Source: Amoebophrya sp. A120
Taxonomy: Eukaryota; Protista; Dinoflagellata
Assembly (NCBI GenBank): GCA_905178155.1
Contig: CAJINV010000005.1
Coordinates: forward strand, 1,731,772 to 1,795,771
Direction of reading: 5' to 3'
DNA: 64,000 nt
Shown: positions 1 to 64,000 of the stretch, piece after piece
Position numbering within the stretch: the first letter of the stretch is position 1
Layout of the letters: each line of letters opens with the position of its first letter
The notes under the pieces: generated by a model
What the model was told of the DNA's origin: nothing
The model's database searches: none
The model's input: only the letters and a program-made list of their open reading frames with translations
Position numbers and translations under genes: made by a program

Positions 1-3000
1 ACGGCGTACTCGGACTGCAGCGTGTGCATGCGCAGCCCGAGCGTGGCGGATTTGAATATGGAGGAGTCTCAAACGCTTTTATATTTTCAACTGCCAGTAC
101 ATGAATTTGTATGTAGAAATGCAAGAACAGCAACAGTGAAGGGGCGACCTTCTACTTGTTCAATAATGTTGCTTGCAAGAACTCTTGCACCACCAATTTG
201 GCACAACGACAGATGCTGTTCTTTAATAGCCCTTTGAGCATTTGTCATGCAATTTAGCTTGATCGTCTGGTAGCTTAGGCTTACGGAATAAATTTTGCAT
301 GACAAATATTAATATTTCGTGTAACAGTTGAGAATCGTATAAAAACTGATTTGAGAACGCCATATGGAAATCCGCGCACGACTTCCGCTATGAACTGCAA
401 AAGTATCGTACTAGTAGTAATTGCAATACAAATTAGCTCAGCATTACAAATGGAATTTGTCATGCTGTTTCGCCTTGGGGTGAAGATTTGTAATGCACGA
501 CTGCGATTGCTACGAGTACGATACTTTTGCACAGGATATCCGCATCTCCGACATGAGCACCACCGCGTGGTGGTTGTTCAGCCACGCGTAGACGAGGAGG
601 AAGGAGACCTATGAATGTGCACAACTCCCCGTCCCCCTCATTTGTATAGCATGAACGGCAATACAAGCATCAGCAAGAATGCCGGTTTTGCATGACAAAT
701 TTGCCAACGAGTGTAGTGCTATTTGGGCTAGTACCAGAACTTGTCATGCAAACAGTGCCACGAGGCAGATGGTGGATCGAAATCGATATGGATTGGGCAT
801 TTTGCATGACAAATGATGGGGAGGGGGAGTTGTGCGGTGTCATAAGACCAGCGCGTAGACGAACAGCCCGATGAGGGAGTTGAAGTAGAGTGCGAACCCC
901 GGGCCCGCGATGTTCTCCGAGTGGATCCGGGTCTTGAAAAAGCTGTAGTACGTGTTCGGGTTCTCCACCGGGCGCGGGATCAGCCGCCCGCGGTGCTGCA
1001 GCCCGGCGGCCTTGTGGTACTCGTAGTTCTCGTCCCCGGGCACCTTGCAGCAGCCGTAGAAGAGCAGTCCCACGAGGAAACAGAGGAGGATCATCACGAA
1101 GCTAATGACGACGCCGCTCGCATACGCATTGTACATGCAGTAGTTCAGGCCCGCGAGCAGCGTGTAGCCCTCCTGGCACTGCAGGCACGTCCGGGGGGCG
1201 ACCAGCAACTCTTCCCACGTCGTCGTGGTCCCGTCGTTGGTGTCGTCGGTCCGCCCCAGGTTGGAAATCGCCTCCGAAATCACGTTCTCGGTGAAAAAGG
1301 CGCCCAGAATTTTGCCGCTCGTCGTGTGCTGCATGCTGATGTGCCCGGCCGTGGCGTCGGTCGGGGTCCCGGCGGTGATGTTGCCCGCATACTTTTCGAT
1401 CAGGGCCATGTCCATCGGACACTCCAGGCACCCCCGGTCCTGGGGACAGGCCTCGCACTGCATCGTGATGTTGTTCCCGTACACCCGGGTCGGATTCCGG
1501 GCGCCCACGTGGCCCTGGTTGGTGCCGAAGGAGACCACCCCGCACTCCTCCTTGGCGACGCAGGAGAGCAGGCAGGAGAAGTAGTGGTCGATCTGCACGA
1601 AGGGGCACTCGGGGGGGCAGAACCCGGCCGCCGAGGCGCGGTTGATGGGGCTGGCGGCGTCGCAGTCCACCTGAAACAGCGTGCGGCAGGGCACGGGGTT
1701 CTTCCCCGAAACGTACCGCCCATCTACCACCTGGACGTACACGCTCTGCCCCAGGGCCTGCTTGTCGCGCCAGTCCTCGGGCTTCAGTTGTGGATCCCCA
1801 AACACCATGAAGTCCGTGGGCAGCCACCGCCGCCGGCTGCGGCCTTCTTCCTCAGCATCCGCGAAACTGTTGTAGTAGTGTCCTTGTCCCATGTGGTAGC
1901 GGTGGGCGAGCACGCCTTGCTCCGCGGCCTCGACGTCGGGAGAAGACGAGGAGGACCGACTACTTCCGGGGGCTCCAGAAAATTCAGCGGAACTCTGCAG
2001 AAGCTGCGGCATCTTGTTCATCTCTCTTGCTTTCAGTCGCTCTAGTGATAAACCTTGTTCACGACCGTCTGTAGTTTCATTGTTTGGAATTTTCTTATTT
2101 CCCAGTAGAGTTTCACCAGCTTTGTTCCCGTACGGTACTGCGAATGGCACCGTCACGTTGGTCGCTCCTTCGCCGGCCGGAATAATCTCGGATATTTCTA
2201 CCGATTGACTGCTGTGCATGTAGTCCAACAACGACCCGTCCTCCGCGTAGTCGTACTGCGCTTGGGAGTTCATCTCCGTCGCTATCAAAGGGAAAAATCC
2301 CCCCTCCCCATATCGAAACGAAGTTTCTGACGCTGGATCTGCGTACACAAATCAGGTCTGTCTTGCTGGAGAGGACTGCAGGCATATGCCAAGCCTGGGT
2401 CGCGAGGTTTTGACGTAGGGGACTAGCATGACAGATATCGGCTCTGTAAGCCCAACAGCATCACAAACCGCCGGCATAATGCGGCGGACTCTCGGGCTTT
2501 GCCTTCCCGCAAGACAGACAGGATTTGTGACCTCAAATCTGCATCACAAATTTTCAGACGAGTGCGTTTTTAATATGGGGAGGGGGGATTTTTCCTCTTA
2601 ATAATCGCCCGTGCCCGGTCCTTTTCCTGCAGGTCTTCCAGGGTCTTGGGGGGATTCTTGTCCACTGCGGTGGTCTCTATTACAGGGAAAAGTGCCCCCC
2701 ACCCCTAAATTGCAAAAATTTGTGATGCGAAGTTTCCAAATGAAAACTTTTTGTCATGCATGAAAGGAGTATGAATCTTTCTGATGCAGAAAGTAGGCGT
2801 GTATCACATCGCTTGCATGACAAGTGCCGCTCTTGCTGGGGTCTTTTGCAATGCAAATTTTTGCTATTCACGATTGAAAACCTGTGATGCAGATAGATGC
2901 AAGAGGGCGAATGTTTCATTTGGAAAGGTTTGCAATACAAATGCTCCCAAGTTCGGGGGTGGGGGCATTTTTCATTGTAATAGTCTCCGACACGTGCACT

Positions 3001-6000
3001 AACACCGACGGCGCGTTCGGAATCACTTCTGCCAGGGACTAGAGCTTTAACACCCGTTAGCATGAGAAGTGGTGAATTTGTAGTGAATTTTGCATGCCAA
3101 ATTGCAGTTGAGCCCGCCGGGACATTGTCCCTCTTGGCCCTGTTCTGGGAAGTAGAAGGCCCTGCACCGCGCAGCAGCCGCGGGCATTTGTGCAGTGGGC
3201 AGCCAGAGGACATGGCCCGGGCGCCGTTCTTTGGGCAGGTTTTTGCGCCTCCGGGTTCTCGCAGAAGAGCACTGCAGCAGCCGCGGCAAAGACGCCAGAA
3301 ATAAAGGCTGCGAAGCGCATACAACTAAGCAAGAAGGCAGGCAAGGACGAAAGGACCCGGCCGAGAGCTTTGACGCATTTTCCCGGCAGGCGCGTGAAAT
3401 CTTGCGGCATTTTCAGCAGAATACAGGCGGGCTTAGGGCAGCAGAGGACTACGCTTTTTCCCCCTTTGCGTTCCTTCTCATGGCCTATCTGTGCACTTTT
3501 TTGAGCACTTTTCTGCGCTAAAGTTTGCTTATCACGGTCGAAAATGGGCGCCCGGTGAATTTTGGGGTGAATTTTGAAAAGGGCGCCGGTGAATTTTGGC
3601 CTCCGGCTCCTTTTCAAAATTCGCTAGCGCGTGAGAAACTCCGGGTTTGGGGGCTTCAAAAAAGTGTCGCAAAAACAAAAAGCCTCAAAATTCACCAAGA
3701 GAATTCTTGACCTGAGAGCCACCTCGAAAAAGACTTGCTCCGGGGGCAAAAACACGCCTGGGGAGTTGTAAGCCGAGCACACCAGGCCAAGCAAGCTAGT
3801 GCCCGTAGCCGAGTCGTGCCTTCCTTTCCACCCGAGGCTACTCCCAGATATCCAATTCCAAGCCACAACCACAACTCGTGAGAGCGCACGTGTTGAACTA
3901 GTGCCCCTGTGTTCAGGCGTCGCCCTCCCTCCCGACCATTCCGGAGAGGAACTTCTGAGGCAGACGCGCAGATGAACAAGAGCCCCACGACCCACACTCT
4001 TTGGTTACATATGCACTACACAGTCCGGCGGGCCCCAGCAAGACCTACCACTACTTCTTTCGGTGCTGCAAGTGCCACCTGGCACCGAGCAGCCCTTCAC
4101 GCTGCGTGAGCTGCTTGGGCTCGTGCCCAGCCCTTTACGCAGCGCACTTCTCTTTTGAAGTGAATGCAAGTCATGCAATACAAATTCACTGCAAATTCAC
4201 CCTTCTGTATGCTAACGACCGTCCAAGGCATAAGCCACTAACACCGACGGCGCGTTCGGATTCACCGAGGCTCCTGCCTGTTGCTGTTGTAGTGTAGACA
4301 ACTGGCTGTCTGTTCCGATCAGATGAGCCCTGGAGCTGAAAATCAGCTGCGTAGAGTTTCTTGCTTCGCTAGAAGTTGTACTCTGTTCGGGGCCACTAAG
4401 CTCGCCATACTCACCTGGCGGCGCGGGCGGAACAAGTCCTCGCGCATCATAGGCCGCGCCACCCCGACCTGCTCGTCCTGTGGTTTCTTTTTTTCCAGAA
4501 GTAGAGGAGACAGAATTTGAAGATGTCCACGACCTTTCTTGCCAGTTCAATCTTCGCTTGTCCGCCTCTTCCATCAGTAGCGCGAAGTCGTGCAGAAAAA
4601 CAGTGGAATTCACTGGCTTCACTCTCATCAAATTCAATATTTGGCTGCTCTTACTGTTCTTGCTAGAAGCACCAGACAAAAAGGATGACACTTGGTCGAC
4701 GAAACCATCCCTGCTGGAATAAGGTATCGTTCCCGCGGACGGAAATGGTTGGTCCGTCCGCCCTGAGCGCTGGTCGTGCAGCCCCAACTGCAAAAAAGCC
4801 TCCTGCCTGTGGTCTGCACCATCGGCAGCTGCACCACCGCCAGGGGGAGTCGCAGAAGCATCTGCCGGAGGAATTTTTCTGGTCGTTGTAGTATCAACTT
4901 CAGTATCTTCACCACCTCCTCCGACCACCGGAGCCGAATTTAGCACCCCGGATTCCTCCTCGGCAGTTTTCCTCAATAGGGCTAGTGTGTTGAACGACTG
5001 CGGTTGTTTGTTCCCGGAACTTGCGGAGTCTGGGCTCCCGCTCGGTTTGGCGGAGCCATTTGATGCGTCCACTTCTGCGAGACCACCTGGCGCGAGTCGT
5101 TCATCTCCTTCGCCAGCTGTGCTCCGCGTCTCCTCGCTCACTCCAGAATTATGCAGTTGTCGTTCGAGCGGGGCCGGTTGTAGACCTCGAGGTGGCTCGA
5201 GATGTTGTGGACGTTGTCCCGGCGCGATCGCGAGCGTCTGTGGCCGAAGATCAGGAAGAGCAACATCATCCTCGTCTTCCACCCTCCAGCGCGGGGCTTG
5301 ATTATAATCCTCATGAGTAAAAATATCAACGTCCCCCACAGTCATGGGAGCCGACGAGGCACCGCCGCCTTCTTGTTGTTCTTCTGATGTGGACAGGGTA
5401 ATCGTGCCCATACCTAAGCCGTTGTTCAATACCAGCGTCTGGATTCTCGCTGCCAGCTCTTCGTCCGATAAAGAGTTCAACGACGTTGTTCCTCCAACAC
5501 CTGGCGCTTGTTGCTCTACCCCTGCTTGGTTCGCCTGGTCTAGCGTCACAGCCCCCCCGGCCACCAGCAAACTATCGTCGTGAGATGTGAGCAAGCCATT
5601 TCTACTAGTACCCAGAACACCAACTGAGGTTGCGGAAGATGATGTTGATGTTCCTCCGTCGGGGTGCACCAGGGCCCCGTTGTGCTTACCGCCGCGGAAT
5701 TCGTGGCTACTGAAATTCACAGCCGCTGTGCGTTCCGGCTGGCGGAGCCAAACCAACTTGTCGACCGCGGCGCTACGCACCTCGAACCGCCCGGGTTTGC
5801 TGTAGATCGGCGCGACCACGTGGCACTCCCGCGCCTCCTTGGTCACCTCGAGACCTCCGTGCAGCATTTCTTCGCCCTGGTTCCGTTGGAAATCTCTCAT
5901 TGCGAGACCATCACTCGTCCCATCCGTGTTTGTCGACGCGGCACCACTGGTGCTCTCCTTTTGTTCAACATCCTCACCGCCTCCACAACAGGCACTGCTC

Positions 6001-6701
6001 GTCGCATCCTCCGCTCTAATCCCCACAGGGTCCACAAAATCCGGCACGGAGGGGGTCACAGACTGACTTGATGCAAGCGGGGACCGCCAAGGTCCACGAC
6101 CACCTTCATGGGGTCCTCGGTCGGACAGCTTTTTCAGCTTGGAGCTGAAACCAGCGTGAAGATCATCTCCTGCGCTTGTTGCTGTTCTTGCGGTAGTACC
6201 CCTCGAGTTTTCTAGTCTCTGTAACCGCAAAGCACCGGCGCGCTGCTGGTGGTTCTCGCGGTGTACCCTTTGTTCTAGTAGAACCGCTGGCGCAGCTCTT
6301 TTTTCATCGCGTGCTGTTCTTCTTCCCCTGCTGTCGTGTTTTAGTACTTCCACTCCCTTATGCAGAAAGGACGAGGACTTCGACTTTTCATCTGCAGAGG
6401 CAGTACTAGATTCCCGTTCAACATCTGGTGCACTGGCCGGACGGCCGCTGCTGAACTTTTTGTTCCTCTTCTCGGTCTTGCTGTCTCCAACGACTTCTTC
6501 ATATGCTTTCTCTGAAGAATCGTCGAGCTTATCCAGCTCTTCGTCTTCCAATTCAGCAAACGTCTTCCGAGTAGGTCGGGACAAAAATAACGCGTCCACG
6601 TTCTTCGTGTAGTAGTAATCTTCTGCGAGTGTCAGAAAAAATACCAGCCGAACCGCGAGTGATCCAACACGTGGCAGCCGTGAGGAAGCTTTTGCCATCA
6701 T
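1..6701 (-). CDS. Large multi-exon membrane protein: N-terminal signal peptide, long low-complexity region, Cys-rich (furin-like) domain, then TM helices resembling TMC/OSCA-like channels; runs off the left edge
   Basis: ORFs 4212..6701 and 840..2348 join in frame through mini-exons after removing elements 3026-4235, 2678-2982 and 2283-2603: ...NAPSVLV-HVSET-TAVDKNPPKTLEDLQEKDRARA-TEMNSQAQY.... Frame continues past 610-844, 389-538 and 57-364: YALVSFLLVYAWLNNHHAVVLMSEMRKSCADFKSATLGLRMHTLQSEYA. The channel assignment rests only on the GPGFALYFNSL motif before TM segments. Confidence 0.75.
57..364. mobile_element. Introner, TATGGCGTTCTCAA family (beta), degenerate left end
   Basis: Ends tatgg..tctcaa / ttgagaacgccata; flanks TTGAA/TGGAA; removal keeps frame. 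Confidence 0.75.
389..538. mobile_element. Introner, TGCAAAAGTATCGTAC family (alpha), 150 bp
   Basis: TIR tatgaactgcaaaagtatcgtac / gtacgatacttttgcacaggata; TSD TCCGC; frame restored. Confidence 0.9.
610..844. mobile_element. Introner, GCACAACTCCCC family (epsilon)
   Basis: About 36-bp imperfect TIR; TSD AGACC; frame restored; can be read as GT..AG by sliding one base into the TSD. Confidence 0.9.
2283..2603. mobile_element. Introner, GGAAAAATCCCCCCTCCCCATAT family (delta-2)
   Basis: About 31-bp TIR; flanks GTCGC/ATCGC; frame restored. Confidence 0.9.
2678..2982. mobile_element. Introner delta-1, 305 bp
   Basis: TIR tattacagggaaaagtgccccc / gggggcatttttcattgtaata; TSD GTCTC; near-identical along its length to 29236-29541. 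Confidence 0.95.
3026..4235. mobile_element. 1.2-kb intronic TIR element flanked by a 30-bp direct repeat of exon sequence
   Basis: Direct repeat 2997-3026 / 4236-4265 (1 mismatch); inverted repeat 3055-3096 vs 4172-4217; internal GGTGAATTT repeats. Confidence 0.85.
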
Positions 6702-7449
6702 TTTCGTGACGAGAGAAGCTGAATAATACTTTAGACAGCCTAATTACCGTGGTTGGGAAATACAAAATTCAAAATCGGGTACGGGTAAGGGATGTTTTAA
6801 GCAAAACGGTAAAACTGTGAGCAGGATTTTCGCGTATCGCAACAGCTGTGTCTTTCACAAACCAAAACTTCCTTCAAATTAATCACACGAAAAACAACAA
6901 ATCCTCGTCCTGAATATGCACTGGACACATAGACTCATCAGACCTGCGTTGTTTGGTTGTAAAAGTCACTGGAATCTTAGGAAGGCGCTGATAAAGCAAT
7001 ACGTAATACCTACAAGGAGTTCATCATCTGGACGAGGACGACATCCAAACGAATGCAGATCCAGAAAAAACGTAAGCACGATGTGAATCAGGACGACGAT
7101 GACGAGCGAACGAGCAAAAACTTTTTTTCTGACCTTCAGACCACGATGCGGGTGAGATATTGGAGAACGATGACAAGGAAACTGAACCGCGACAAGGCTT
7201 ACCAATACCATGCACGTGAGGCACCACGATGTAATTAAAACAAAACATCATCAACAAAAAAAAACTATAGATTTAGATACATCAATAATTTGATTTGCAC
7301 GGCAAGGACGACAACTCTGCTCGGAGTTGTGTGGCAGCAGGCACAGATATCTTCCAGTGGAGTACTCACTCTATCACTCTAGTTGTTGCACAAAGAGCAA
7401 ATCAGCCGACATTTGAGAAACGAGAAACAGGTTTGGACATTTCACATGT

Positions 7450-8005
7450 CAGACTTCAGATCTGGAATCTCAAATCTGGAATCTCAGATCTGGGATCTCA
7501 GATCTGGAATCTCAAATCTGGAATCTCAGATCTAAAGTCTAGAGTCTCAGATCTGGGATCTCAGATCTGGGATCTCAGATCTGGGATCTCAAATCTGGAA
7601 TCTCAAATCTGGATTCTCAACTCTGGATTCTCAACTCTGGAGTCTCAAATCTGGAATCTCAGATCTGGGATCTCAGATCTGGGATCTCAGATCTGGAATC
7701 TCAGATCTGGAATCTCAAATCTGGAATCTCAGACCTGGAATCTCACATCTGGAATCTCAAATCTCAAATCGAAATCTGGAGTCTCGAGTCTCGAGATATT
7801 TCAGATTTGAGGTCTCAGATTTGAGACATTCAGATTTGGGATATTCAGACTCGAGAGATTCAGACTTGAGAGATTCAGGCTTAAGATGTTCAGACTCGAG
7901 GTAGTCAGATCCGGGATATTCAGATTTGGAAATTTGTTGAGACGCCAGCTCAGAGATTTCAGATCTGGCGCCTCACGTCTCACTCTCAGACTTCAGCCAG
8001 ATTTG
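7450..8005. repeat. 14-15 bp tandem repeat (TCAGATCTGGAATC-like)
   Basis: More than 20 copies of the 14-mer up to about 7780, then a diverged, roughly inverted 15-mer after tctcgagtctcgaga. Confidence 0.9.
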
Positions 8006-8139
8006 GGATTGGGGTTGCAGGCGTCAAGCCTCGCGGCTTCTTTCGGGCTCCAAAGATTTCACACCTCGGCACCGCGAGCCTACCCTCAAACCAACCGCCG
8101 GGCGAAGCGGATTGGCTGTGGGCCTCCCAAACCGCCGCG

Positions 8140-9230
8140 GCGGGTTCTGGGCCTTCGGACCTTCTTTCGCTCGCCTCGGGCTTTCGCGTCCGGCCTTCGG
8201 GCCTTCTTTCGGGTTAGTTTTCGAGCGCCTGCGGAACTTCTTTCCGGCTTTCCGGGCTGATGCGTTTGGTTGGGCCTAAACTTTCAGCCATCGCGCCCTC
8301 AATCTTTCGCGCCCCAATCTTGCGGCCCCGAGACCCCAGGGTCCCGGGCGCGCAAGTTAACGCCAGAAGAGCCCGAAAGCGGAAACCAAGCCCGAAAACG
8401 AAAGCCAAGCAGAGCAAGCCTGCCAAGCGACCTGGCCGCGAGAGCCAGCCCCGAAACCGGGACTCAAGTCCGAAAACGGAAACAAGGCCCGAGACCAACA
8501 GCCAAGCTAGTCCGGGGGCGACAGGAAACCAGGCAAGGAAGCGAGAGCCAGGCGGGCACGGAAGCGAAATCGAAAGCCAGGCCCGAAAGCGCCAGCCGCG
8601 CCCGAAAGCGAAGGCCAAGCCCGAAAGCGAAGGGATGGGAGGCCAAGCCCGAAGGCGGAAGCCAAGCCCGACAGCGAAACCAGGGACCAAACCAAGCAAG
8701 CCCCCCCGTCCGAACACGGAGGCCAAGTCTGTCAGAAAGCGAAGCAAGGCCAAGCCCCCCCGAATGCGGAAGGAAGCCAACAAGCCCGAAAGCGGAAGTC
8801 AAGCCCGAAAACGAAAGCCGGGCCCGCAAGCGAAGGCAGAGCCCGCACACGAAAGCCAAGCCCGGAAGCGGAGGCGAATCCCGAAAACGAAAGTCAGGGA
8901 GGCCCGAAAGCGAAGGCCCCGGCAAGTGAAGCCCGAAGGCGAAAGCCAGGCCCGGAAGTATAGGTCGGGCCCGAGAACGAAACCAAGCCCGGGGGCGAAG
9001 CGAACAAAGCCAAGGCCTAAAGCGAAAGCGGAACAAAGCCACGCCTGAAAGCGAAGGAGGGCCATAGCCAAGCGAGCCCGAAAGCAAGGAAGCTAGCGGA
9101 AACCCGGCCCGAAAGCAAAAGCTAGGAAAGCCCGGAGGCAAAAAGCCAAGCCCCCCGAAAACGAAAGCCAAACCCGAAAGCAAAATAAAAGCGAGGCCCC
9201 CCCCCGAAAGCGAAAACCAGGCCCGAGAGC
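8140..9230. repeat. Degenerate GCCCGAAAGCGAAAGCCAA tandem array with a short inverted block at 8140-8260
   Basis: Dozens of cccgaaagc units at 8370-9230; complementary gctttcg/cttcggg units upstream. Confidence 0.85.
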
Positions 9231-10676
9231 AGTGGGGGCGCCTTTTCCGCGGGGCTTCGCTTCGCCGGCGCGCGTGGCGTTCGATTGCGCGGGCGCGCGG
9301 GTGTGTGGCTGGCAGCGGCCGGCGTGGCATTCCGGAATGCGTGCGCCTCGCCGTCGCTTCCGGCCCGGTCGGCCCCTGCCAAAGCGGCCTGGCGGCCGCT
9401 CGGCAGTGTTCGCCCCCAAGGCCTTTGCCACCGCGGGGTCGCGAGGCCGGTCGGTGTACGCCGTGGCGGCGGGTCAGCATCTCCCCGTAATGCGCGCGCA
9501 ACTGCGGACGCCCCCCTTTCGCCACCGTCCTGGCCCTTCTGCCATTGATTACCCCTCCGCCCTTTGCCTGGATATGTGGCGGCAGCCGTCGAGGCTCCGC
9601 TCGCCCGGGCGCGCCCCCGGCGATCTATGTGGCGCTTTTCTTTGGCTAGTGCGGAACCTGCCTCCACGGCCCCCGAGCCTGCCGGGCGGGCAGGGGCTTC
9701 GGCGGCCGGACTTTCGGAAGCGCCCGCCGTCTTGGCTTCCACGCTTCCGTCGCTCCGGTCTTTTTCGCATCATGGGGCGTTCGCCGAGGGGGCGCGCGAG
9801 CGTGCATCTGCTGGCCATTGCCGTGATGCTACGGGCGCCCTCCCCACTGTCCTGCACCTTCTGCCGCTGCCCCCCCGCTCTTTGTCTGGATGCGTGGGCG
9901 ACGCGGAGGCCGCTGGCGTGGCGTGGCGGGGTGCGTCTTCTACGGTCTCTATGGTGTTTTTGGCCGGCTCGACCCTCGTGTCTGTGGCCTTCTCAGCCTG
10001 CCGGACTGGCACCAGAACGGCTTGACTATCGTTATTGATAGTTCTATTTCCCTCGCGCGTTTCTCTGTTTCTCGTTTCTCAAAGATCGGTGGCGACAGGA
10101 CTTGCGCTACTTGTATCTATAAATACTTCAACGAAGTAGAGTGACGATCTTCATTTCTAGCATGTACTTCTACTTCTAAGTGGCATGCGAGCAGCTTTCC
10201 CGAACAAAGCTACATCACAACACGACATTTAGTACGACGCATCAACATCCTGAAGAAGTTGTGATCATCCTCATAGTGCTTCATCTGCACGTGCAGCAGT
10301 AGCTAGCGCGCTCAGGTCAGAAAAATAAATCAAGCGGAGTGTCCAAAGAACGAAGTTCGTTAAGAACGAAGTTCTTTTTTCAGGGTGACACTACATAGGT
10401 AGTACATGATTTTCTTCGCGTACACTGCAGCGTACATCTTTATTTGAGCCGATTGTCATTCTTGGGGAGATCTTCGATGAAAGAATTGCAGCACATACAC
10501 CCAAGCCTCGACAAGATTGTTCATCATCTCGATCTCCGAGGGCTGTCTTCTGTCGCCATTTTCCGTCGGAAAAGCAAAAGCTGTAGAAGATCACATAGAA
10601 GTACACTACACAACTGATCCACGACGTAATATCGTGGCAACGAATGTGATCGCTTGTTCCTCAACTTTTACTCGTC

Positions 10677-12691
10677 CTACCTCGGTGGCCTGACGGCCCC
10701 AGTTCGAATAGTGACAGGTTGCCCCACCTGGTCCAAATCTTCCGTTGCCAGCTGGTTAATCTTCGACGCGGCCTGCGCAATCTTTTCCTTCAGCCCGGCT
10801 GTGGTCACGCTGTCCCTACTGTTCATGATCCTATTTGCAGCAGCAGCTCCACTTGTTCCACCTCCGATGGATGATGATGTTCTACTCCGGCTATGATCTA
10901 GAGTGGACGAAATGTCGGCGCACACCTTCTGAATCTCGGCGTCAATCGCAGACTCCTCTTGCTGCAGACGGTGCGCGTCTTGCTGGTTGGAGGTGCCGTT
11001 TGTCTGCGAAGCTGTCAAGGGTGTACTTGATCCTGCAGATGTCAGCACTCCCGCATGCTGTTGTTCCCGGTGCTGCTTCTGCTGTACTTGCAAATACCAG
11101 TCAACCAAGACGCCAGCAGACACTGCGCCAGCTGTTGAGGAAGCAGAATTAGTAGATGCAGTAGATGTACTAGCTCCACCAACTACCGGACCACTATTAT
11201 TTGATGTGATTCCTGTCGTCATCATCTCCTGCTGCACCTTCGCACCCACTGCCCCGATGATCTTTTGTTCGAACCGGTGAATCAAATCCGACAAAAACGC
11301 CGCCTGCTGTTCGTCCCCGTGGACGGGGGGGATCCCCAGAAGCTTCGCGTTGGTTAGGCTCTCTTGTAGACTCTCGGTGGACATTAGTTTGATTTTATTT
11401 TTGAACAGATCGCCGTTGTTCATATCAAATGCAAAAATGTCTGGGTCTGGAAGATTCCGGGATTTGGGATGCATATTTTGTATGATCCATGATGCATCTA
11501 ATGCATGATCTAGCATCACAGATTTTTAGAGGTCTTTCTGATGCCCATTCTGCATGAGAAATGCCCTCTCCGCGTAACACAAACTGGACTCCTGTTGCTG
11601 GTCACGCAATACAGATTTTTTTGGAATCCAAAGACAGCATGACAAGTTGCAATCTTCCCGACCCAGACATTTTTACATTTCATAGTTCAGATAACTCTGC
11701 ATTTCGCTGATCTTCGCTTGGTGCTGCTCTTGCATTTTTTGCTGCTGCTGCTGCTTGGTGGACGATGTTGATGTTGAACTATGGTCGTGCACCAGCTGCT
11801 GCGCGCTTGAGGAGGTCCTCGCGTGAAGATGTTGTGCGCTTCTGCCGCGGGTTATGGTTATAGTGCCGGTGGGGTTACGACCATTAGTACCCGTATAATC
11901 ATATGGAGTTGTATCACCCCCGGCCGCGAAGGGATTGCTCCTCGAGTTGTAGGGAAACGAACTAGAGCTCGCCGATGCGGTTGGCGTGTGGTCCATCACC
12001 ATCGGCTGATGCGCGCCTTGTGGAACGAAGCCCGTTGGACCAGCCGTTGCTGAAGAGGAACCACTAGAACTATTTCCGCTCCGAACAAGTCCCTTGTTGC
12101 CACTGCTCGCAAGCGTCTCCACTCCGAACTGGGGTATTATGTCCGAAAACAGCCCCCGCGCTGCCGAGGTAGGAGGTTGGTGTGCACCGGCTAGTTCCCC
12201 CGGCTGGTGCTGGGACGACGACGACGATGCCCCGCTGGCAGTCATGAAGACGTTGGTGCGATCTGCTGGCTCGATAATGGAAGATGCCGCCCCGAAACTG
12301 AACTGCGGGCGCGAAGATGAAGGAGCTGCGGATTGATAGGTAGTTTTGAGTGGAACAAAATGTTGCAATTTTAATGCTTGCGATATGAAATCATTCATCC
12401 TCCCCTAGTAGCAAGAGAAAAATTGATGCCATGCCCAGGCATGGAAAGAAAGAAAGAAGGAAAGAAAGTAGCAAGAGAATGAAAAAGAGGCGCGACCATG
12501 ATGTGAAGTGATGCACTACTATCGCACGCTATTATAGAAGAAGTCACCCTCCTACCTCTCTCAAAGCCACCGCCCCTGCCGCCCGTGATAAGCTCATCTC
12601 GGTCGAATCGTACGCGCAATGGGCTCTTCGGAACGCTCAGATCGGCGGTTGAAGGATACAATGCCTCCGAGGATTCCGCAGGTGCAGGCAT
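10677..12691 (-). CDS. Hypothetical Ser/Gln-rich protein, 3 exons
   Basis: Exon MPAPAES..GRR; canonical GT-AG intron 12405-12547; exon GRMNDF..QSYLN; introner 11423-11684; exon NGDLFKNK..PPR-stop; all in frame. Confidence 0.75.
11423..11684. mobile_element. Introner, TATCAAATGCAAAAATGTCTGGGTC family (gamma)
   Basis: TIR with gacccagacatttttacatttcata; TSD GTTCA; frame restored. Confidence 0.92.
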
Positions 12692-13538
12692 GGTTATTTG
12701 TACTTATTTGAATTTGTATTCAAAAAGATCAACACAAGGGTGAGTTATAACTCGGTCAACATCATCTCAACATTACCCAGAACTAGAAAAAGAAAACAAC
12801 TCGTACTTACACAAGTTGTCGAAGATGAAGCAAGGTTTACAGCCCTACTTGGGTTTGGCTTTGATGTTCTGGCAAACAAAACTGCTGTACTTGCGGATAG
12901 ACAACTCGAAATCGACATATCATGATCACGACCTCGGCAATGCTGACACCTTAGTTTGATTCCCTCGTCAAATTTTACAACTCTCGCATGACTATCACAA
13001 ACACAAACGGATAATCTTCATGTTTGAGTTTAACCACGAACTTGAAACGAATTGGAATAAAGCTAAAGTCTGGCACTGTGACTGCCACTGGCTGGTCAAC
13101 AAATAAAACCTGACTGAAAGTCAGAGAAGGAAAACAGAACATCGATCGGCTGCTGCTGTTTCAGTTTCGCATAGTGTAGCGCTACCGCATCAACACACAA
13201 AAAGCACTTTCATGTTGCGAGATAATGTAATGTTCTTTCACTGTAGCGATTCTAGAAAGGCACACACAGAAGTTCATCTTCGCAATGAATTCGTTTTTCA
13301 ACAGCCTAGACACTTGCACAGAAAGATATTCATCCGGGATACAGAGAGACATCACCGTGCGTAAATAAATGGCTAAAGCTGAGTAGTGGTCTGGAAACAG
13401 ATTTTTTCCCATTCCCTAATTGGAACCTCCATATCAGGTCGTTTTCATCTTCATGCGACGAGAGGAGCTCCTGTAGAGCCAGTTCTACTTCTTCAAGAAT
13501 AAAGACCTTCAAACAAATTTTCCAACTATGACTTCTTC

Positions 13539-16500
13539 TCATCGCGGAGACTGGATTGCAGCTCCCGTCGGGCCCATCGACTTCATGGCAGCTCCAGCCG
13601 GGCCCATGGATTTCATAGCCGACGGTGCCATCGAGCTCATCGCGCCCCCGCCACCTCCAGATGGCCCCATGGATTTCATAGCCGACGGTGCCATCGAGCT
13701 CATCGCGCCCCCGCCACCTCCAGATGGCCCCATGGATTTCATAGCCGACGGTGCCATCGAGCTCATCGCGCCCCCGCCACCTCCAGATGGCCCCATGGAT
13801 TTCATAGCCGACGGTGCCATCGAGCTCATCGCATTCCCGCCTTGCTTCGAGGGTGCCATACTCGACATTGCCGCCGCGTTTGATTTCATTGCCGACGGCG
13901 CCATCGAGCTCATCGCATTCCCACCCTGTTTTGATGGTGCCATGGAAGACATGGCTTCTCCGCGTGCCGCGGACGGTGCCATCGAGCTCATTGCCACAGC
14001 GTTGGACTTCATAGCGGACGGTGCCATCGAGCTCATCGCAGCGGCGTTGGATTTCATAGCAGATGGTGCCATAGAACTCATTGCAGCAGCGTTGGACTTC
14101 ATAGCAGATGGTGCCATGGAGCTCATTGCCGCCGCGTTGGACTTCATAGCAGATGGTGCCATAGAACTCATTGCCGCGGCGTTGGACTTCATAGCAGATG
14201 GTGCCATGCTGCTCATCGCAGCGGCGTTCGATTTCATCGCACTGGGCGCCATGCTGCTCATCGCCGCACCCCCACCGCCACCCGCATGAGACTTCATCGC
14301 ACTGGGCGCCATGCTGCTCATCGCCGCACCCCCGCCCGCGTGGGATTTCATCGCCGCCGGCCCCATCGACTTCATAGCGCCACCACCTCCGCCGGCGTGG
14401 GACTTCATGGCGCTCGGCGCCATAGAACTCATTGCCGCGCCCCCACCCGCGTGCGACTTCATCGCCGCGCCACCATGCGACTTCATCGCGGCGCCACCAT
14501 GCGACTTCATGGCCGCTCCACCGTGTGACTTCATCGCCGCACCCCCGCCCGCGTGGGACTTCATGGCCATGCTCTTGTTCGCGCCCCCACTCTTCTTCCC
14601 CTTGTGGTCGTCCTCGGAGCCGCCGATCCGAACGCCGCGCCTGGCCACGTCGCCCACCTGCGCCGACGGATCGAAGTCGCTGGGGCCGCTGCCCTTCTTG
14701 GGCGCGACCGACCCGGACATGGGTAGGTCGTCGCCGAGCAGGCCCGCGAAGATGTCGTCGTGCAGCTCGTCTTGCGTGTACTTCTTGCCCTGCGCCACCT
14801 GCTGCTGCTCCACCACCGATTTCTTCTGGAACAGCGGCGACCGCCCCGACTGCTTCGCCTTCTTCTCCGCCTCCGACAATTCCCGCCCCTTGTACTGGAT
14901 CGCCTTCTCCTCCCAGGCCAGCCGCTTGATCTCCTCCGCCCGGGCTTCCGCCTCCTTCTTCCGCTGCTCCCGCGCTTCCGCCACCCACTCCGGGAACTCC
15001 TCTCCGTAGACCTGCGCGCGGTAAATCGCCAGTTCCTCCGGATCCGTGATGAGCGGGATGGCATACTCCTTCGCCTTCTTGATATCGTCCACCACACCCT
15101 TCGCGTAGGCCCCGAGGCCGAGACTGGCGGTCTCGTCCTGGTCCTCCTCGTCCTTCGGTTTCGGCGGCGGATCCGGCGGCGCCGGTAGTCCCATGGCCGC
15201 GTTGTAGGACCGGCCCAGGTCTTTGTTGGTGATCTGCTTGTTCAACGCGAGCTGGGCTTTGCCCATCTTATCCAGTTTGTACGCGAGCAGGCCGTGCAGC
15301 CCGTCGGTCACATCCTGGTCATCCTTCTGTTCCGTAACGTAGACATACAGTTCCTGGGCCTGCTTCCACACGTCCTCCGGCCCGGGCACATCCAATTGGT
15401 CCGTTTGCCTCTTCGAGGTGGCACGCGAGCCGAGCTGGAACGGAGATGTTGCCCCTTGACCTTGTCCTCCTTCACCTGGCGCCGCACCACCTTCCGCACT
15501 GACAAAACCGGCTGCGGCCGGCATGCGACGCATGCCAGGTTGGAAGGGTGTTCTGCCAGCAGCAGGAGGTCCTCCGACTCCGTGGTCTTCGTCCCACTGA
15601 TTGAGGATCCGCTCCTTCTGCTTGGCCCAAACCCACTGGACGTAGTGCTCCCACGTGGTTGGCCGGAGCGGTTCGGTGAACCGCACGGCGTTGTCGCGCG
15701 GGAACAGGTACCGCGGGTGGCGCACCCGGGAATCCCACGGCGACTTGATCTCGCCCGAGATCGACTCCGCCGACGCGTCGCTGTCCGAATCCGGCTCGGA
15801 CAGAACCGTCGGGTCGTCGTACCCGTTGTACTCATCATCCGGCGGCTCGAACTCCACCGTCATCAGCGTTTCGAAGTCTGTCGGCAACTCCGCGGACCAC
15901 CCCGGTTTCCGGTTGAATCTCCGGTCTAGTGGCGCGGCCTTCCTCCCGACGTTCGTGTAGTTCTGCCCGATGAACCACAGCTTTTCCGCGTTCTTCTTCA
16001 CGACCTTTTCAAAATCGGTCTCGACCTTCTGTCGCGCCTCGCGCTCCCGCTTCCGGTGCTCCATCACCAGTCGCGCGTCCGGGTGGTCCGCGTCCGGAAA
16101 CAGATTGGGGTCTAAGCCCCGTCTCGCAATTTCCCTTATCGATCGCGCAGCGGACTCCAGCTCCTTTTGCCTCTCCTCGACCAAATGCTGTTGTCTCTCC
16201 TCCTTCGCCAGTTGCCGGATCCGCGCGCGCTTCTCGTAGTCGTTGTACAAAACGTTGAGGTTGCCGCCGACTCGCAGCATCTGCGCCTTCCGCCAAAATT
16301 TTACGTTTTTGTCCTTCATCAAGTTGCGCATGAAATCCCCCTTCTCGGATTTATCGTGCACATCCATCCCGTCGAAAAACTCGTCCAATTGCTCCAAATC
16401 CGAGATGAGCTTGAAAACCGGGTGCTGTCTCGGCGCGTCCTTCCCGGAAAGTCTCAACTTCCTGGATTTCCCGTCCATCTCCTCCGGCAGACTGGGACCA

Positions 16501-17084
16501 GTATTCGGGTGTTTCGGCCTCTTGTACTGCTTCTTCGGCTTCGAAAACGGATCCGGGCGACGAGAAGCGGAGAGGTTATTTTCTTTGTCAACATCCTCGT
16601 CGTCCTCCTGTTCCTTTTTCTTCTTTTCCCTGTTTTCTGCATCGCTCGCGCCGGACTTCTCCGAAGCCGCCTCGAACGTCGTGTCGCCCATGCCCTGTCC
16701 GTAGCTGGTCTTGGGTTGTCCGCCCGAAGATCCTGGCTTCACAGATTGAGACACCGCCTCCCCCTCCGGACCCATCATGCTCGCCTTCGCAGACCCGAAG
16801 GGAGCGGCGGATTGCTGCGCCCGGCTTTGCTGGCCGAGCATGGTGACCGAGCTCTGCTGTGCGCTCTGCAGGGCGTGCTGTGCGGCAGAAAGAACGTTGC
16901 CAAACGCGGAGGCCGGCGGAGCGTTGAACATGGCACCGGACGGTGGGGGTCCTTTTCCCTTCCCCTTCCCAGCCGCCATCTTGCCCTTCCCCTTCCCCTT
17001 CCCGACAGCCCCGGGCGGCGGTCCGCCTTTTCCGCCTGAACCGACCTTGGCCTTCGGCCGCACTACAACTTTCTTTGGCGGCAT
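13539..17084 (-). CDS. Intronless hypothetical protein (about 1180 aa) with coiled-coil segments and a Met/Ser/Ala-rich repeat tail
   Basis: Long GC3-rich ORF; likely start MPPKK at 17084. Confidence 0.85.
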   Translation of the reverse strand: MPPKKVVVRPKAKVGSGGKGGPPPGAVGKGKGKGKMAAGKGKGKGPPPSGAMFNAPPASAFGNVLSAAQHALQSAQQSSVTMLGQQSRAQQSAAPFGSAKASMMGPEGEAVSQSVKPGSSGGQPKTSYGQGMGDTTFEAASEKSGASDAENREKKKKEQEDDEDVDKENNLSASRRPDPFSKPKKQYKRPKHPNTGPSLPEEMDGKSRKLRLSGKDAPRQHPVFKLISDLEQLDEFFDGMDVHDKSEKGDFMRNLMKDKNVKFWRKAQMLRVGGNLNVLYNDYEKRARIRQLAKEERQQHLVEERQKELESAARSIREIARRGLDPNLFPDADHPDARLVMEHRKREREARQKVETDFEKVVKKNAEKLWFIGQNYTNVGRKAAPLDRRFNRKPGWSAELPTDFETLMTVEFEPPDDEYNGYDDPTVLSEPDSDSDASAESISGEIKSPWDSRVRHPRYLFPRDNAVRFTEPLRPTTWEHYVQWVWAKQKERILNQWDEDHGVGGPPAAGRTPFQPGMRRMPAAAGFVSAEGGAAPGEGGQGQGATSPFQLGSRATSKRQTDQLDVPGPEDVWKQAQELYVYVTEQKDDQDVTDGLHGLLAYKLDKMGKAQLALNKQITNKDLGRSYNAAMGLPAPPDPPPKPKDEEDQDETASLGLGAYAKGVVDDIKKAKEYAIPLITDPEELAIYRAQVYGEEFPEWVAEAREQRKKEAEARAEEIKRLAWEEKAIQYKGRELSEAEKKAKQSGRSPLFQKKSVVEQQQVAQGKKYTQDELHDDIFAGLLGDDLPMSGSVAPKKGSGPSDFDPSAQVGDVARRGVRIGGSEDDHKGKKSGGANKSMAMKSHAGGGAAMKSHGGAAMKSHGGAAMKSHGGAAMKSHAGGGAAMSSMAPSAMKSHAGGGGGAMKSMGPAAMKSHAGGGAAMSSMAPSAMKSHAGGGGGAAMSSMAPSAMKSNAAAMSSMAPSAMKSNAAAMSSMAPSAMKSNAAAMSSMAPSAMKSNAAAMSSMAPSAMKSNAAAMSSMAPSAMKSNAVAMSSMAPSAARGEAMSSMAPSKQGGNAMSSMAPSAMKSNAAAMSSMAPSKQGGNAMSSMAPSAMKSMGPSGGGGGAMSSMAPSAMKSMGPSGGGGGAMSSMAPSAMKSMGPSGGGGGAMSSMAPSAMKSMGPAGAAMKSMGPTGAAIQSPR
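13560..14570 (-). repeat. Coding tandem repeats (24-, 45- and 63-bp units)
   Basis: GGAAMKSH, SSMAPSAMKSNAAAM and SSMAPSAMKSMGPSGGGGGAM units; 63-bp period at 13618/13681/13744/13807. Confidence 0.92.
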
Positions 17085-18245
17085 TTCGTCGGGAGGTACT
17101 ACTGGAGGACACGGGTAAGTAAGCAAATGATACCGACTCTTCCGGTCACTCAGATCGGTTCTGATCTTCTTCTGCGGCTTTATTTTTCCCGGATGAGAAA
17201 TGAAATCACACACGCCGCTCTTCTTTAGCGTAACTAATATTACAATAAAAACGAGGACTTGGGATTCACAAACCACCACCGGAAGAAGGAAGATTCAAAT
17301 GATAGGAGGGATACTCCTCTTAGTGTACAGAATGAGGATTGCTTATTTTTTTGGGGGTAGCGTTAGCGCAGTTGTCGCTAATTTTCTGACCCAGATGGGT
17401 CCCTGGTTGAAAGAATGTTTCGTAAACTTTATGTTCAACCTATGCTGGAATGTCGTATCTTTATCGTCGAACTGTATTCTACACATATTTAACTCTGGTT
17501 TCACGAAGTAAGTTCACGACCATCTGAGCACGCACGGAACCGAGCCGGCAAAGAAAGATAGTCTCTCAACCGACGAAAGGCTTTCAGTTCTTAGTACGTT
17601 CACAAACTCACAATCAACCAAATCGCACGAGAAACCGAAAATAGCTAAAGCACAGCAGACCGAGCAGACGTATAACGCTTGTGAAGACGAGGCACAACAC
17701 CGATTCATATTCATATTTTGGTCCGCAACGACGTACCGAGACCGAGACAAGGCGTTATTTTGTTTTTGCACGAAGTCCAACACACGAGAACGGTGCTACG
17801 ACGATCATCTAAACAAACACGCGCACTTTGGTCTACTAATTGAGGAACACTTCAAGAAGTAAGGACATGCACTACGTCTGTGCAGGTAGCGCTGTCATCC
17901 TTGATGTAGACGAGTACGGACGGGTAATTATCTTTCTTTTTCTTATCTTTCGCTCAAAGATACTACCTCAATGTGAAACAACATCAAAAACGCTCAGCTT
18001 TGCTGAGAAAGAAACCGTAGTTGTGCCAGAAACAGCACGCTAAGATCTGCGCTCCTCGTCCTCGGATTCGGAAAAAAGAAGGAAAACAAAACTCATTTAA
18101 GGTCTTAGTCCGATCGCTCCTTGCATCAAAGTCGTATTCCAAAAACGCATTCGAAATTACTGCGATCTTCGACAAAATAAGCGAATAACCTTAATCACGC
18201 ATCTCAGCAGGCATCCGACAAAGAGTGCCTGCTACGCCCTGCTCC

Positions 18246-19102
18246 TCAGCACGGGATAATCTGGTAGCTCATGGCCTTCATTTCGTGGTTTTCGCGGCCA
18301 TGGACGAGCTTCTTCTTCACGCAACCCTCCTTACCTGATGAAAAATTTATAAATGATTGATGAACATTTTTTTTTCTAAAGATTTAGATTGTTCTTGTAC
18401 AATCGTCATCATCAGATTGATAGACACAGTTTGACTCGCACCATAATATGATGCCCTCTCATGGAATTCCAAAACACAAGCTAGTCGTAGTCAGTCCCAG
18501 GAGATGATCAAGTTAAAACGTCAAATGTCGAATCATACTGCAGTCGCAGGTTCCGATTTCCTCCGAGTAGGTCGCGTACTCTGAACTATCAAATGCAAAT
18601 ATGTCTGGGTCTGGATGAGTGTGAAGATGCTATTTGTGCATGACGCAGAAGGTCTGGAATGCAAGTCCTAGCAACACAGGTTTTGAGCACGTTAGGCGAT
18701 GCCTACATCTTCCGCATGACAAATTCTCTCTTTGGGTGACAAGAAATGAGCAACTTTTGCGGTCCATGCATGACAGATTTTTTTCTGGTCTCCAATGCGC
18801 ATCAGAAGTTTACATGTTTCCAGACCCAGACATATTTGCAATGCATATGAGCATCGCGTCATCAAGTGCGCGGACACCTTTACCTCGCAACCGCACACTT
18901 CCACCTCCGAGAACTTGGAATCCGTACTGGAAACGCAGGTGTTCACGGCGTTGTTCAGACCGTCGCCCTCGCCCACCACATTGCCGTCCACCGAGACCTT
19001 GGTGGTGACACTGTACTTCCGCTTGTTGTTCTTGAAGGTGCTCTTTTTCAAAAACGCTGACGCAAGCACGGGCAGAGCAAAAAGCTGCAAAAAACGACGC
19101 AT
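18246..19102 (-). CDS. Small secreted cysteine-rich protein (about 130 aa), 3 exons
   Basis: Signal peptide MRRFLQLFALPVLASA; introner 18587-18847 and GT-AG intron 18335-18538 give ...LMTRCS-EYATYSEEIGTCDC-SKEGCVKKKLVHGRENHEMKAMSYQIIPC-stop. Confidence 0.85.
18587..18847. mobile_element. Introner gamma
   Basis: TIR tatcaaatgcaaatatgtctgggtctgga / tccagacccagacatatttgcaatgcata; flanks TGAAC/TGAGC. Confidence 0.9.
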
Positions 19103-20950
19103 TTTTCTTTTTGTTAAGCCAAATGGGAATTTGGTTCTTTTGGTAATTATCGCTCGCTCGTCGCTCTGGCTCTTGCTGCTCGCCTCGCCTACCACATCAA
19201 ACACGCAGCGCGAAAATTTTGTATGTTTTAGTTTTTCCTCAAGTCAATACATCATACATGAAAGAACTGTACGCGAATGCCGCTTTTGCCTGCGTGCGGT
19301 TAGCGATCTGGAAGAAAAACTGTAGATCTACCAAGCGCAAACTCTGAATCCGAATGCTCCATCCTCGCCTTCGTGGCAACGAGATCTTAACTGTTAGAAC
19401 GGAATCGCGCTTGGGATGAAAACGAATCACAGATCGATCCACGAAAAAATAGAACCACACGACCGGAGCTCCTGCTGCGATTTAAAGTAAAAAAGGCGCT
19501 ACACTTTGTGCCATTTTTTTCGGAGTTCTGATCAATTTGCAGCGAACCTTTCTTTCGCTAGATTTTCTGATGTCACCGTGCAAAAAAAGTCAGGGTTCAT
19601 TTTGTCAAAGCGATTGTTGCATGCTGGTCGTTTAGGACCAGCACTCTTTGTTCCCTGCCGCTTTTTGTCTGTGAACCAACCACAGTCAAAAAGCGGCACT
19701 AAATTCATCAATTGGAAGTCGGCGTTCTTTGAGGGAGAACTGCATGAGCTCCCGAGTTTTAGATAAGTGTAGCCCATGCGCACGGTCAAAAATCATTTAT
19801 ATAGCATGCACTCTAAATTTTCTAAAGACCGAAGTACGGGGAGGTAGTGCAGTATGCAGTATCGAGATCATCCACTCTGTGTATGTAGAAGTTGATGCAG
19901 CCGCACCCGCTCCATAGTCTGCGACGGCTGAGGCGTCCCGGCGTCTCGGAAGCCCAAGCTCCTGGAAACGAAGCTAAGCCGGAATATTGAAATACGCTGT
20001 AGCTGCCTAGGGATACGTGTGTAGTGACGAGGAAGGTTTTGTCTTTCTTACACTGAGACTAACCTGGGAGTGGTCCTCCAGGTGAAAGTGTGTTTCCTAT
20101 AACAAAGTCGAAGCCCGCCGAAAAAAAATTCTTTTCGACTTCATATCTTTTGTTTGAAATTTCCATCTAAACGAATGTTTATCTTTATTCAGCACCTCTT
20201 TGTGATGCTAGTCCTTCTGCTGAGAAAAAATTCTCAGCCTGAGACTCACAAATTAAAAATACATTGCGTGTTTTCCGGTTTTCACTATATCTGAATTGTG
20301 ATCCTTATTAAATTTAGATTTACTAGTTTGTTAATGAGTTGCAGTCTGCTCTAACAATCTGCCTTTCTATTTGCTTGAGTTTAAGAAGTCGCTCTTCCTT
20401 CCTTCTGGGCGAGGTTCAAAAAATGTCTTCTTTGGCCCGCTGCGTCTGCACCTAAGTCGTTTTGAATCTGCACTCGAATTGAATTCTAAATTGCAAAACT
20501 CTGGAAAAATCGAAATCAATTAAATTTCGCTGGCTACAACTGCGAGAGAGAGGTAAAATGAGCAATCGGATCGCTCCTTCGTTTCTTTCGATGCCCGGGC
20601 ACGGCACCAAAGATTCTTTCAAGCACCTATCATTTGCTCAATTTCCCTTCTCCCTGCTTTTTCTCACTGTGAATAGTGGGGACCTGGTGCAACTCCCCTC
20701 CCACACCCAGCAATAACAGTGAATGAATACAAAGCTACGACCTGATTGAGATAAAAATAAAGAGTTACGATCTGCCTTTGAGATAAGAAGATGGTTGCGA
20801 CATTTGGATTGAGTTGTTGTGATCGTAAAATCTATTGCCTGTGACCGAGACCATATTTCGATGACCAGCGATACGAATAGAAGAAGTCGGAGCAAAATCA
20901 ACTCCCTTCTTCGCCCCCGCCTCTGTTCTACATCTAAATCGTGTTCGACG

Positions 20951-23900
20951 TCACTTTAAATTTTTGTAGTGATCTTCCGGAATAAATCTCCGCTCCCGCA
21001 CCTTCCGAATCACGTCCTTGGCCTTCCTCAAATCCTGCAACACCAGCGCCCGCTCGGGTTCATGAAACGCGTCCCACTCACTGGGCATCTCGTCGACCAT
21101 CGGCTTGAAGTATTCCAACAGGGGCACCTTGCAGTTCACCCAAGCCGATTGGAGTAGGGAAATGTCCTTCCCCGTAGAAACGTCCTCTTCGGCACCGAAC
21201 GGCAGCCAGGCCTCGTGCGTCTCACGCAGGAACACTTCCAGCGGCCGCCACTCCCCGTCGTTGCACTGGTAGGTACCTAAATTTTTGTTGTTCTTCCGGC
21301 AACTCGACTATACTTTTGTTTGTTGTGACAACAATGCATCGTGTGGGTTTGTACAACACTTCATCTAAAAAATCTGAAGCCAGGCAGTTCTGCATGCAGG
21401 TTTTTCTAAATCTTTCAAGAACTCTGCTCCACCTGCTCGAAGATTGGGTACTACTTTGTCGCTCCGTGCAAGTAGATGAAAAATCGTGGCCAACACATAC
21501 ACAACTTCCTACGTAAAAACTACCTTCAAACGCCTCTTTGGACTTGCAGTAGTGGAACGACGGAAACCCGTTCTGGCGGTCCATCCACCCATGGAAAGCC
21601 GGGAACAAGTGATGCGTACAGCGGTGTCGCGCGTGCTCCCCGACCTGGTCGCACTTCGAGCCGCACAGGGGGCACCGGGCACTGCAGCCCTTAATCAGCC
21701 CCCACGCGGTCTTGGACTGTTCCTGCAGTCCTTTCTGGAGCTGGTCGTCGATCCAACTGTTGGTTGTGGATTTGTCCTTGTCTTCTTCTGGCGGCACCTC
21801 CGGACACACCTGCCCGATAGATATATTTAGATCCTCCAGATTCACCACCTTGCTACCCATGTTCAGCCGCGTGTCTTGTTTCTCTTCCAGATTCTCCTGC
21901 AACTGCAACAGGTGCTGACGGAACGCGGAACAGAAGATCTGCGCGTCTCGCACCGGGAATTCCGCCGTCTCCGGGATAGTATACATTTTTGCAAAAGTAT
22001 TTGTGTATCGCACTGGTAAAAGTTGAAGTTCTTGCATGACAGATTCTTCCGGAGCAAAAACTTGCTTTGGGTGGTACGTCGAACAAACAGAAACTACACA
22101 ATCTCCAAGGATTATTTAATGCAGAAATACTGCCCTTGGTTGAACACGCGCGATATAATTACTTTTGCACGGGAGATAGATTCGGTCAACTACCACCTTA
22201 TACGCTTTCAGCAAGTTGTCCTGCTTCCAATTTCGCGCCTCGCCGAGAAATTCTGCGTTGCCGGGGTCGTTGGCTTCTCTTTTCAAATCTTCGGGTGTGG
22301 GTTGTTGCTGCGTTGCGGTCTGCTTCACGAAGCCTTTGAGGTCCTTCAACGTGATTTTTCCCGTTTTATTCGAGGAAGTCGAACTGGTCGCTGCTCCAGT
22401 CCCAACGATTATCCCGTCGGCATTTGCTGCGGGTAACTCCTCCATCGGCGTCGACATGGACTGATCCGCGGCGACGTTCTCGGTTCCCTCTTTCTCTTCC
22501 CTTTCGCCATTGCTATCCAGCAGACTTTGCTGCGAGGATAATTCTTTGGGCTCTAGTTTGATTTCCCCCTCATCTAGTTCTTGTACAATTCCTGCATTTA
22601 TTTCTACTGCACTGCCGGACGATTTTGTGGCGGCAAAATTGGGTGCCTCGATGCCGCCGGGGGTGAGACGTTTTACCGCAGTGGACCACTGGTCGCAGAT
22701 AGAGAGGACAAGTTTGTACACCGTGCGGACGCGCTCGCGGAGAGAGGCAACCTGGGTTTTTTTATTTCATCATTGTCACGCGCGACTGAGTAGGTTTAAT
22801 AAAAGCGTGAGTGTGTCATGGTAAAAAATTCCAGTGTGCTTGACCATCTCCCTCACATTCGGATAGAGTCTACTTCATCAATCTTCTTCAGCTTCTAGCT
22901 CACAAATTGTTGTTGATCTAGTAAAACAGCAAGAGCAAGATGCCATGGTGAAGTAGATTCAATGCTATGATAAACCTTCGTATCCACGACGTACGCTTTC
23001 CTCCTGGCGAACATGATCAGAAACAGCTTTTCCACGTACGCGTTCACGTCCAAAACGTATTCCAGCACTTCCTGGTAATTCCTCGCCCCGAAAGATTGCT
23101 GGTACGCCCGCTCGTAGGCCTTCGCCGGGTCCGGCATATCGGCCAACACGGACTCCCGGATCTCCGCCGAGAGGTTCAGGATTTCCTGCTGGATGTAGGT
23201 TTTGATGTATCAAAGTGAAAAAAGCCCCCACCCCATATCGGAAACGGAAGATGCGCGAATTTGTGGTGCTGTATTTGAGTACACAAATCGACTTGTATTG
23301 CTAGAAGGCCAAGAGACGAAGCTGCAGCATAAATTGCAGGCAATCTGTCATGCTGTTTCCCACTTCCAGTTGCCTCCTGTCATCCTGGAGCTGCAAGGCT
23401 TTCCCACGCTAGACAGCACTACAGTCCGCATCTTTTGGCTTTGCCTTCTAGCATCACAAAGCTGATTTGTAACCACAAATCTGCATCACAGATTTCCGTT
23501 TTGATATGGGGAGGGGGCATTTTTCATTGTAATATGATGTTCTGGTGGTACCGGGTGGCGAAGTTCTTCGCCACCTCCACGTCGTTGCTGTTGGCCTTAT
23601 GCATTGCAAAAGCATCGCACTAGTATAAATCGCAATACAAATTTCTCCAGAAGGAAAAATGGAATTTGTAGTGCTGATCTCGCTGAGAGACAAGATTCGT
23701 CATGCATGATTGCAATTAGTACGAGTACGATACTTTTGCAATGCATAGGCCTTGATAATCAGCAAAAAGTGGTCCTCGATCTGCTGTTTGTGCTCTCGCA
23801 ACACGTCCATTTCCTTGGCGTTTTGCTGCTCCTCCTCCTTCAACCGTTTCTCGTACGCCGCAACACGAACGAGCACGGACAGCTCGTGGATAAACCTGTT

Positions 23901-26900
23901 ATTTGTATTTCATACGTGACGGGTGTCAGATTCATGTTTCTGCACTTCGACGCACAGGCAAAAATCAGAAACTCCTCTGCCTTTGTAGTTCCTGGCGGGC
24001 ATGATCAAGAACCACAGTGAGTAGTTGTGCGCAACAACGGTTAAAAAAAAGCTCTCTGAGAGCAAAGATTGATCTTCGAGTACTGTGGCCTCTTCAGCGA
24101 GATCAAAAATGGGCTGAGGTGCTCCTTTTCTGTGACCCGGGTCACAATGTCCATCAACTGCCGAAACCAATCGATTATCATGGATTCGTATCCAACAGAA
24201 AAGCATTGCGGGTGTAAGTAGGTGACTCTGTGATGCGCAACATGCAAGATATGATTGCGTCTGCCATGCTGGTCGTGCGTCGTAGGGTCCATTCAAGCGC
24301 GTTTGCACGTCCTTCTATCTGCGAATGACAGTTATTTTTTCCTGTCATGCCAGACAGATTTGTTATACCGAAACAGTTGATACACCTACAATCTTTTTTT
24401 CTTGAATAATTCGTCCATCATTTGTTGGTTGTCCACGTTTTGCGCCCGACTCGTGCTGTCAAAGGACATATCCTGCAAGCTATCCGCCGGATTCCCACTG
24501 GCCCCTAAGGGCGTCGACGCGGTGAAAGGGTCCATTTCGTCTGCGTACACAATGCACTCAAAGAGGGCGCGCTTGACCACCGCCCGGATTTTCGGTATGA
24601 TTTGTTCCGTAAGAAACTTTGGGGTGTCCAGCGCCATTTGCAGGTTTTTCAGGTTGTATTCTGTTCGTAGAATTTATTTCAGGACACAATTATCTTTTTT
24701 ATCTCATCCTTCACCTTCGCCTTGTTCCGAACTTCGCATCACAAAATTCAAACTCAGTTGTGCGATAGTGAGTTTTCATGTAGCGTCGACAGATGAAAAA
24801 CAGACTTTTTTTGTCGTGCGTACAAGAAAGAGAAAGTGTGTTCAGCACGTCCACGTTCATGTTCAAGTATTCTCCATATAAAATTCTCGTACCTGTTTTG
24901 TCCCCACTCGCTTTCTCCCCCTTGATTATCCTTTGAATCTTCGCCCGCCACCCGTCGTGAAAGTATTTCTTTTCCCAATCCGCATCTGATTCGTCCAGTA
25001 GCGTTTGCTTCTTCCACAAATACTGCGGTCCCTGCTCCTGCAGCAGTGCAAACGGGCCGCTATCCTGTGCAAAAGCATCGCATTCGTATAAATGCATTAC
25101 AAATTTTCTCAGCACGAGAAATAAAATAAAAAATTGTAATGCGGATTTACCTCAAGAAAAAGATTGGTAATCGATGATTGCAATACGAGTACGATACTTT
25201 TGCACAGGATAGCCGCCCTCGTGCATCAATTTTGACACCACATTGTTGAACTGGATGATTAGTTCATATTGTATCGCGTTCTCGGACTTCGCAATCGAGG
25301 CCAGTCGTGACTGGAATTCCGATTCGTAACTGTTCCACTCCTGGGAGAACAAGTCCCGTGCCTTCGACTCGGAGAGCGATGCTTGGTGCGAGCTATCCGC
25401 CAGGTACTGGTTCAGGACGGAGGTGATATCACGTGCAAAAATGGTATCGTAGCCTTGCGTTGCTTGCCGGCTAAAGAAGCTCACCTGCAATCTTGCATGA
25501 CAAACCTTCGCTCCCACCTGATAATACGCATAACAAATTGATTGAACTTTTTTTCTTTACTCTTCTTGGAAGAATAGGTATTTCTTGTCGTGCAAACATT
25601 TCTTCGCCACAGTGAAGACCCGTAGAAGACGTAGTTCAACTACGATCTAAATTTCTGCAACCGGCATACGTAAAGTGCGTCCACATTTTGTGCATCGCCT
25701 GCTCGTCGGTTTTCTTTTTCAGGGATATGGCGTTCTCAACTGTTACACTCTCAACTGTTACATGGATTTGTCATGCATCATCTACACCCTCAAGCTGCTC
25801 TGCATGACAAATTCTGGAAGGGCCAAACAAGCTGACAATCTGTGCCAAATCTGTCATGCAAGACGCGCAATTTCCCCCCTTTCACTTTTCCCATTCTTGC
25901 ATCACAAATCCATGTAACAGTTGAGAATGTAACGTTTGAGAATACCATAAAGGAGAGCTTCCACGTGTAGAGGTAATTCTCGAACACCCAGTCCATGGCA
26001 TCGAAAGGAAAAATCCCCCCTCCCCATATCGAAAACGAAATTTGTGATGCTGTATTTGAGGCCACAAATCGACTTGTCATGCTAGAAGGCCAAGAGCCGC
26101 AGTCGTGGCCTCGTTAGCAGGCAATTTGTCATGCTTAACAGACTGCGCAACTAAAGCCCGGGGGGGTGCGGGGTCCGAGGGGTGCACTGAGCACTGCCCG
26201 GAACACCCGAACATGCCCCGCGACTGGCACAGGACCAGCAACACAACTATTATCGTCGATCTCAGTTTGTCGATCACAACGTAGCTGCGAAGCCGTCCAT
26301 TCGCCTGGCGCCCCAAGCCCAACCCCACCTCTGAGGAAAGGCCACAACCCGAGAGGATCCGCTGCTGAGCTTAGGGCACGACGAGCTGGGAGCGCCTGAT
26401 TCTGGAAAGGTAGATACTTGAAGCTAATCGCCACTGCAAAGCTGGAACTGGCTGGTGGACGCCGGATTGCGGGGAACTGACGGATTACTACTCAGCAGGA
26501 CGCCAACAAATGAGACGGGGTCGTGGAAGTCCAGCAGCACGCGAGACCCGCGGGTGTGTTGGGCGTAGCTGGAGGAAAACCACGGATGAGATCCCGACTG
26601 CGTGAAGTTGGGGCATGAGGAGCAGCAGCGGGACACTAATGAAACAGGACTAGACAGCTGGGCAGGACTGCTTCTCGCAGAACGAGGGAGACGGTGATCG
26701 GGAATCCTGATAGACGGAAGAGCTGATGGCTATGCAGAGAAGAACCGCCGCAATTTGTCATGCTGTTTCCCACTCTCAGATGCCTCCTATCATGCTGAAG
26801 ATGTAAGGCTTCCCCACGCCACCCAGCACTACAGTCCTCATCTTTTCCCGTGTAGCATGACAAAGCTGATTTGTGACAACAAATCTGCATCACAGATTTC

Positions 26901-29900
26901 CGTTTTGATATGGGGGGGGATTTTTCCTTTTGATACATGGGCGTGCCCAGCTTTTTCCGTGCTTCCTCCTTCATGGTTTCGTGGAACCGGGGGTCCAGGT
27001 TCGCCTTCTGGTTGAATAAAACCATCGACTTCTGCACGAAGTCGTCCCGGAGGGAGGTTAAAGCGCGGTGGAATTCCAGGTCGATCATGTCGGTTGAGAG
27101 AGATTCGTCGGACTTGATCGTGTCTTGCAGCCGCTTGATGAAGCCGTTGGTCGTGGTCTGACACTGGGCCCGGAACCCGTCGTTGTCTTCCTCCATAATC
27201 AACTGCGTCGTCTGCTTCGCCAGTTCGTACAGATCCTTCCTCGCCTCGATCTCCTGGATCGTCTTGTAATGCAACAAGTTGTGCCCAAACCGGACCAAGG
27301 TGTCCCACACGTGGCAGGTGTGGCTGTACCACTGCTCGAGGTTCTCCCACACATTCTCCATATCCGGCGACTCAAACATCTCGAAAATGGAGGACCGCAG
27401 CGCAAGGACTTCCTGGGAGAAGAGTTCCGGCGTCCACTGTGTGGCGTTCTCAAATGTTACACTCTCAACTGTTACAGGATTTGTCATGCAAAATGAGCAT
27501 CAACATCCACACAATGAAGCTGCCTCGCATGACAAATATTGGAAGGGCTAAACAGCATGGGAATCTGTGCTGCCGAATTTGTAATGCAAGAGTTGCAAGA
27601 TGCGGCCTTTCCTTGTTGCCATTCTTGCATCACAAATTCATGTAACAGTTGAGAATGTAACAATTGAGAACGCCATACACTGGACCTCCACGTTGTGTTT
27701 CCGCACCGTGACGTAGGCGGAGGGCAGGAGGTACATCTATCCTGTGCAAAAGCATCGTGCTCGTACTAATTGCAGTTATGCATGACGAATTTCCTCTCCA
27801 GGGTAAAACAGCATGACAAATTCAATTTTTCATGCTGAGAAAATTTGGAATGCAATTTGTATTAGTACGATGCTTTTGCAATGCACAACACCGCCGTGTC
27901 GTCGATTTTGATCAAGTCGTCCAGCGCGATGCCCAACTTCCCGGCGGACTCATGCAGGTGGTTTTTCATCGTGGCCAGCATCTGCCGGTGCACCTCCACG
28001 GACCGGTCCTGCTGGTCGCGCAACACAAACCCGATCTTCGGCCGGTTCTTGTTGATCTTCAGGTGCCGCATCGCAAAGAGACAGATCTCGATCAGGTCCT
28101 GCAATTGCCGGGAGAGCTCCCCCTTGTGGTTGATCAGGACGACATGCGAGCAGTTGAGACACATCAGCGTCATTTGCCCGTCAAAGATGTCCCCGCGGGA
28201 AGAATCGGAGACCCCGAGCAAACCCTCGGAATCCAACACGAGTATTGCGTACTCCTGGTTTTTAGACGCCGAGCTACTTCCTGCTGCATTCGATTTGTTG
28301 GTGAAAAAGACGCTCGCGTACAGCCCACACGTGCATCTCCCGGCGGAAACGGCGAACTCAGACCCGAACAGGAAGTTCATGAGCGTGGATTTTGCGGAAC
28401 TCTGCGCGCCGATGACGGAGATGACGCGGAGTTTCCTTTTGCTCGTCGGCGACAGAAGTTCCTCTTGGTCCAAATCCCGCAACACGTTCGCCAAAAACGC
28501 CTGGCTAGAGATGGCCAGCGGGTTGCCGGCGAGCAGCTGCATGGGGGCGCCGCGACGGGTGACCAGGTCGCCGTAGGCGAGTCGCGCCTTCTCCAGTTGC
28601 GTCCTGTTATTGTTGTTGTTGAGCAGGACTGTTTATTTTTCAGGTCTAGTAGTTCGACTTTCTGATCATGCATGGAGCGCCTCACAACAAGAAGTACTAT
28701 CGCACAAGAATGCCTAGTAGTACACTGCATCATGACAACGAAGATCATGAATTATCTGTAAGCAAATCTTGAAGTACCCGCACATACAGAACGCGGGGCA
28801 AAGGGGCAAGCGCGGCGCGCAACAGAGGCAACATGCGCAGAACTCGCATGCTGGGTGTGGTAGTTGCTTGGGCATCTTCCACCCGGTGGGCGTTGGTGGG
28901 CGAAGTAGAAAGAGCTACAAAATAGAAGTCGGCGCACCTTTTGTAATGCGGCAAAAGCACGATCGGTGTGGGGCGCGTGTAAACATGCCGCGCACGCGGA
29001 AAACATATCAACCAAATGCAGTCCAAGTAGAACTGTCATCATTCATGTGCGTGGGATATGAATACTTAAATCCAATTTATATATACCATATTGCCGGCTG
29101 CTTTTTCGCATTCCCGGGATATCCCAAGTCGATTGCGCATTGGTAGAACATCTGTATCTCATTCCAGAACGATTCCATACCCGTAAAATCCTCGGACCCC
29201 GCTTCTAGCCTCGCCGCAAACGTTTTTATCCTGTCTATTACAGTGAAAAGTGCCCCCCACACCCAAAGTTGCAAAAATTTGTGATGCGAAGTTTCCAAAT
29301 GAAAACTTTTTGTCATGCATGAAAGGAGTATGAATCTCTCTGATGCAGAGTCTAGTCGTGTTTCGCATCGCTTGCATGACAAGCACCGCTCTTGCTGGGA
29401 TCTTTTGCAATAAAAATTTTTGCTATTCGCGATCGGGAATCTGTGATGCTGATACATGCAAGAGGGCGAATGTATCATTTGGAAAGGTTTGCAATACAAA
29501 TTCTTTCAAGTTCGGGGGTGGGGGCATTTTTCATTGTAATACTGTCCACTTGTGCTTTTGACACGATGGCTTTCGCCAGTTTCGTGTTATGAACTGCAAA
29601 AGTATCGTACTCGTATTGCAGTCATGCATTAGAAATCTTCTTTTTAAGGTAAATCCACATTTTATTTCTCATGCTGGGGAAATTTGTAATGCATTTTTAT
29701 ACGAGTACGATAGTTTTGCGGTTCATACGTGTTCTTCACCAACAATCTGCCAATTTTCTGGTCGTCTTTGGCTAGGAGCAGCTTTTCCAGAAAGAACAAC
29801 GTGAGGTGGTCCAACCCCTTCAGGAAGTACTTCTCTCGGTTTTTCTGCAGCGTGCTGCTTTTGTCCGCGAGTTTCTGCGCAAGTTCGATGTGCTCTTGCA

Positions 29901-32657
29901 TCTCGCTGGACTTCTGCCAGGACAGGTTCCGCTCCTGTTCTTCTGCCAGTTTCAGCTTTTCCAGGATCTCCTGCATGCCAAATTGCGGCTTTATCTTCGC
30001 GACGGAGTTCTGCATCTCCTGTCGCAGCTGCAGCTCGAAAATTTGCTGGCTCTCCTCGAACTTCGCCTGCAGATCTAAGTGCGACGTATCATATGCAAAA
30101 GTGTCTGGGTCTGGAAAGTTGCAACTTGTCATGCTAAATCTGAATCATGCAAAAAATGTGTGCTGCATAATTTTGATTACCAACAGCCGTCCCTTTTATA
30201 CCAAGTCGAGAGGGAATTTCTCAGGCAGGATAGGCATGATAGACATCTCACAAAATTTGTCATGCTAGGTGCTGCACTCCAGACCTCATGGGCCATAGAA
30301 AACCTGCATGACAAATCTGGCATCCTTCCAGACCCAGACATTTTTACATTTGATACGACGGGATGTCCGGCCACTTCTTTTCCACAAACGCCGCGGTGTG
30401 CATATGGATCGTAAAAATGTCTGGGTCTGGAAGAATTCATGTTTGTCATGCTTGTCTGGCATGACTCTTAAACCTGTCATGCACGTTACCCAAGAGCTCC
30501 GTTTTTCTGTGACGCAGAAGCGCAGTTTGTCATGCAGAATAGGCAACACCTAGGAGCTCAGAAACTTGTCATGCTGAGCCAGCATTTGTAGCCTCATCAT
30601 GAGACGCCACCCAGCATCACAAGTTTCCAGACCCAAACATTTTTACATTTGATAGTGCAGAGCCTGCGCCAACTCCTGACGGAACTGCTTCACGACGGCG
30701 TTCGCCTTCGCTTGCGATCGGAAGTTACTCATGTTCTCCAGCAGGATCACCGTTGCTGGGCCGGCCTGTGCAGCAGCCGCACTTGTGCCATTTTTTCCGC
30801 CTCCTGCTTTAGTTCCGTTCGGATTTGAGGAAGAGCTGGAGCCGCCGCCTTGCTGCAGTAATTTCGGATTCTTTTTCAGCACTTTCTGCAGAAGCGGATT
30901 CTGCGTTGCCGGGTCAAAATCCCGCCAAACGACCACGCTGGCCTTCGGCAGACTGGATATCAACAGCGGCGCCAAAACCTCCCCCGTCTCCGGGTCAAAG
31001 TCGTTCGCGTCCACGTGCAAGCAGAGTAACGCCTTGTCCACCAACGTGTCGACGACGGCGGAAAAGTCCGGGCTGTCTACCACCCCCCTTGACGCCTGTG
31101 CGACGCTTCCGCGGAACTCCTGCAATTTTTGCTTTCGCAGCTCCGCGGCCTGTTTCCTTTCCGCCTCCGTCTGCTCGGTTGCAGAAGTTGCTGGTGCACC
31201 AGCAGTTTCGGTGCTGACATCGTTCACAAAGCTACTCACGTCGTACACCAATCGCGCGTCCTGGTGCGAGTGCACGTCCGCAATCCAGAGGTCCAGTCCT
31301 GGGACCAGACTGCTGCACGCCGCCAGGTCGATGCTACCTCGGTGCACAAGGGACCCTTTGGTCAAGTCATCGGACGCGACCAGCATGCCGGAGTGGGCGT
31401 TGGTTTGCGAAATCAAGGACGCATTGGTCAGTTCTGCCTGCTGTAACAACTGCGTCTTCCCGACCGCAGTGCCGTGCCAAACCAGTAACTTTGGTTTCGC
31501 GGTTTTGTTCTGCTCCTTCGTTTTCACTACTTTCGCCGTTTGCAGGTAAAGCATGGAGTCCCAGTTTACCAAGGTCGCGTTAAACAGCGGTCGCTTCGGC
31601 GGGAGAGCTGGACCGTCCGCCGAAACGGGCTCGATCGCTAGTTGCTGCTGCTCCACGATTTTTGTCTTCGTCGAAAGGCTGGTCAGCTGGGTTAAGGTGG
31701 TTTTCTGGTGCGCGGCAACCGGCCAGCAGAGCGGCACGATGCTGTTGCCCTGGCAAAGCAGCGCGATCAAATGCCCCAGCTCGTCCGGTGGAGAGCCGAG
31801 GAGGAGACCGATCACGATGTCCTTCGGGGTGATGTCTTGGCAAAACCTTGTGTATTTTCTTGTAGTAGTGTTGGGTACGATAGTGATCTGATGGGATACG
31901 GCGATTGGAAAATGCATGACCAAGGTGAAAGTGCATGATCCCCTGCTTACCGCTGATTTCGATTTTCTGGTTGTAGTAAGTCTAACATGATCATGTGAAA
32001 AACATATACTCCGGCAGTGCCCCTTCCTCTGCTGCCTGCGCGAACAGATCCACAAGATGCGAGAGGGAATGCTTGCGCAGCAGGCTGTCGCACACGAACT
32101 GCCGCAGGTCGCTTTCGGGTGCGAACAGCGCGACTTTGCTCCCGTCCGCGCGGCTGCCGTTTGCGCGTCGTCGGTAGGCCTCGAGTTGCCGTATACCCTC
32201 GACATCCAGCTCGGAAAGGGAGATTAGGGAGGGGGTGCTGTGAAATGAAATGTAGATTCGTTTGTGCATTTGATGTCGATCATGTCATACAACTTATGAT
32301 CATGCCTATCAACTGAGGCGCATCTGAAATATTGTGTTTCCGTACTAGTTTACTCTGCTCGTCCTGCAGTGCAACTTCTATTGCAAACGACCGACCCGCA
32401 AGATTTTTGGTTATTTATCAGCGCACAACATGTGGGCATCACTAGCAGTTTCCGTACCCCTTCGTCGGCAGAGCCTCCGGGTCGAGCGAGAACAACTCGG
32501 AAAATTGCGCCACGGTCTCGAGCTGTTGCCGGAAATCCGCATCTTGCTTCCGCTGCATGTCCTTGAGCTTACTAACGTGAGCGGCCTGCGCCTTCTGGAT
32601 CTCCGGGCTGCCCGCATTCCGCCTCTTCCCCCCACCAAAAAGCCCAAAGCAAACCAT
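20951..32657 (-). CDS. Very large inducible GTPase (GVIN/VLIG/URGCP-like), about 20 exons; 5' end uncertain
   Basis: VISVIGAQSSAKSTLMNFLFG..FAVSAGRCTCG..LVLDSEGL..FD..SHVVLINHKGE (27890-28540) and C-terminal GCSARCPLCGSKC..H..H.C.HH.FPAFHGW (21570-21700), both characteristic of this family. Confidence 0.88.
23208..23534. mobile_element. Introner delta-2
   Basis: TIR tatcaaagtgaaaaaagccccc / gggggcatttttcattgtaata; TSD TGATG. Confidence 0.92.
23598..23747. mobile_element. Introner alpha, 150 bp
   Basis: TIR tatgcattgcaaaagcatcg / cgatacttttgcaatgcata; TSD GGCCT. Confidence 0.92.
25061..25211. mobile_element. Introner alpha, 151 bp
   Basis: TIR tatcctgtgcaaaagcatcg / cgatacttttgcacaggata; TSD GCCGC. 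Confidence 0.92.
25726..25949. mobile_element. Introner beta
   Basis: TIR tatggcgttctcaa..ctcaactgttac / gtaacagttgag..tgagaataccata; flanks AGGGA/AAGGA. Confidence 0.9.
25999..26935. mobile_element. Introner delta-2 expanded by a nested insertion
   Basis: TIR catcgaaaggaaaaatcccccc / gggggatttttccttttgata; TSD CATGG; colinear with 23208-23534 except for the insert. Confidence 0.92.
26136..26749. mobile_element. 614-bp insertion with 15-bp TSD (SINE or truncated LINE-like)
   Basis: gcaatttgtcatgct at 26121-26135 and 26750-26764; the motif is single-copy in the sister introner (about 23340). Confidence 0.85.
27440..27677. mobile_element. Introner beta
   Basis: TIR tgtggcgttctcaa / ttgagaacgccata; TSD CACTG. 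Confidence 0.92.
27738..27887. mobile_element. Introner alpha, 150 bp
   Basis: TIR tatcctgtgcaaaagcatcgt / acgatgcttttgcaatgcaca; flanks ACATC/ACACC. Confidence 0.85.
29236..29541. mobile_element. Introner delta-1, 306 bp
   Basis: Sister of 2678-2982; TSD CTGTC. Confidence 0.95.
29588..29727. mobile_element. Introner alpha
   Basis: TIR tatgaactgcaaaagtatcgtactcgta / tacgagtacgatagttttgcggttcata; TSD CGTGT. Confidence 0.92.
30087..30355. mobile_element. Introner gamma
   Basis: TSD CGACG; frame restored (..WPDIPS-HLDLQAK). Confidence 0.92.
30403..30654. mobile_element. Introner gamma
   Basis: TSD GTGCA; frame restored (..AQALH-TAAFVEKKW). Confidence 0.92.
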
Positions 32658-33804
32658 CCTCCTGCTTTTGGGTTGTTTCGTCCCTACTCGAAATCCAGCG
32701 TGGCCGTGGCACCGAGTTGTACTACGGGACGAACTAAGGTTCCTGTAGTTCGGGCGATGTCAAGTAGAACAACCAGCGGGCCGGGGTAGCTCACTTCACC
32801 TAGGAGTGCGGCTATGGGGGCAGAGTGAATTTTGTTTCATCAACAAAAACTACTACGTCATGGTGAGTGACATTTTGCTCCTCTTCGGTGCTGGCGGCAC
32901 CAACGAAGATCTACTACCTTAAGCTTTATCATTTCTTGTCCCACATTTTCGTTCTACATGCGCATTCCCCATCATCACGACTATCGCTAGTGCCATACTT
33001 CCAGTTACATTTTTGCGTGGTGGAGAAAAATTTCTCACATGTTGTTCGTTCCACATTTGATATTGAATCTCGTCCAATAGTACGGAAGTTGCACAAGAAC
33101 TTCGCCGTGCTTCGCATCAAGCTGTATTTTGAAACGAAGCTCCTGCACCTCAACACGTGGCGGACGAAACACAGGGACACCAGACAAGAACGCACCAGGA
33201 ATTCATCACTTTACAAAGAAAAATGGAGAGCTTCTACACCATGATTTTTGCGTTTTCAACTCCGTCGTCGAGCGGTAGGAAAGATTACCAGGCAACTCAG
33301 GGAAAACTACGATCAGTTGAGGATACTAGCACAACCACGAGGTCGTCATGCCGCAGGCGAACGTTCTTACGACATTAGAACGAACAGAGTAAAAACTTTC
33401 ATCAGCGCCCATTTTTGCCGACAACTACAGAAGCTGCGCCACCAGCTGCACGGGAGGCAGCGGGGCTTTGAAGAAAAGTTTGGGTCATTTCTTCTCGCCT
33501 GTTGTACGTTGCAGTTCCTCTTCCTTTGCTTGATGATGATATCGACTCGACTTTATTGTACTACAACGAAGCTGCACAAGAACCTCGTCCGTTGTTCCAC
33601 CAAGTAGATTGAACGGAATCTTTTCATCAAGAAATTGTGCGTCGTACACGACAATTTATTGCTTTATGTTTGATGCTGAATCATTCTTTCCGCTTCACGG
33701 TTTCTGTTCCGCTTCCGCCCGCTCCGCCAGGAGCAGGTTGACACACGTTGAGCATATAGTTAGATCATATACCCCTCGACTAAGTAACAAGAAGCAGCTC
33801 GTCC

Positions 33805-36800
33805 CTAATCTAAATCTGCCATGTTAACCACGGTCGTCCCGGATGATGCTGATCCCGCACTCGTGCCGCCCGCTTTTGCTGCGTCGATCACACAGTTTTT
33901 GAAGGTTTGCTCGCTTCCAAAGTGCACGAAATCTGGCAAGGAAAACTCGATTTCCTTGGCCCGCTGCTCGCTCGGAACGTCGGGCATTTTCACCAACCGT
34001 TCGCCTCTGAACATCTTCAGCTATCCAGGAAAAAACTACACCCATTCGATTCCCAACATCCATCTTTTGCATGACAAGCACAGAAGTTTATGCATGTTTT
34101 GCATGACAAATTGGATGGGGATGGGTTTTTTTTTCTGGATATCAACCCGAGCTTTTCCATGGCTTCCTTCATTCTGTTGCGGTATCCCAGCTTCACTTTC
34201 GCGTCAAAATGCACCTGGTACTTAAAGGTCTCGCAGGTGACGACGCAGCCGGGTTTCAGTGATTTGGTGAAGGAAAATGTTGTTCCTTTCGTCGTTTTCT
34301 CCACCAGGCCCGAGGCTTCCAGGAGCGGCAAAACCGCCATGTTGCCGAAAAATACACGGTCGAAAGCCTGGTTTATTTATGCAGGGTGAAGATCATGGAA
34401 GTTTTCTACTTCGAGAAAAAAATGAGCTGGCGCTGCCCATCTATGCGCCGCATGACATTTTTGCTGCACACTAAAGAACGAATGTGATGATGAACCGAAG
34501 ACTATCATCATGGTGCGGAATGAGCAAGAGGAAAAATTCTGAAGATGACAGAGCTATTCATGATACTTAAGTAAGTACCGCTTCAAATTTCGTCTTCCGC
34601 AGGGATTCCTCCAAGTTTCCCGTGAGCAACACAAGCTTCACACCCTCCATGGCGGGCAACCGTTTCTTCTTTTTCCAAGAATTCTCCTCGTCCTCCAGTT
34701 TCTTCAGCGCGTTCCCATCCTCGTCCACCTCTTCAATCACGCAGTTCTGGTTCCGCAGCGCGTCGACCGGGGTGGCGTAGGGGAAAATGTTTTCCTCCGG
34801 TTTTTCGGGCGGCAAATTGAACTCCTGGTAGTCTTGCATCTCCCGGATCCACGCCTCCAAATTAAACTCCGCCACGTCCATATCCACGAAAAAAATGTGT
34901 AAGTCACTGTAAGTCGTGCAGCATCAATGAACGAATTCGTTTTATTGCCTTTATACAAAAATAACATCAACATGCGAATCTAGTACGTGAAAAGACGTAT
35001 CATGTTGAAACTACGCCATGACGCACTTCCAGCAGCATGACAAGTGTGTGTCTTCCATCGTCCGCAACACAGACGTACACTTACACAGTTTTTTTCTTGC
35101 ATAGTCGACCGCAGTGTTGCGGTGCTGCTCCTGCGCTTTTTTAAACAGCCGGCTCTTGTCGTTCCCGTTGTGGGTGTATCCAGTGCAAAAATATCTTAGT
35201 AGTGGTGATTGCAAGTAATAATGCATATCCAACTTCTTATAAATACGCCAAATAGCATTACCATTTCTCATGCTGAGAAAATCTGTGAATGCAATTTCTA
35301 CTACGATACGTTTGCAGAGGATAGGGTGTCCACACCGAATGTGAAGTACGGGGAGTTGATGATGTCAGCCATCCAATACAAAAGTACTTATTGTTCGTCA
35401 TTGCAATCGTACATGAAAAATGTCCTTCGCCTTCCCACTCCTAAACTAACACTAAATCGGAATTACAAACTGCATAAAGTGGGCGCATTCTGGGCAAGTT
35501 TGTGATGCAATTAAGCGCCGCTAGTACGATAATACTTTTGCGATGCATATCGGCCCAGAACCTGTGATATGGATTCTCAATTGCAATCAGGTGAAACCAA
35601 ACGTGAGCATGGCATCAATAACAATACGAACTGGTAAACACTACATGAAAACAAGAACGCTCCTTCTACTTCTACCTCTACGAGAAATTTACTGATATAG
35701 GAGCACCGTCGAGCTAAATAAACTACCCGCGCACGAGCACGCTGGTTCCTTTTTCGCGTGACTTGCCGTCGATGTAGCTGGCCAGTGAGCGGTTGGGCAC
35801 GGTGTAGGACCCAAGCCGGGACTCGAAGGCGACGCCGGTGTGACAGAAATCCCGGTAGTGGTATGAACTGCAAAAGTATCGCACTCGTATAAATAAATGC
35901 ATTGAGCATGAGAAATAAAATCTGTAATGCTGATTTACGTTGGGAAAAAGATTTGTAATGCATGATTGCAATACGAGTAGCGATACTTTTGCACTGCATA
36001 AGTGGTACCAGTGGACAATACTTGCAACAGGTTTTATGTTCAACTGATAATCGTGGTCCATCAGGTTCTTCCGGTGCTCGTACCGCGCGCGGTAGTACCC
36101 TTAGAGTTGTATATTAGGAAGGAATGGCTTCGTATTTTTCCGTGAAAGAGGAGCAGGAGCAAGACAGAAATCGATACCAGCCGCAAATCGATTATGAACT
36201 ACACAAACGCAAACCAAAGTAAGTGTGCGTATAATATTAATGAGTACCAGAATAAAATCACGATGGATATGATTACCGATCATAGCTTAATTACCACGCA
36301 TCCTGTCGTCCCGCAGCTGTTCGACATCAAAGGGAACGTCCGCTTTCCAGCCCCGAATCACGTTCTCTAACTCGTCTCGCTTCTTTATCCACAGCAAATC
36401 GAAATTTCCCGCACACTTAGGAATGTGGTTTCTGCATGACAAACCGTTCCGCATCCGCTCATTTTGTTCAGCATGACAAGTGGCATAATCTACTCAATTT
36501 GGCGAAATTTGTGATGCATTTTGTCCGTGCAAGTGTATGAGAAATTTGTATTGCATATCCTTGAAGCGCAAGCAACTGAAATCGAAAACGTCCGCCAGGA
36601 AGTCGTCTTTCGCCGTTTCAGAAGCGACGGCGAGCAACCGCTTCACCTGCTCGGAGAGGTACCTGAAAGGGGATGTCGCGCCAAGATGAAAAAAGTCGAG
36701 TTCCGAATTTTTATTCAACACATGCTAATTTTCTGATCTTGTAGGACAACCAAGACAACCAAGACAGACAACCTCTGTCATGCCGGAAATAATTGATGTT

Positions 36801-37754
36801 GCGAGCCTCATGTTATACATCATTATTTCGGTTTACTTCCCTTCAGTAAAAGTGGTAATATGACCCCTACATTGCAAGTTTTCTCTGTTATGCAGAGAAA
36901 GTTGCTGACCAAGTAGTCACGATATCAAATGTGCAAGCTGTATACTTGCTGTCCCTGTCGCGCACGAGGGCGTTTCCGTACAGTGTGAGAAACAGCTCCG
37001 CCCGGTCGCGGGGCGTCAGCTCCGTATTGGAAAGGATTTGCAGAAAGAGTAAGTGCCGTGCCGTCACCTCCACCTGGTTGTCGTGCAGAAAAAACCGCAA
37101 TTTTTTGTCTTTCACGCCTAGCCTGTGCCACTTCGCCACCGTTTTCATCACGAACCGCAGGTCCGCGCCCCCGGAAATCAACACGTTGTAATACTCCGAC
37201 TCCTATGCCTTGCAGACGTTAAAATGACGGTCGTTGTCGTACTGGCCGTAGCATATTAGCATGATTGAGATTGCATCAACTTGTACATGCATATACTACA
37301 AATGAATCTCGAGGATGACGCCGCGTGGGTCATGCTGACGCGAAAGGTTGTATAATGCAGTTACTCCTAGTGTGAGTGTGACACTTTGACTTTTGAGGAC
37401 ATCAAGGCATAACTCCGCCCCGAATTTGTCTTCCGCATCAGCCTCGTCGCTTGTGCCCATCAGCATCTCCTCCAGTGTCTTTTCCTTCTTTTTCTTGCCA
37501 CTACTCGGCTTAGAAGAAGAGGACGACGCAGCGGCAGAGTCTCCTGTCAACCTCGTCTTCCCACCACAGGAACTGTGGTCCTCGTCTGCGCTTGTTTTCG
37601 GTCGGGGCACGGCTTCGGGGAAGTCGCCGACTAGGTCCGCCGCAGGGCTGAGGCCCCAGAAATGGATGAAACCAATGCCATCCACGCCGTCGGAGGCGTA
37701 GTCCTGGGGCTTCTCGAAGTTTTTGCTCACGGCAATTTGATAGCCGGACGCCAT
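33805..37754 (-). CDS. DNAAF3: Dynein axonemal assembly factor 3 (PF22) homologue, multi-exon
   Basis: GIGFIHFWGLSPAADL; NVLISGGADLRFVMKT; EVTARHLLFLQI..ELFLTLYGNALVR; YRDFCHTGVAFE..PNRSLAS; VRG-FWAD-IINSPY motifs. Confidence 0.92.
34022..34141. mobile_element. Introner, singleton TIR type, 120 bp
   Basis: tatccaggaaaaaa..cccat / atggg..tttttctggata; flanks TCAGC/TCAAC. Confidence 0.85.
35177..35323. mobile_element. Introner alpha
   Basis: tatccagtgcaaa / tttgcagaggata; TSD GGGTG. Confidence 0.85.
35370..35549. mobile_element. Introner alpha, degenerate
   Basis: cat..caaaagta / tacttttgcgatgcata; flanks TCAGC/TCGGC. Confidence 0.75.
35862..36000. mobile_element. Introner alpha
   Basis: TSD AGTGG; frame restored (VHWYH-YRDF). 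Confidence 0.92.
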
Positions 37755-37919
37755 TTTGTTTCAAGCGTTCGCGTTGTTATTTCTTTATTGGTTCGACAAG
37801 GTGGAACAAGAACAAGGCATGGTACGGAATAGGTGCAGTTCCATCGTGTTTCATGTTTTTGCTTTAAAAGGAATTGAAAAAGTAACAACAGAAGATCTTA
37901 AAGGCAACTCATTTAGAGT

Positions 37920-40900
37920 AACGCACTCCATAAAATGGTAGACATTTGACACACATAAAGAGGAGGCTGTTGGTCTCCGGTCCTCGGTCCTCAGTCCGTC
38001 GCGAGGTAATATATGAGGAGATAAGAAGGGAGAAGCGCCAGGCACATAAGAAGGAGGCTGTTGGTCTCCGGTCCTCGGTCCTCACTCCATCGCGAGGGAG
38101 TAGATGAGGAGAGAAGAAGGGAGAGGCACCAGACACATAAGAAGGAGGCTGCTGGTCTCCGGTCCTCGGTCCTCACTCCATTACGAGGTAGGACGTGAGG
38201 AGATAAGAAGGTAGAAACACCAGACACATAAGAAGGAGTCAGGCAGACAGCCCCGGGCGGTTTCTGTTTCTAGTTATTTCCTAAAAGTTGGCTAATTGGG
38301 GAGCTCGATGGGTGTCTTGTTGGCAGCCGGGGGGCCGCGTTTGGCCGCCCCCGGGGCAATGGCGTGGCGCCGGTTTTTGTGTGTGTTTTGTGGGTACCGG
38401 GAACGCCCCGGACGGTGTGGCGCGTCGACAATCGGAGGCCCGCCGCATCCTCTCTGTGGATCCTCACCGGCCCCGAGGTGCAGGCTTCGCATTTGGGGCC
38501 GTTGCCGTTTTGTCATTCCCCTCGGGAGGGCGCCAGGGTTCCCGGATTTCGGTCTGTGTGTGGTGCCCTCTGCCGCGCGGGGCCCGCGCCCTGACTCCGG
38601 GGTCGGGGCGACAGGGGATCGCGCCATTGGTCTGTGTTCTCCATCTTTTCCCGGGGCGGCCGTCCGGTATTCTCCCCCGGGAAGAATCGGCGGGGCCTCG
38701 GGAAAAAGGCCCGCTTTTGCTTGCTAAAACACCTCCCGGAAAATTCTAATTTGAAATTCTAAAACGCCGCTAATCTGTTTCGGGCCCAATTCTGGACCCG
38801 AAAAATGCCCTGGCTAATTGTTACCTAATTTGTTGCTAATTGATTGCTAATTGGCTGGCTAATTTGCATCGGGTGGGAATTTCGTGTGTGATTTCGCCTA
38901 TACCTCGGGCATAGGCAAAATCGCACTTGTTTTTTGCGTTGTTCTGCAAATTAGACAGGGCCTGGGGCCTTGGGGTTCTGCAAATTAGACGCAAGTTAGC
39001 CCACCAATTAGAACAGGGGGGCAAAGAAATTAGATTGCAAATTAGCAGGGTTTTTTTTGGGGGTCCGCCGGGTCCCGGAGGGCGTTCCGGGAGTTGTTTT
39101 AGCCACCAATTGTCCAGCTTTTCTGCCTTTGCCGATTCGCAAATTAGCCGGCTTCGTTGTCTCCTGCTTCGGGTTTCTGTTCTGTGTCCTCCTCGCCCGG
39201 GTTCGGCGCAGGCGATGTCCTCCCCATTCCGTTTTTTTGAGTGCTTGGGGGTGGCCAGGTTAGTTGGGCGATGATGCTCGAGGTTGGGGCTCATGTTTTT
39301 GTGGTGCCGATCCCATGTCCCGGTCGTCGGGACAGCGTGCGCCAATTTCGCCTCTTGGGCGCAGGCAGACCCACGTCCGGAAGGTGTCCTTGGTTGTGTT
39401 TCTTTTGCCGGGCGCGTGTATTGCCATCAACATGCTTCGCCCATCGCTCGGACTTTGGGCGCCTGTCGTTTCAGGTGGGCTCGCCGAGGATCGACCCTTC
39501 GCGTTTTTTAGTACTCAAATTAGCCAAGAACCAGAATCCAATTAGAAGAAAAGGGCGCCCGGGCCTGTCTGCCTGAAAGGAGGCTGCTGGTCCCCGGTCC
39601 TCGGTCCTCAGTTCCTCGCGAGGTAATACGTGCCGAGACAAGGAGGCAGAAGCACCAGACACATGCGCAGGAGGATGCTGCCCTTCGGTCCTCGGGCCTC
39701 GGTTCATCTCGAGGCTAGCAATATAGGGCGGGGCAAGATAGAAGGTAGAGGCACCAGGCACATACCACCTTGCTGGGCGTTTCGCAGTGCGGGGGGAAAT
39801 ATGAGGGCAGGCATTTGCTTGTCGTTTCGCGGAAGATGATGCTCGTTGCTCTCGAGCATGCGCATCATCTCCCGCAGGCCGCAGGCAGATATCTACAGCT
39901 GCCGGATCTTACATGGTTCCGTGAAGCCGAAGCAGGCGGCGGAATGGGAATCTTCCGGCTCACCGGAAGAGCCTTCCGGTTCCGATTCCGGTTTTGCCGT
40001 CCGAAGTGCTTCTCTTTCATCTTCTAAAGCCGCGAAGCTGCGACTTTGTGTGTGATTTCGCCTACCCGGCAGCTTTAGCGGATTTTTAGAAGCCTCGAAG
40101 CTGCCGCGTGGGCGAAAGAATTAGAAGAATTGCAGAGGCGGAATTAGAAAGCAGAACTAAAGGCATTGCTAAAGGATTTCTTAGAGGCCTTCTCAGAGGC
40201 CATAGCAGAAATGGACCACCAGGAGGCAGCTACTTGTAGCGCAGCACTGCGCAGCCGCCCTCGGGTTGTTGAAGCGACCACCTCAGCACCGCCCGCATTT
40301 GCAAAAGCTGAGGCGGCCACTTCGACCATTGGGGCGGCACGTGCTCCGCTGCATGTTCTCCGCTGCGCGCGGGCACCAGCGCGCGCCGCGAGCTTTTTTT
40401 CAGTTTGCGGGCGCGCGTCGCGCGCTTGAAGCGCTTTCTTTTGTTGCATCCGTATGCCAATCCACGCGCGCGCCGCGCGCGCCCAAGCAATATCTGTCGT
40501 TCTGCTTCATTCTGTTCCAGCTACACCGCAGAAACCGCGCAGAGACCCAGCTGAGAAAACGCAGCAAGCAAAGCAAATTTTTTCTCGCCGGGGCGGGGAA
40601 GTTGTGGCCTGAGATTTTTGAAGCCCGAAAAGGAAACACTGGTCGGGCCCGGATGGGCCCGGCCATCTGTGGATACCTACGGCCCGCCAGACGACCGACC
40701 GCGCCTACGTATCGAGAAGGAGGCCAATTAATCGCGCGGCCTCTAAAACAAAAAAATAAAAATGAAAACAAAGTAGGGCACAAAAGTAGGCCAAAAAAGT
40801 AGGGCGAAAAAGTAAGACAAAAAACAACAGCAAAAAATAAGAACAAAAAATGAGAACAAAAAGTAAGACACAAACGCAAGCCCAAAACGCAAGAGCGTGA

Positions 40901-43370
40901 AAGCGCCCCCGAATTAGAGCGCGGCAAAGGTCTCGCACACAAGGGCGACGCCCCGACGGCTTTCGCCCAATTCCGGAAATGCCATGGGTGGGCGGCCGCA
41001 ACACAACAGAGGACAGCGAAGAGGAAAAGGGGGCGCAGCCAGAAGCGAAAGCCTGCGCCGGAAATGGCCAAGGCCGACCGTAAATTTTTTAGGCTTTGAG
41101 TGGGGCCGTCTCCGCAAGGCGCGGCCCAGCAAAAAAAACAAAGCACATGGGCCGGCGCGATTCTGATTAGTGCGATCAGCTTCATGCCCGTAATGGATCA
41201 AGATGGTCCCGCCACTTTGAAATGGGCCACCCAAGTCCCGACCCGCGTGCCCTTCCTGATCTTTCAAACCAGGTCGCGGCCGACAAGCAACTGAAAGGCG
41301 AGCCGCGGAAAAAAAAAACGAAGGCCGCGCGGGTCGTTTTCATTTGATTGGGGCGGATACCTGCTGGGCGGTGCAGAAATGTATGCTGAAGGCTGACAAA
41401 CCGGCTGGATTTTGTTCATTTCGCCCGTAACTAATCGGACAGCCCGAAGCCAACCGGTCGGGGGTGGAAGCCGAAGGGGCCGGCGCAGATACTGCCTCGG
41501 ACCCTTCTCCCAGCGACAACGACGGACAGCAGCCCCCGGAGCCCCGGCCCGTCGCCTCGAAGTTTCGGCGATGACGAAGGCGGCGCAGGCGGCTAGTGAT
41601 TTCGGTGGGCGGCCACCAATCTGCCAGGTGGCGCGTTTCGTGTTGAAATGCAGGGGGGCGCAAAGAACAACAGCGCGCGCGCGTGGTTCACAGCCTGGCA
41701 GATCGCAAGCGAGGCCGGGCGCGCGCTGTGCATCGCTATCTTTGTTCCCGCGTAGTGCACCGCTTCGCCTTCAGAGCCAGGCGAAGGAATCAACGAAAGC
41801 CGTAAGACCCTGGCGCCGTATGTGGGCGCGCGCGGGCTCACGTCCGTCGTGTCGCTCGGTTGCCGGTTGTGTGATCAAAAGCAACGGGGGCCGGGGCGCC
41901 GTGGCGCTTCAGTTCGCCGCCTGTTCATTTAGTATGTACGGGCGCGCCCGCCAGGGAGGCGAGGAAAAATGGCGGCGCTCGGTCGCCTCCTGTTGCGCCC
42001 GGGCTCCCTCCGCGACGTCATTCATTTTCATGTGCGTCACGGCCGCGGCCGCTGGAACAAACAAAGTCCGGGGGCGGGGCCTGTGCGGGGGGAGCGGCGG
42101 CCGGCCCGATTGCTTTCGTTCGGCCTCCCTGCTGCCTAGCGCGACACGTATTGTTTGCGCCAACTCAGATATTACCAACCTCGGGAGGAACGGAGGGCCG
42201 AGGACCAGAGACCCACACGCCCCCGCCGATGTCCGTAGGCCTTCGACCTGTTTCTGTATGTAAGTGGTGCGCCGCCCCATGAGGGACGGAGGACCGAGAG
42301 CCGGAGACGAACAGGCTCCGTCGTAAATGCCTGGCCTTTGTACCATGCTAGCAATCACGCTCGCCGGGTCTGATCGCTCTACAGACTCACTCAGGGCCGA
42401 GGACCGGAAAGCAGCAGGCCCCTGCGTGGGGGCTTTCTGCCTTCTTATCTGTCTCGCCAGGCGCCGCCCCGCGATGAACTGCAGACCGAGTGCCGGAGAC
42501 CAACAGCCCGCGCGCATTTGTGTGAGCTTTCTGCCCTCTTTCTTATCTCGCCAGCTGCTGCCCCGCGATGGACTGAGGGGGGGCCGTGGACCAATTGGCC
42601 CCCTTTTTTTTGTGTGGGGGCTTTCTACCTTCTTTCCCCGTCGGATCTTGCCCGGTGATGGACCGAGGGCCGGAGACCAACAAACTCCCTTTGATGTGTG
42701 TCGGCCTTCTACCTTCTTGCCTCGCCATCTATTGCCTTGCGATGGACTGGGGACCGAGGACCGGAGACCAGCCGGCCCCCTGTGATGTGTGTGGGTTTTC
42801 TGCCTTCTTATCTCGCCAACTACTACCCTGCGAAGGACTGAGGACCGAGGACCGGAGACCAACGAACTCCCTCTGATGTGTGTGGGCTTTCTCCCTTCTT
42901 CTCTCGTCGTCTTTCTATTGCCTTGGGATGGACTGAGGCCCGAGGACCGGAGACCAACAAGCCCCATCCTATGTGTGAGCTTTCTCCCTTCTTCTCTCGC
43001 TGTCTTCTATTACATCGGGATGGACTGAGGACCGAGGACCGGAGACCAACAAACCCCCTTTCTTGATGTGTGTGCGCTTTCTTCTTTCTTCTCTCGTTGT
43101 CTTCTATTACCTTGGGAGGGACTGATGACCGAGGACCGGAGACCAACAAACCCCCGCTGATGTGTGTGAGCTTTCCCCCTTCTTCTGTTGCCTTGGGATG
43201 GACTGAGGACCGAGGACCGGAGACCAACAAACCCCCCTTGATCGATGTGTGTGGGCTTTCTCCCTTCTTCTCTCGTTGTCTTCTATTGCCTTGGGATGGA
43301 CTGAGGACGGAGGACCGGAGACCAACAGACCCCCTCTGATGTGTGTGAGGTGTCTCCTTTTGTGGAAGTT
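37920..43370. mobile_element. 5.45-kb foldback-type element whose inverted arms are arrays of a roughly 91-93 bp unit
   Basis: Left arm units ggtctccggtcctcggtcctca at 37972, 38063, 38154 (resuming 39577-39762); right arm has about 12 reverse-complement units at 42180-43345; outer ends also complementary; candidate TSD GAGT. Confidence 0.85.
38239..39576. mobile_element. 1338-bp nested TIR element
   Basis: TIR tcaggcagacag(c/g)cccgggcg (20/21); 6-bp TSD AAGGAG at 38233-38238 and 39577-39582; splits one host repeat unit. Confidence 0.92.
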
Positions 43371-44146
43371 GAGTAGTTGAGTGGTGTCTGTTGTTGCTGC
43401 AGTTCTTGCTCAAGTAGAGAAAAAACACAAATCACGATGGTGCTGCACCTATTCCGTACCATGCCAACAACAAGAACTCGGGTGCGGCCTAAAAATAAAT
43501 GCGCTTTTGCTCTGGTGCCAGTGTTCCTGGTTCTGTATTTTCATTTTCATCTCCAGCACGGAGTGGTGGTCGTGCGCCTGCGCCTCGAAAAACTCCACTC
43601 CCATGAACTTGAATAAACGGCCTCCAATTTTTATGTTCATCTGCAGCTCTGCTCTAACAAGTGCGTCGAGCAGAGGACGTTCTTGAAGCTATTTTTCATC
43701 ACTACAACGCCTCTCTAGTACCGCATAGGAGGTTTGATGCGCCGCCAACGCTCATCTCCACTCAGAAATCGCAGATAAACTGCTCGAAGACACGACAACT
43801 AGGAAGTTACAGTGGTCAGCACCACTTCCTCCATCATGTTTCAGTTTCTGTTGCTTGTTCTTTTGCCTCATTGCAAAAATATGAAAAGGAAATTTCGGTC
43901 CCGCCCCTGCCTGCCGTGGGATAGGTGCAGCTACCCTACAGCTACACCGAAACGCTTGTTAAAAGTGTTGTAATAAGGAGATCTACCAAACCTGCACGAG
44001 ATTCTTTTATTTCTTGTGCAGAACATCCTCTAGTAAGTTGTGGGCACTACATCACATTTTTTCACTATAACACTGTAGCAGTTTCGGTCACACAGCTCTA
44101 CTACAGTCTTCATCATTCATATTCCTCATGCTGGGCTGTGGCTGAA

Positions 44147-46786
44147 TCACAATTTATTGATTCCGAGCTGTAATCTCGGCACCAGGAGAAACAGGATCAA
44201 AAAAGCGCAGCAAATGCGCGCTAACGAATAGACGCAGAGCAGGAAAGAGAAGCTCCGCTCTTGGAATGTTTTTATTTCAAAGAAGTCGAGCAAATAGAAG
44301 TCTACGTTCCTTGCGACAAAGAGCGCCACAGCGCCGGATCCCTGCAACACCGCAAACTTTGTGGCGACGAAAGCGTCAGTAGAGGAAGGAGATGATTCTT
44401 TTGATTTTGGTTTATTTGCTGCACTGTTTTCTTTCGCCACTGCCACCGCGTGCTGCATGAGGAGGTTGCACAGCATGAAACTGCAGCACCGTGCGCATTC
44501 GGAAAAGAGTTTCTCAAAAACAGAGAAATACACGTGTACGTGCGTGTAGAAAAACCAGGGAAGTGTGGAAATGAGCAACCAAAGCAGCAGCGCGGTCCGG
44601 CATTGCTGCGGCAGACGATATGACGGTGTCCTCGGCTTCGTCAAGGGTTTTGAATTATGTTTATCGTCATGCAGTTCCAGTTGTGTCCCTCGATGCTGGT
44701 GTTCCTCGACGTCGTCCTGTCTTCTCAAAACCAGTGTCCGAAAGACCCAGAGCCCGACGATCCACCCAACCGTCCCCAGGTTTCCGCAGATCGACTGCCC
44801 CCCGGGCGTCATATCCAGGACGTGCTTTCGAAAAAGAAAAAAATCCGCGTCCGGACAGACGAGAACTAGACTGGTGATCGCCCCGGCAAGAAGGGGGTTG
44901 TTGTTCAGGCTCTTCTTCTTGGCCGTCGAATTTTCTATAGACGATGACCCAGAAGATCCTGGCCGCAGGCTTCTATAACAATTTTTGTCTGGTTCTACTA
45001 CTACTTCTTCTTCTTCTTCTTCTTCTTTTTCCCCTGCGTCGCCAAGTGGCGCCACCACGACAGCTTCAGCATTTGCTTTGTTTGTGCGTGCGGGTTTCAA
45101 CATCGTGTTTTCGTTTTCATAATCCGTCGCAGCGACCACAGCACTGGCAGGACTTCTGAGAATGCCGGCAAGGGCAGTATTTTCTGGCTCTATTATTTTA
45201 TCACCTTCGTCGCAGATTTTATTCACATTTTCCTTTCTGGTTGTTTGTTCAAGATGCACATCAACTTCGTCTTGCTCTTCATCCTGCACGACCAGAAGCT
45301 CCTGCTCCCAGGGACGTCCGACAAACACCGCGAGACTTACCGCCAAGGCGAGCCAGCAGGTGCCCAGAATGGAGTAGACGGCTTGGTACTTGGTTCTACT
45401 GTCGGTGGGGTCGTGAGTAGGCTGCATTGAAAGAGTGGTGCCTTCTGAAGGTCCTGCTATTGAACCTTCCTCGGTGATTGTGGTACCAGTACCACTAGTA
45501 GCTGCACTACTACTTCCTCCATCGTGCGGGTTTTGGTTGTAAAGTCGTACCATCAGGTCCAAACCGCTCCAAAACACATCTCCATTCGCAACTGCCGTCG
45601 CGAGCAGCGCCCCAAGCACCCGGCCCCATTCGCAGAACAACGAGTATTCGCTGTTCTTCCGCTTAGCGGTCAGTCGGCAACATTGCCCGTCGATGAGGCC
45701 GTCGAGGCAGGTGAACGGGATCGACGACACCGCGACACAGACGAAGAACCAGTTCGTGTGGGCCGTAAACTCAAATAAACTGAGCAAAATCCAGCCGAGC
45801 CCAATCACAGAAGTGAGAAAAAACACACTGTACCCGTAGCGGGTCAGGTAGCAGCGAGCATAAAATTGATTCTTCGCTTTGTAATCTTGATCTTCAGGAG
45901 CGGGTGGTAGCTTCAGATGGCCTGGCGTTCTTCTAGATAAAGACGACACAGTCATGTGCTTTTTGTCAGGTCTGAAGATCCCGAGCCCGCGCTCTGCCAG
46001 CAAGCAGAAGAAGGGTCGCAGCAGCCACACCGCCGAACCAATGCCGGGAAGCACCGAGTTGAGCCGGCTGAGGTCTGCGTACGCGTTGCTGGTCCCATCA
46101 CTAGCCGCGTTCTTGACTGCATTCTCGGACGACTCGTCGCTGCCTCGAACTGTCCCGTGTAAAAACGTCCCGACCGCCACAACTACTACGGATTTGTCAT
46201 GCAAATCAATATCACCATGCTCAGATGAATGTGTGTCATGTGCAGCCGAATGAGCAGTGTTTTCAATCATTCACCATCGTCCTAAAATTTCGAAATTGCT
46301 CAACATGCTCCAAGTGCACATCATTTTACCCATGGTAATAATTAGGGGGCAAGGCTATCATTTTATGATGCGGCCACACTAGCTTAAAACTACCCCGGAG
46401 ATGGCCACTTCTACACTACGTACTATTCACGCTTGTTATGCGTGGTTTTTAGCACCAAAACTTCTGGATTTGTCTAGGAGACCAGATTATGGGGTGGGGC
46501 AATCGCAATCGCATTTTTTACTCGCGATAATACCAACAGAATGAACGACAGGAGCATCGGTTCCGGTTGTACTCCAGTCTGTCACCTGCGAGCGCAAGTA
46601 GAGTAGCCCGGTCCGCTGCAAGCCCTGTGCGAAGTAGATGCTAAAAAAGTAAACCCCGTCCACGTCGCCCAGCGCAGGGTAGGGGAAGAAGGGAAAAGTA
46701 GTTGCGCAGCTGTTCTTGGTTGGAGTGGCTGCACTGGTTGGAGCGGTGCCACTTCTGGTATAACTGCTGCCACTGCTGCTGGGCAT
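44147..46786 (-). CDS. BT1-family folate/biopterin-like MFS transporter
   Basis: Upstream exon 46586-46786 with IYFAQG; main ORF with many TM segments, WLLRPFF, TCLDGLIDG and PDADFFLFRKHVL motifs; intron acceptor not resolved. Confidence 0.7.
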
Positions 46787-49635
46787 AATGAAGGCGAGTT
46801 CGGATTCGATTCTATATTTGTGCCCGACCAGTTCGCATGATCACTGCTTCGCGATGCAAGAGATCTTCTGCTTCGAAGTAGTTCCCCGGAACTGATCCTG
46901 GACGGGTCCTCTGAGTCGGCGTCGGGCGAATGCGGACCTCCGAGTCAACTACACGAACGTTATGTTTTTCTGATCCATTGGACCGAGAAAGGACTCGCAA
47001 CTACAGGACGGTGAAAACAAGATACTAGAGTGCCTGTTGTGTTCTTTGTGTCTCACTCAATACGCAGCTGCGCGTCAAGAAACCTACTACTTCTCGATCA
47101 TACTACATGGCAACCAGGACAGGCAACCTGCTCTCGCTGGAGACTCACACAACAAGTCAGAATCTCACTGAAGATGTAGATGTCATACTCAATCCGTTGA
47201 GAGACCTTTCTCGAGAAGCTATTTTTACGTGGAGGTGGACACAATAGACACTCCGCTATTTTTCGGGGCGAGAAACGATACTCCAGTAGCGAGTGCAAGC
47301 CGCAGCACCGAGGTAATTTCATACTTCGGCTCGTAGCAGAAGTAGACTTTTTTCTTCCGATATCCTTGTTTCCAAAAAGATGTACAGGCTCGTTGTTATT
47401 CTTGGATTCAATTTCATCATTTCTTTTCATCTTCATCACTTCGACGCTCTTTATTTTCATAGTTTTGTACAGTGTCATTGAAGATTTATTTCAACGTCGT
47501 CAGTTGTCAGTCTCTATATGTACAAGGCGTTCTTTGGAATGAACTTCTTTTAATTTTAGTACAGCGACCCGGCCGCCGCAGTCCCTACCGTCATCGCAAC
47601 ATCTTCTTCTCCTTTGTATACACATTATGATGCGCGATGAGGATGAGCACGACCCCTGTATTAAGCAATTGAAAAATTGACATTTTGCTAGCAAGAAGTT
47701 TTACGAATAAATATTTTGATTTTTTATCGGACTTGGCCCTGGCCCTCCACCACGGCGCAGAAGCCAGCTTTCGTGATTATATGGTACATTTCCAAACGGT
47801 AGCTCTCAGATTCTCGGCGGCGATTTATTCGTAGGGTACTTATACTCGACGTCCTGTTGGAAAGTAGGTATCTACAGAAGGCAAGTTTTAATTTTGGTTG
47901 ATGTCATGCTCATCAACATTATGTGCCACATCGCGTAAAAGATACAGTCAGAGAAAAGCGATTGTAGGAAGTAGTTCTTGGGAAAACCAAACTAGAGCGA
48001 AAAAAGCGACAGCATTTGTAGTACCCGGCGGTCTCACCGGTTCTCTTCTTTCGACGTTCTTTTGTTCTCATTGCTGTTCTTCTCTCTTGCTTTCTTCGAA
48101 ATAGGCAGTTTTCGAAAATGAAAATTTCGTCCTAGAAAAAGCACACGAGGAGGAGCACCCCGGGCACTTATATATCCTAGTCTTCATCGTCTATCGTCTT
48201 TAGATTTTCGTCAAATGTTTGTCAACCACAGGAGCACAGAAATGATTATATTTAATTTTTTTTGAAACTACACGTGCAATTTATACAAGGTAAAAGATCT
48301 ACTCAGTGCCTTACTTAGTGACCGTAGTGGAGCACGAATGCTAAAGCTGTTCCTGTTTGTTACATCATGCGCGATCATTTTGGTTTGCAAAGTAAAAGGT
48401 CAAGAAGATTGTGCGCCTCCAGCTGTAGGCAGTAATTCATTTTTCTTTATTATCGTCGAATACAAAATTTCAAAAGCTTGGAAAAATGCGGAAGACGTTC
48501 TCCTCTGTGTCCTGCTACGCTTTCGTAATCCTGCTGAGCAGAGCAGGTTCTCCTTTAGTTGCGTTTAGGACCAGCAGCAAAGCAACGCCAACGTCTCGAG
48601 CCATTCTTGTGAGAATTCAAAAATTTGTGAAAGTGCGAAGATTACATTACGTTGTCCGTGCGGTGGACACCATAAATACATCATAACGCAGCTATATGAA
48701 CGTGCTCTGCAGCACGATCAAGAATGGGGGTTCTTGGTTAGCCTTAGCGACACACAAAGCAAGCTCTTTCGGATGCAAACATTCATGAACCACACTGCGG
48801 GAGCGGGCTCTGCTTCCGTTTCTACAAATTTACGAAAATAGTTTCTGTTAATCTTGATCTGAGGGTAAATTTTTCAGTATGTTTTTTCAGGATACTTGGT
48901 ACAAGTAGTTCGGAGGAGGTGCGTCATAATTTACGTTCGTCAACTCGAAATCGAATACAAAAGGAAAGATCTCAGGCATAAGTGTTTAAAATAATCTCGT
49001 GGTTCGTACAAGGAAAAGCTGTTCTGATGCCATCAGATATGGCGTTGATAAAGCGAGAAATGGCACTGCTATTCATCTGTAGAAATCAGTGAAACAAACT
49101 CAGACTGTAATATTTTGAAGATAAAGATAAAGTTAAAGTTGTCAACAGAAAAAGATAATAAATTGAAATTAGAAGTGGATAGGTCGTAATTTAATTATTA
49201 TAAGTTTGTAGACCAAGATATGAAATCCGTTAGGATCATAAGGCAAAACACTCCACCGACCTAAATCGAGTGCTCATTCATGCAAATCACGATGTAAATT
49301 CTGGAATCACGATGAAGATCAAGACGTACGAATTTGAATCACGATGGTAGTCAAAAATTTGTGATGATCGAGACCACAAAATCTCGATCTGATATAGAGC
49401 CTGTTTTAGACCGTGAGACATGAAAACTTGTGTGTGTTTGTGAACCCCTAAATTTTCCCTACAGGCTTTGACGCTAGTACAAATTGACTATTGATTGCGA
49501 CTAAGAAACCTCGAATCTCACCTAGATTCTACTTGACATCCAAGATGGCCAGTGTTCACACCGCCCGCGTTTCTTCGTCGTTGATTGTAGTAACCGCCTA
49601 GGTTCTAACAAAGTTCAAATTGTAAAAGTTAGTTG

Positions 49636-52600
49636 TCATCTAAGATGGATCCGCGATGCACTGCACGACTTCACTCGCATTCGGGTTCTGGTTGCGGTTC
49701 GCCAAGATATAGACAGCAAATAATATTTTGTCTGAGAACTTAATGCAGCACGTGCAAAAAAGGTATTTCTGTATTTTGCAGAGTCGTCACAGAATCCGCA
49801 TGATATTCTTTGTTCGCAGCCGCCGCTGACGAGTCGGCAGCTGCAACGATAAAACCATATTTCAATTTCTCTCTTGATGCACAAAACTTGATGCAACATT
49901 GATAAACCCAGACATAATATATTTGCAATCGATACATCCGCCCGCGCGACTGGCTGTTGCCCCACCACGGGAGCCGGATTTTGGTGCTGCGGGTTCCCGT
50001 AGGCTGCGTGCGTGTGCATCGGAGCTGCAGAAGCAGCAGCTCCACCACCACCGATGGCTCCTGCTGCCAGTTATGCATATGCAAAACAAGTACTTAATAT
50101 CGCCAAAGAACTAGTGTAGGAAAAATTATCGGATGACAAATTTATCTCAGAGGAAAAATTCAATTCCCTTTGTTATGCAGATCCAGGTTGATAAACAAGC
50201 AGATCTACCAGATTTTGATTGATTAATGTAGCTACGCCCCCTGACGTACCTCGGTAGCCGATCGCTCTACCAGCCGGAGGTGCTAATCCAGCTCACATTT
50301 GATGACAATACTATGGTGCATAATCCAGATCACATTCACAAAAAATTGCAGTTTTGCACAAACCATGTTTGTTTGTAAGACTGCAATTTTTAAACAAGTA
50401 CGAGTGCGATAGTACTTTTGCATTGCATACCGCTGCACCTGGAGCAATCCCTCCAGCCGTTGACGGATGCAAAGGGGGCGGCGCAGTTTCAGATACTATG
50501 AGAGTGCACAAGAACTCCTCCTCCTCGCCCTCGTTTGTCATGCAATACCACATCAACAACTCTACGACAGGCCCCTTTTGGTTTTGAGTACTCCGCTGCA
50601 TGACAAGTTGCAGATGCAGCGACCCAAGCTGCACTACAGTCCCCACATGAAATAATTGTAACGCTACGCCTTTGCTGTTTTCCGTGATCATGCTGCTCAT
50701 GCCCTTCAAACTATGAGGCGGGGAGCTCGGAGCTATGCATTCTCGTATCAGGTGTAGTGGTCACCGAAGCAGTGCTAGTGATAGAGCCGGAACTTTGACT
50801 AGACAAGGGACAAGCGGCTCTACTAGTACTTGCTGTACTAGGACAACTCGTCCTGCTAGAAGACCCTGCGCCACCGGTTCTTGTTGCAGAGCTAGTGTGT
50901 GTTTGTGTGTTTGCAGCATCACAGACGCCGTTGATCGTCGCACCTGCCGAGGAAGAACTTGTACTACCAGAAGGAGTGACACCAGCAGGAGGACCCCGAC
51001 CCCGAGTAGTTCCTCCCGCCATGATGCAGTTGGAATTACTGCGAACAAGTGCTTCATCCTGGACCTCCGATGAGGTAGACTGATCTCCTGTTCTTCCCGG
51101 CTGGCCCGCGATCGCAGCTGTAGGAACCTCGCCCGAGTTGAAGATGGCTGTTGCATCAGGACTAGCAACTCGTCTTCTAGGAGATGGGCCAGGTGATGAT
51201 GAGATCCTCCTTGTCCTCCTCGTCCCCGTTGTGGGCGTGCCTTCTTGATGCACCGTTGTTCCACCCACGGCGGCCCTTCCCGCGGGGGCGCACGTGGTCG
51301 CGCCGTCGCAAATTGCCACAGAAGGCGAGGAAGGCCTCCTGCGCGCCCTCGTCCTCCCGCCACTGCTTCTATTCGCGTTGGCTCCTTCTACACGACGAGA
51401 CGACGCCGCAGGTCGTGCGTCGCGGGGATAAGGACAACTTCCAGGTCGTGGAGCTCCTGCCGCTGCAGCGGGCGCTATGCTGTTGCTAGTACCGCCTGGC
51501 AGTGTAGTTGCAGACGAAGTTGAAGAACCGCTCCCCAACATCGATCCCCGCAGCGGCTGCGCAAGAAGAGCCGCGTAGTCGTGGTGGTGGTGGTCCTCGT
51601 CATCGTATAAAAATTCCGCCTCGGAGGGGTAAGAGTCTGGAGTCCTGGCGCTACTTTCTGCTTCTCCGCCCGTGCTTGTAGAAGACGAGGATGCTGAGGA
51701 GGTGGAGGAGAAGAAAGTAGTACTCGGAGCAGAAGATAGTGACGACCATGGGGTCGTGGACCAAGAAGATCTACTTCTGCTATTTGAGTTGTAATTTGCT
51801 ATCCAGCGGCTCCAGAAGTAGTCGTGTTTTATCTCGTCTTGTTCAGCAGCAGCAGCGTCGTGGCCCCTAGCACTGGAACTGTCTGCGCGGCCCGTTTGAT
51901 CTACTGCGTGCAGCAGACCACCATGCGCATGCGGGTCGTCCGCGACGAAAGAGACAGCAGCTGCAGGAGGAGGGCGGTCGTCCTGCAGTTGGCCGGCGCT
52001 TCTTTGATGTTGCCCCTGCTGCTCTCCGGCACAAGAACCAGCTTCCCGGTCGTCGTTCGCGGTATTTACCAGGAGGGGGTTTTCGGCCGCATCTTGTCCT
52101 ACTTCTTGCTGCTGCGCTGTGCTCCAGTTCCGGTCGAAGTTATCAGCCTCTGCCTCTGAAGATGTTGAGGACGAAAATAGTAACCCAGAAAATACCGAAG
52201 TAGATGAACCTGCAAGATGAAACCTCCCGCCTTCATCGTCGGTGTGGTGGGTGGAGGATCGGCCGCGGGGGCACCACGACATCCAGGGGTGTTGTCGGTA
52301 AAAGAACATCACGTAGACAAGCACGAAGACTAGCACTAGCGCAGTGAGAGGAATGAAAATCAAGCCCAGCGGTTGTAGTCGGGGCAGGTGCAAGAGGGGA
52401 GGTTCTTGGTGATCATGTTGTGCTGCATTGGTGGTGCTGGATGCAGCAGCTCCTGTAGCTGAAGAGAAAGCTGAAGCAGCTGGAACAACAACCACCTTAG
52501 CAATCTCTCTTCCCATCCTCGTCGCTGCCGCCAAGATGACGTCCAGGTGGAGGGAATCCAATCTCATCGCCGCGAAGCAGTCCCGCACTGCTGCGACAAA

Positions 52601-53959
52601 TCTAGAGAAGAGGCTTGGATTTTTACTCTCGCTCGATGTAGCAGACCACTTGTCGTGCCTGCTGCTGATGCTGTTCTTCTTTTGGCTGACGACCTTTTCG
52701 TACATGCGCATGTACTCCTGCGCCTCATCGCTGAGGTGGTCTCCAGGTGGGCCAAAACCTCTGTAGAAGTTCTGCCCCGCGGCGACGTCTCCAGGCTGCA
52801 AGCCTTTCCAGTAGGCCGCTATCAGGTCCGCGTCGGCAACATTTTTGCCGCCACCAGCCGCCGTGTCTTGCTTGACGAGAATACGGGCAGCGTCCAACCT
52901 TGCTTGCCTCACAGCGACTTCCTGCCGCAGGAGCTGGATGTACTCCAATTTGAGCGCCCGCAGCTTGGCCTCGTCTTGTTCGGTCCATACTCGTCCTGAC
53001 GACCCAGCAGCCGCTTCTTGTTGCCCGGCTTCTTTTACTTCTTCTTTATTTAGGTTGGTGGAGGGCGACGGCCTGCTCTCGCCGGAGTGGTCGTCGTCCG
53101 CGACGTGAACTGCACTCGCATAGAGATCGGTAGTGGTGGTACTACTTGAAGACAAAGATGTCGCCAGCTGTGTTTCATCTCCACTAAGATGCTGCTGACG
53201 AGGTAGATCTACACCTCCGGCTGGGGGCGCGCCTCCAAGAACATCACCTGTTCCTTCGTCATCAGCGGTTGACGCCGTCCTGCGCAACTCCTGCGTGCGC
53301 AGCTCCTGCGCAGCTTGCAAGGCCTTTTTGGTGCCGCGGAGGGAGAACCTCTTCTCGCTTGGCGCAGGTCGTGCACCGCCGCCTTCCGCACTTTCCACTG
53401 TTGGCGGTCGCGGCGCCGCAGGAATAACAGCCGGGCCGTCTCGTGGTTCAGCAGTCGGCGCTGAGAAGTCAACAACACTTGGCCGCGTACTGGCGGTGGT
53501 GGTCATGATCGCACTTGTTGCGCTTGGTGGCGAAGTAGGAGAGGACGCCAGCTTCGCGGCGAACTTTTTGCTCCCACGCAAACTGTACTTTTTCTGTCGT
53601 GTGGTCGTCCTCACGTCGCTTGCAGCTGGTTGCTTGTCTATGTCTGCTGCTCCTTCTTGTTCCTCCTGGACATTTGTAAGTCGTCCTCCTGCAGGTTGTG
53701 TTTCTTGTTTCGCTTGGTCGTGTTCTTCCACCTCCGGTGGTGGAGATGTCGACACCGAAGCTCCACTTGCTGGTGGCTTTGGTACTGCTACTCGTGGTCC
53801 CTGGTGAACAAGTTCACTTTCATCTACTTGCTCATATGCATTGTAAAAGTAATATCGCACCAGCAGTGGAAATAGTATCAATTCCCAAAGCAAAAGCTGC
53901 AAATGGAAATGGTGGTGGAAAACGAAAAATAAAAATTGTAAAAAAACTACATGCTGCAT
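49636..53959 (-). CDS. Hypothetical Ser/Thr/Ala-rich single-pass membrane protein; extra 3' exons likely
   Basis: 1082-aa ORF with TM LGLIFIPLTALVLVFVLVYVMFFY; the ORF end reads into a degenerate introner and GC-rich exon-like blocks follow at 50430-50495 and 49935-50070; both ends uncertain. Confidence 0.65.
50072..50429. mobile_element. Degenerate alpha-like introner
   Basis: tatgcatatgcaaaacaagtac / gtacttttgcattgcata; TSD eroded. Confidence 0.6.
50497..50747. mobile_element. Degenerate epsilon-like introner
   Basis: tatgagagtgcac..ctcc..tttgtcatgc resembles 610-844; right end atgcattctcgta. Confidence 0.55.
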
Positions 53960-54029
53960 TTTTAATAGCTACAAAACCGGATTTCATTCTCATGCCGTGC
54001 AGCTGCAGTTGGTGCGAGTACGGTACTTT

Positions 54030-57000
54030 TCAAGTGGATATCTCGCCGACCATGGCAAAAAAAGATGAACGCATTGGAGATGAAGAAGCATCCTGCTCCT
54101 CATGAGCGGCGTCGTGGGCCCACAGCGCCGCGCCACCTTTCTTCGACCCCGAAGACCCACGACCTCGCTTGGTGCGTGCCCGGGCACCGGCATATCCTGA
54201 GTAAAAACGTACCCACACCAGAGTCAGGATGGGGATTTTGCAACACAAACCTAGGAGTTTTGTGAGTCACGCATGACAAGTCGCACTCTGCAGTGTAGTG
54301 CAGATTAGCAAGTGCAGCCGCATCACAGATTCATCTGCTGATCCTGTTCACAGCATCACAAATTCCAAAACACGACTGAAAATGGCTCTCATGCGGATGC
54401 GCATTACAAGTCTTCCTGTCTTTGCAAATCTGCATTACAACTCTGGTGTGGGTACGTTTTTACTCAGGATACGGCATTTTTCGCGGCCAGCTCGCCCAGG
54501 TCACCGTCGCCAAGTTGCGTCACTCGTTTGTGATCCCTGCCATCCTATCAAATGCAAAAGTGTCTGGGTCTGGAAGGATCACAGAAAAATCTCTCACGCA
54601 TAGGTAGGAAAAGCTGCCCACTTTCTGTCACCAAAATGGGGGATTTCTCATGCGGGTTCGGCATTGCGGAAGCTTCTCGAAACCTGTGATGCTAGAGTTT
54701 CCATGCCAGACCTTCTGTGTCATGCAAAAACAGCATGAATCTTCCGGACCCAGACATTTTTACATTTGATACATCCTGTTTGTGTGCCTCGAGTCGGGCG
54801 ATCGCATTTTCGACCTCGAGGATTTTCTTGCCCACCGGGGTCTTGGCCTCCAGTGCCTGCCGCCGCTGGTCGGACTCACTCTCGGCCGTCAGTCGGGCAC
54901 GCCGCCGGGTAGTCGCGACAGCGGTCAGACCAACAGCAGCCGCATATGAACTGCAACAGTCTCGCACTCGTAGCAATTGCAATCATGCATTATAGTTTTT
55001 TTCTCAAGGTAAATCCACATTAAAAATTTTATTTCTCACGAAAAGGAAATTTGATGTAAGTAAAAATGCAATTTATACGTAGTACGATGCTTTTGCATTG
55101 CATACTGCAGAGCCAACAGCGACCACTCCCGGGTTTCCCTTTATAGTGTCCGCGACTGTCTTCCCCATTTCGGTCATTTGGTCCGTTTGCTTGTTGACGA
55201 CGTTTTCTAAAGCCCCAAAGCTTGACAAGTCCAGGTTGTGGCCATCATGGCCGTCTTCTTCTTCGAAATAATGGGCCAGTTGTTCAGGAGTGTCGAGGGG
55301 ACGAGGTAATGCGTGGCCTGGATTTTCCGGGTCTTCTAAGCTTATATGCGTGTGCAGCAGGTCGGAGGGAGAATTATCGTCGCCAACTCCGAAGTGCAGT
55401 GTATTCAGGAAGGACAGCTTGAGTGCTTGTTCACCGTCCGCCGCGCTTGAGGCATCCGGGTCCTGCTTTTCCATTAACTCATCAAACAGCTTGCCGGCCA
55501 GCGTCTCCGCGTCGTCCGTCTGCTTCAACATCGGTTCGCCGCCAAGGAGGGTTATGGCGTTCTCAAGCGTTACACCCTCAACTGTTACAACGCGATTAGT
55601 CATGCAGGATGACAATGAGCCGCCAGACGATCAAGCTGCTTCGCATGACAAATTCTTGAAGGGCTAAACAGCATGTAAATCTGTGCCAAAGAAATCTGTC
55701 ATGCAAGACGCGCAAGGTCCCCCCTTGCACTTTTGCGAATCTTGCGTCACAAATTCTTTCGTGTAACAGTTGAGAATGTAACATTTGAGCACAATTCCAT
55801 AAGGGTGTACAAACCTTTGTGATCGCTGACAAACCCGTCCAGGGAGCCGGAGTCCGTGAAAAACGCTTTGAAATCCTCTTTACTCATCACTTGGTTCCTA
55901 TCGCAAGAAAAAACTGTTTCACTGTGAACTTGTGATGCAGAAAATGTATCTGAGAAGTGTTTGTCTTACTACACATGCAAGACAATGGATTTTTAGCTGT
56001 GTTTTCCCTTTGGGAATCTCGCATGGCAAATTTTCTCTGTGATGTAGAATAAACTTGTGATGCAAAACTTGCAGCACCCTTACAGTGAAACACTTTTTTC
56101 GTACGATAGTTCCCGTTCCCGGCGCTGCTCGTCATGGCGCTCTGGAACTCCGTCATTGTGTGTTCCAGCGCCGCCGAGTCGAACAGCTCATTCTGCTTCA
56201 GGAAGCTCTCGGCAATTTCGCTGGTGTGCCCCTCCTTACCTTCTGTGTTCGTTGCAACGGCTTGCAGGAATGTGTCCTCCGTGTCGTATGTTACGTCAAT
56301 CTCGTCGTCTGTGATGCCGAATTTTGTTTTGACCGCCTCCCAGGCCGTGTCCGCATCGACGTCCAGCCCTGCCTTGCCATGCTGGCCCGGCACGTCGACG
56401 TCCTGCAGCAGGGTCTCGCGAAACTGATTGGTGGTCGAGGATCTTTCGCCGTCATTCTCCCACAATCTCTCGAAATTGGCCTTGCTAATCTTTTATCCAA
56501 TGCAAATAAGAGAGAGAGAGAGAGAACTGACATAATAAATTAGGCCAGACAATATACGACGAACATCACACAGAAGAACGCTGGCCTTGCTCCCGTCCAA
56601 CTGCTAGCGTGATGCCTCTCCGCCCACCTTATCAAATGCAAATAAGTATGTTTGGGTCTGGAAGATTAGTCACGCTGCTTTTGCATCACACAGGAGGTCT
56701 ACTACTTAGCATGGAAGCTCTAGCATCGCAGGTTCTACTTTCGGGAAGCTTCGGCTTCCGCAATGCCGAATCCGCATGACAAATGCCACCCAATTTTGGT
56801 GACAGAAAGTGCTGGGCAGCTTTATTTGCTGCCTATGCTGCATAGAGAGATTTGCATGTGTTGTGAAGTGCGAATCACCAGTTTGATGCATTCTCTCAGA
56901 CATCCAGGGATGAGTATTTGCAAGGCATATCTTTCCCCCTGCGTGGTCGTTGCCATGATTTTCATGTGCTTCCGCAACCACGGCTTTCAGCCAGTTCGTC

Positions 57001-58520
57001 TGATCGACGTCATTTTCGCCGCCCATGGCGTCCTTCCATTTCGGCACGTCCACGTGGTCCGCTCCGCTGTCTGGAATCCCGTGAAGGTCCGCAAACACGT
57101 CCGTCACCGGAACCTTCCCCGCACCAGGAACTGTGGGATCGCCCGGAATCTTCTCCGTGTCGCCAAACGCCTCTTTGAGATCAGCCATTTCCACGGTCTG
57201 GGCGGGAGAATCTGGTCCGTCGGGGTACTCGAACTCCTGAAACAAGGCGTCGACCGCCTGCTTCTTGGCAGGCTCTTTTCCCCCGAGCATGTAGAAGAGG
57301 CCTTTGTATTTGGTATCGACTTTGCCGTCGGGGTCGTTTTCGTCCACCAAAAAAAACTTCTCAAACTCCTGCTTGGTGATTTCGTCTGCGTGCTCCCCAA
57401 ACGTCTCCAGTGCAAATATGTTGTCTGGGTCTGGCGGAAAGAATGGGATTTAGATTTACCATGCTACTGACTTTCAATAATGCAACAAAATCAAAAACCT
57501 GTATCGCATGACCAACGGAACGCGCTCCGGTTTTTGCCTCGCGGAGGAGGCATTTCTGATGCAGGATAAGCATGATGAGCAACCTTTCGCGAAAGCTGTG
57601 TTGCTCTTGCTAGAGCGTGCTCGTGCATTAGCATTACCGGCAACATAATTATAGTTATACATCATTTGTTTTTGAAGGACATCATGACCCACCGGCATCG
57701 CGGTGGATCATGCGTATGCGTATCTACATCCTGCATGGGAAACTATATCCTGTATGCGTATGCGTCTGCATCTATCTGCATGGGAAACTCCTCCAATCTT
57801 CGTTGGTCCAGACGACACGGACATATTTGCAATGGATACGCTGCGTCGTCTTGCAAAATCGCCTTCTCGTTCAGGTCGCGGATCTGGTCCTCGATGTCCG
57901 GCTTATAGTCGGAGTGTCCCAGCTTGCCCTCGGTCTCGTCGGGAAAGAGCGCCGCTTCACGGAGTATCTCTTTCGCTGCAAATACTCCTCCGTGATGGTC
58001 GGACACAGCTTCCTTATTAGGAGTTGAAAGGAAGTTTGAGTTTATGGATATGTGTGAGTTTGTGTCCCAGGATTCCCGATGGAGGAGTTTGTAAACGAAA
58101 TCGCCCGGGTTGTTCCACCACTTCTTTATCGTCGCATCCCAGGCGTTTCCGCCGCCGTCGTCCCATTCGTGCATGGGGTTCTCAGTCTTTACATTGATCG
58201 CTGTATACATGATTTTCTCGTGATTTGCCATGCAAGAGTCGCAAAAGCAAAACAAGCCGGGACCTCTGTCGCGCGTCGCGGGGCTGCAAATGCAATATGA
58301 GTCGGCTTGAAGATCATGCCGATTTGCATCCCATTTTTTTTTTTTTGATTGAGGTTCTGCATGACAAATCAAGGAAAAAATCCTCTTACAGCGAGCAATG
58401 ACACTACGTTTGAGAGCGCCATACCCTGTACCATCTTGCCCCAAGCGTCAGAAGCATCTTCGTCGCTGGGGAGGGGGCCGAGCGTTTCTTTGAAGGAGTC
58501 CTGGAAATCATCCAACATGA
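54030..58520 (-). CDS. Hypothetical acidic multi-exon protein with a C-terminal hydrophobic anchor-like segment; 5' part cut by the element at 58533
   Basis: Asp/Glu-rich exons in ORFs 57743..58444, 56706..57350, 55887..56465, 55073..55615, 54692..54982 and 54030..54248, separated by introners; GNPGVVAVGSA-AAVGLTAVATTRRR. Confidence 0.7.
54193..54471. mobile_element. Introner with a perfect 32-bp TIR
   Basis: tatcctgagtaaaaacgtacccacaccagagt and its exact reverse complement; TSD CGGCA. Confidence 0.95.
54546..54771. mobile_element. Introner gamma
   Basis: Gamma TIR; TSD CATCC. Confidence 0.92.
54945..55104. mobile_element. Introner alpha
   Basis: tatgaactgcaa / ttttgcattgcata; flanks CCGCA/CTGCA. 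Confidence 0.85.
55553..55801. mobile_element. Introner beta
   Basis: Beta TIR; TSD AGGGT. Confidence 0.9.
55899..56108. mobile_element. Introner, singleton TIR type
   Basis: tatcgcaagaaaaaactgtttcactgt / acagtgaaacacttttttcgtacgata; TSD GTTCC. Confidence 0.9.
56630..56929. mobile_element. Degenerate gamma introner
   Basis: tatcaaatgcaaata..tttgggtctgga / tatttgcaaggcata; TSD not conserved. Confidence 0.65.
58204..58423. mobile_element. Degenerate beta introner
   Basis: Right end tttgagagcgccata; flanks CGCTG/CCCTG. Confidence 0.7.
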
Positions 58521-58532
58521 AAAAAAGTTACT

Positions 58533-61500
58533 CACGGACCGCCCGTGATCAGAGGGGGTCTGGAAATGCCTCAGGAATGCTCCAGGAATCTGCTCAGAAA
58601 TGTCCCGACTTTGCATATATCGCCGCGCATCGGAGTCATCGCCTTGGTCGCTTTTATACGTCGCACATCACTGACGCGCGACACGATGAGCACGCCATAG
58701 CAACGGAATGACGGGCCACGGGAATTATCTGCGCCGTCCTGGACGGACCGCCGGCCGGCGCGAAGATTGGGCGCGGGCAATTGATATAGACCCAAAACCA
58801 CAGACCCGGCGAACCCCCGGGGCGCGCGCCCTACGCCACCACGCTGCGAAACTGAAGCGCATGCCGCTCGCGTCACACGCGTGACACGATGGCGCCACGG
58901 TTCGGGAAAACGGGGAGCGCCCCTCGGAGGGTGTTGTGCGCTGGTTAGGACAAAGGTGGTCGCCCAGCGCGCAAAGAAAGCTGGTGGCCGGCTGGCAATC
59001 CGTGCGACGGCTGGTGGCCGGCTGACAGGGCGCGCATGCGAGCGCGCGGCCCACACAGTGCGGCCCGCCCGTCCGAGCACGCGCCGCGGCCTGCGTCTGT
59101 TGCGCGGGCCGTGTTTCCTAATTTCTTTCTGCGAACATACAAACCAGCGCGCCGACGCGCCTTTGCTTGTGCGCTTGTAAGAAACACGCCAAGCAGGTTT
59201 CCTTGGGGAAAACCGAGAGGGGCCCTGGCTTCTTCCCCCCCATACGATTTCCCTGAAGAAAGAAAAACCGGGCCCAACCCCCCCCCCATCCCCCAATCGG
59301 CGGCCTTGCCCCGGGTGCCCAGCTAGGTAGCTAGCGCGCCGGGCCAGCGGCCTGCCCCTGCAAAGGCACACACCGGGCCGCCTACCGTCAACGCAGTGCG
59401 GTAGGTGTCGCCGGCCAAGGTCGCACGCGACAGCTGCGGCACGCGAAGCTTCGACATCCTGAGCCCGGCGGCCGGGCCGGCCGGGCTTCCACAGCCCTGC
59501 TCTTTACCCGCAAAAACCTGCACAATCTTGCGCCGGACTCTCCGCCCGCCACAGTTCTTCGCCCCTTCGTTCGCTGCGTGCTCACTGGCCACGCCCAAAT
59601 CCCGAAGAACTGCCCGAAGCGCCGGCCAACCATTCCGGCCCCCCTCCGTCGGACCGGCCGACAATATTCACGTGCCCAGTCTTAGCAATCGGCCTGGGCG
59701 TGCTCTGCAGAACATCCATCCGAGATATGAGAAGCGCGAGGGGCGCTCTGGGCCTGCTCTGTAGATCACTCCGCAACTGCTCTGGAGATGTCGCGGCCTT
59801 GCAACATAACACCGGAAAGGACGGCAATACTGCCGCGCCGCGGATCTCCTTCGCAGTTTCGCGAAAATTTCGACCCTTTGCAGCCTTCACGCAAAGGCAT
59901 CTTTTTCACAGGATCTGACTCGTTCGCCACGGCGCAACGGCCCGCGCCCGAGATCGATCGAATCAACCTCGGACGGATTTGCCATCGATTCCCTCACTCT
60001 CGGGTGGCTGTGGCGATCGTTATGAACTTGATCCGTACGGCAATTCTTGCCGAATATATGAGACGAATGAGGGGCATCCTGAAAAGCTTAAAAAAAACCA
60101 GCAAGGGCACTGCGAAACCCGCGAAAAAGCAACACCAGAAAAAGCCGAAACGCGGAAAATCGTGGCGCCATTTCTGCTATTGGGGAAAAAATGTCGCGGC
60201 TTTTGCATTTTTCTCCTTCAGGAAAAAACCTGAAAGCGTTTGCATTTTTTTCCTTCAGGGAAAAACCTAAAAAAGTTCGCGCGATTTTCTTTTAGAAAAA
60301 AACCAATAAAGCTGCGCGCGATTTTCTATTACAAAAAAACCAAAAAAGTTGCGCGCGATTTTCTATTACAAAAAAACCCAAAAAGCTGCGCGCGATTTTC
60401 TAAAGGCCAGAAATGTGAAAAATCGCCGGCCTGATCGGCCTCATACCATCGGGGAAAGGCAGGAAAAATGGCCCGTCTTCGGTTTTGGTTTTTTTCGAGG
60501 GGGGATTCCCGCGCAACTTTTTTGGGTTTTTTTGTAAAAGAAAATCGCGCGCACCTTTTTTGGTTTTTTTGTAGTAGAAAATCGCGCGCAGCTTTTTTGG
60601 TTTTTTTGTTATAGAAAATCGCGCGAACTTTTTTAGGTTTTTCCCTGAAGGAAAAAAATGCAAACGCTCTCAGGTTTTTTCCCCAAAGAAAAAAATGCGA
60701 AGGCCTCGGCATTTTTCCTCCCTTTACAGAAATGCGGCACCCGGCAGCGCGTGTGGCTTCGCTTTGGCCTTTTTTTTTGCCTACTTTCTTGGCCCGGTCC
60801 TTTCAATTTTTTTCGCTTCATTCGCGGTCTTTTTACTACCGTAGCCCGATTCAGATTCACCATGATTCTGATTCTCATTCGCGACGTTTCTGATTCTGAT
60901 TCACAACATGTGGCCTCCACAAGCCAAATAGCTTACAACGTGTGGCCTCCACAAGCCAAATAGAGTTTTGTTCTACGCAATATCCACAAAGGGCCAGCTG
61001 TAATCGGGGCGCTGAAGCTCCTCAGCGCTCATCATCGTCGGACTCTGGGTCTTGGGGCCGCGCTCGCGAACTCCGGCGGCTGCTGCTTCATCCGGCTGCT
61101 GGCCGCCGCTCTCGTTGGTGAAGGAGTGCCTAAGTCGTGCCGAGGGAGAGGAGCGGCGCCACACATGGCGCCAGTGGCTGCGCCAGTGAGTTCAGCAGCC
61201 CCATTAACTTCATACGTTTCGGCTTTGCCTAGAAGCCGCTGCAACGCCTTCGCCGGCACTTGCATCCAAGCAAGGCCAACACGGCCCGCGCGGGGGCGCC
61301 TGCCTGGCTGTCGGCCGGCGGCCGGTCCGGCTGGCAGAAGCCAGGAAGGGCTCGCGGGCTGAGGCAGGCCTTCGCCCCAGGTGAGGTCCAAGACTGCCTT
61401 GGATGCCAATCATAGACACACACACGCGGCAGTCCCCTGGGCTTTGGCGGTAGAAGTGGAGGGAAACTGACTGAAGCAATTCTGCTTGCCACCAAACCAC

Positions 61501-62370
61501 CCAAGACCAGCAAGAGACGAGAAAGAACGAAGCCGGGTCCGCCCGTGTCACGCGCGTGACACGGTGGCCCTGTGATCTAGAGAAGCAGGGCAGCATCCCC
61601 CTCGCGCCAAGGGGCGCGCCTGCGCGTGCGAAAGCAATGCGCCACGACAATGGGCTGACGAGGCGCCCGGCTGTGGCCAAGCGGCGCCGGCAGGCGGCCA
61701 ACCAATCAATGGGAGGCCGGCAGTTGGTTGCTTGCCCTCCCGGGTGAGGCCGGCCGTGCCTGCCGCCCACAAGGGAGGAGGGCCAGAATAGCAGTCCGCC
61801 GCGCAGAAAGCAAGGCCGGGCCCGTGCCTGGCTGCCACAGAAACAAAGAAAGGAACAGCGGCAAGGCCAGCACACTGCCTTCTTACAGAGGCAGCCCCGC
61901 TGAAGGTCCCAACCTGTCAGAGCAGGCACTGAACCGCCGGGGCGGCGGAAATGCAGGGGCAGACGGGGCGCCTGCAATGCTTCGAACCGGGCTGCGGACA
62001 AGACGCCGGCGCGCCTGCGACAAAACGAAAGCGGGCACAGATAGGCCCGACACAAGTGTGGCGCTGCGGCACTTCGCGTCCATATATGCAAGGGGAGGCC
62101 GGCAAAGGGATAAGGGGCAAACGGGCGGCGCCCGAACGTCAACGCCAGCCGCGGCCCGCATTGCGCGCCACAAAAATGCGCCAAATACGGCAGCGGGCGC
62201 CGCGTCTCGAGGACGCTGCTTTGCGATGGCCCGGCTCGGCGCCTTGTGTGCCCCTCTTCCCTGCAACCACAATGAGGGGCGCCGGCGTTGTGGGAATTGC
62301 CTCCGCCTTACATTCCCGAGGCCATTTCTGAGACATTTTTAAAGATGACGGGATCACGGGCGTGGCAGTG
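58533..62370. mobile_element. 3.8-kb TIR element with CAC...GTG termini, no transposase ORF seen
   Basis: cacggaccgcccgtgatc..aaatgcctcaggaatg versus reverse complement of right end cactgccacgcccgtgatc..aaatgtctcagaaatg; flanked by catgaaaaaaagtt / cataaaaaagtt. Confidence 0.7.
60130..60800. repeat. Large inverted repeat with internal roughly 31-bp tandem units (gcgcgattttctattacaaaaaaacc)
   Basis: 60200-60410 is near reverse complement of 60510-60700. Confidence 0.9.
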
Positions 62371-63704
62371 CATAAAAAAGTTCGTCGCGATCACTCATTC
62401 TAATTTTTGCAATGCAATATTCTCACACTGAGAAGGCATATAGTTGACAGGTATGTATATAATTCTATACGGGATTTGGATTTCCCTAGTGTTTTTGCAA
62501 TACAAGCAAATTCTGCGATTACCAAAAAAGTTATTCCTGCTGCAAAGCCTGCAGCTTTGCCACTGTGAGAATCTTTTTTCGTCCCATAGAAATTTCCGTC
62601 GTCTTCGTTCCACGGTTTATCAGTGGGCACAACCCCGCCCTTCTCCCCTCTCATTTGTAATGCATGAACAACAGCACAAGTGTCAGCTCGATAAATGAAA
62701 CAGAAACTGTGGAGTCTTTGCATGAGAGATGCACGCAGGATTTTACTGCTGAGTGAATGGGTGGGCGAGTGAGTCGCGCCCCCTGAAGCAGCTCGTCGGT
62801 CCGATCGCTTCGCCAGTTCTTCTTTCCGGTGCTTGGTCTTCAGCCGGCCAGCGTCCAACTAAAAACGGCGATCTCTTTACAAAATACAAAAAGCATACAT
62901 ACCAACAAGCGATTTCCCGGTCCGACAGCCCAAACTAGTCCGGCTTTCAAAGACGCGCACTGTAGTTCCCCCTATGGGTGTCCCGGTACGCCATGCTTAC
63001 ATGGTCGGACGAAACCCCGATCGCCTGGTAAGCTACCCCCGCAGGAGCCTGCCGCGCGCACACTGCCAGGAGGCACAGTGCCTGCGGCCTGCTTGCTATT
63101 TTGTATCAAACAAACAAGGGCCGCGCGTGGGGACCGGGTCCCCGCGCCGGGGCTTTGTGCCCGTCTCTACCTAGTGGCGCTAGTGGATCAAGCGTGTCCG
63201 GCATCGGGGCGGACACGGACAGCGTCCGCCCCCCGCCTCACACCAGGCGCGCGCGTAGTGGCTGAGTGCGAGGCCAAGCGCGGCTAGTCGCTAAGTACTT
63301 ATCTCCGGCGCGTGTTTAAGTTTCTCTCTGCGTCGCGAAGTAAAGCATTTATTTCCGAACAGTGGGCTCCTATGTCAGCAGGGCAAAAATGCATTTACTT
63401 TCGCGCTGCGCCTTTCGCTTCACCTCTCGCGCCACCCGTCGCAATCGCCTGTGGCAGTTTTTACCTGTCGCCTGCCGTAAGGGGTGTCGGTTACAAGAAC
63501 GAGAACCCGGAAGCCAAGGAGCAATGGAAATGCTTATTTATATATTATACTAGCCTCTTGACGCGGGCGTCCCGGACGCCCGCTGGGCTAGTAGATTTAA
63601 AGATAATTCTAAAGATGGGAATGTGTTCAGAAGGTCTGGCTTGGAGTCGAATAGAATGTGGCGAGAAGGTTGAAAAGCATAGCGCTGCCTGCCGCGAGGA
63701 AGAT

Positions 63705-64000
63705 CGTTGCCGCGCCTGCGCCTGTCCTAGCGGCCTCGCAGCTTTAACGCCTTTTGCGGTCCGGCGTCCAGGACGCCGGCCCGCCGTCAGCCCTTTAGCC
63801 GCGTTGCCGCGCCTGCCTGCGCTTGCCCTAGCGGCCTCGCCGCTTTAACGCCTTTTGCGGTCCGGCGTCCAGGACACCGGCCCGCCGCCAGCCCTTTAGC
63901 CGCGTTGCCGCGCCTGCGCTTGCCCTAGCGGCCTCGCCGCTTTAACGCCTTTTGCGGTCCGGCGTCCAGGACGCCGGCCCGCCGTCAGCCCTTTAGCCGC
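63705..64000. repeat. About 97-bp GC-rich tandem repeat, runs off the window
   Basis: Units start cgttgccgcgcc at 63705, 63802 and 63903. Confidence 0.92.

What the first reader, a model, noticed from the sequence alone, without database searches (positions are those of the whole stretch)
57..58423. One end-grammar for many unrelated introner families: NNNNN-TAT...ATA-NNNNN, with no fixed splice dinucleotide
Seen: about 30 intragenic elements of 120-330 bp in at least 8 TIR types. Nearly all start TAT and end ATA (exceptions CAT, TGT, ACA) and have a 5-bp TSD. Every junction I translated is in frame once the element plus one TSD copy is removed. Sense-strand TSDs include GAGAC, CATCA, CACCC, CCACT, ACCCT and TGCAC, and several allow no GT/GC..AG reading in any register. 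Known: introners with inverted and direct repeats and non-canonical boundaries are described in Amoebophrya, but to my knowledge their excision mechanism and mobilising enzyme are unresolved. Inference: one transposase class created all families, and removal is positioned by the TIR stem closed by UAU/AUA rather than by U1/U2AF signals.
Basis: partly seen in the sequence, partly recalled or inferred. Interest (0 to 1): 0.9.

Follow-up and report, generated by a model that had tools for sequence, protein, structure and literature searches.

The report
Transposon introns cut at fixed register
Small transposons with TAT…ATA ends sit by the dozen inside this parasite's genes and are removed from its transcripts without GT-AG signals, and the junctions that can be read all fit one cut (one base before TAT, four after ATA), which likely reflects a relaxed spliceosome and pins a boundary that the original description left unknown.

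Summary
The window has 41 TIR elements (33 exactly TAT…ATA, 23 with a perfect 5-bp TSD). A second assembly shows the same grammar (222 of 248). Most of this is in print for Amoebophrya A120 (Farhat 2021: TAT motif, 3-5 nt repeats, non-canonical sites; Gozashti 2025: one family with 5-bp TSD and TA/TA ends).

What is new is the register. RNA-run contigs lack the elements, and element + 5 nt is removed at 13 of 13 exactly read junctions. The 8 of these with diverged TSD copies share one register: intron = N-TAT…ATA-NNNN (chance about 0.001). Farhat's figure calls this border unknown. So 'no fixed dinucleotide' is half right: +2 U is fixed (40/40; 179/179), while +1 and the 3′ end are free. N|UAU resembles the host's G|UA introns.

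A relaxed U2 spliceosome is the likeliest excision route (0.6). A structure-guided nuclease plus ligase is the main rival (0.25). A stem-only ruler is doubtful, since 7 of 13 spliced elements have no predicted terminal pair. No transposase was found, so 'one transposase class' stays an inference. The RNA evidence is one sample, contigs only.

The parts
57..364 (-). TAT..ATA element, TSD 1 mismatch (sense position 4)
   Evidence: frame; homologue alignment; no RNA laid
389..538 (-). element, perfect TSD
610..844 (-). element, perfect TSD
2283..2603 (-). element, TSD mismatch at sense position 5
   Evidence: no RNA laid
2678..2982 (-). element, perfect TSD
3028..4232 (-). 1205-bp degenerate element with a 34-bp direct repeat (29/34); removing element+34 (or +1, +4, +7...) restores a 1386-codon ORF, element+5 does not
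   Evidence: no RNA laid; no Pfam hit above cut-off
11423..11684 (-). element, perfect TSD
18587..18847 (-). element, TSD mismatch at position 2
   Evidence: strand from frame only
21274..21520 (-). canonical GT-AG intron reading inside an AGGTA repeat; absent from RNA contig
21980..22178 (-). degenerate element; RNA removes 204 nt = element+5; register m=2-5, no canonical reading
23208..23534 (-). element, perfect TSD
   Evidence: contig length consistent
23598..23747 (-). element, perfect TSD
   Evidence: contig length consistent
24189..24408 (-). element, perfect TSD
   Evidence: contig length consistent
25061..25211 (-). element, perfect TSD
25427..25668 (-). degenerate element, TSD mismatches at positions 2 and 5
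25726..25949 (-). element, TSD mismatch at position 4
25999..26935 (-). 937-bp element (CAT..ATA on +), no transposase-like ORF
27440..27677 (-). element (TGT..ATA on +)
   Evidence: with 27738 the contig keeps exactly 55 nt = both elements+5 removed
27738..27887 (-). element (TAT..ACA on +); piece end implies m>=2
29236..29541 (-). element, perfect TSD
29588..29727 (-). element, perfect TSD
30087..30355 (-). element, perfect TSD
30403..30654 (-). element, perfect TSD
34022..34141 (-). element; piece end implies m>=2
34881..35103 (-). element, mismatch at position 2; spanned by a genomic-run contig
35177..35323 (-). element, perfect TSD
35370..35549 (-). element (CAT..ATA on +), mismatch at position 3
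35862..36000 (-). element, perfect TSD
36386..36557 (-). degenerate element, mismatch at position 4
37204..37411 (-). element, perfect TSD
49708..49934 (-). degenerate element; RNA joint 49702>49935; m=3-5
50072..50429 (-). degenerate element; joint 50066>50430; m=3-5
50497..50747 (-). degenerate element, no direct repeat left; joint 50492>50749; m=4 only (AT..AT)
53835..54040 (-). element; joint 53830>54042; m=1-4
54193..54471 (-). young element (TIR 20/20); spliced, register ambiguous
54546..54771 (-). element; spliced, register ambiguous
54945..55104 (-). element; joint 54939>55105; m=4-5
55553..55801 (-). element with small insertion in one TIR; spliced, register ambiguous
55899..56108 (-). 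element; spliced, register ambiguous
56494..56929 (-). element holding a second left end at 56630; removed as one 441-nt intron
57404..57838 (-). degenerate element (TCT..ATA on +); joint 57399>57840; m=4 only (GT..TT)
58172..58423 (-). degenerate element (CAT..ATA on +); joint 58167>58425; m=3-4
58509..62588 (-). 4080-bp element, perfect TSD, internal palindrome at about 60170-60730; skipped by the same transcript; no coding domain
   Evidence: loose end one search placed at 62594
62618..64000 (-). left end of a further TAT element after a 25-nt exon; loose-end letters imply m=4 or 5; far end outside the window
49575..58508 (-). host gene segment: 13 exon pieces, 5585 nt, 1828-codon ORF, no Pfam hit in its largest exon
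19475..32851 (-). host gene with URGCP/RHD3-like GTPase exon; mixes canonical introns and introners

Best explanation
These are short repeated elements with inverted ends and a 5-bp target duplication, likely non-autonomous DNA transposons, that are removed from transcripts at one register, one base before TAT and four bases after ATA, likely by the host's U2-type spliceosome with relaxed site recognition. Step 1 (inferred): an integrase-like DDE transposase inserts them in either orientation at any 5-bp target. Step 2 (shown on contigs): the intron is N-TAT…ATA-NNNN, so one TSD's worth of bases goes with the element and the reading frame is restored exactly. Step 3 (inferred): N|UAU is read as the host's G|UA 5′ site with +1 relaxed, U+2 and A+3 kept, and U+4 available to the U6 ACAGA box. 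Step 4 (inferred, weakest): the 3′ site needs no AG and is measured four bases from AUA, either from a branch A in AUA or from the hairpin base. Because the ends are palindromic, both orientations supply both signals.
For: Three RNA-type runs give one 5.5-kb contig each that skips 12 elements, always element+5; a 13th junction is. The allowed registers intersect in m=4 only: upper bound from 4 junctions, lower bound from 3; chance of any common register 0.0013. +2 U is 40/40 in the window and 179/179 in a second assembly, where its pairing partner -5 A is 174/179. +1 is free (A57 G53 C38 T31) and the 3′ dinucleotide is free (AG 15/179). TSD composition is unbiased over 303 perfect TSDs. Close family pairs lie in the same orientation relative to the gene 134 times and opposite 108 times. 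Five canonical introns placed by RNA contig length plus frame start GTA; three more read from sequence alone do too. All 18 predominant non-canonical classes in Farhat's Table S4 have T at +2. A120 keeps U1 proteins, SF1, U2AF and Prp8 but lacks snRNP27, whose loss goes with +4 U preference in yeasts (PMC10581693 abstract). Old elements without a predicted terminal pair are still removed as element+5, and those that can be read fit m=4.
Against: No lariat, branch point or snRNA contact was observed. In young elements +2..+6 are predicted fully paired (54193, 55899: probability about 1), which would hide them from U1/U6. U1 snRNA was not detected in A120. The invariance of TAT/ATA is partly built into my detection. 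G at -5 keeps a wobble pair, so pairing alone could explain much of the +2/-5 asymmetry. The -7 A branch idea looked good in 179 elements (1 variant vs 4 at its partner) but faded in 303 (4 vs 7). Deposited A120 annotations end in AG/AC in about 46% of large-family copies, above the 16% this register predicts; I read this as boundary choice inside ambiguous repeats but did not test it. TSD mismatches are synonymous in 30 of 59 cases, a little above my rough expectation of 40%, leaving room for minor alternative registers. The 34-bp-repeat element does not fit +5. The RNA is one sample, contigs only, minus-strand genes only. No transposase was found.
Confidence: 0.6

Rival explanations
1. A non-spliceosomal enzyme recognises the TIR hairpin (or the transposon-end sequence), cuts 1 nt before and 4 nt after the stem, and a ligase joins the exons, as proposed for euglenid and diplonemid nonconventional introns. 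This is closest to the first reader's view.
For: No G+1 or AG is needed. Young elements form long stems that bury the 5′ site. The staggered cut resembles a duplex nuclease. U1 snRNA was not detected. RNase III-like and tRNA-splicing-like routes and circular introns are discussed in PMC12621601 (passages). The same register result would hold.
Against: 7 of 13 spliced elements have terminal-pair probability <=0.22, and a 4080-bp element is removed. Pair-breaking changes at -5, -6 and +4 are tolerated while +2 changes were not seen in real elements. The cut falls where a GU(A) intron would start. The spliceosome is nearly complete.
Confidence: 0.25
2. The register is not fixed genome-wide. The 3′ site is chosen by matching the direct repeat, or several registers are used, and m=4 is only the major or local form.
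For: Contigs show only the major form. Mismatches are synonymous in 30/59. The annotation has excess AG/AC. The 34-bp-repeat element needs +34 or +4 removal. Farhat calls sites variable relative to the hairpin.
Against: Two elements with no or one matching repeat base are cut at exactly m=4, so a repeat is not needed. m=0 or 1 is excluded at 7 of 8 informative exact junctions.
Confidence: 0.1
3. The missing segments are reverse-transcriptase template switches across hairpins, or programmed DNA excision.
For: Hairpin plus direct repeat is the classic setting for false introns (own knowledge). The kind of runs X3, X4 and X6 is only guessed as RNA. Only 15 of 1287 joints were shown for the lay that included the genomic run.
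Against: Removal occurs with zero repeat overlap (both=0 at two joints). All 12 elements are missing from one contig and the ORF needs it. The same kind of contig also lacks GT-AG introns, while the genomic run X1 has gap-free contigs across 21980 and 34881.
Confidence: 0.04

Closest known systems
Amoebophrya A120 introner elements (Farhat et al. 2021, PMC7789003; read: passages, sections 10, 11, 16, supplement parts 3-4 and figure legends; figures not visible)
   Same: TAT start, seven loose bases, then an A-run; short direct repeats (5 bp in the Fig. S19 legend); about 240 nt; non-canonical sites; many families; no transposase found in A120. The window is most likely this organism or a very close one (inferred from the motif; not tested by direct match).
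   Different: The paper gives repeats of 3-5 nt, calls splice sites variable and the border unknown, and argues against transposase mobilisation. Here the TSD is strictly 5 bp (303 vs 10 and 2 at 4 and 6 bp) and the register is fixed with U at +2.
A120 family 38 and other A120 TIR introners (Gozashti et al. 2025, PMC12130899; read: passages, about 40 of 58 A120 rows of supplement 8)
   Same: Family 38 is noted as '5-bp TSD, TA/TA termini', with Copia/Gypsy integrase-like homology, labelled Ginger in the table.
   Different: Noted for one 5-copy family only; most others are 'TIR DNA, unknown' with varied automated TSD lengths. No fixed splice register is given in what I read. Family 65 has GG/CC ends and an 8-9 bp TSD.
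IS3EU/GingerRoot, IS481EU, Ginger2 DNA transposons (PMC10045372, passages)
   Same: TA..TA ends (IS3EU/GingerRoot), TNT..AYA ends (IS481EU), 4-5 bp TSD (Ginger2); all use integrase-like DDE enzymes.
   Different: IS3EU has a 6-bp TSD; IS481EU has about 4, 15 or 25 bp and is parabasalid; Ginger2 ends are TGT..ACA (recalled). No enzyme here allows an assignment.
Fritillaria borealis non-canonical introns (PMC11282704 and PMC13326754, passages)
   Same: MITE-derived introns with TIRs and TSDs removed by a U2 spliceosome without GT/AG.
   Different: They have preferred AG-AC/AG-AT ends, an exonic TAC and duplicated U2AF. Here the target is unbiased and U+2 is kept.
Euglenid and diplonemid nonconventional introns (PMC11282704, PMC12621601, passages)
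   Same: A stem joins the ends a few bases inside both cuts; TSD-like repeats lie at the junctions.
   Different: They pair CAG/CTG at +4..6 with -8..-6 and give circular RNA; here +2..4 faces -5..-7 and the product is unknown.

Membership tests
Amoebophrya A120 introner elements | Terminal inverted repeats starting TAT, 7 loose nt, >=3 A | tested here: met
   PWM of 54 ends; definition
Amoebophrya A120 introner elements | 3-5 nt direct repeat at the exon/intron boundary | tested here: met
   5 bp
Amoebophrya A120 introner elements | Repeated in the genome | tested here: met
   summed contig depth 10^3-10^5 on most elements vs about 45 on exons in run X1; families
Amoebophrya A120 introner elements | Removed from transcripts at non-GT-AG sites | tested here: met
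Amoebophrya A120 introner elements | Host is strain A120 | not tested
   no genome held; inferred from the end motif only
MITE / non-autonomous TIR DNA transposon | TIRs, constant TSD, short, non-coding, multi-copy | tested here: met
MITE / non-autonomous TIR DNA transposon | Cognate autonomous element with a transposase | tested here: inconclusive
   none in 64 kb plus 620 kb of loci; whole genome not searchable
IS3EU/GingerRoot | TA..TA termini | tested here: met
IS3EU/GingerRoot | 6-bp TSD | tested here: not met
   303 perfect repeats at 5 bp vs 2 at 6 bp
Ginger2/TDD | 4-5 bp TSD | tested here: met
Ginger2/TDD | TGT..ACA termini (recalled) | tested here: not met
   one TGT and one ACA end among 41 elements
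IS481EU | TNT..AYA termini | tested here: met
IS481EU | Discrete TSD lengths near 4, 15, 25 bp | tested here: not met
   one 34-bp case only; none at 15 or 25
Integrase-like DDE superfamilies (all three above) | Transposase phylogeny | not testable with these tools
   no enzyme recovered
Canonical U2-type intron | GU/GC at 5′ and AG at 3′ | tested here: not met
   0 of 41 GT-AG at m=4; 4 of 41 in any register
Canonical U2-type intron | U+2, A+3 at the 5′ site | tested here: met
   40/40 and 39/40; 179/179 and 178/179
Canonical U2-type intron | Branch-point A and lariat | tested here: inconclusive
   -7 A asymmetry not robust; lariats not observable
Euglenid nonconventional intron | Stem joining both ends | tested here: inconclusive
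   terminal pair predicted in 6 of 13 spliced elements
Euglenid nonconventional intron | CAG/CTG at +4..6 / -8..-6 | tested here: not met
Euglenid nonconventional intron | Circular excision product | not testable with these tools
   needs RNA work

The most novel reading that the evidence does not exclude
This parasite's spliceosome has dropped both G+1 and the 3′ AG. It reads N|UAU at the 5′ site and counts four bases past AUA for the 3′ site, so a palindromic TAT…ATA transposon with a 5-bp TSD becomes a scarless intron at any target, in either orientation and at sizes from 120 bp to 4 kb. The transposon's end and TSD length fit the splicing geometry exactly (1 + 4 = 5), which would explain the genome-wide invasion and define an intron class with no target-sequence requirement.
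Probability: 0.45. Interest if true: 0.8.

Novelty: already known. Interest (0 to 1): 0.55.

Why it matters
The open question in print is how introns with no GT-AG rule are cut, and Farhat 2021 marks the border as unknown. A fixed register turns this into specific tests: mutate U+2, A+3 and U+4, map the branch, look for a diverged U1 that pairs with NUAU, and read the one 34-bp-repeat element. It would also let tens of thousands of A120 intron boundaries be re-annotated by rule, and it explains why insertions show no target or orientation bias. I did not find the register in print (searches; subscription papers such as Roy 2023 and the paper's figures were not visible).

Tried and rejected
No listed holder was on record as RNA.

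A protein search with exon 846-2279 at near length found nothing. At longer length it gave two homologues, which do not cover the 2283 or 3028 junctions and do not decide the register at 57.

Transposase hunt: 29 long ORFs and 82 frames inside the 937-, 1205- and 4080-bp elements and the 62618 tail gave no transposase or integrase family; two E=0.04 hits below cut-off were ignored. Nine long TAT..ATA pairs in the second assembly look like chance joins of neighbouring elements or nested copies, since they hold host-like ORFs or inner elements (their ORFs were not scanned with Pfam).

Branch A at -7: not robust once 303 elements were oriented. A at -7 is present in 7 of 11 candidate canonical introns, in an A-rich context (read by eye); not accepted as evidence. 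Selection for G at +1 or AG at the 3′ end: not seen. IS481EU-like long TSD classes: one case only.

Rows dropped: 145 of 324 loci elements were left unoriented for weak coding score. Two low-complexity hits (L030:3054, which carries the only +2 variant, and L004:8965) were treated as noise. Tandem-repeat regions 7400-8050 and 60000-60800 were excluded. Three of six training ORFs were out of frame and skipped. Earlier scan notes returned nothing. Farhat's Figs 3 and S19-S25 are images; they may show more about the register than their legends.

Full report
Observation. A scan with no assumption about termini (20-bp TIR at least 15 matched, perfect flush 5-bp repeat) found 22 hits, 20 of them TAT..ATA or one base off. 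Shuffles gave none, and no other repeat length gave TAT..ATA. Adding diverged copies and RNA junctions brings the set to 41: 33 exact TAT..ATA, 23 perfect TSDs, 36 of 120-330 bp. TIRs share TAT-N7-AAAA; interiors fall into 5 clusters and 18 singletons. All lie in genes read on the minus strand. Removing element plus one TSD gives ORFs of 564-719 codons across four or five elements each. Only 4 of 41 allow a GT/GC..AG reading in any nearby register.

A second genome. A TIR pattern found 136 stretches (134 loci, 620 kb, partly overlapping) in one other assembly. Of 248 TIR pairs with a flush 5-bp repeat, 222 are TAT..ATA. Among TAT..ATA pairs, 303 have a perfect 5-bp repeat against 10 at 4 bp and 2 at 6 bp (this count includes the window), with no base bias in the target. 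Twelve multi-member families share the grammar, and close pairs lie in both orientations relative to the gene, 134 to 108. The loci were pulled with one family's TIR, so family sizes are biased.

RNA or DNA. Run X1 behaves as genomic DNA: gap-free contigs run through canonical introns and through the elements at 21980 and 34881. Run X3 has a 7745-nt contig that skips both GT-AG introns and elements. Runs X3, X4 and X6 (one sample) each have a contig of about 5.5 kb that skips 12 elements between 49575 and 58508 (the X4 contig is 83 nt shorter at the last joint), giving an 1828-codon minus-strand ORF. A loose end at 58508 maps uniquely to 62594, so a 4080-bp element is skipped too.

The register. 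Let m be the number of bases kept from the upstream TSD copy. At all 13 exactly read junctions the removal is element+5. Five have perfect repeats and say nothing. The other eight allow m = 3-5, 3-5, 4, 1-4, 4-5, 4, 3-4 and 2-5. The intersection is 4, and random registers would share any value with probability 0.0013. Piece ends at 27738 and 34022 (m>=2) and the loose end at 62613 (m = 4 or 5) agree but are less direct. The intron is therefore N-TAT…ATA-NNNN. The two junctions that fix m=4 alone have no or one repeat base left, which rules out template switching there and shows a repeat is not needed. Limits: one sample, major forms only, minus-strand genes only, three genes.

What the register implies. 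Read this way, +2 is U in 40/40 window elements and 179/179 confidently oriented elements of the second assembly; +3 is A in 39/40 and 178/179; +1 and the last two bases are free. The orientation method called 24 of 24 window elements minus (partly trained on the window) and agreed within loci 124 of 127 times. Farhat's Table S4 lists nine predominant classes per strain, all with T at +2; this agrees but may partly reflect aligner choices. A120 keeps U1 proteins, SF1, U2AF and Prp8 and lacks snRNP27, and loss of SNRNP27K goes with +4 U in yeasts (abstract only). Against a pure stem ruler, the terminal pair is predicted (probability above 0.5) in only 6 of 13 spliced elements, and pair-breaking variants occur at -5, -6 and +4. 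Against the spliceosome, young elements bury +2..+6 in a long stem, U1 snRNA was not detected, and my branch-A signal at -7 did not survive a larger sample (4 vs 7 variants). The +2 against -5 contrast (0 vs 6 in the loci after dropping one low-complexity hit; 0 vs 3 in the window) is suggestive only, since half or more are wobble-compatible G. I put the spliceosome at 0.6, a nuclease and ligase at 0.25, and the fixed register itself at about 0.85.

Results that do not fit. Deposited annotations of large A120 families end in AG or AC about 46% of the time against 16% predicted. Synonymous TSD mismatches are 30 of 59. The 1205-bp element at 3028-4232 has a 34-bp repeat, and +5 removal does not restore its 1386-codon frame while +34, +4 or +1 do. 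It is the only such case in the window and loci and no RNA was laid on it.

Mobiliser. No transposase was found in the three long elements or the loci examined, and the genome could not be searched. TA ends with a 5-bp TSD point to the integrase-like DDE group: IS3EU has TA..TA with 6 bp, IS481EU TNT..AYA, Ginger2 4-5 bp, and A120 family 38 is noted with a 5-bp TSD, TA/TA ends and Copia/Gypsy-like homology. No superfamily passes all its tests. A constant TSD and shared end motif make one enzyme class likely for these families (inference, about 0.7), but another A120 family has GG/CC ends and 8-9 bp TSDs.

Prior knowledge and verdict. Farhat 2021 already gives the TAT motif, short repeats, absence of a clear dinucleotide and a hairpin model, and marks the border as unknown. 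The system is thus already known, and the window is most likely from that organism (inferred). The fixed N|TAT…ATA-NNNN| register was not found in five searches; figures and subscription papers were not visible. Interest 0.55: a known system, but a published unknown is now pinned in this sample and directly testable.

Noticed in passing
window 2994-4266: 1205-bp degenerate TAT-type element flanked by a 34-bp direct repeat; a natural test of ruler versus repeat-guided 3′ site choice.
   Followed up: partly
window 58509-62588: 4080-bp intron with a GC-rich non-coding interior and a palindrome of about 560 bp at 60170-60730; likely a small element carrying a nested insertion of unknown type.
   Followed up: partly
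window 62589-62613: 25-nt exon between two large elements.
   Followed up: partly
window 22752-22975: Intron with an AGGTT repeat, a TAT-type 5′ end and no matching 3′ TIR; readable as GT-AG or at m=4, possibly an introner turning canonical.
   Followed up: partly
window 36664-36945: Candidate intron starting GTATAC with a TIR-like end and a canonical CAG; another possible introner-to-canonical case.
   Followed up: no
window 56494-56929: A second element left end at 56630 inside the intron; similar nesting in L038:6001-7031, where the inner element has an 8-bp repeat.
   Followed up: no
window 21274, 23896, 28604, 31847 (3′ ends): These canonical introns have A/C-rich 3′ ends without a pyrimidine tract.
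   Followed up: partly
window 7440-8050: 14-bp tandem repeat array with palindromic units.
   Followed up: no
window 63700-64000 and 37960-38230: Tandem repeats of about 98 bp and about 89 bp.
   Followed up: no
window 27865-28632: Host exon with a URGCP/RHD3-like GTPase domain (Pfam E 1e-27); the other 28 long ORFs scanned had no Pfam hit.
   Followed up: no
many elements, e.g. window 239-307, 687-752: Internal GCATGACAAAT / ATTTGTCATGC motifs recur across families as sub-terminal repeats; possible transposase binding sites.
   Followed up: no
window 49588-49604: RNA loose ends and higher depth at 49300-49620 suggest another transcript or repeat abutting this gene's 3′ end.
   Followed up: no

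Follow-up and report, generated by a model that had tools for sequence, protein, structure and literature searches.

The window, the whole 64-kb stretch of Amoebophrya sp. A120 DNA analysed, carries short TAT...ATA introner elements with terminal inverted repeats (TIRs) and target-site duplications (TSDs), degenerate copies of such elements, orphan motif sites and one host exon (Table 1). The exon has a URGCP-like GTPase domain, so the coding strand there is minus. RNA-like contigs (runs classed as RNA by guess; the raw RNA run X8, with 38 partial reads, was left out) skip the element and one TSD copy at 18582–18847 and around 27435–27887. RNA-like pieces begin at 37412, so the motif-free element at 37204–37411 is likely spliced. 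The orphan pair 25495/25528 is likely a relic of an eroded element.

Table 1. Introner elements, their copies and other features in the window
Feature	Position	Strand	Remarks
Degenerate introner copy, family 11	65..364		nhmmer match, TSD with 1 mismatch; sites 241, 297
TAT..ATA element, family 0, 150 bp	389..538		perfect 5-bp TSD; site 457
Element, family 7	610..844		sites 690, 741, 804
Element, family 8	2283..2603		sites 2458, 2541
Element, family 14	2678..2982		same-orientation pair 2720/2751 (31 bp); site 2815
Element, family 2	11423..11684
Element, family 6	18587..18847		missing with one TSD copy (266 = 261+5 nt) in RNA-like contigs
Element, family 10	23208..23534
Element, family 0	23598..23747
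Element, family 5	24189..24408
Orphan site, predicted GT-AG intron	24736..24746	+	no detectable TIR
Element, family 0	25061..25211
Orphan same-orientation pair, predicted GT-AG intron	25495..25538	+	25495/25528 (33 bp)
Element, family 11	25726..25949
Element, family 10, split by ~620-bp insert	25999..26935		pair 26042/26074 (32 bp)
Element, family 11	27440..27677		gone with one TSD copy in RNA-like contig
Element, family 0	27738..27887		gone with one TSD copy in RNA-like contig
Host exon, URGCP-like GTPase domain	27888..28602	-	Pfam PF25683, E=1e-27; RNA-like piece
Element, family 14	29236..29541		pair 29279/29310 (31 bp)
Element, family 0	29588..29727
Element, family 3	30087..30355
Element, family 1	30403..30654		five PWM sites
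Minimal element, family 13, 120 bp	34022..34141		two TIRs and one same-orientation pair 34069/34101 (32 bp)
Older element, family 5	34881..35103		site 35035
Older element, family 0	35177..35323		decayed sites
Degenerate copy, family 0	35371..35549		site 35500
Element, family 0	35862..36000
Degenerate copy (aligned part)	36410..36557		TIR still recognisable; sites 36435, 36471
TAT..ATA element	37204..37411		perfect TSD; without a site of PWM>=9; RNA-like pieces start at 37412
Degenerate copy, family 4	46153..46528		site 46194
Degenerate copy, family 7	50497..50746
Element, family 4	54193..54471
Element, family 6	54546..54771		orientation opposite to copy at 18587
Older element, family 0	54945..55104
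Copy, family 11	55553..55800
Element, family 5	55899..56108
Degenerate copy, family 6	56630..56906
Degenerate copy, family 11	58173..58423		site 58359

The analysed DNA comprises 722 kb: the window and 658 kb of non-redundant sequence from one second assembly (JACKZZ01 contigs), taken from 131 of its 138 loci; the loci had been picked by one TIR pattern, and families 1, 2, 3 and 6 are over-represented in them. Elements called: 506, with 22 multi-member clusters among them. The first-pass caller (474 elements) required TAT ends and made no use of the TSD; a 5-bp TSD is present in 350 of the 474 and a 6-bp TSD in none, and positions 11–14 of the TIR logo are A at 0.82–0.94. Short, non-coding, present in high copy and bounded by TIR and TSD, the elements satisfy the features of MITEs. 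Summed contig depth, which is not copy number, is 3,000–260,000 in the main element-bearing bins, as against some 27 for unique DNA. Relatedness between families, with one TIR common to 1, 2, 3 and 6 and another to 8, 10 and 14, means that they are not independent tests. Elements of 0.5–1.1 kb are nested or insert-bearing copies. At L071:13016–13888, TIR and TSD are intact and no site is present. Viral contigs gave no match to the TIR pattern and none to the TIR-plus-pair pattern. Prokaryote genomes gave nine scattered matches in unrelated taxa, with at most three PWM sites at each locus; the rough chance expectation is about 3, and the matches were treated as chance.

The elements resemble the introners of Amoebophrya A120 (Farhat et al. 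2021; Gozashti et al. 2025) in the inverted repeat of TAT, seven nucleotides and an A-run, in the boundary direct repeat, in repetition by families and in removal as non-canonical introns, seen here in RNA-like contigs. According to the available sections of these papers, inverted repeats of A120 introners start with TAT, followed by seven variable bases and at least three A, with direct repeats of 3–5 nt at the boundaries; non-canonical introns have a mean length of ~240 nt, genes are co-oriented, and the introners count as TIR DNA elements whose superfamily is unknown (PMC7789003; PMC12130899). The same sections differ from the present results in giving terminal motifs only, with no internal word, spacing rule or conservation test. 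Neither the main text of PMC7789003 nor its text supplement contains the string GCATG, and no published description of a shared internal motif was found in the literature searched.

Exact GCATSACAA sites number 56 in the window (31 on the plus and 25 on the minus strand); across 100 dinucleotide shuffles the count averaged 1.46 and never exceeded 5. The original prediction described GCAT(G/C)ACAA as recurring in both orientations regardless of TIR family, and all 16 of its cited positions match within 0–2 bases. The word is real, but was drawn too narrowly. The full 11-base form is GCA(T/a)(G/c/t)A(C/g)A(A/g)(A/g)(T/c), with GCATTACAA, GCATGACAG, GCATGAGAA and GCAATACAA as frequent variants. 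It is present at ~4.6 copies per element and in 53 of 60 element clusters, the TIR interiors of which are unlike. It may resemble the Sox-Oct composite and the ApiAP2 word TGCATGCA.

By location, 41 of the exact sites in the window are in TIR/TSD elements called de novo and 12 in copies found by homology; these 53 thus lie within TAT...ATA, 5-bp-TSD MITE introners or remnants of these, and the other three are at 20200, 24736 and 25495. Five sites had been held to lack a recognisable TIR: 24736 and 25495 are true orphans, but 36435, 36471 and 46194 are in copies alignable to families with degenerate TIRs. In the 722 kb, 1081 of 1133 exact sites are inside called elements (6.6 per kb) or homology-detected copies (5.9 per kb), compared with 45 in the other long non-coding DNA (260 kb, 0.16 per kb) and 7 in predicted coding DNA (294 kb, 0.02 per kb). 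The GC-rich blocks of the window hold no exact site; none occurs between 2823 and 11637, between 36517 and 46194 or beyond 58367.

The 80 consensus sites form 25 same-orientation pairs 30–33 bp apart; 5000 randomisations gave 3.6 on average and never more than 12. Such a pair, spaced by three helical turns, is present in the majority of members in 16 of 18 families; families 9 and 11 are without it. Spacers between paired sites look unlike across families on inspection. Most terminal sites are directed outward, 30–50 bp from either element end; the first site points outward in 339 and the last in 337 of 498 elements. Inverted pairs exceed the null at 13–15 bp (5 vs 1.8), 18–19 bp (4 vs 1.0) and 49–52 bp (8 vs 1.5). 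No excess is present at six turns (1 vs 3.5). Length changes of at least 2 bp are no less common between paired sites (0.476 per 100 bp) than in the remaining intervals (0.480), and shared length variants occur in 4 of 22 paired-site intervals and in 8 of 33 others. Within families, protection of the spacing from indels is thus unsupported. With neither indel depletion nor a six-turn excess, the 32-bp spacing could partly come from an ancestral unit.

In each of 15 families, divergence is lower in motif than in spacer columns (0.090 vs 0.192; TIR 0.093). Low mutability as the source is not supported by a context-matched control: divergence at invariant motif positions is 0.040, against 0.195 expected from matched spacer positions. 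On internal tree branches, invariant positions (37 changes in 10480) change at 0.09 times the rate of spacers (1940 in 50180), and the TIR core (TAT/AAAA) at 0.10 times; on terminal branches, invariant motif positions change at 0.39 times. TSD mismatch was used as the age marker of inserted copies. Added divergence of invariant motif bases in TSD-mismatched copies is, by age class, 0.51 (CI 0.18–1.58), 0.71 (0.38–1.47) and 0.72 (0.44–1.35) times that of spacer. All three intervals include 1 and exclude 0.09. That the signal outlasts the TIR is poorly supported: in copies with one TSD mismatch, decay of the invariant bases keeps pace with that of the TIR core (difference −0.004, CI −0.022 to 0.013). 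The motif appears slower-decaying only when copies with 3–5 TSD mismatches are included, and the ends of such copies are often mis-aligned. Selection on the motif thus appears to be far stronger before insertion than after. Because the point estimates are 0.5–0.7 and not 1, there is room for a partial role after insertion, with some host selection.

The word is probably a subterminal dsDNA binding site for one shared transposase or obligatory co-factor, as judged from sequence. It is repeated near element ends and conserved together with the TIR in mobile lineages. A subterminal transposase-type site, named in the original prediction as the alternative, fits the three-turn spacing, the outward polarity at the ends and the TIR-core-like constraint in propagating lineages. 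A multimeric protein would bind site pairs three helical turns apart on one helix face and help to bring the two element ends together; excision and insertion would proceed by a 5-bp staggered cut. Site-losing copies would fall out of the propagating pool. An inserted copy would no longer need its sites, which would therefore decay along with the TIR. Both orientations would follow from the two-ended nature of a DNA element and not from any demand of splicing, for which the paired termini and the TSD would be the main basis. Of 76 six-base insertions inside copies, 34 contain a 5-bp duplication and one further base, where 0.3 would be expected; 12 of these are perfect 6-bp duplications as well. 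Such insertions look as excision scars would. Fixed identity of the extra base in these insertions is not supported. No transposase was found among 17 ORFs from the 0.72 Mb scanned against Pfam, one host GTPase being matched; one ORF from the 0.5–1.1 kb elements has no Pfam domain. Quite unlikely is a far-reaching extension, in which one DNA-binding protein would read a 32-bp word lattice in all introner families, mobilise them with frame-preserving 3- or 6-bp scars and mark them on the DNA for co-transcriptional removal by a U1-less spliceosome, introns being defined by a dsDNA code and not by RNA splice sites.

Among known systems, the Arabidopsis Emigrant/Lemi1 pair is similar in that a pogo-like transposase binds subterminal repeats of a non-autonomous TIR element (MITE) cooperatively; in the available sections of that paper the internal motifs are repeated in either orientation, cooperative binding depends on how they are arranged, and the subterminal repeats copy part of the TIR (PMC1636448). 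The present word differs in being unrelated to the family-specific TIR interior, in occurring in dozens of families and over the whole element length, and in its 31–33 bp spacing. IS3EU/GingerRoot elements have TA..TA termini (TAYGG..CCRTA in fungi) and TSDs usually of 6 bp, and Ginger2/TDD elements TSDs of 4–5 bp (PMC10045372, PMC12730594). The TA..TA termini are shared with IS3EU/GingerRoot, the 5-bp TSD is not. Ginger2 differs in its termini, which are TGT..ACA, against TAT...ATA here. Tn7 has a 5-bp TSD, TGT..ACA ends and 22-bp TnsB sites. Tn7-like ends carry arrays of repeated TnsB sites at both ends, searched as 15–20-bp motifs (bioRxiv 10.1101/2021.08.23.457393). Arrayed sites and TSD length are alike, but Tn7 is bacterial and autonomous, with longer sites; the analogy is architectural only.

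An unlikely alternative to the transposase or co-factor site is a host dsDNA-binding protein, chromatin- or transcription-factor-like, that binds the phased pairs and is exploited by the elements for mobilisation, perhaps with co-transcriptional intron marking on DNA. The same dsDNA signatures apply to it, one word is found across many TIR types, and the decay estimates after insertion stay short of 1. The available sections of Farhat et al. 2021 report no transposase in A120, conclude against general transposase mobilisation, which counts against the transposase reading, and state that U1 snRNA was not detected in the genome (PMC7789003). The near absence of the word outside elements is unexpected for a general host factor, and two GT-AG-compatible introns and one TIR intron removed in RNA-like contigs are without a site.

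Clearly improbable is the use first preferred for the word, a splicing signal read in RNA by a protein or guide RNA, with both polarities present to let copies inserted in either direction be removed. Both polarities do occur in 247 of 292 stranded elements (strands predicted), but 37 have one and 8 have none. Each of the 15 families with four or more stranded copies has members lying both ways relative to the predicted transcript, the single-polarity families included, with 5 vs 7 in family 6 (plus sites only) and 6 vs 2 in family 13 (minus sites only). Polarity on the predicted transcript is not fixed (603 vs 699 sites), the excess of UUGUCAUGC being slight and non-significant (125 vs 101 elements, p=0.13). 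Redundancy of 4–6 sites could mask selection on individual sites, and orphan sites remain in two predicted GT-AG introns, one with the 33-bp pair. Against this stand the weaker constraint after insertion, a fixed three-turn spacing not expected for ssRNA sites, the prediction that sites are largely paired within the folded transcript (mean 0.75, range 0.44–0.99), an Rfam scan of the window with no matches, and the site-free element at 37204–37411 that appears spliced. TIR-like decay after insertion, occurrence in both orientations and a spliced motif-free copy together leave a signal that outlasts the TIR, and one that acts in RNA splicing, poorly supported.

Very improbable is a structural role, in which copies of opposite polarity would pair, closing the intron RNA (or an ssDNA intermediate) up into a rod that continues the TIR stem. 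Predicted motif-to-motif pairing has a mean of 0.46 (150 sites), and the excess of inverted pairs agrees with it; pairing, however, needs no single sequence across unlike families, in 8 of 9 families the terminal sites at the left and right ends disagree at degenerate positions, and the single-polarity families 6 and 13 cannot pair so. Descent without current function, the word and its spacing being leftovers of a single ancestor in which a 32-bp unit was tandemly repeated, is compatible with the undepleted indels between paired sites and with TIRs common to several families, but is scarcely credible and largely refuted, since the 11-fold lower internal-branch substitution rate and the context-matched control require selection.

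For Amoebophrya-type non-canonical introners, the genome paper describes nothing apart from the termini that would unite the families. One internal word under selection of TIR strength across dozens of families points to one shared trans-acting factor, and its helical spacing makes a dsDNA-binding protein the candidate. The 32-bp word pair would be a ready bait for finding the mobilising protein. The motif separates two things that are easily conflated, the signal for mobility and whatever permits splicing.

Window genes are co-oriented on the minus strand and interrupted by 110–330-bp elements that start with TAT, end with ATA and carry A at positions 11–14. A 5-bp duplication was found in 350/474 elements (first pass, TSD ignored by the caller). 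In RNA-like contigs, drawn from two runs classed as RNA by guess only, the elements are missing together with one copy of the TSD: 266 nt (261 + 5) are skipped at 18582–18847, and exactly 55 nt separate the exon piece that ends at 27434 from the one that begins at 27888. The same elements are present in a DNA-like run, with very high summed depth. The elements are known introners and fit what passages of PMC7789003 say of those in Amoebophrya A120. A TIR pattern search gave 138 loci, all on contigs of a single second assembly; 131 of these loci were retained (658 kb once overlaps were trimmed). The TIR + TSD caller found 506 elements in the combined 722 kb (27 in the window) and made no false calls in three shuffled windows. 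Elements form 60 clusters; alignments were built for the 15 clusters of 8 or more members.

The motif GCATSACAA, in either orientation, is present at every position cited for it in the original prediction and ranks first among the window's 9-mers (56 exact sites, 1.46 expected; 0/100 shuffles with as many). TIR elements or alignable remnants hold 53/56 sites; the others lie at 20200, 24736 and 25495. Five sites had been named as persisting in introns without a recognisable TIR: three sit in recognisable old copies, and the description holds for the other two, at 24736 and 25495. The refined form in called elements of the 722 kb is GCA(T/a)(G/c/t)A(C/g)A(A/g)(A/g)(T/c), at 4.6 sites per element. 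The median is at least 2 sites in 53/60 clusters, the 7 exceptions all being singletons. Across the 722 kb, exact-site density is 6.6/kb in called elements and 5.9/kb in homology-detected copies, versus 0.5/kb in other short intron-like gaps (5 sites, 10 kb), 0.16/kb in other non-coding DNA (40 sites; shuffles 3–6) and 0.02/kb in predicted coding DNA, masked by a self-trained HMM that agrees roughly with the RNA-like pieces and misses some introns.

Features observed in the window and in loci of the second assembly
Sequence	Position	Strand	Feature	Remarks
Window	2998–4261		~1.2-kb insertion between two 24-bp direct repeats (2998–3021, 4238–4261)	Inverted arms 3055–3090/4182–4217; 32-bp motif pair at 3060/3092
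Window	7455–7960		Tandem array of ~14-bp unit (GATCTGGAATCTCA-like)	Adjoins GC-rich block
Window	13543–17190	-	Long ORF without introns (>1200 codons); carries MKS/AMSSMAPSA-type repeat	Free of motif-bearing elements
Window	25999–26935		Family 10 introner with ~620-bp nested insert	Whole stretch missing from the RNA-like contig, among its listed pieces
Window	27865–28632	-	URGCP-like GTPase exon	E=1e-27
Window	37966–39700 and 42190–43350		Inverted arrays of ~75-bp repeat with GGTCTCCGGTCCTCGGTCC, flanking GC-rich region	Motif sites absent
Window	38239–39576		1.3-kb insert bounded by inverted repeats	Within ~75-bp repeat region
Window	60169–60734		216-bp inverted repeat, 90%	A/T-run subrepeats, fold-back-like
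L010	505–1608		Family 12 element, right half replaced by GC-rich insert	Both TIRs and TSD intact; 238-aa open frame without Pfam match
L071	13016–13888		873-bp TAT..ATA element, perfect 5-bp TSD, long TIRs, internal inverted repeat	No motif site; may belong to a separate system or be an exception

Same-orientation site pairs peak sharply at 31–33 bp (266, 168 and 91 pairs); three turns of B-DNA measure 31.5 bp. At consensus level 25 such pairs occur among 80 sites (null mean 3.6, maximum 12 in 5000), the families being related and not independent samples. Most members carry the pair in 16/18 families; it is missing in families 9 and 11. The minimal element, family 13 (109 bp), consists of two TIRs and one 32-bp pair. 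Spacers are apparently unlike one another across families. Inverted pairs cluster at 13–15, 18–19 and 49–52 bp and, since 14 + 18 = 32, suggest that sites alternate in a lattice. In about two thirds of elements the terminal sites face outward. No six-turn peak was found, and within families indels are no scarcer between paired sites; both results, like the families that lack the pair and the relatedness of families, weigh against such a phased arrangement. We infer that a transposase common to the families, or an obligatory partner of it, probably docks on phased site pairs in double-stranded DNA, and that the bound protein would synapse the element ends. A host factor binding the motif in double-stranded DNA is an unlikely alternative reading of the same sites.

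The motif could instead be an RNA splicing signal, which is improbable. A predicted transcript strand was assigned to 292/506 elements. In 15/15 families with at least 4 stranded copies, elements are found both ways round to the predicted transcript (smallest p 0.058), the single-polarity families 6 and 13 among them. One polarity only is carried by 37 stranded elements; 8 have no site. Element-level polarity bias is 101 versus 125 (p=0.13). Window element 37204–37411 is without a site at PWM of at least 9, yet RNA-like pieces begin at 37412; at 34022–34141 the sole site form on the transcript is UUGUCAUGC. Two GT-AG-compatible introns in the window have no site. Service as a hairpin scaffold is more doubtful still: folding often predicts motif–motif pairing, but in 8/9 families the terminal site on the left does not match the one on the right, which opposes selection for a stem.

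Motif columns are about half as divergent as spacers in 15/15 families and as low as TIRs. Sequence context does not account for this, by a context-matched comparison (0.040 versus 0.195). Inert inheritance of the motif is scarcely credible. In per-family trees, substitution at invariant motif bases runs at 0.09x that of spacers along internal branches (0.10x for the TIR core) and at 0.39x along terminal branches. Terminal branches combine decay after insertion with the history of unsampled lineages; TSD mismatch was therefore added as an age marker, in 619 homology-detected copies of nearly full length. When stratified by family, the extra divergence at invariant bases amounts to 0.51x, 0.71x and 0.72x that of spacers, with bootstrap intervals that contain 1 and leave out 0.09; assembly errors in the loci would likewise shift this ratio towards 1. 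Internal-branch constraint followed by post-insertion decay means that the motif is needed mainly while a lineage multiplies. The proposal that it outlasts the TIR is not clearly supported: motif and TIR core decay alike in copies with 1 or 1–2 TSD mismatches. The TIR core is faster (-0.032, CI -0.053 to -0.014) only on adding copies with 3–5 mismatches, whose ends are often mis-aligned. The window alone gives the same trend (motif 22/451, 20/199, 37/190; TIR core 2/266, 6/140, 20/110).

The motif is a real, selected cis-element of known kind. Transposase sites in subterminal position have precedents in MITEs (in parts of PMC1636448) and at Tn7-like ends (likewise, bioRxiv 2021.08.23.457393). 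IS3EU, as presented in portions of PMC10045372 and PMC12730594, has similar TA..TA ends; its TSD is 6 bp long, a length not seen in the elements called here. The motif is apparently undescribed. Neither internal word nor spacing is described in the text portions of PMC7789003, in parts of PMC11282704 or PMC9860276, or in passages of PMC12130899, whose supplements were covered by organism name only. Literature searches gave no description of the word or its spacing, though figures such as S19–S25 of PMC7789003 and Roy et al. 2023 (Curr Biol) may bear on novelty. Papers containing the 10-mer were unrelated among the matches listed.

Insertions inside copies, from L001–L138 and the window, were scored relative to family consensus in the 15 aligned families. 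Lengths peak at 3 and 6 bp (228 and 76; 64, 61 and 31 for 2, 4 and 5 bp); deletions have no peak at 3 or 6 bp. A 5-bp duplication plus one base accounts for 34 of the 6-bp insertions (0.3 expected), and a 2-bp duplication plus one base for 150 of the 3-bp insertions (36 expected); perfect tandem duplications within these counts number 12 and 27, respectively. The duplication-plus-one insertions are candidate frame-preserving excision scars and suggest that the elements move by cut-and-paste. The chief value of the motif is as bait in the search for the mobiliser. In an exon, an excision scar of this kind would amount to one or two extra codons, with a possible bearing on the rapid protein evolution reported in the genus Amoebophrya.
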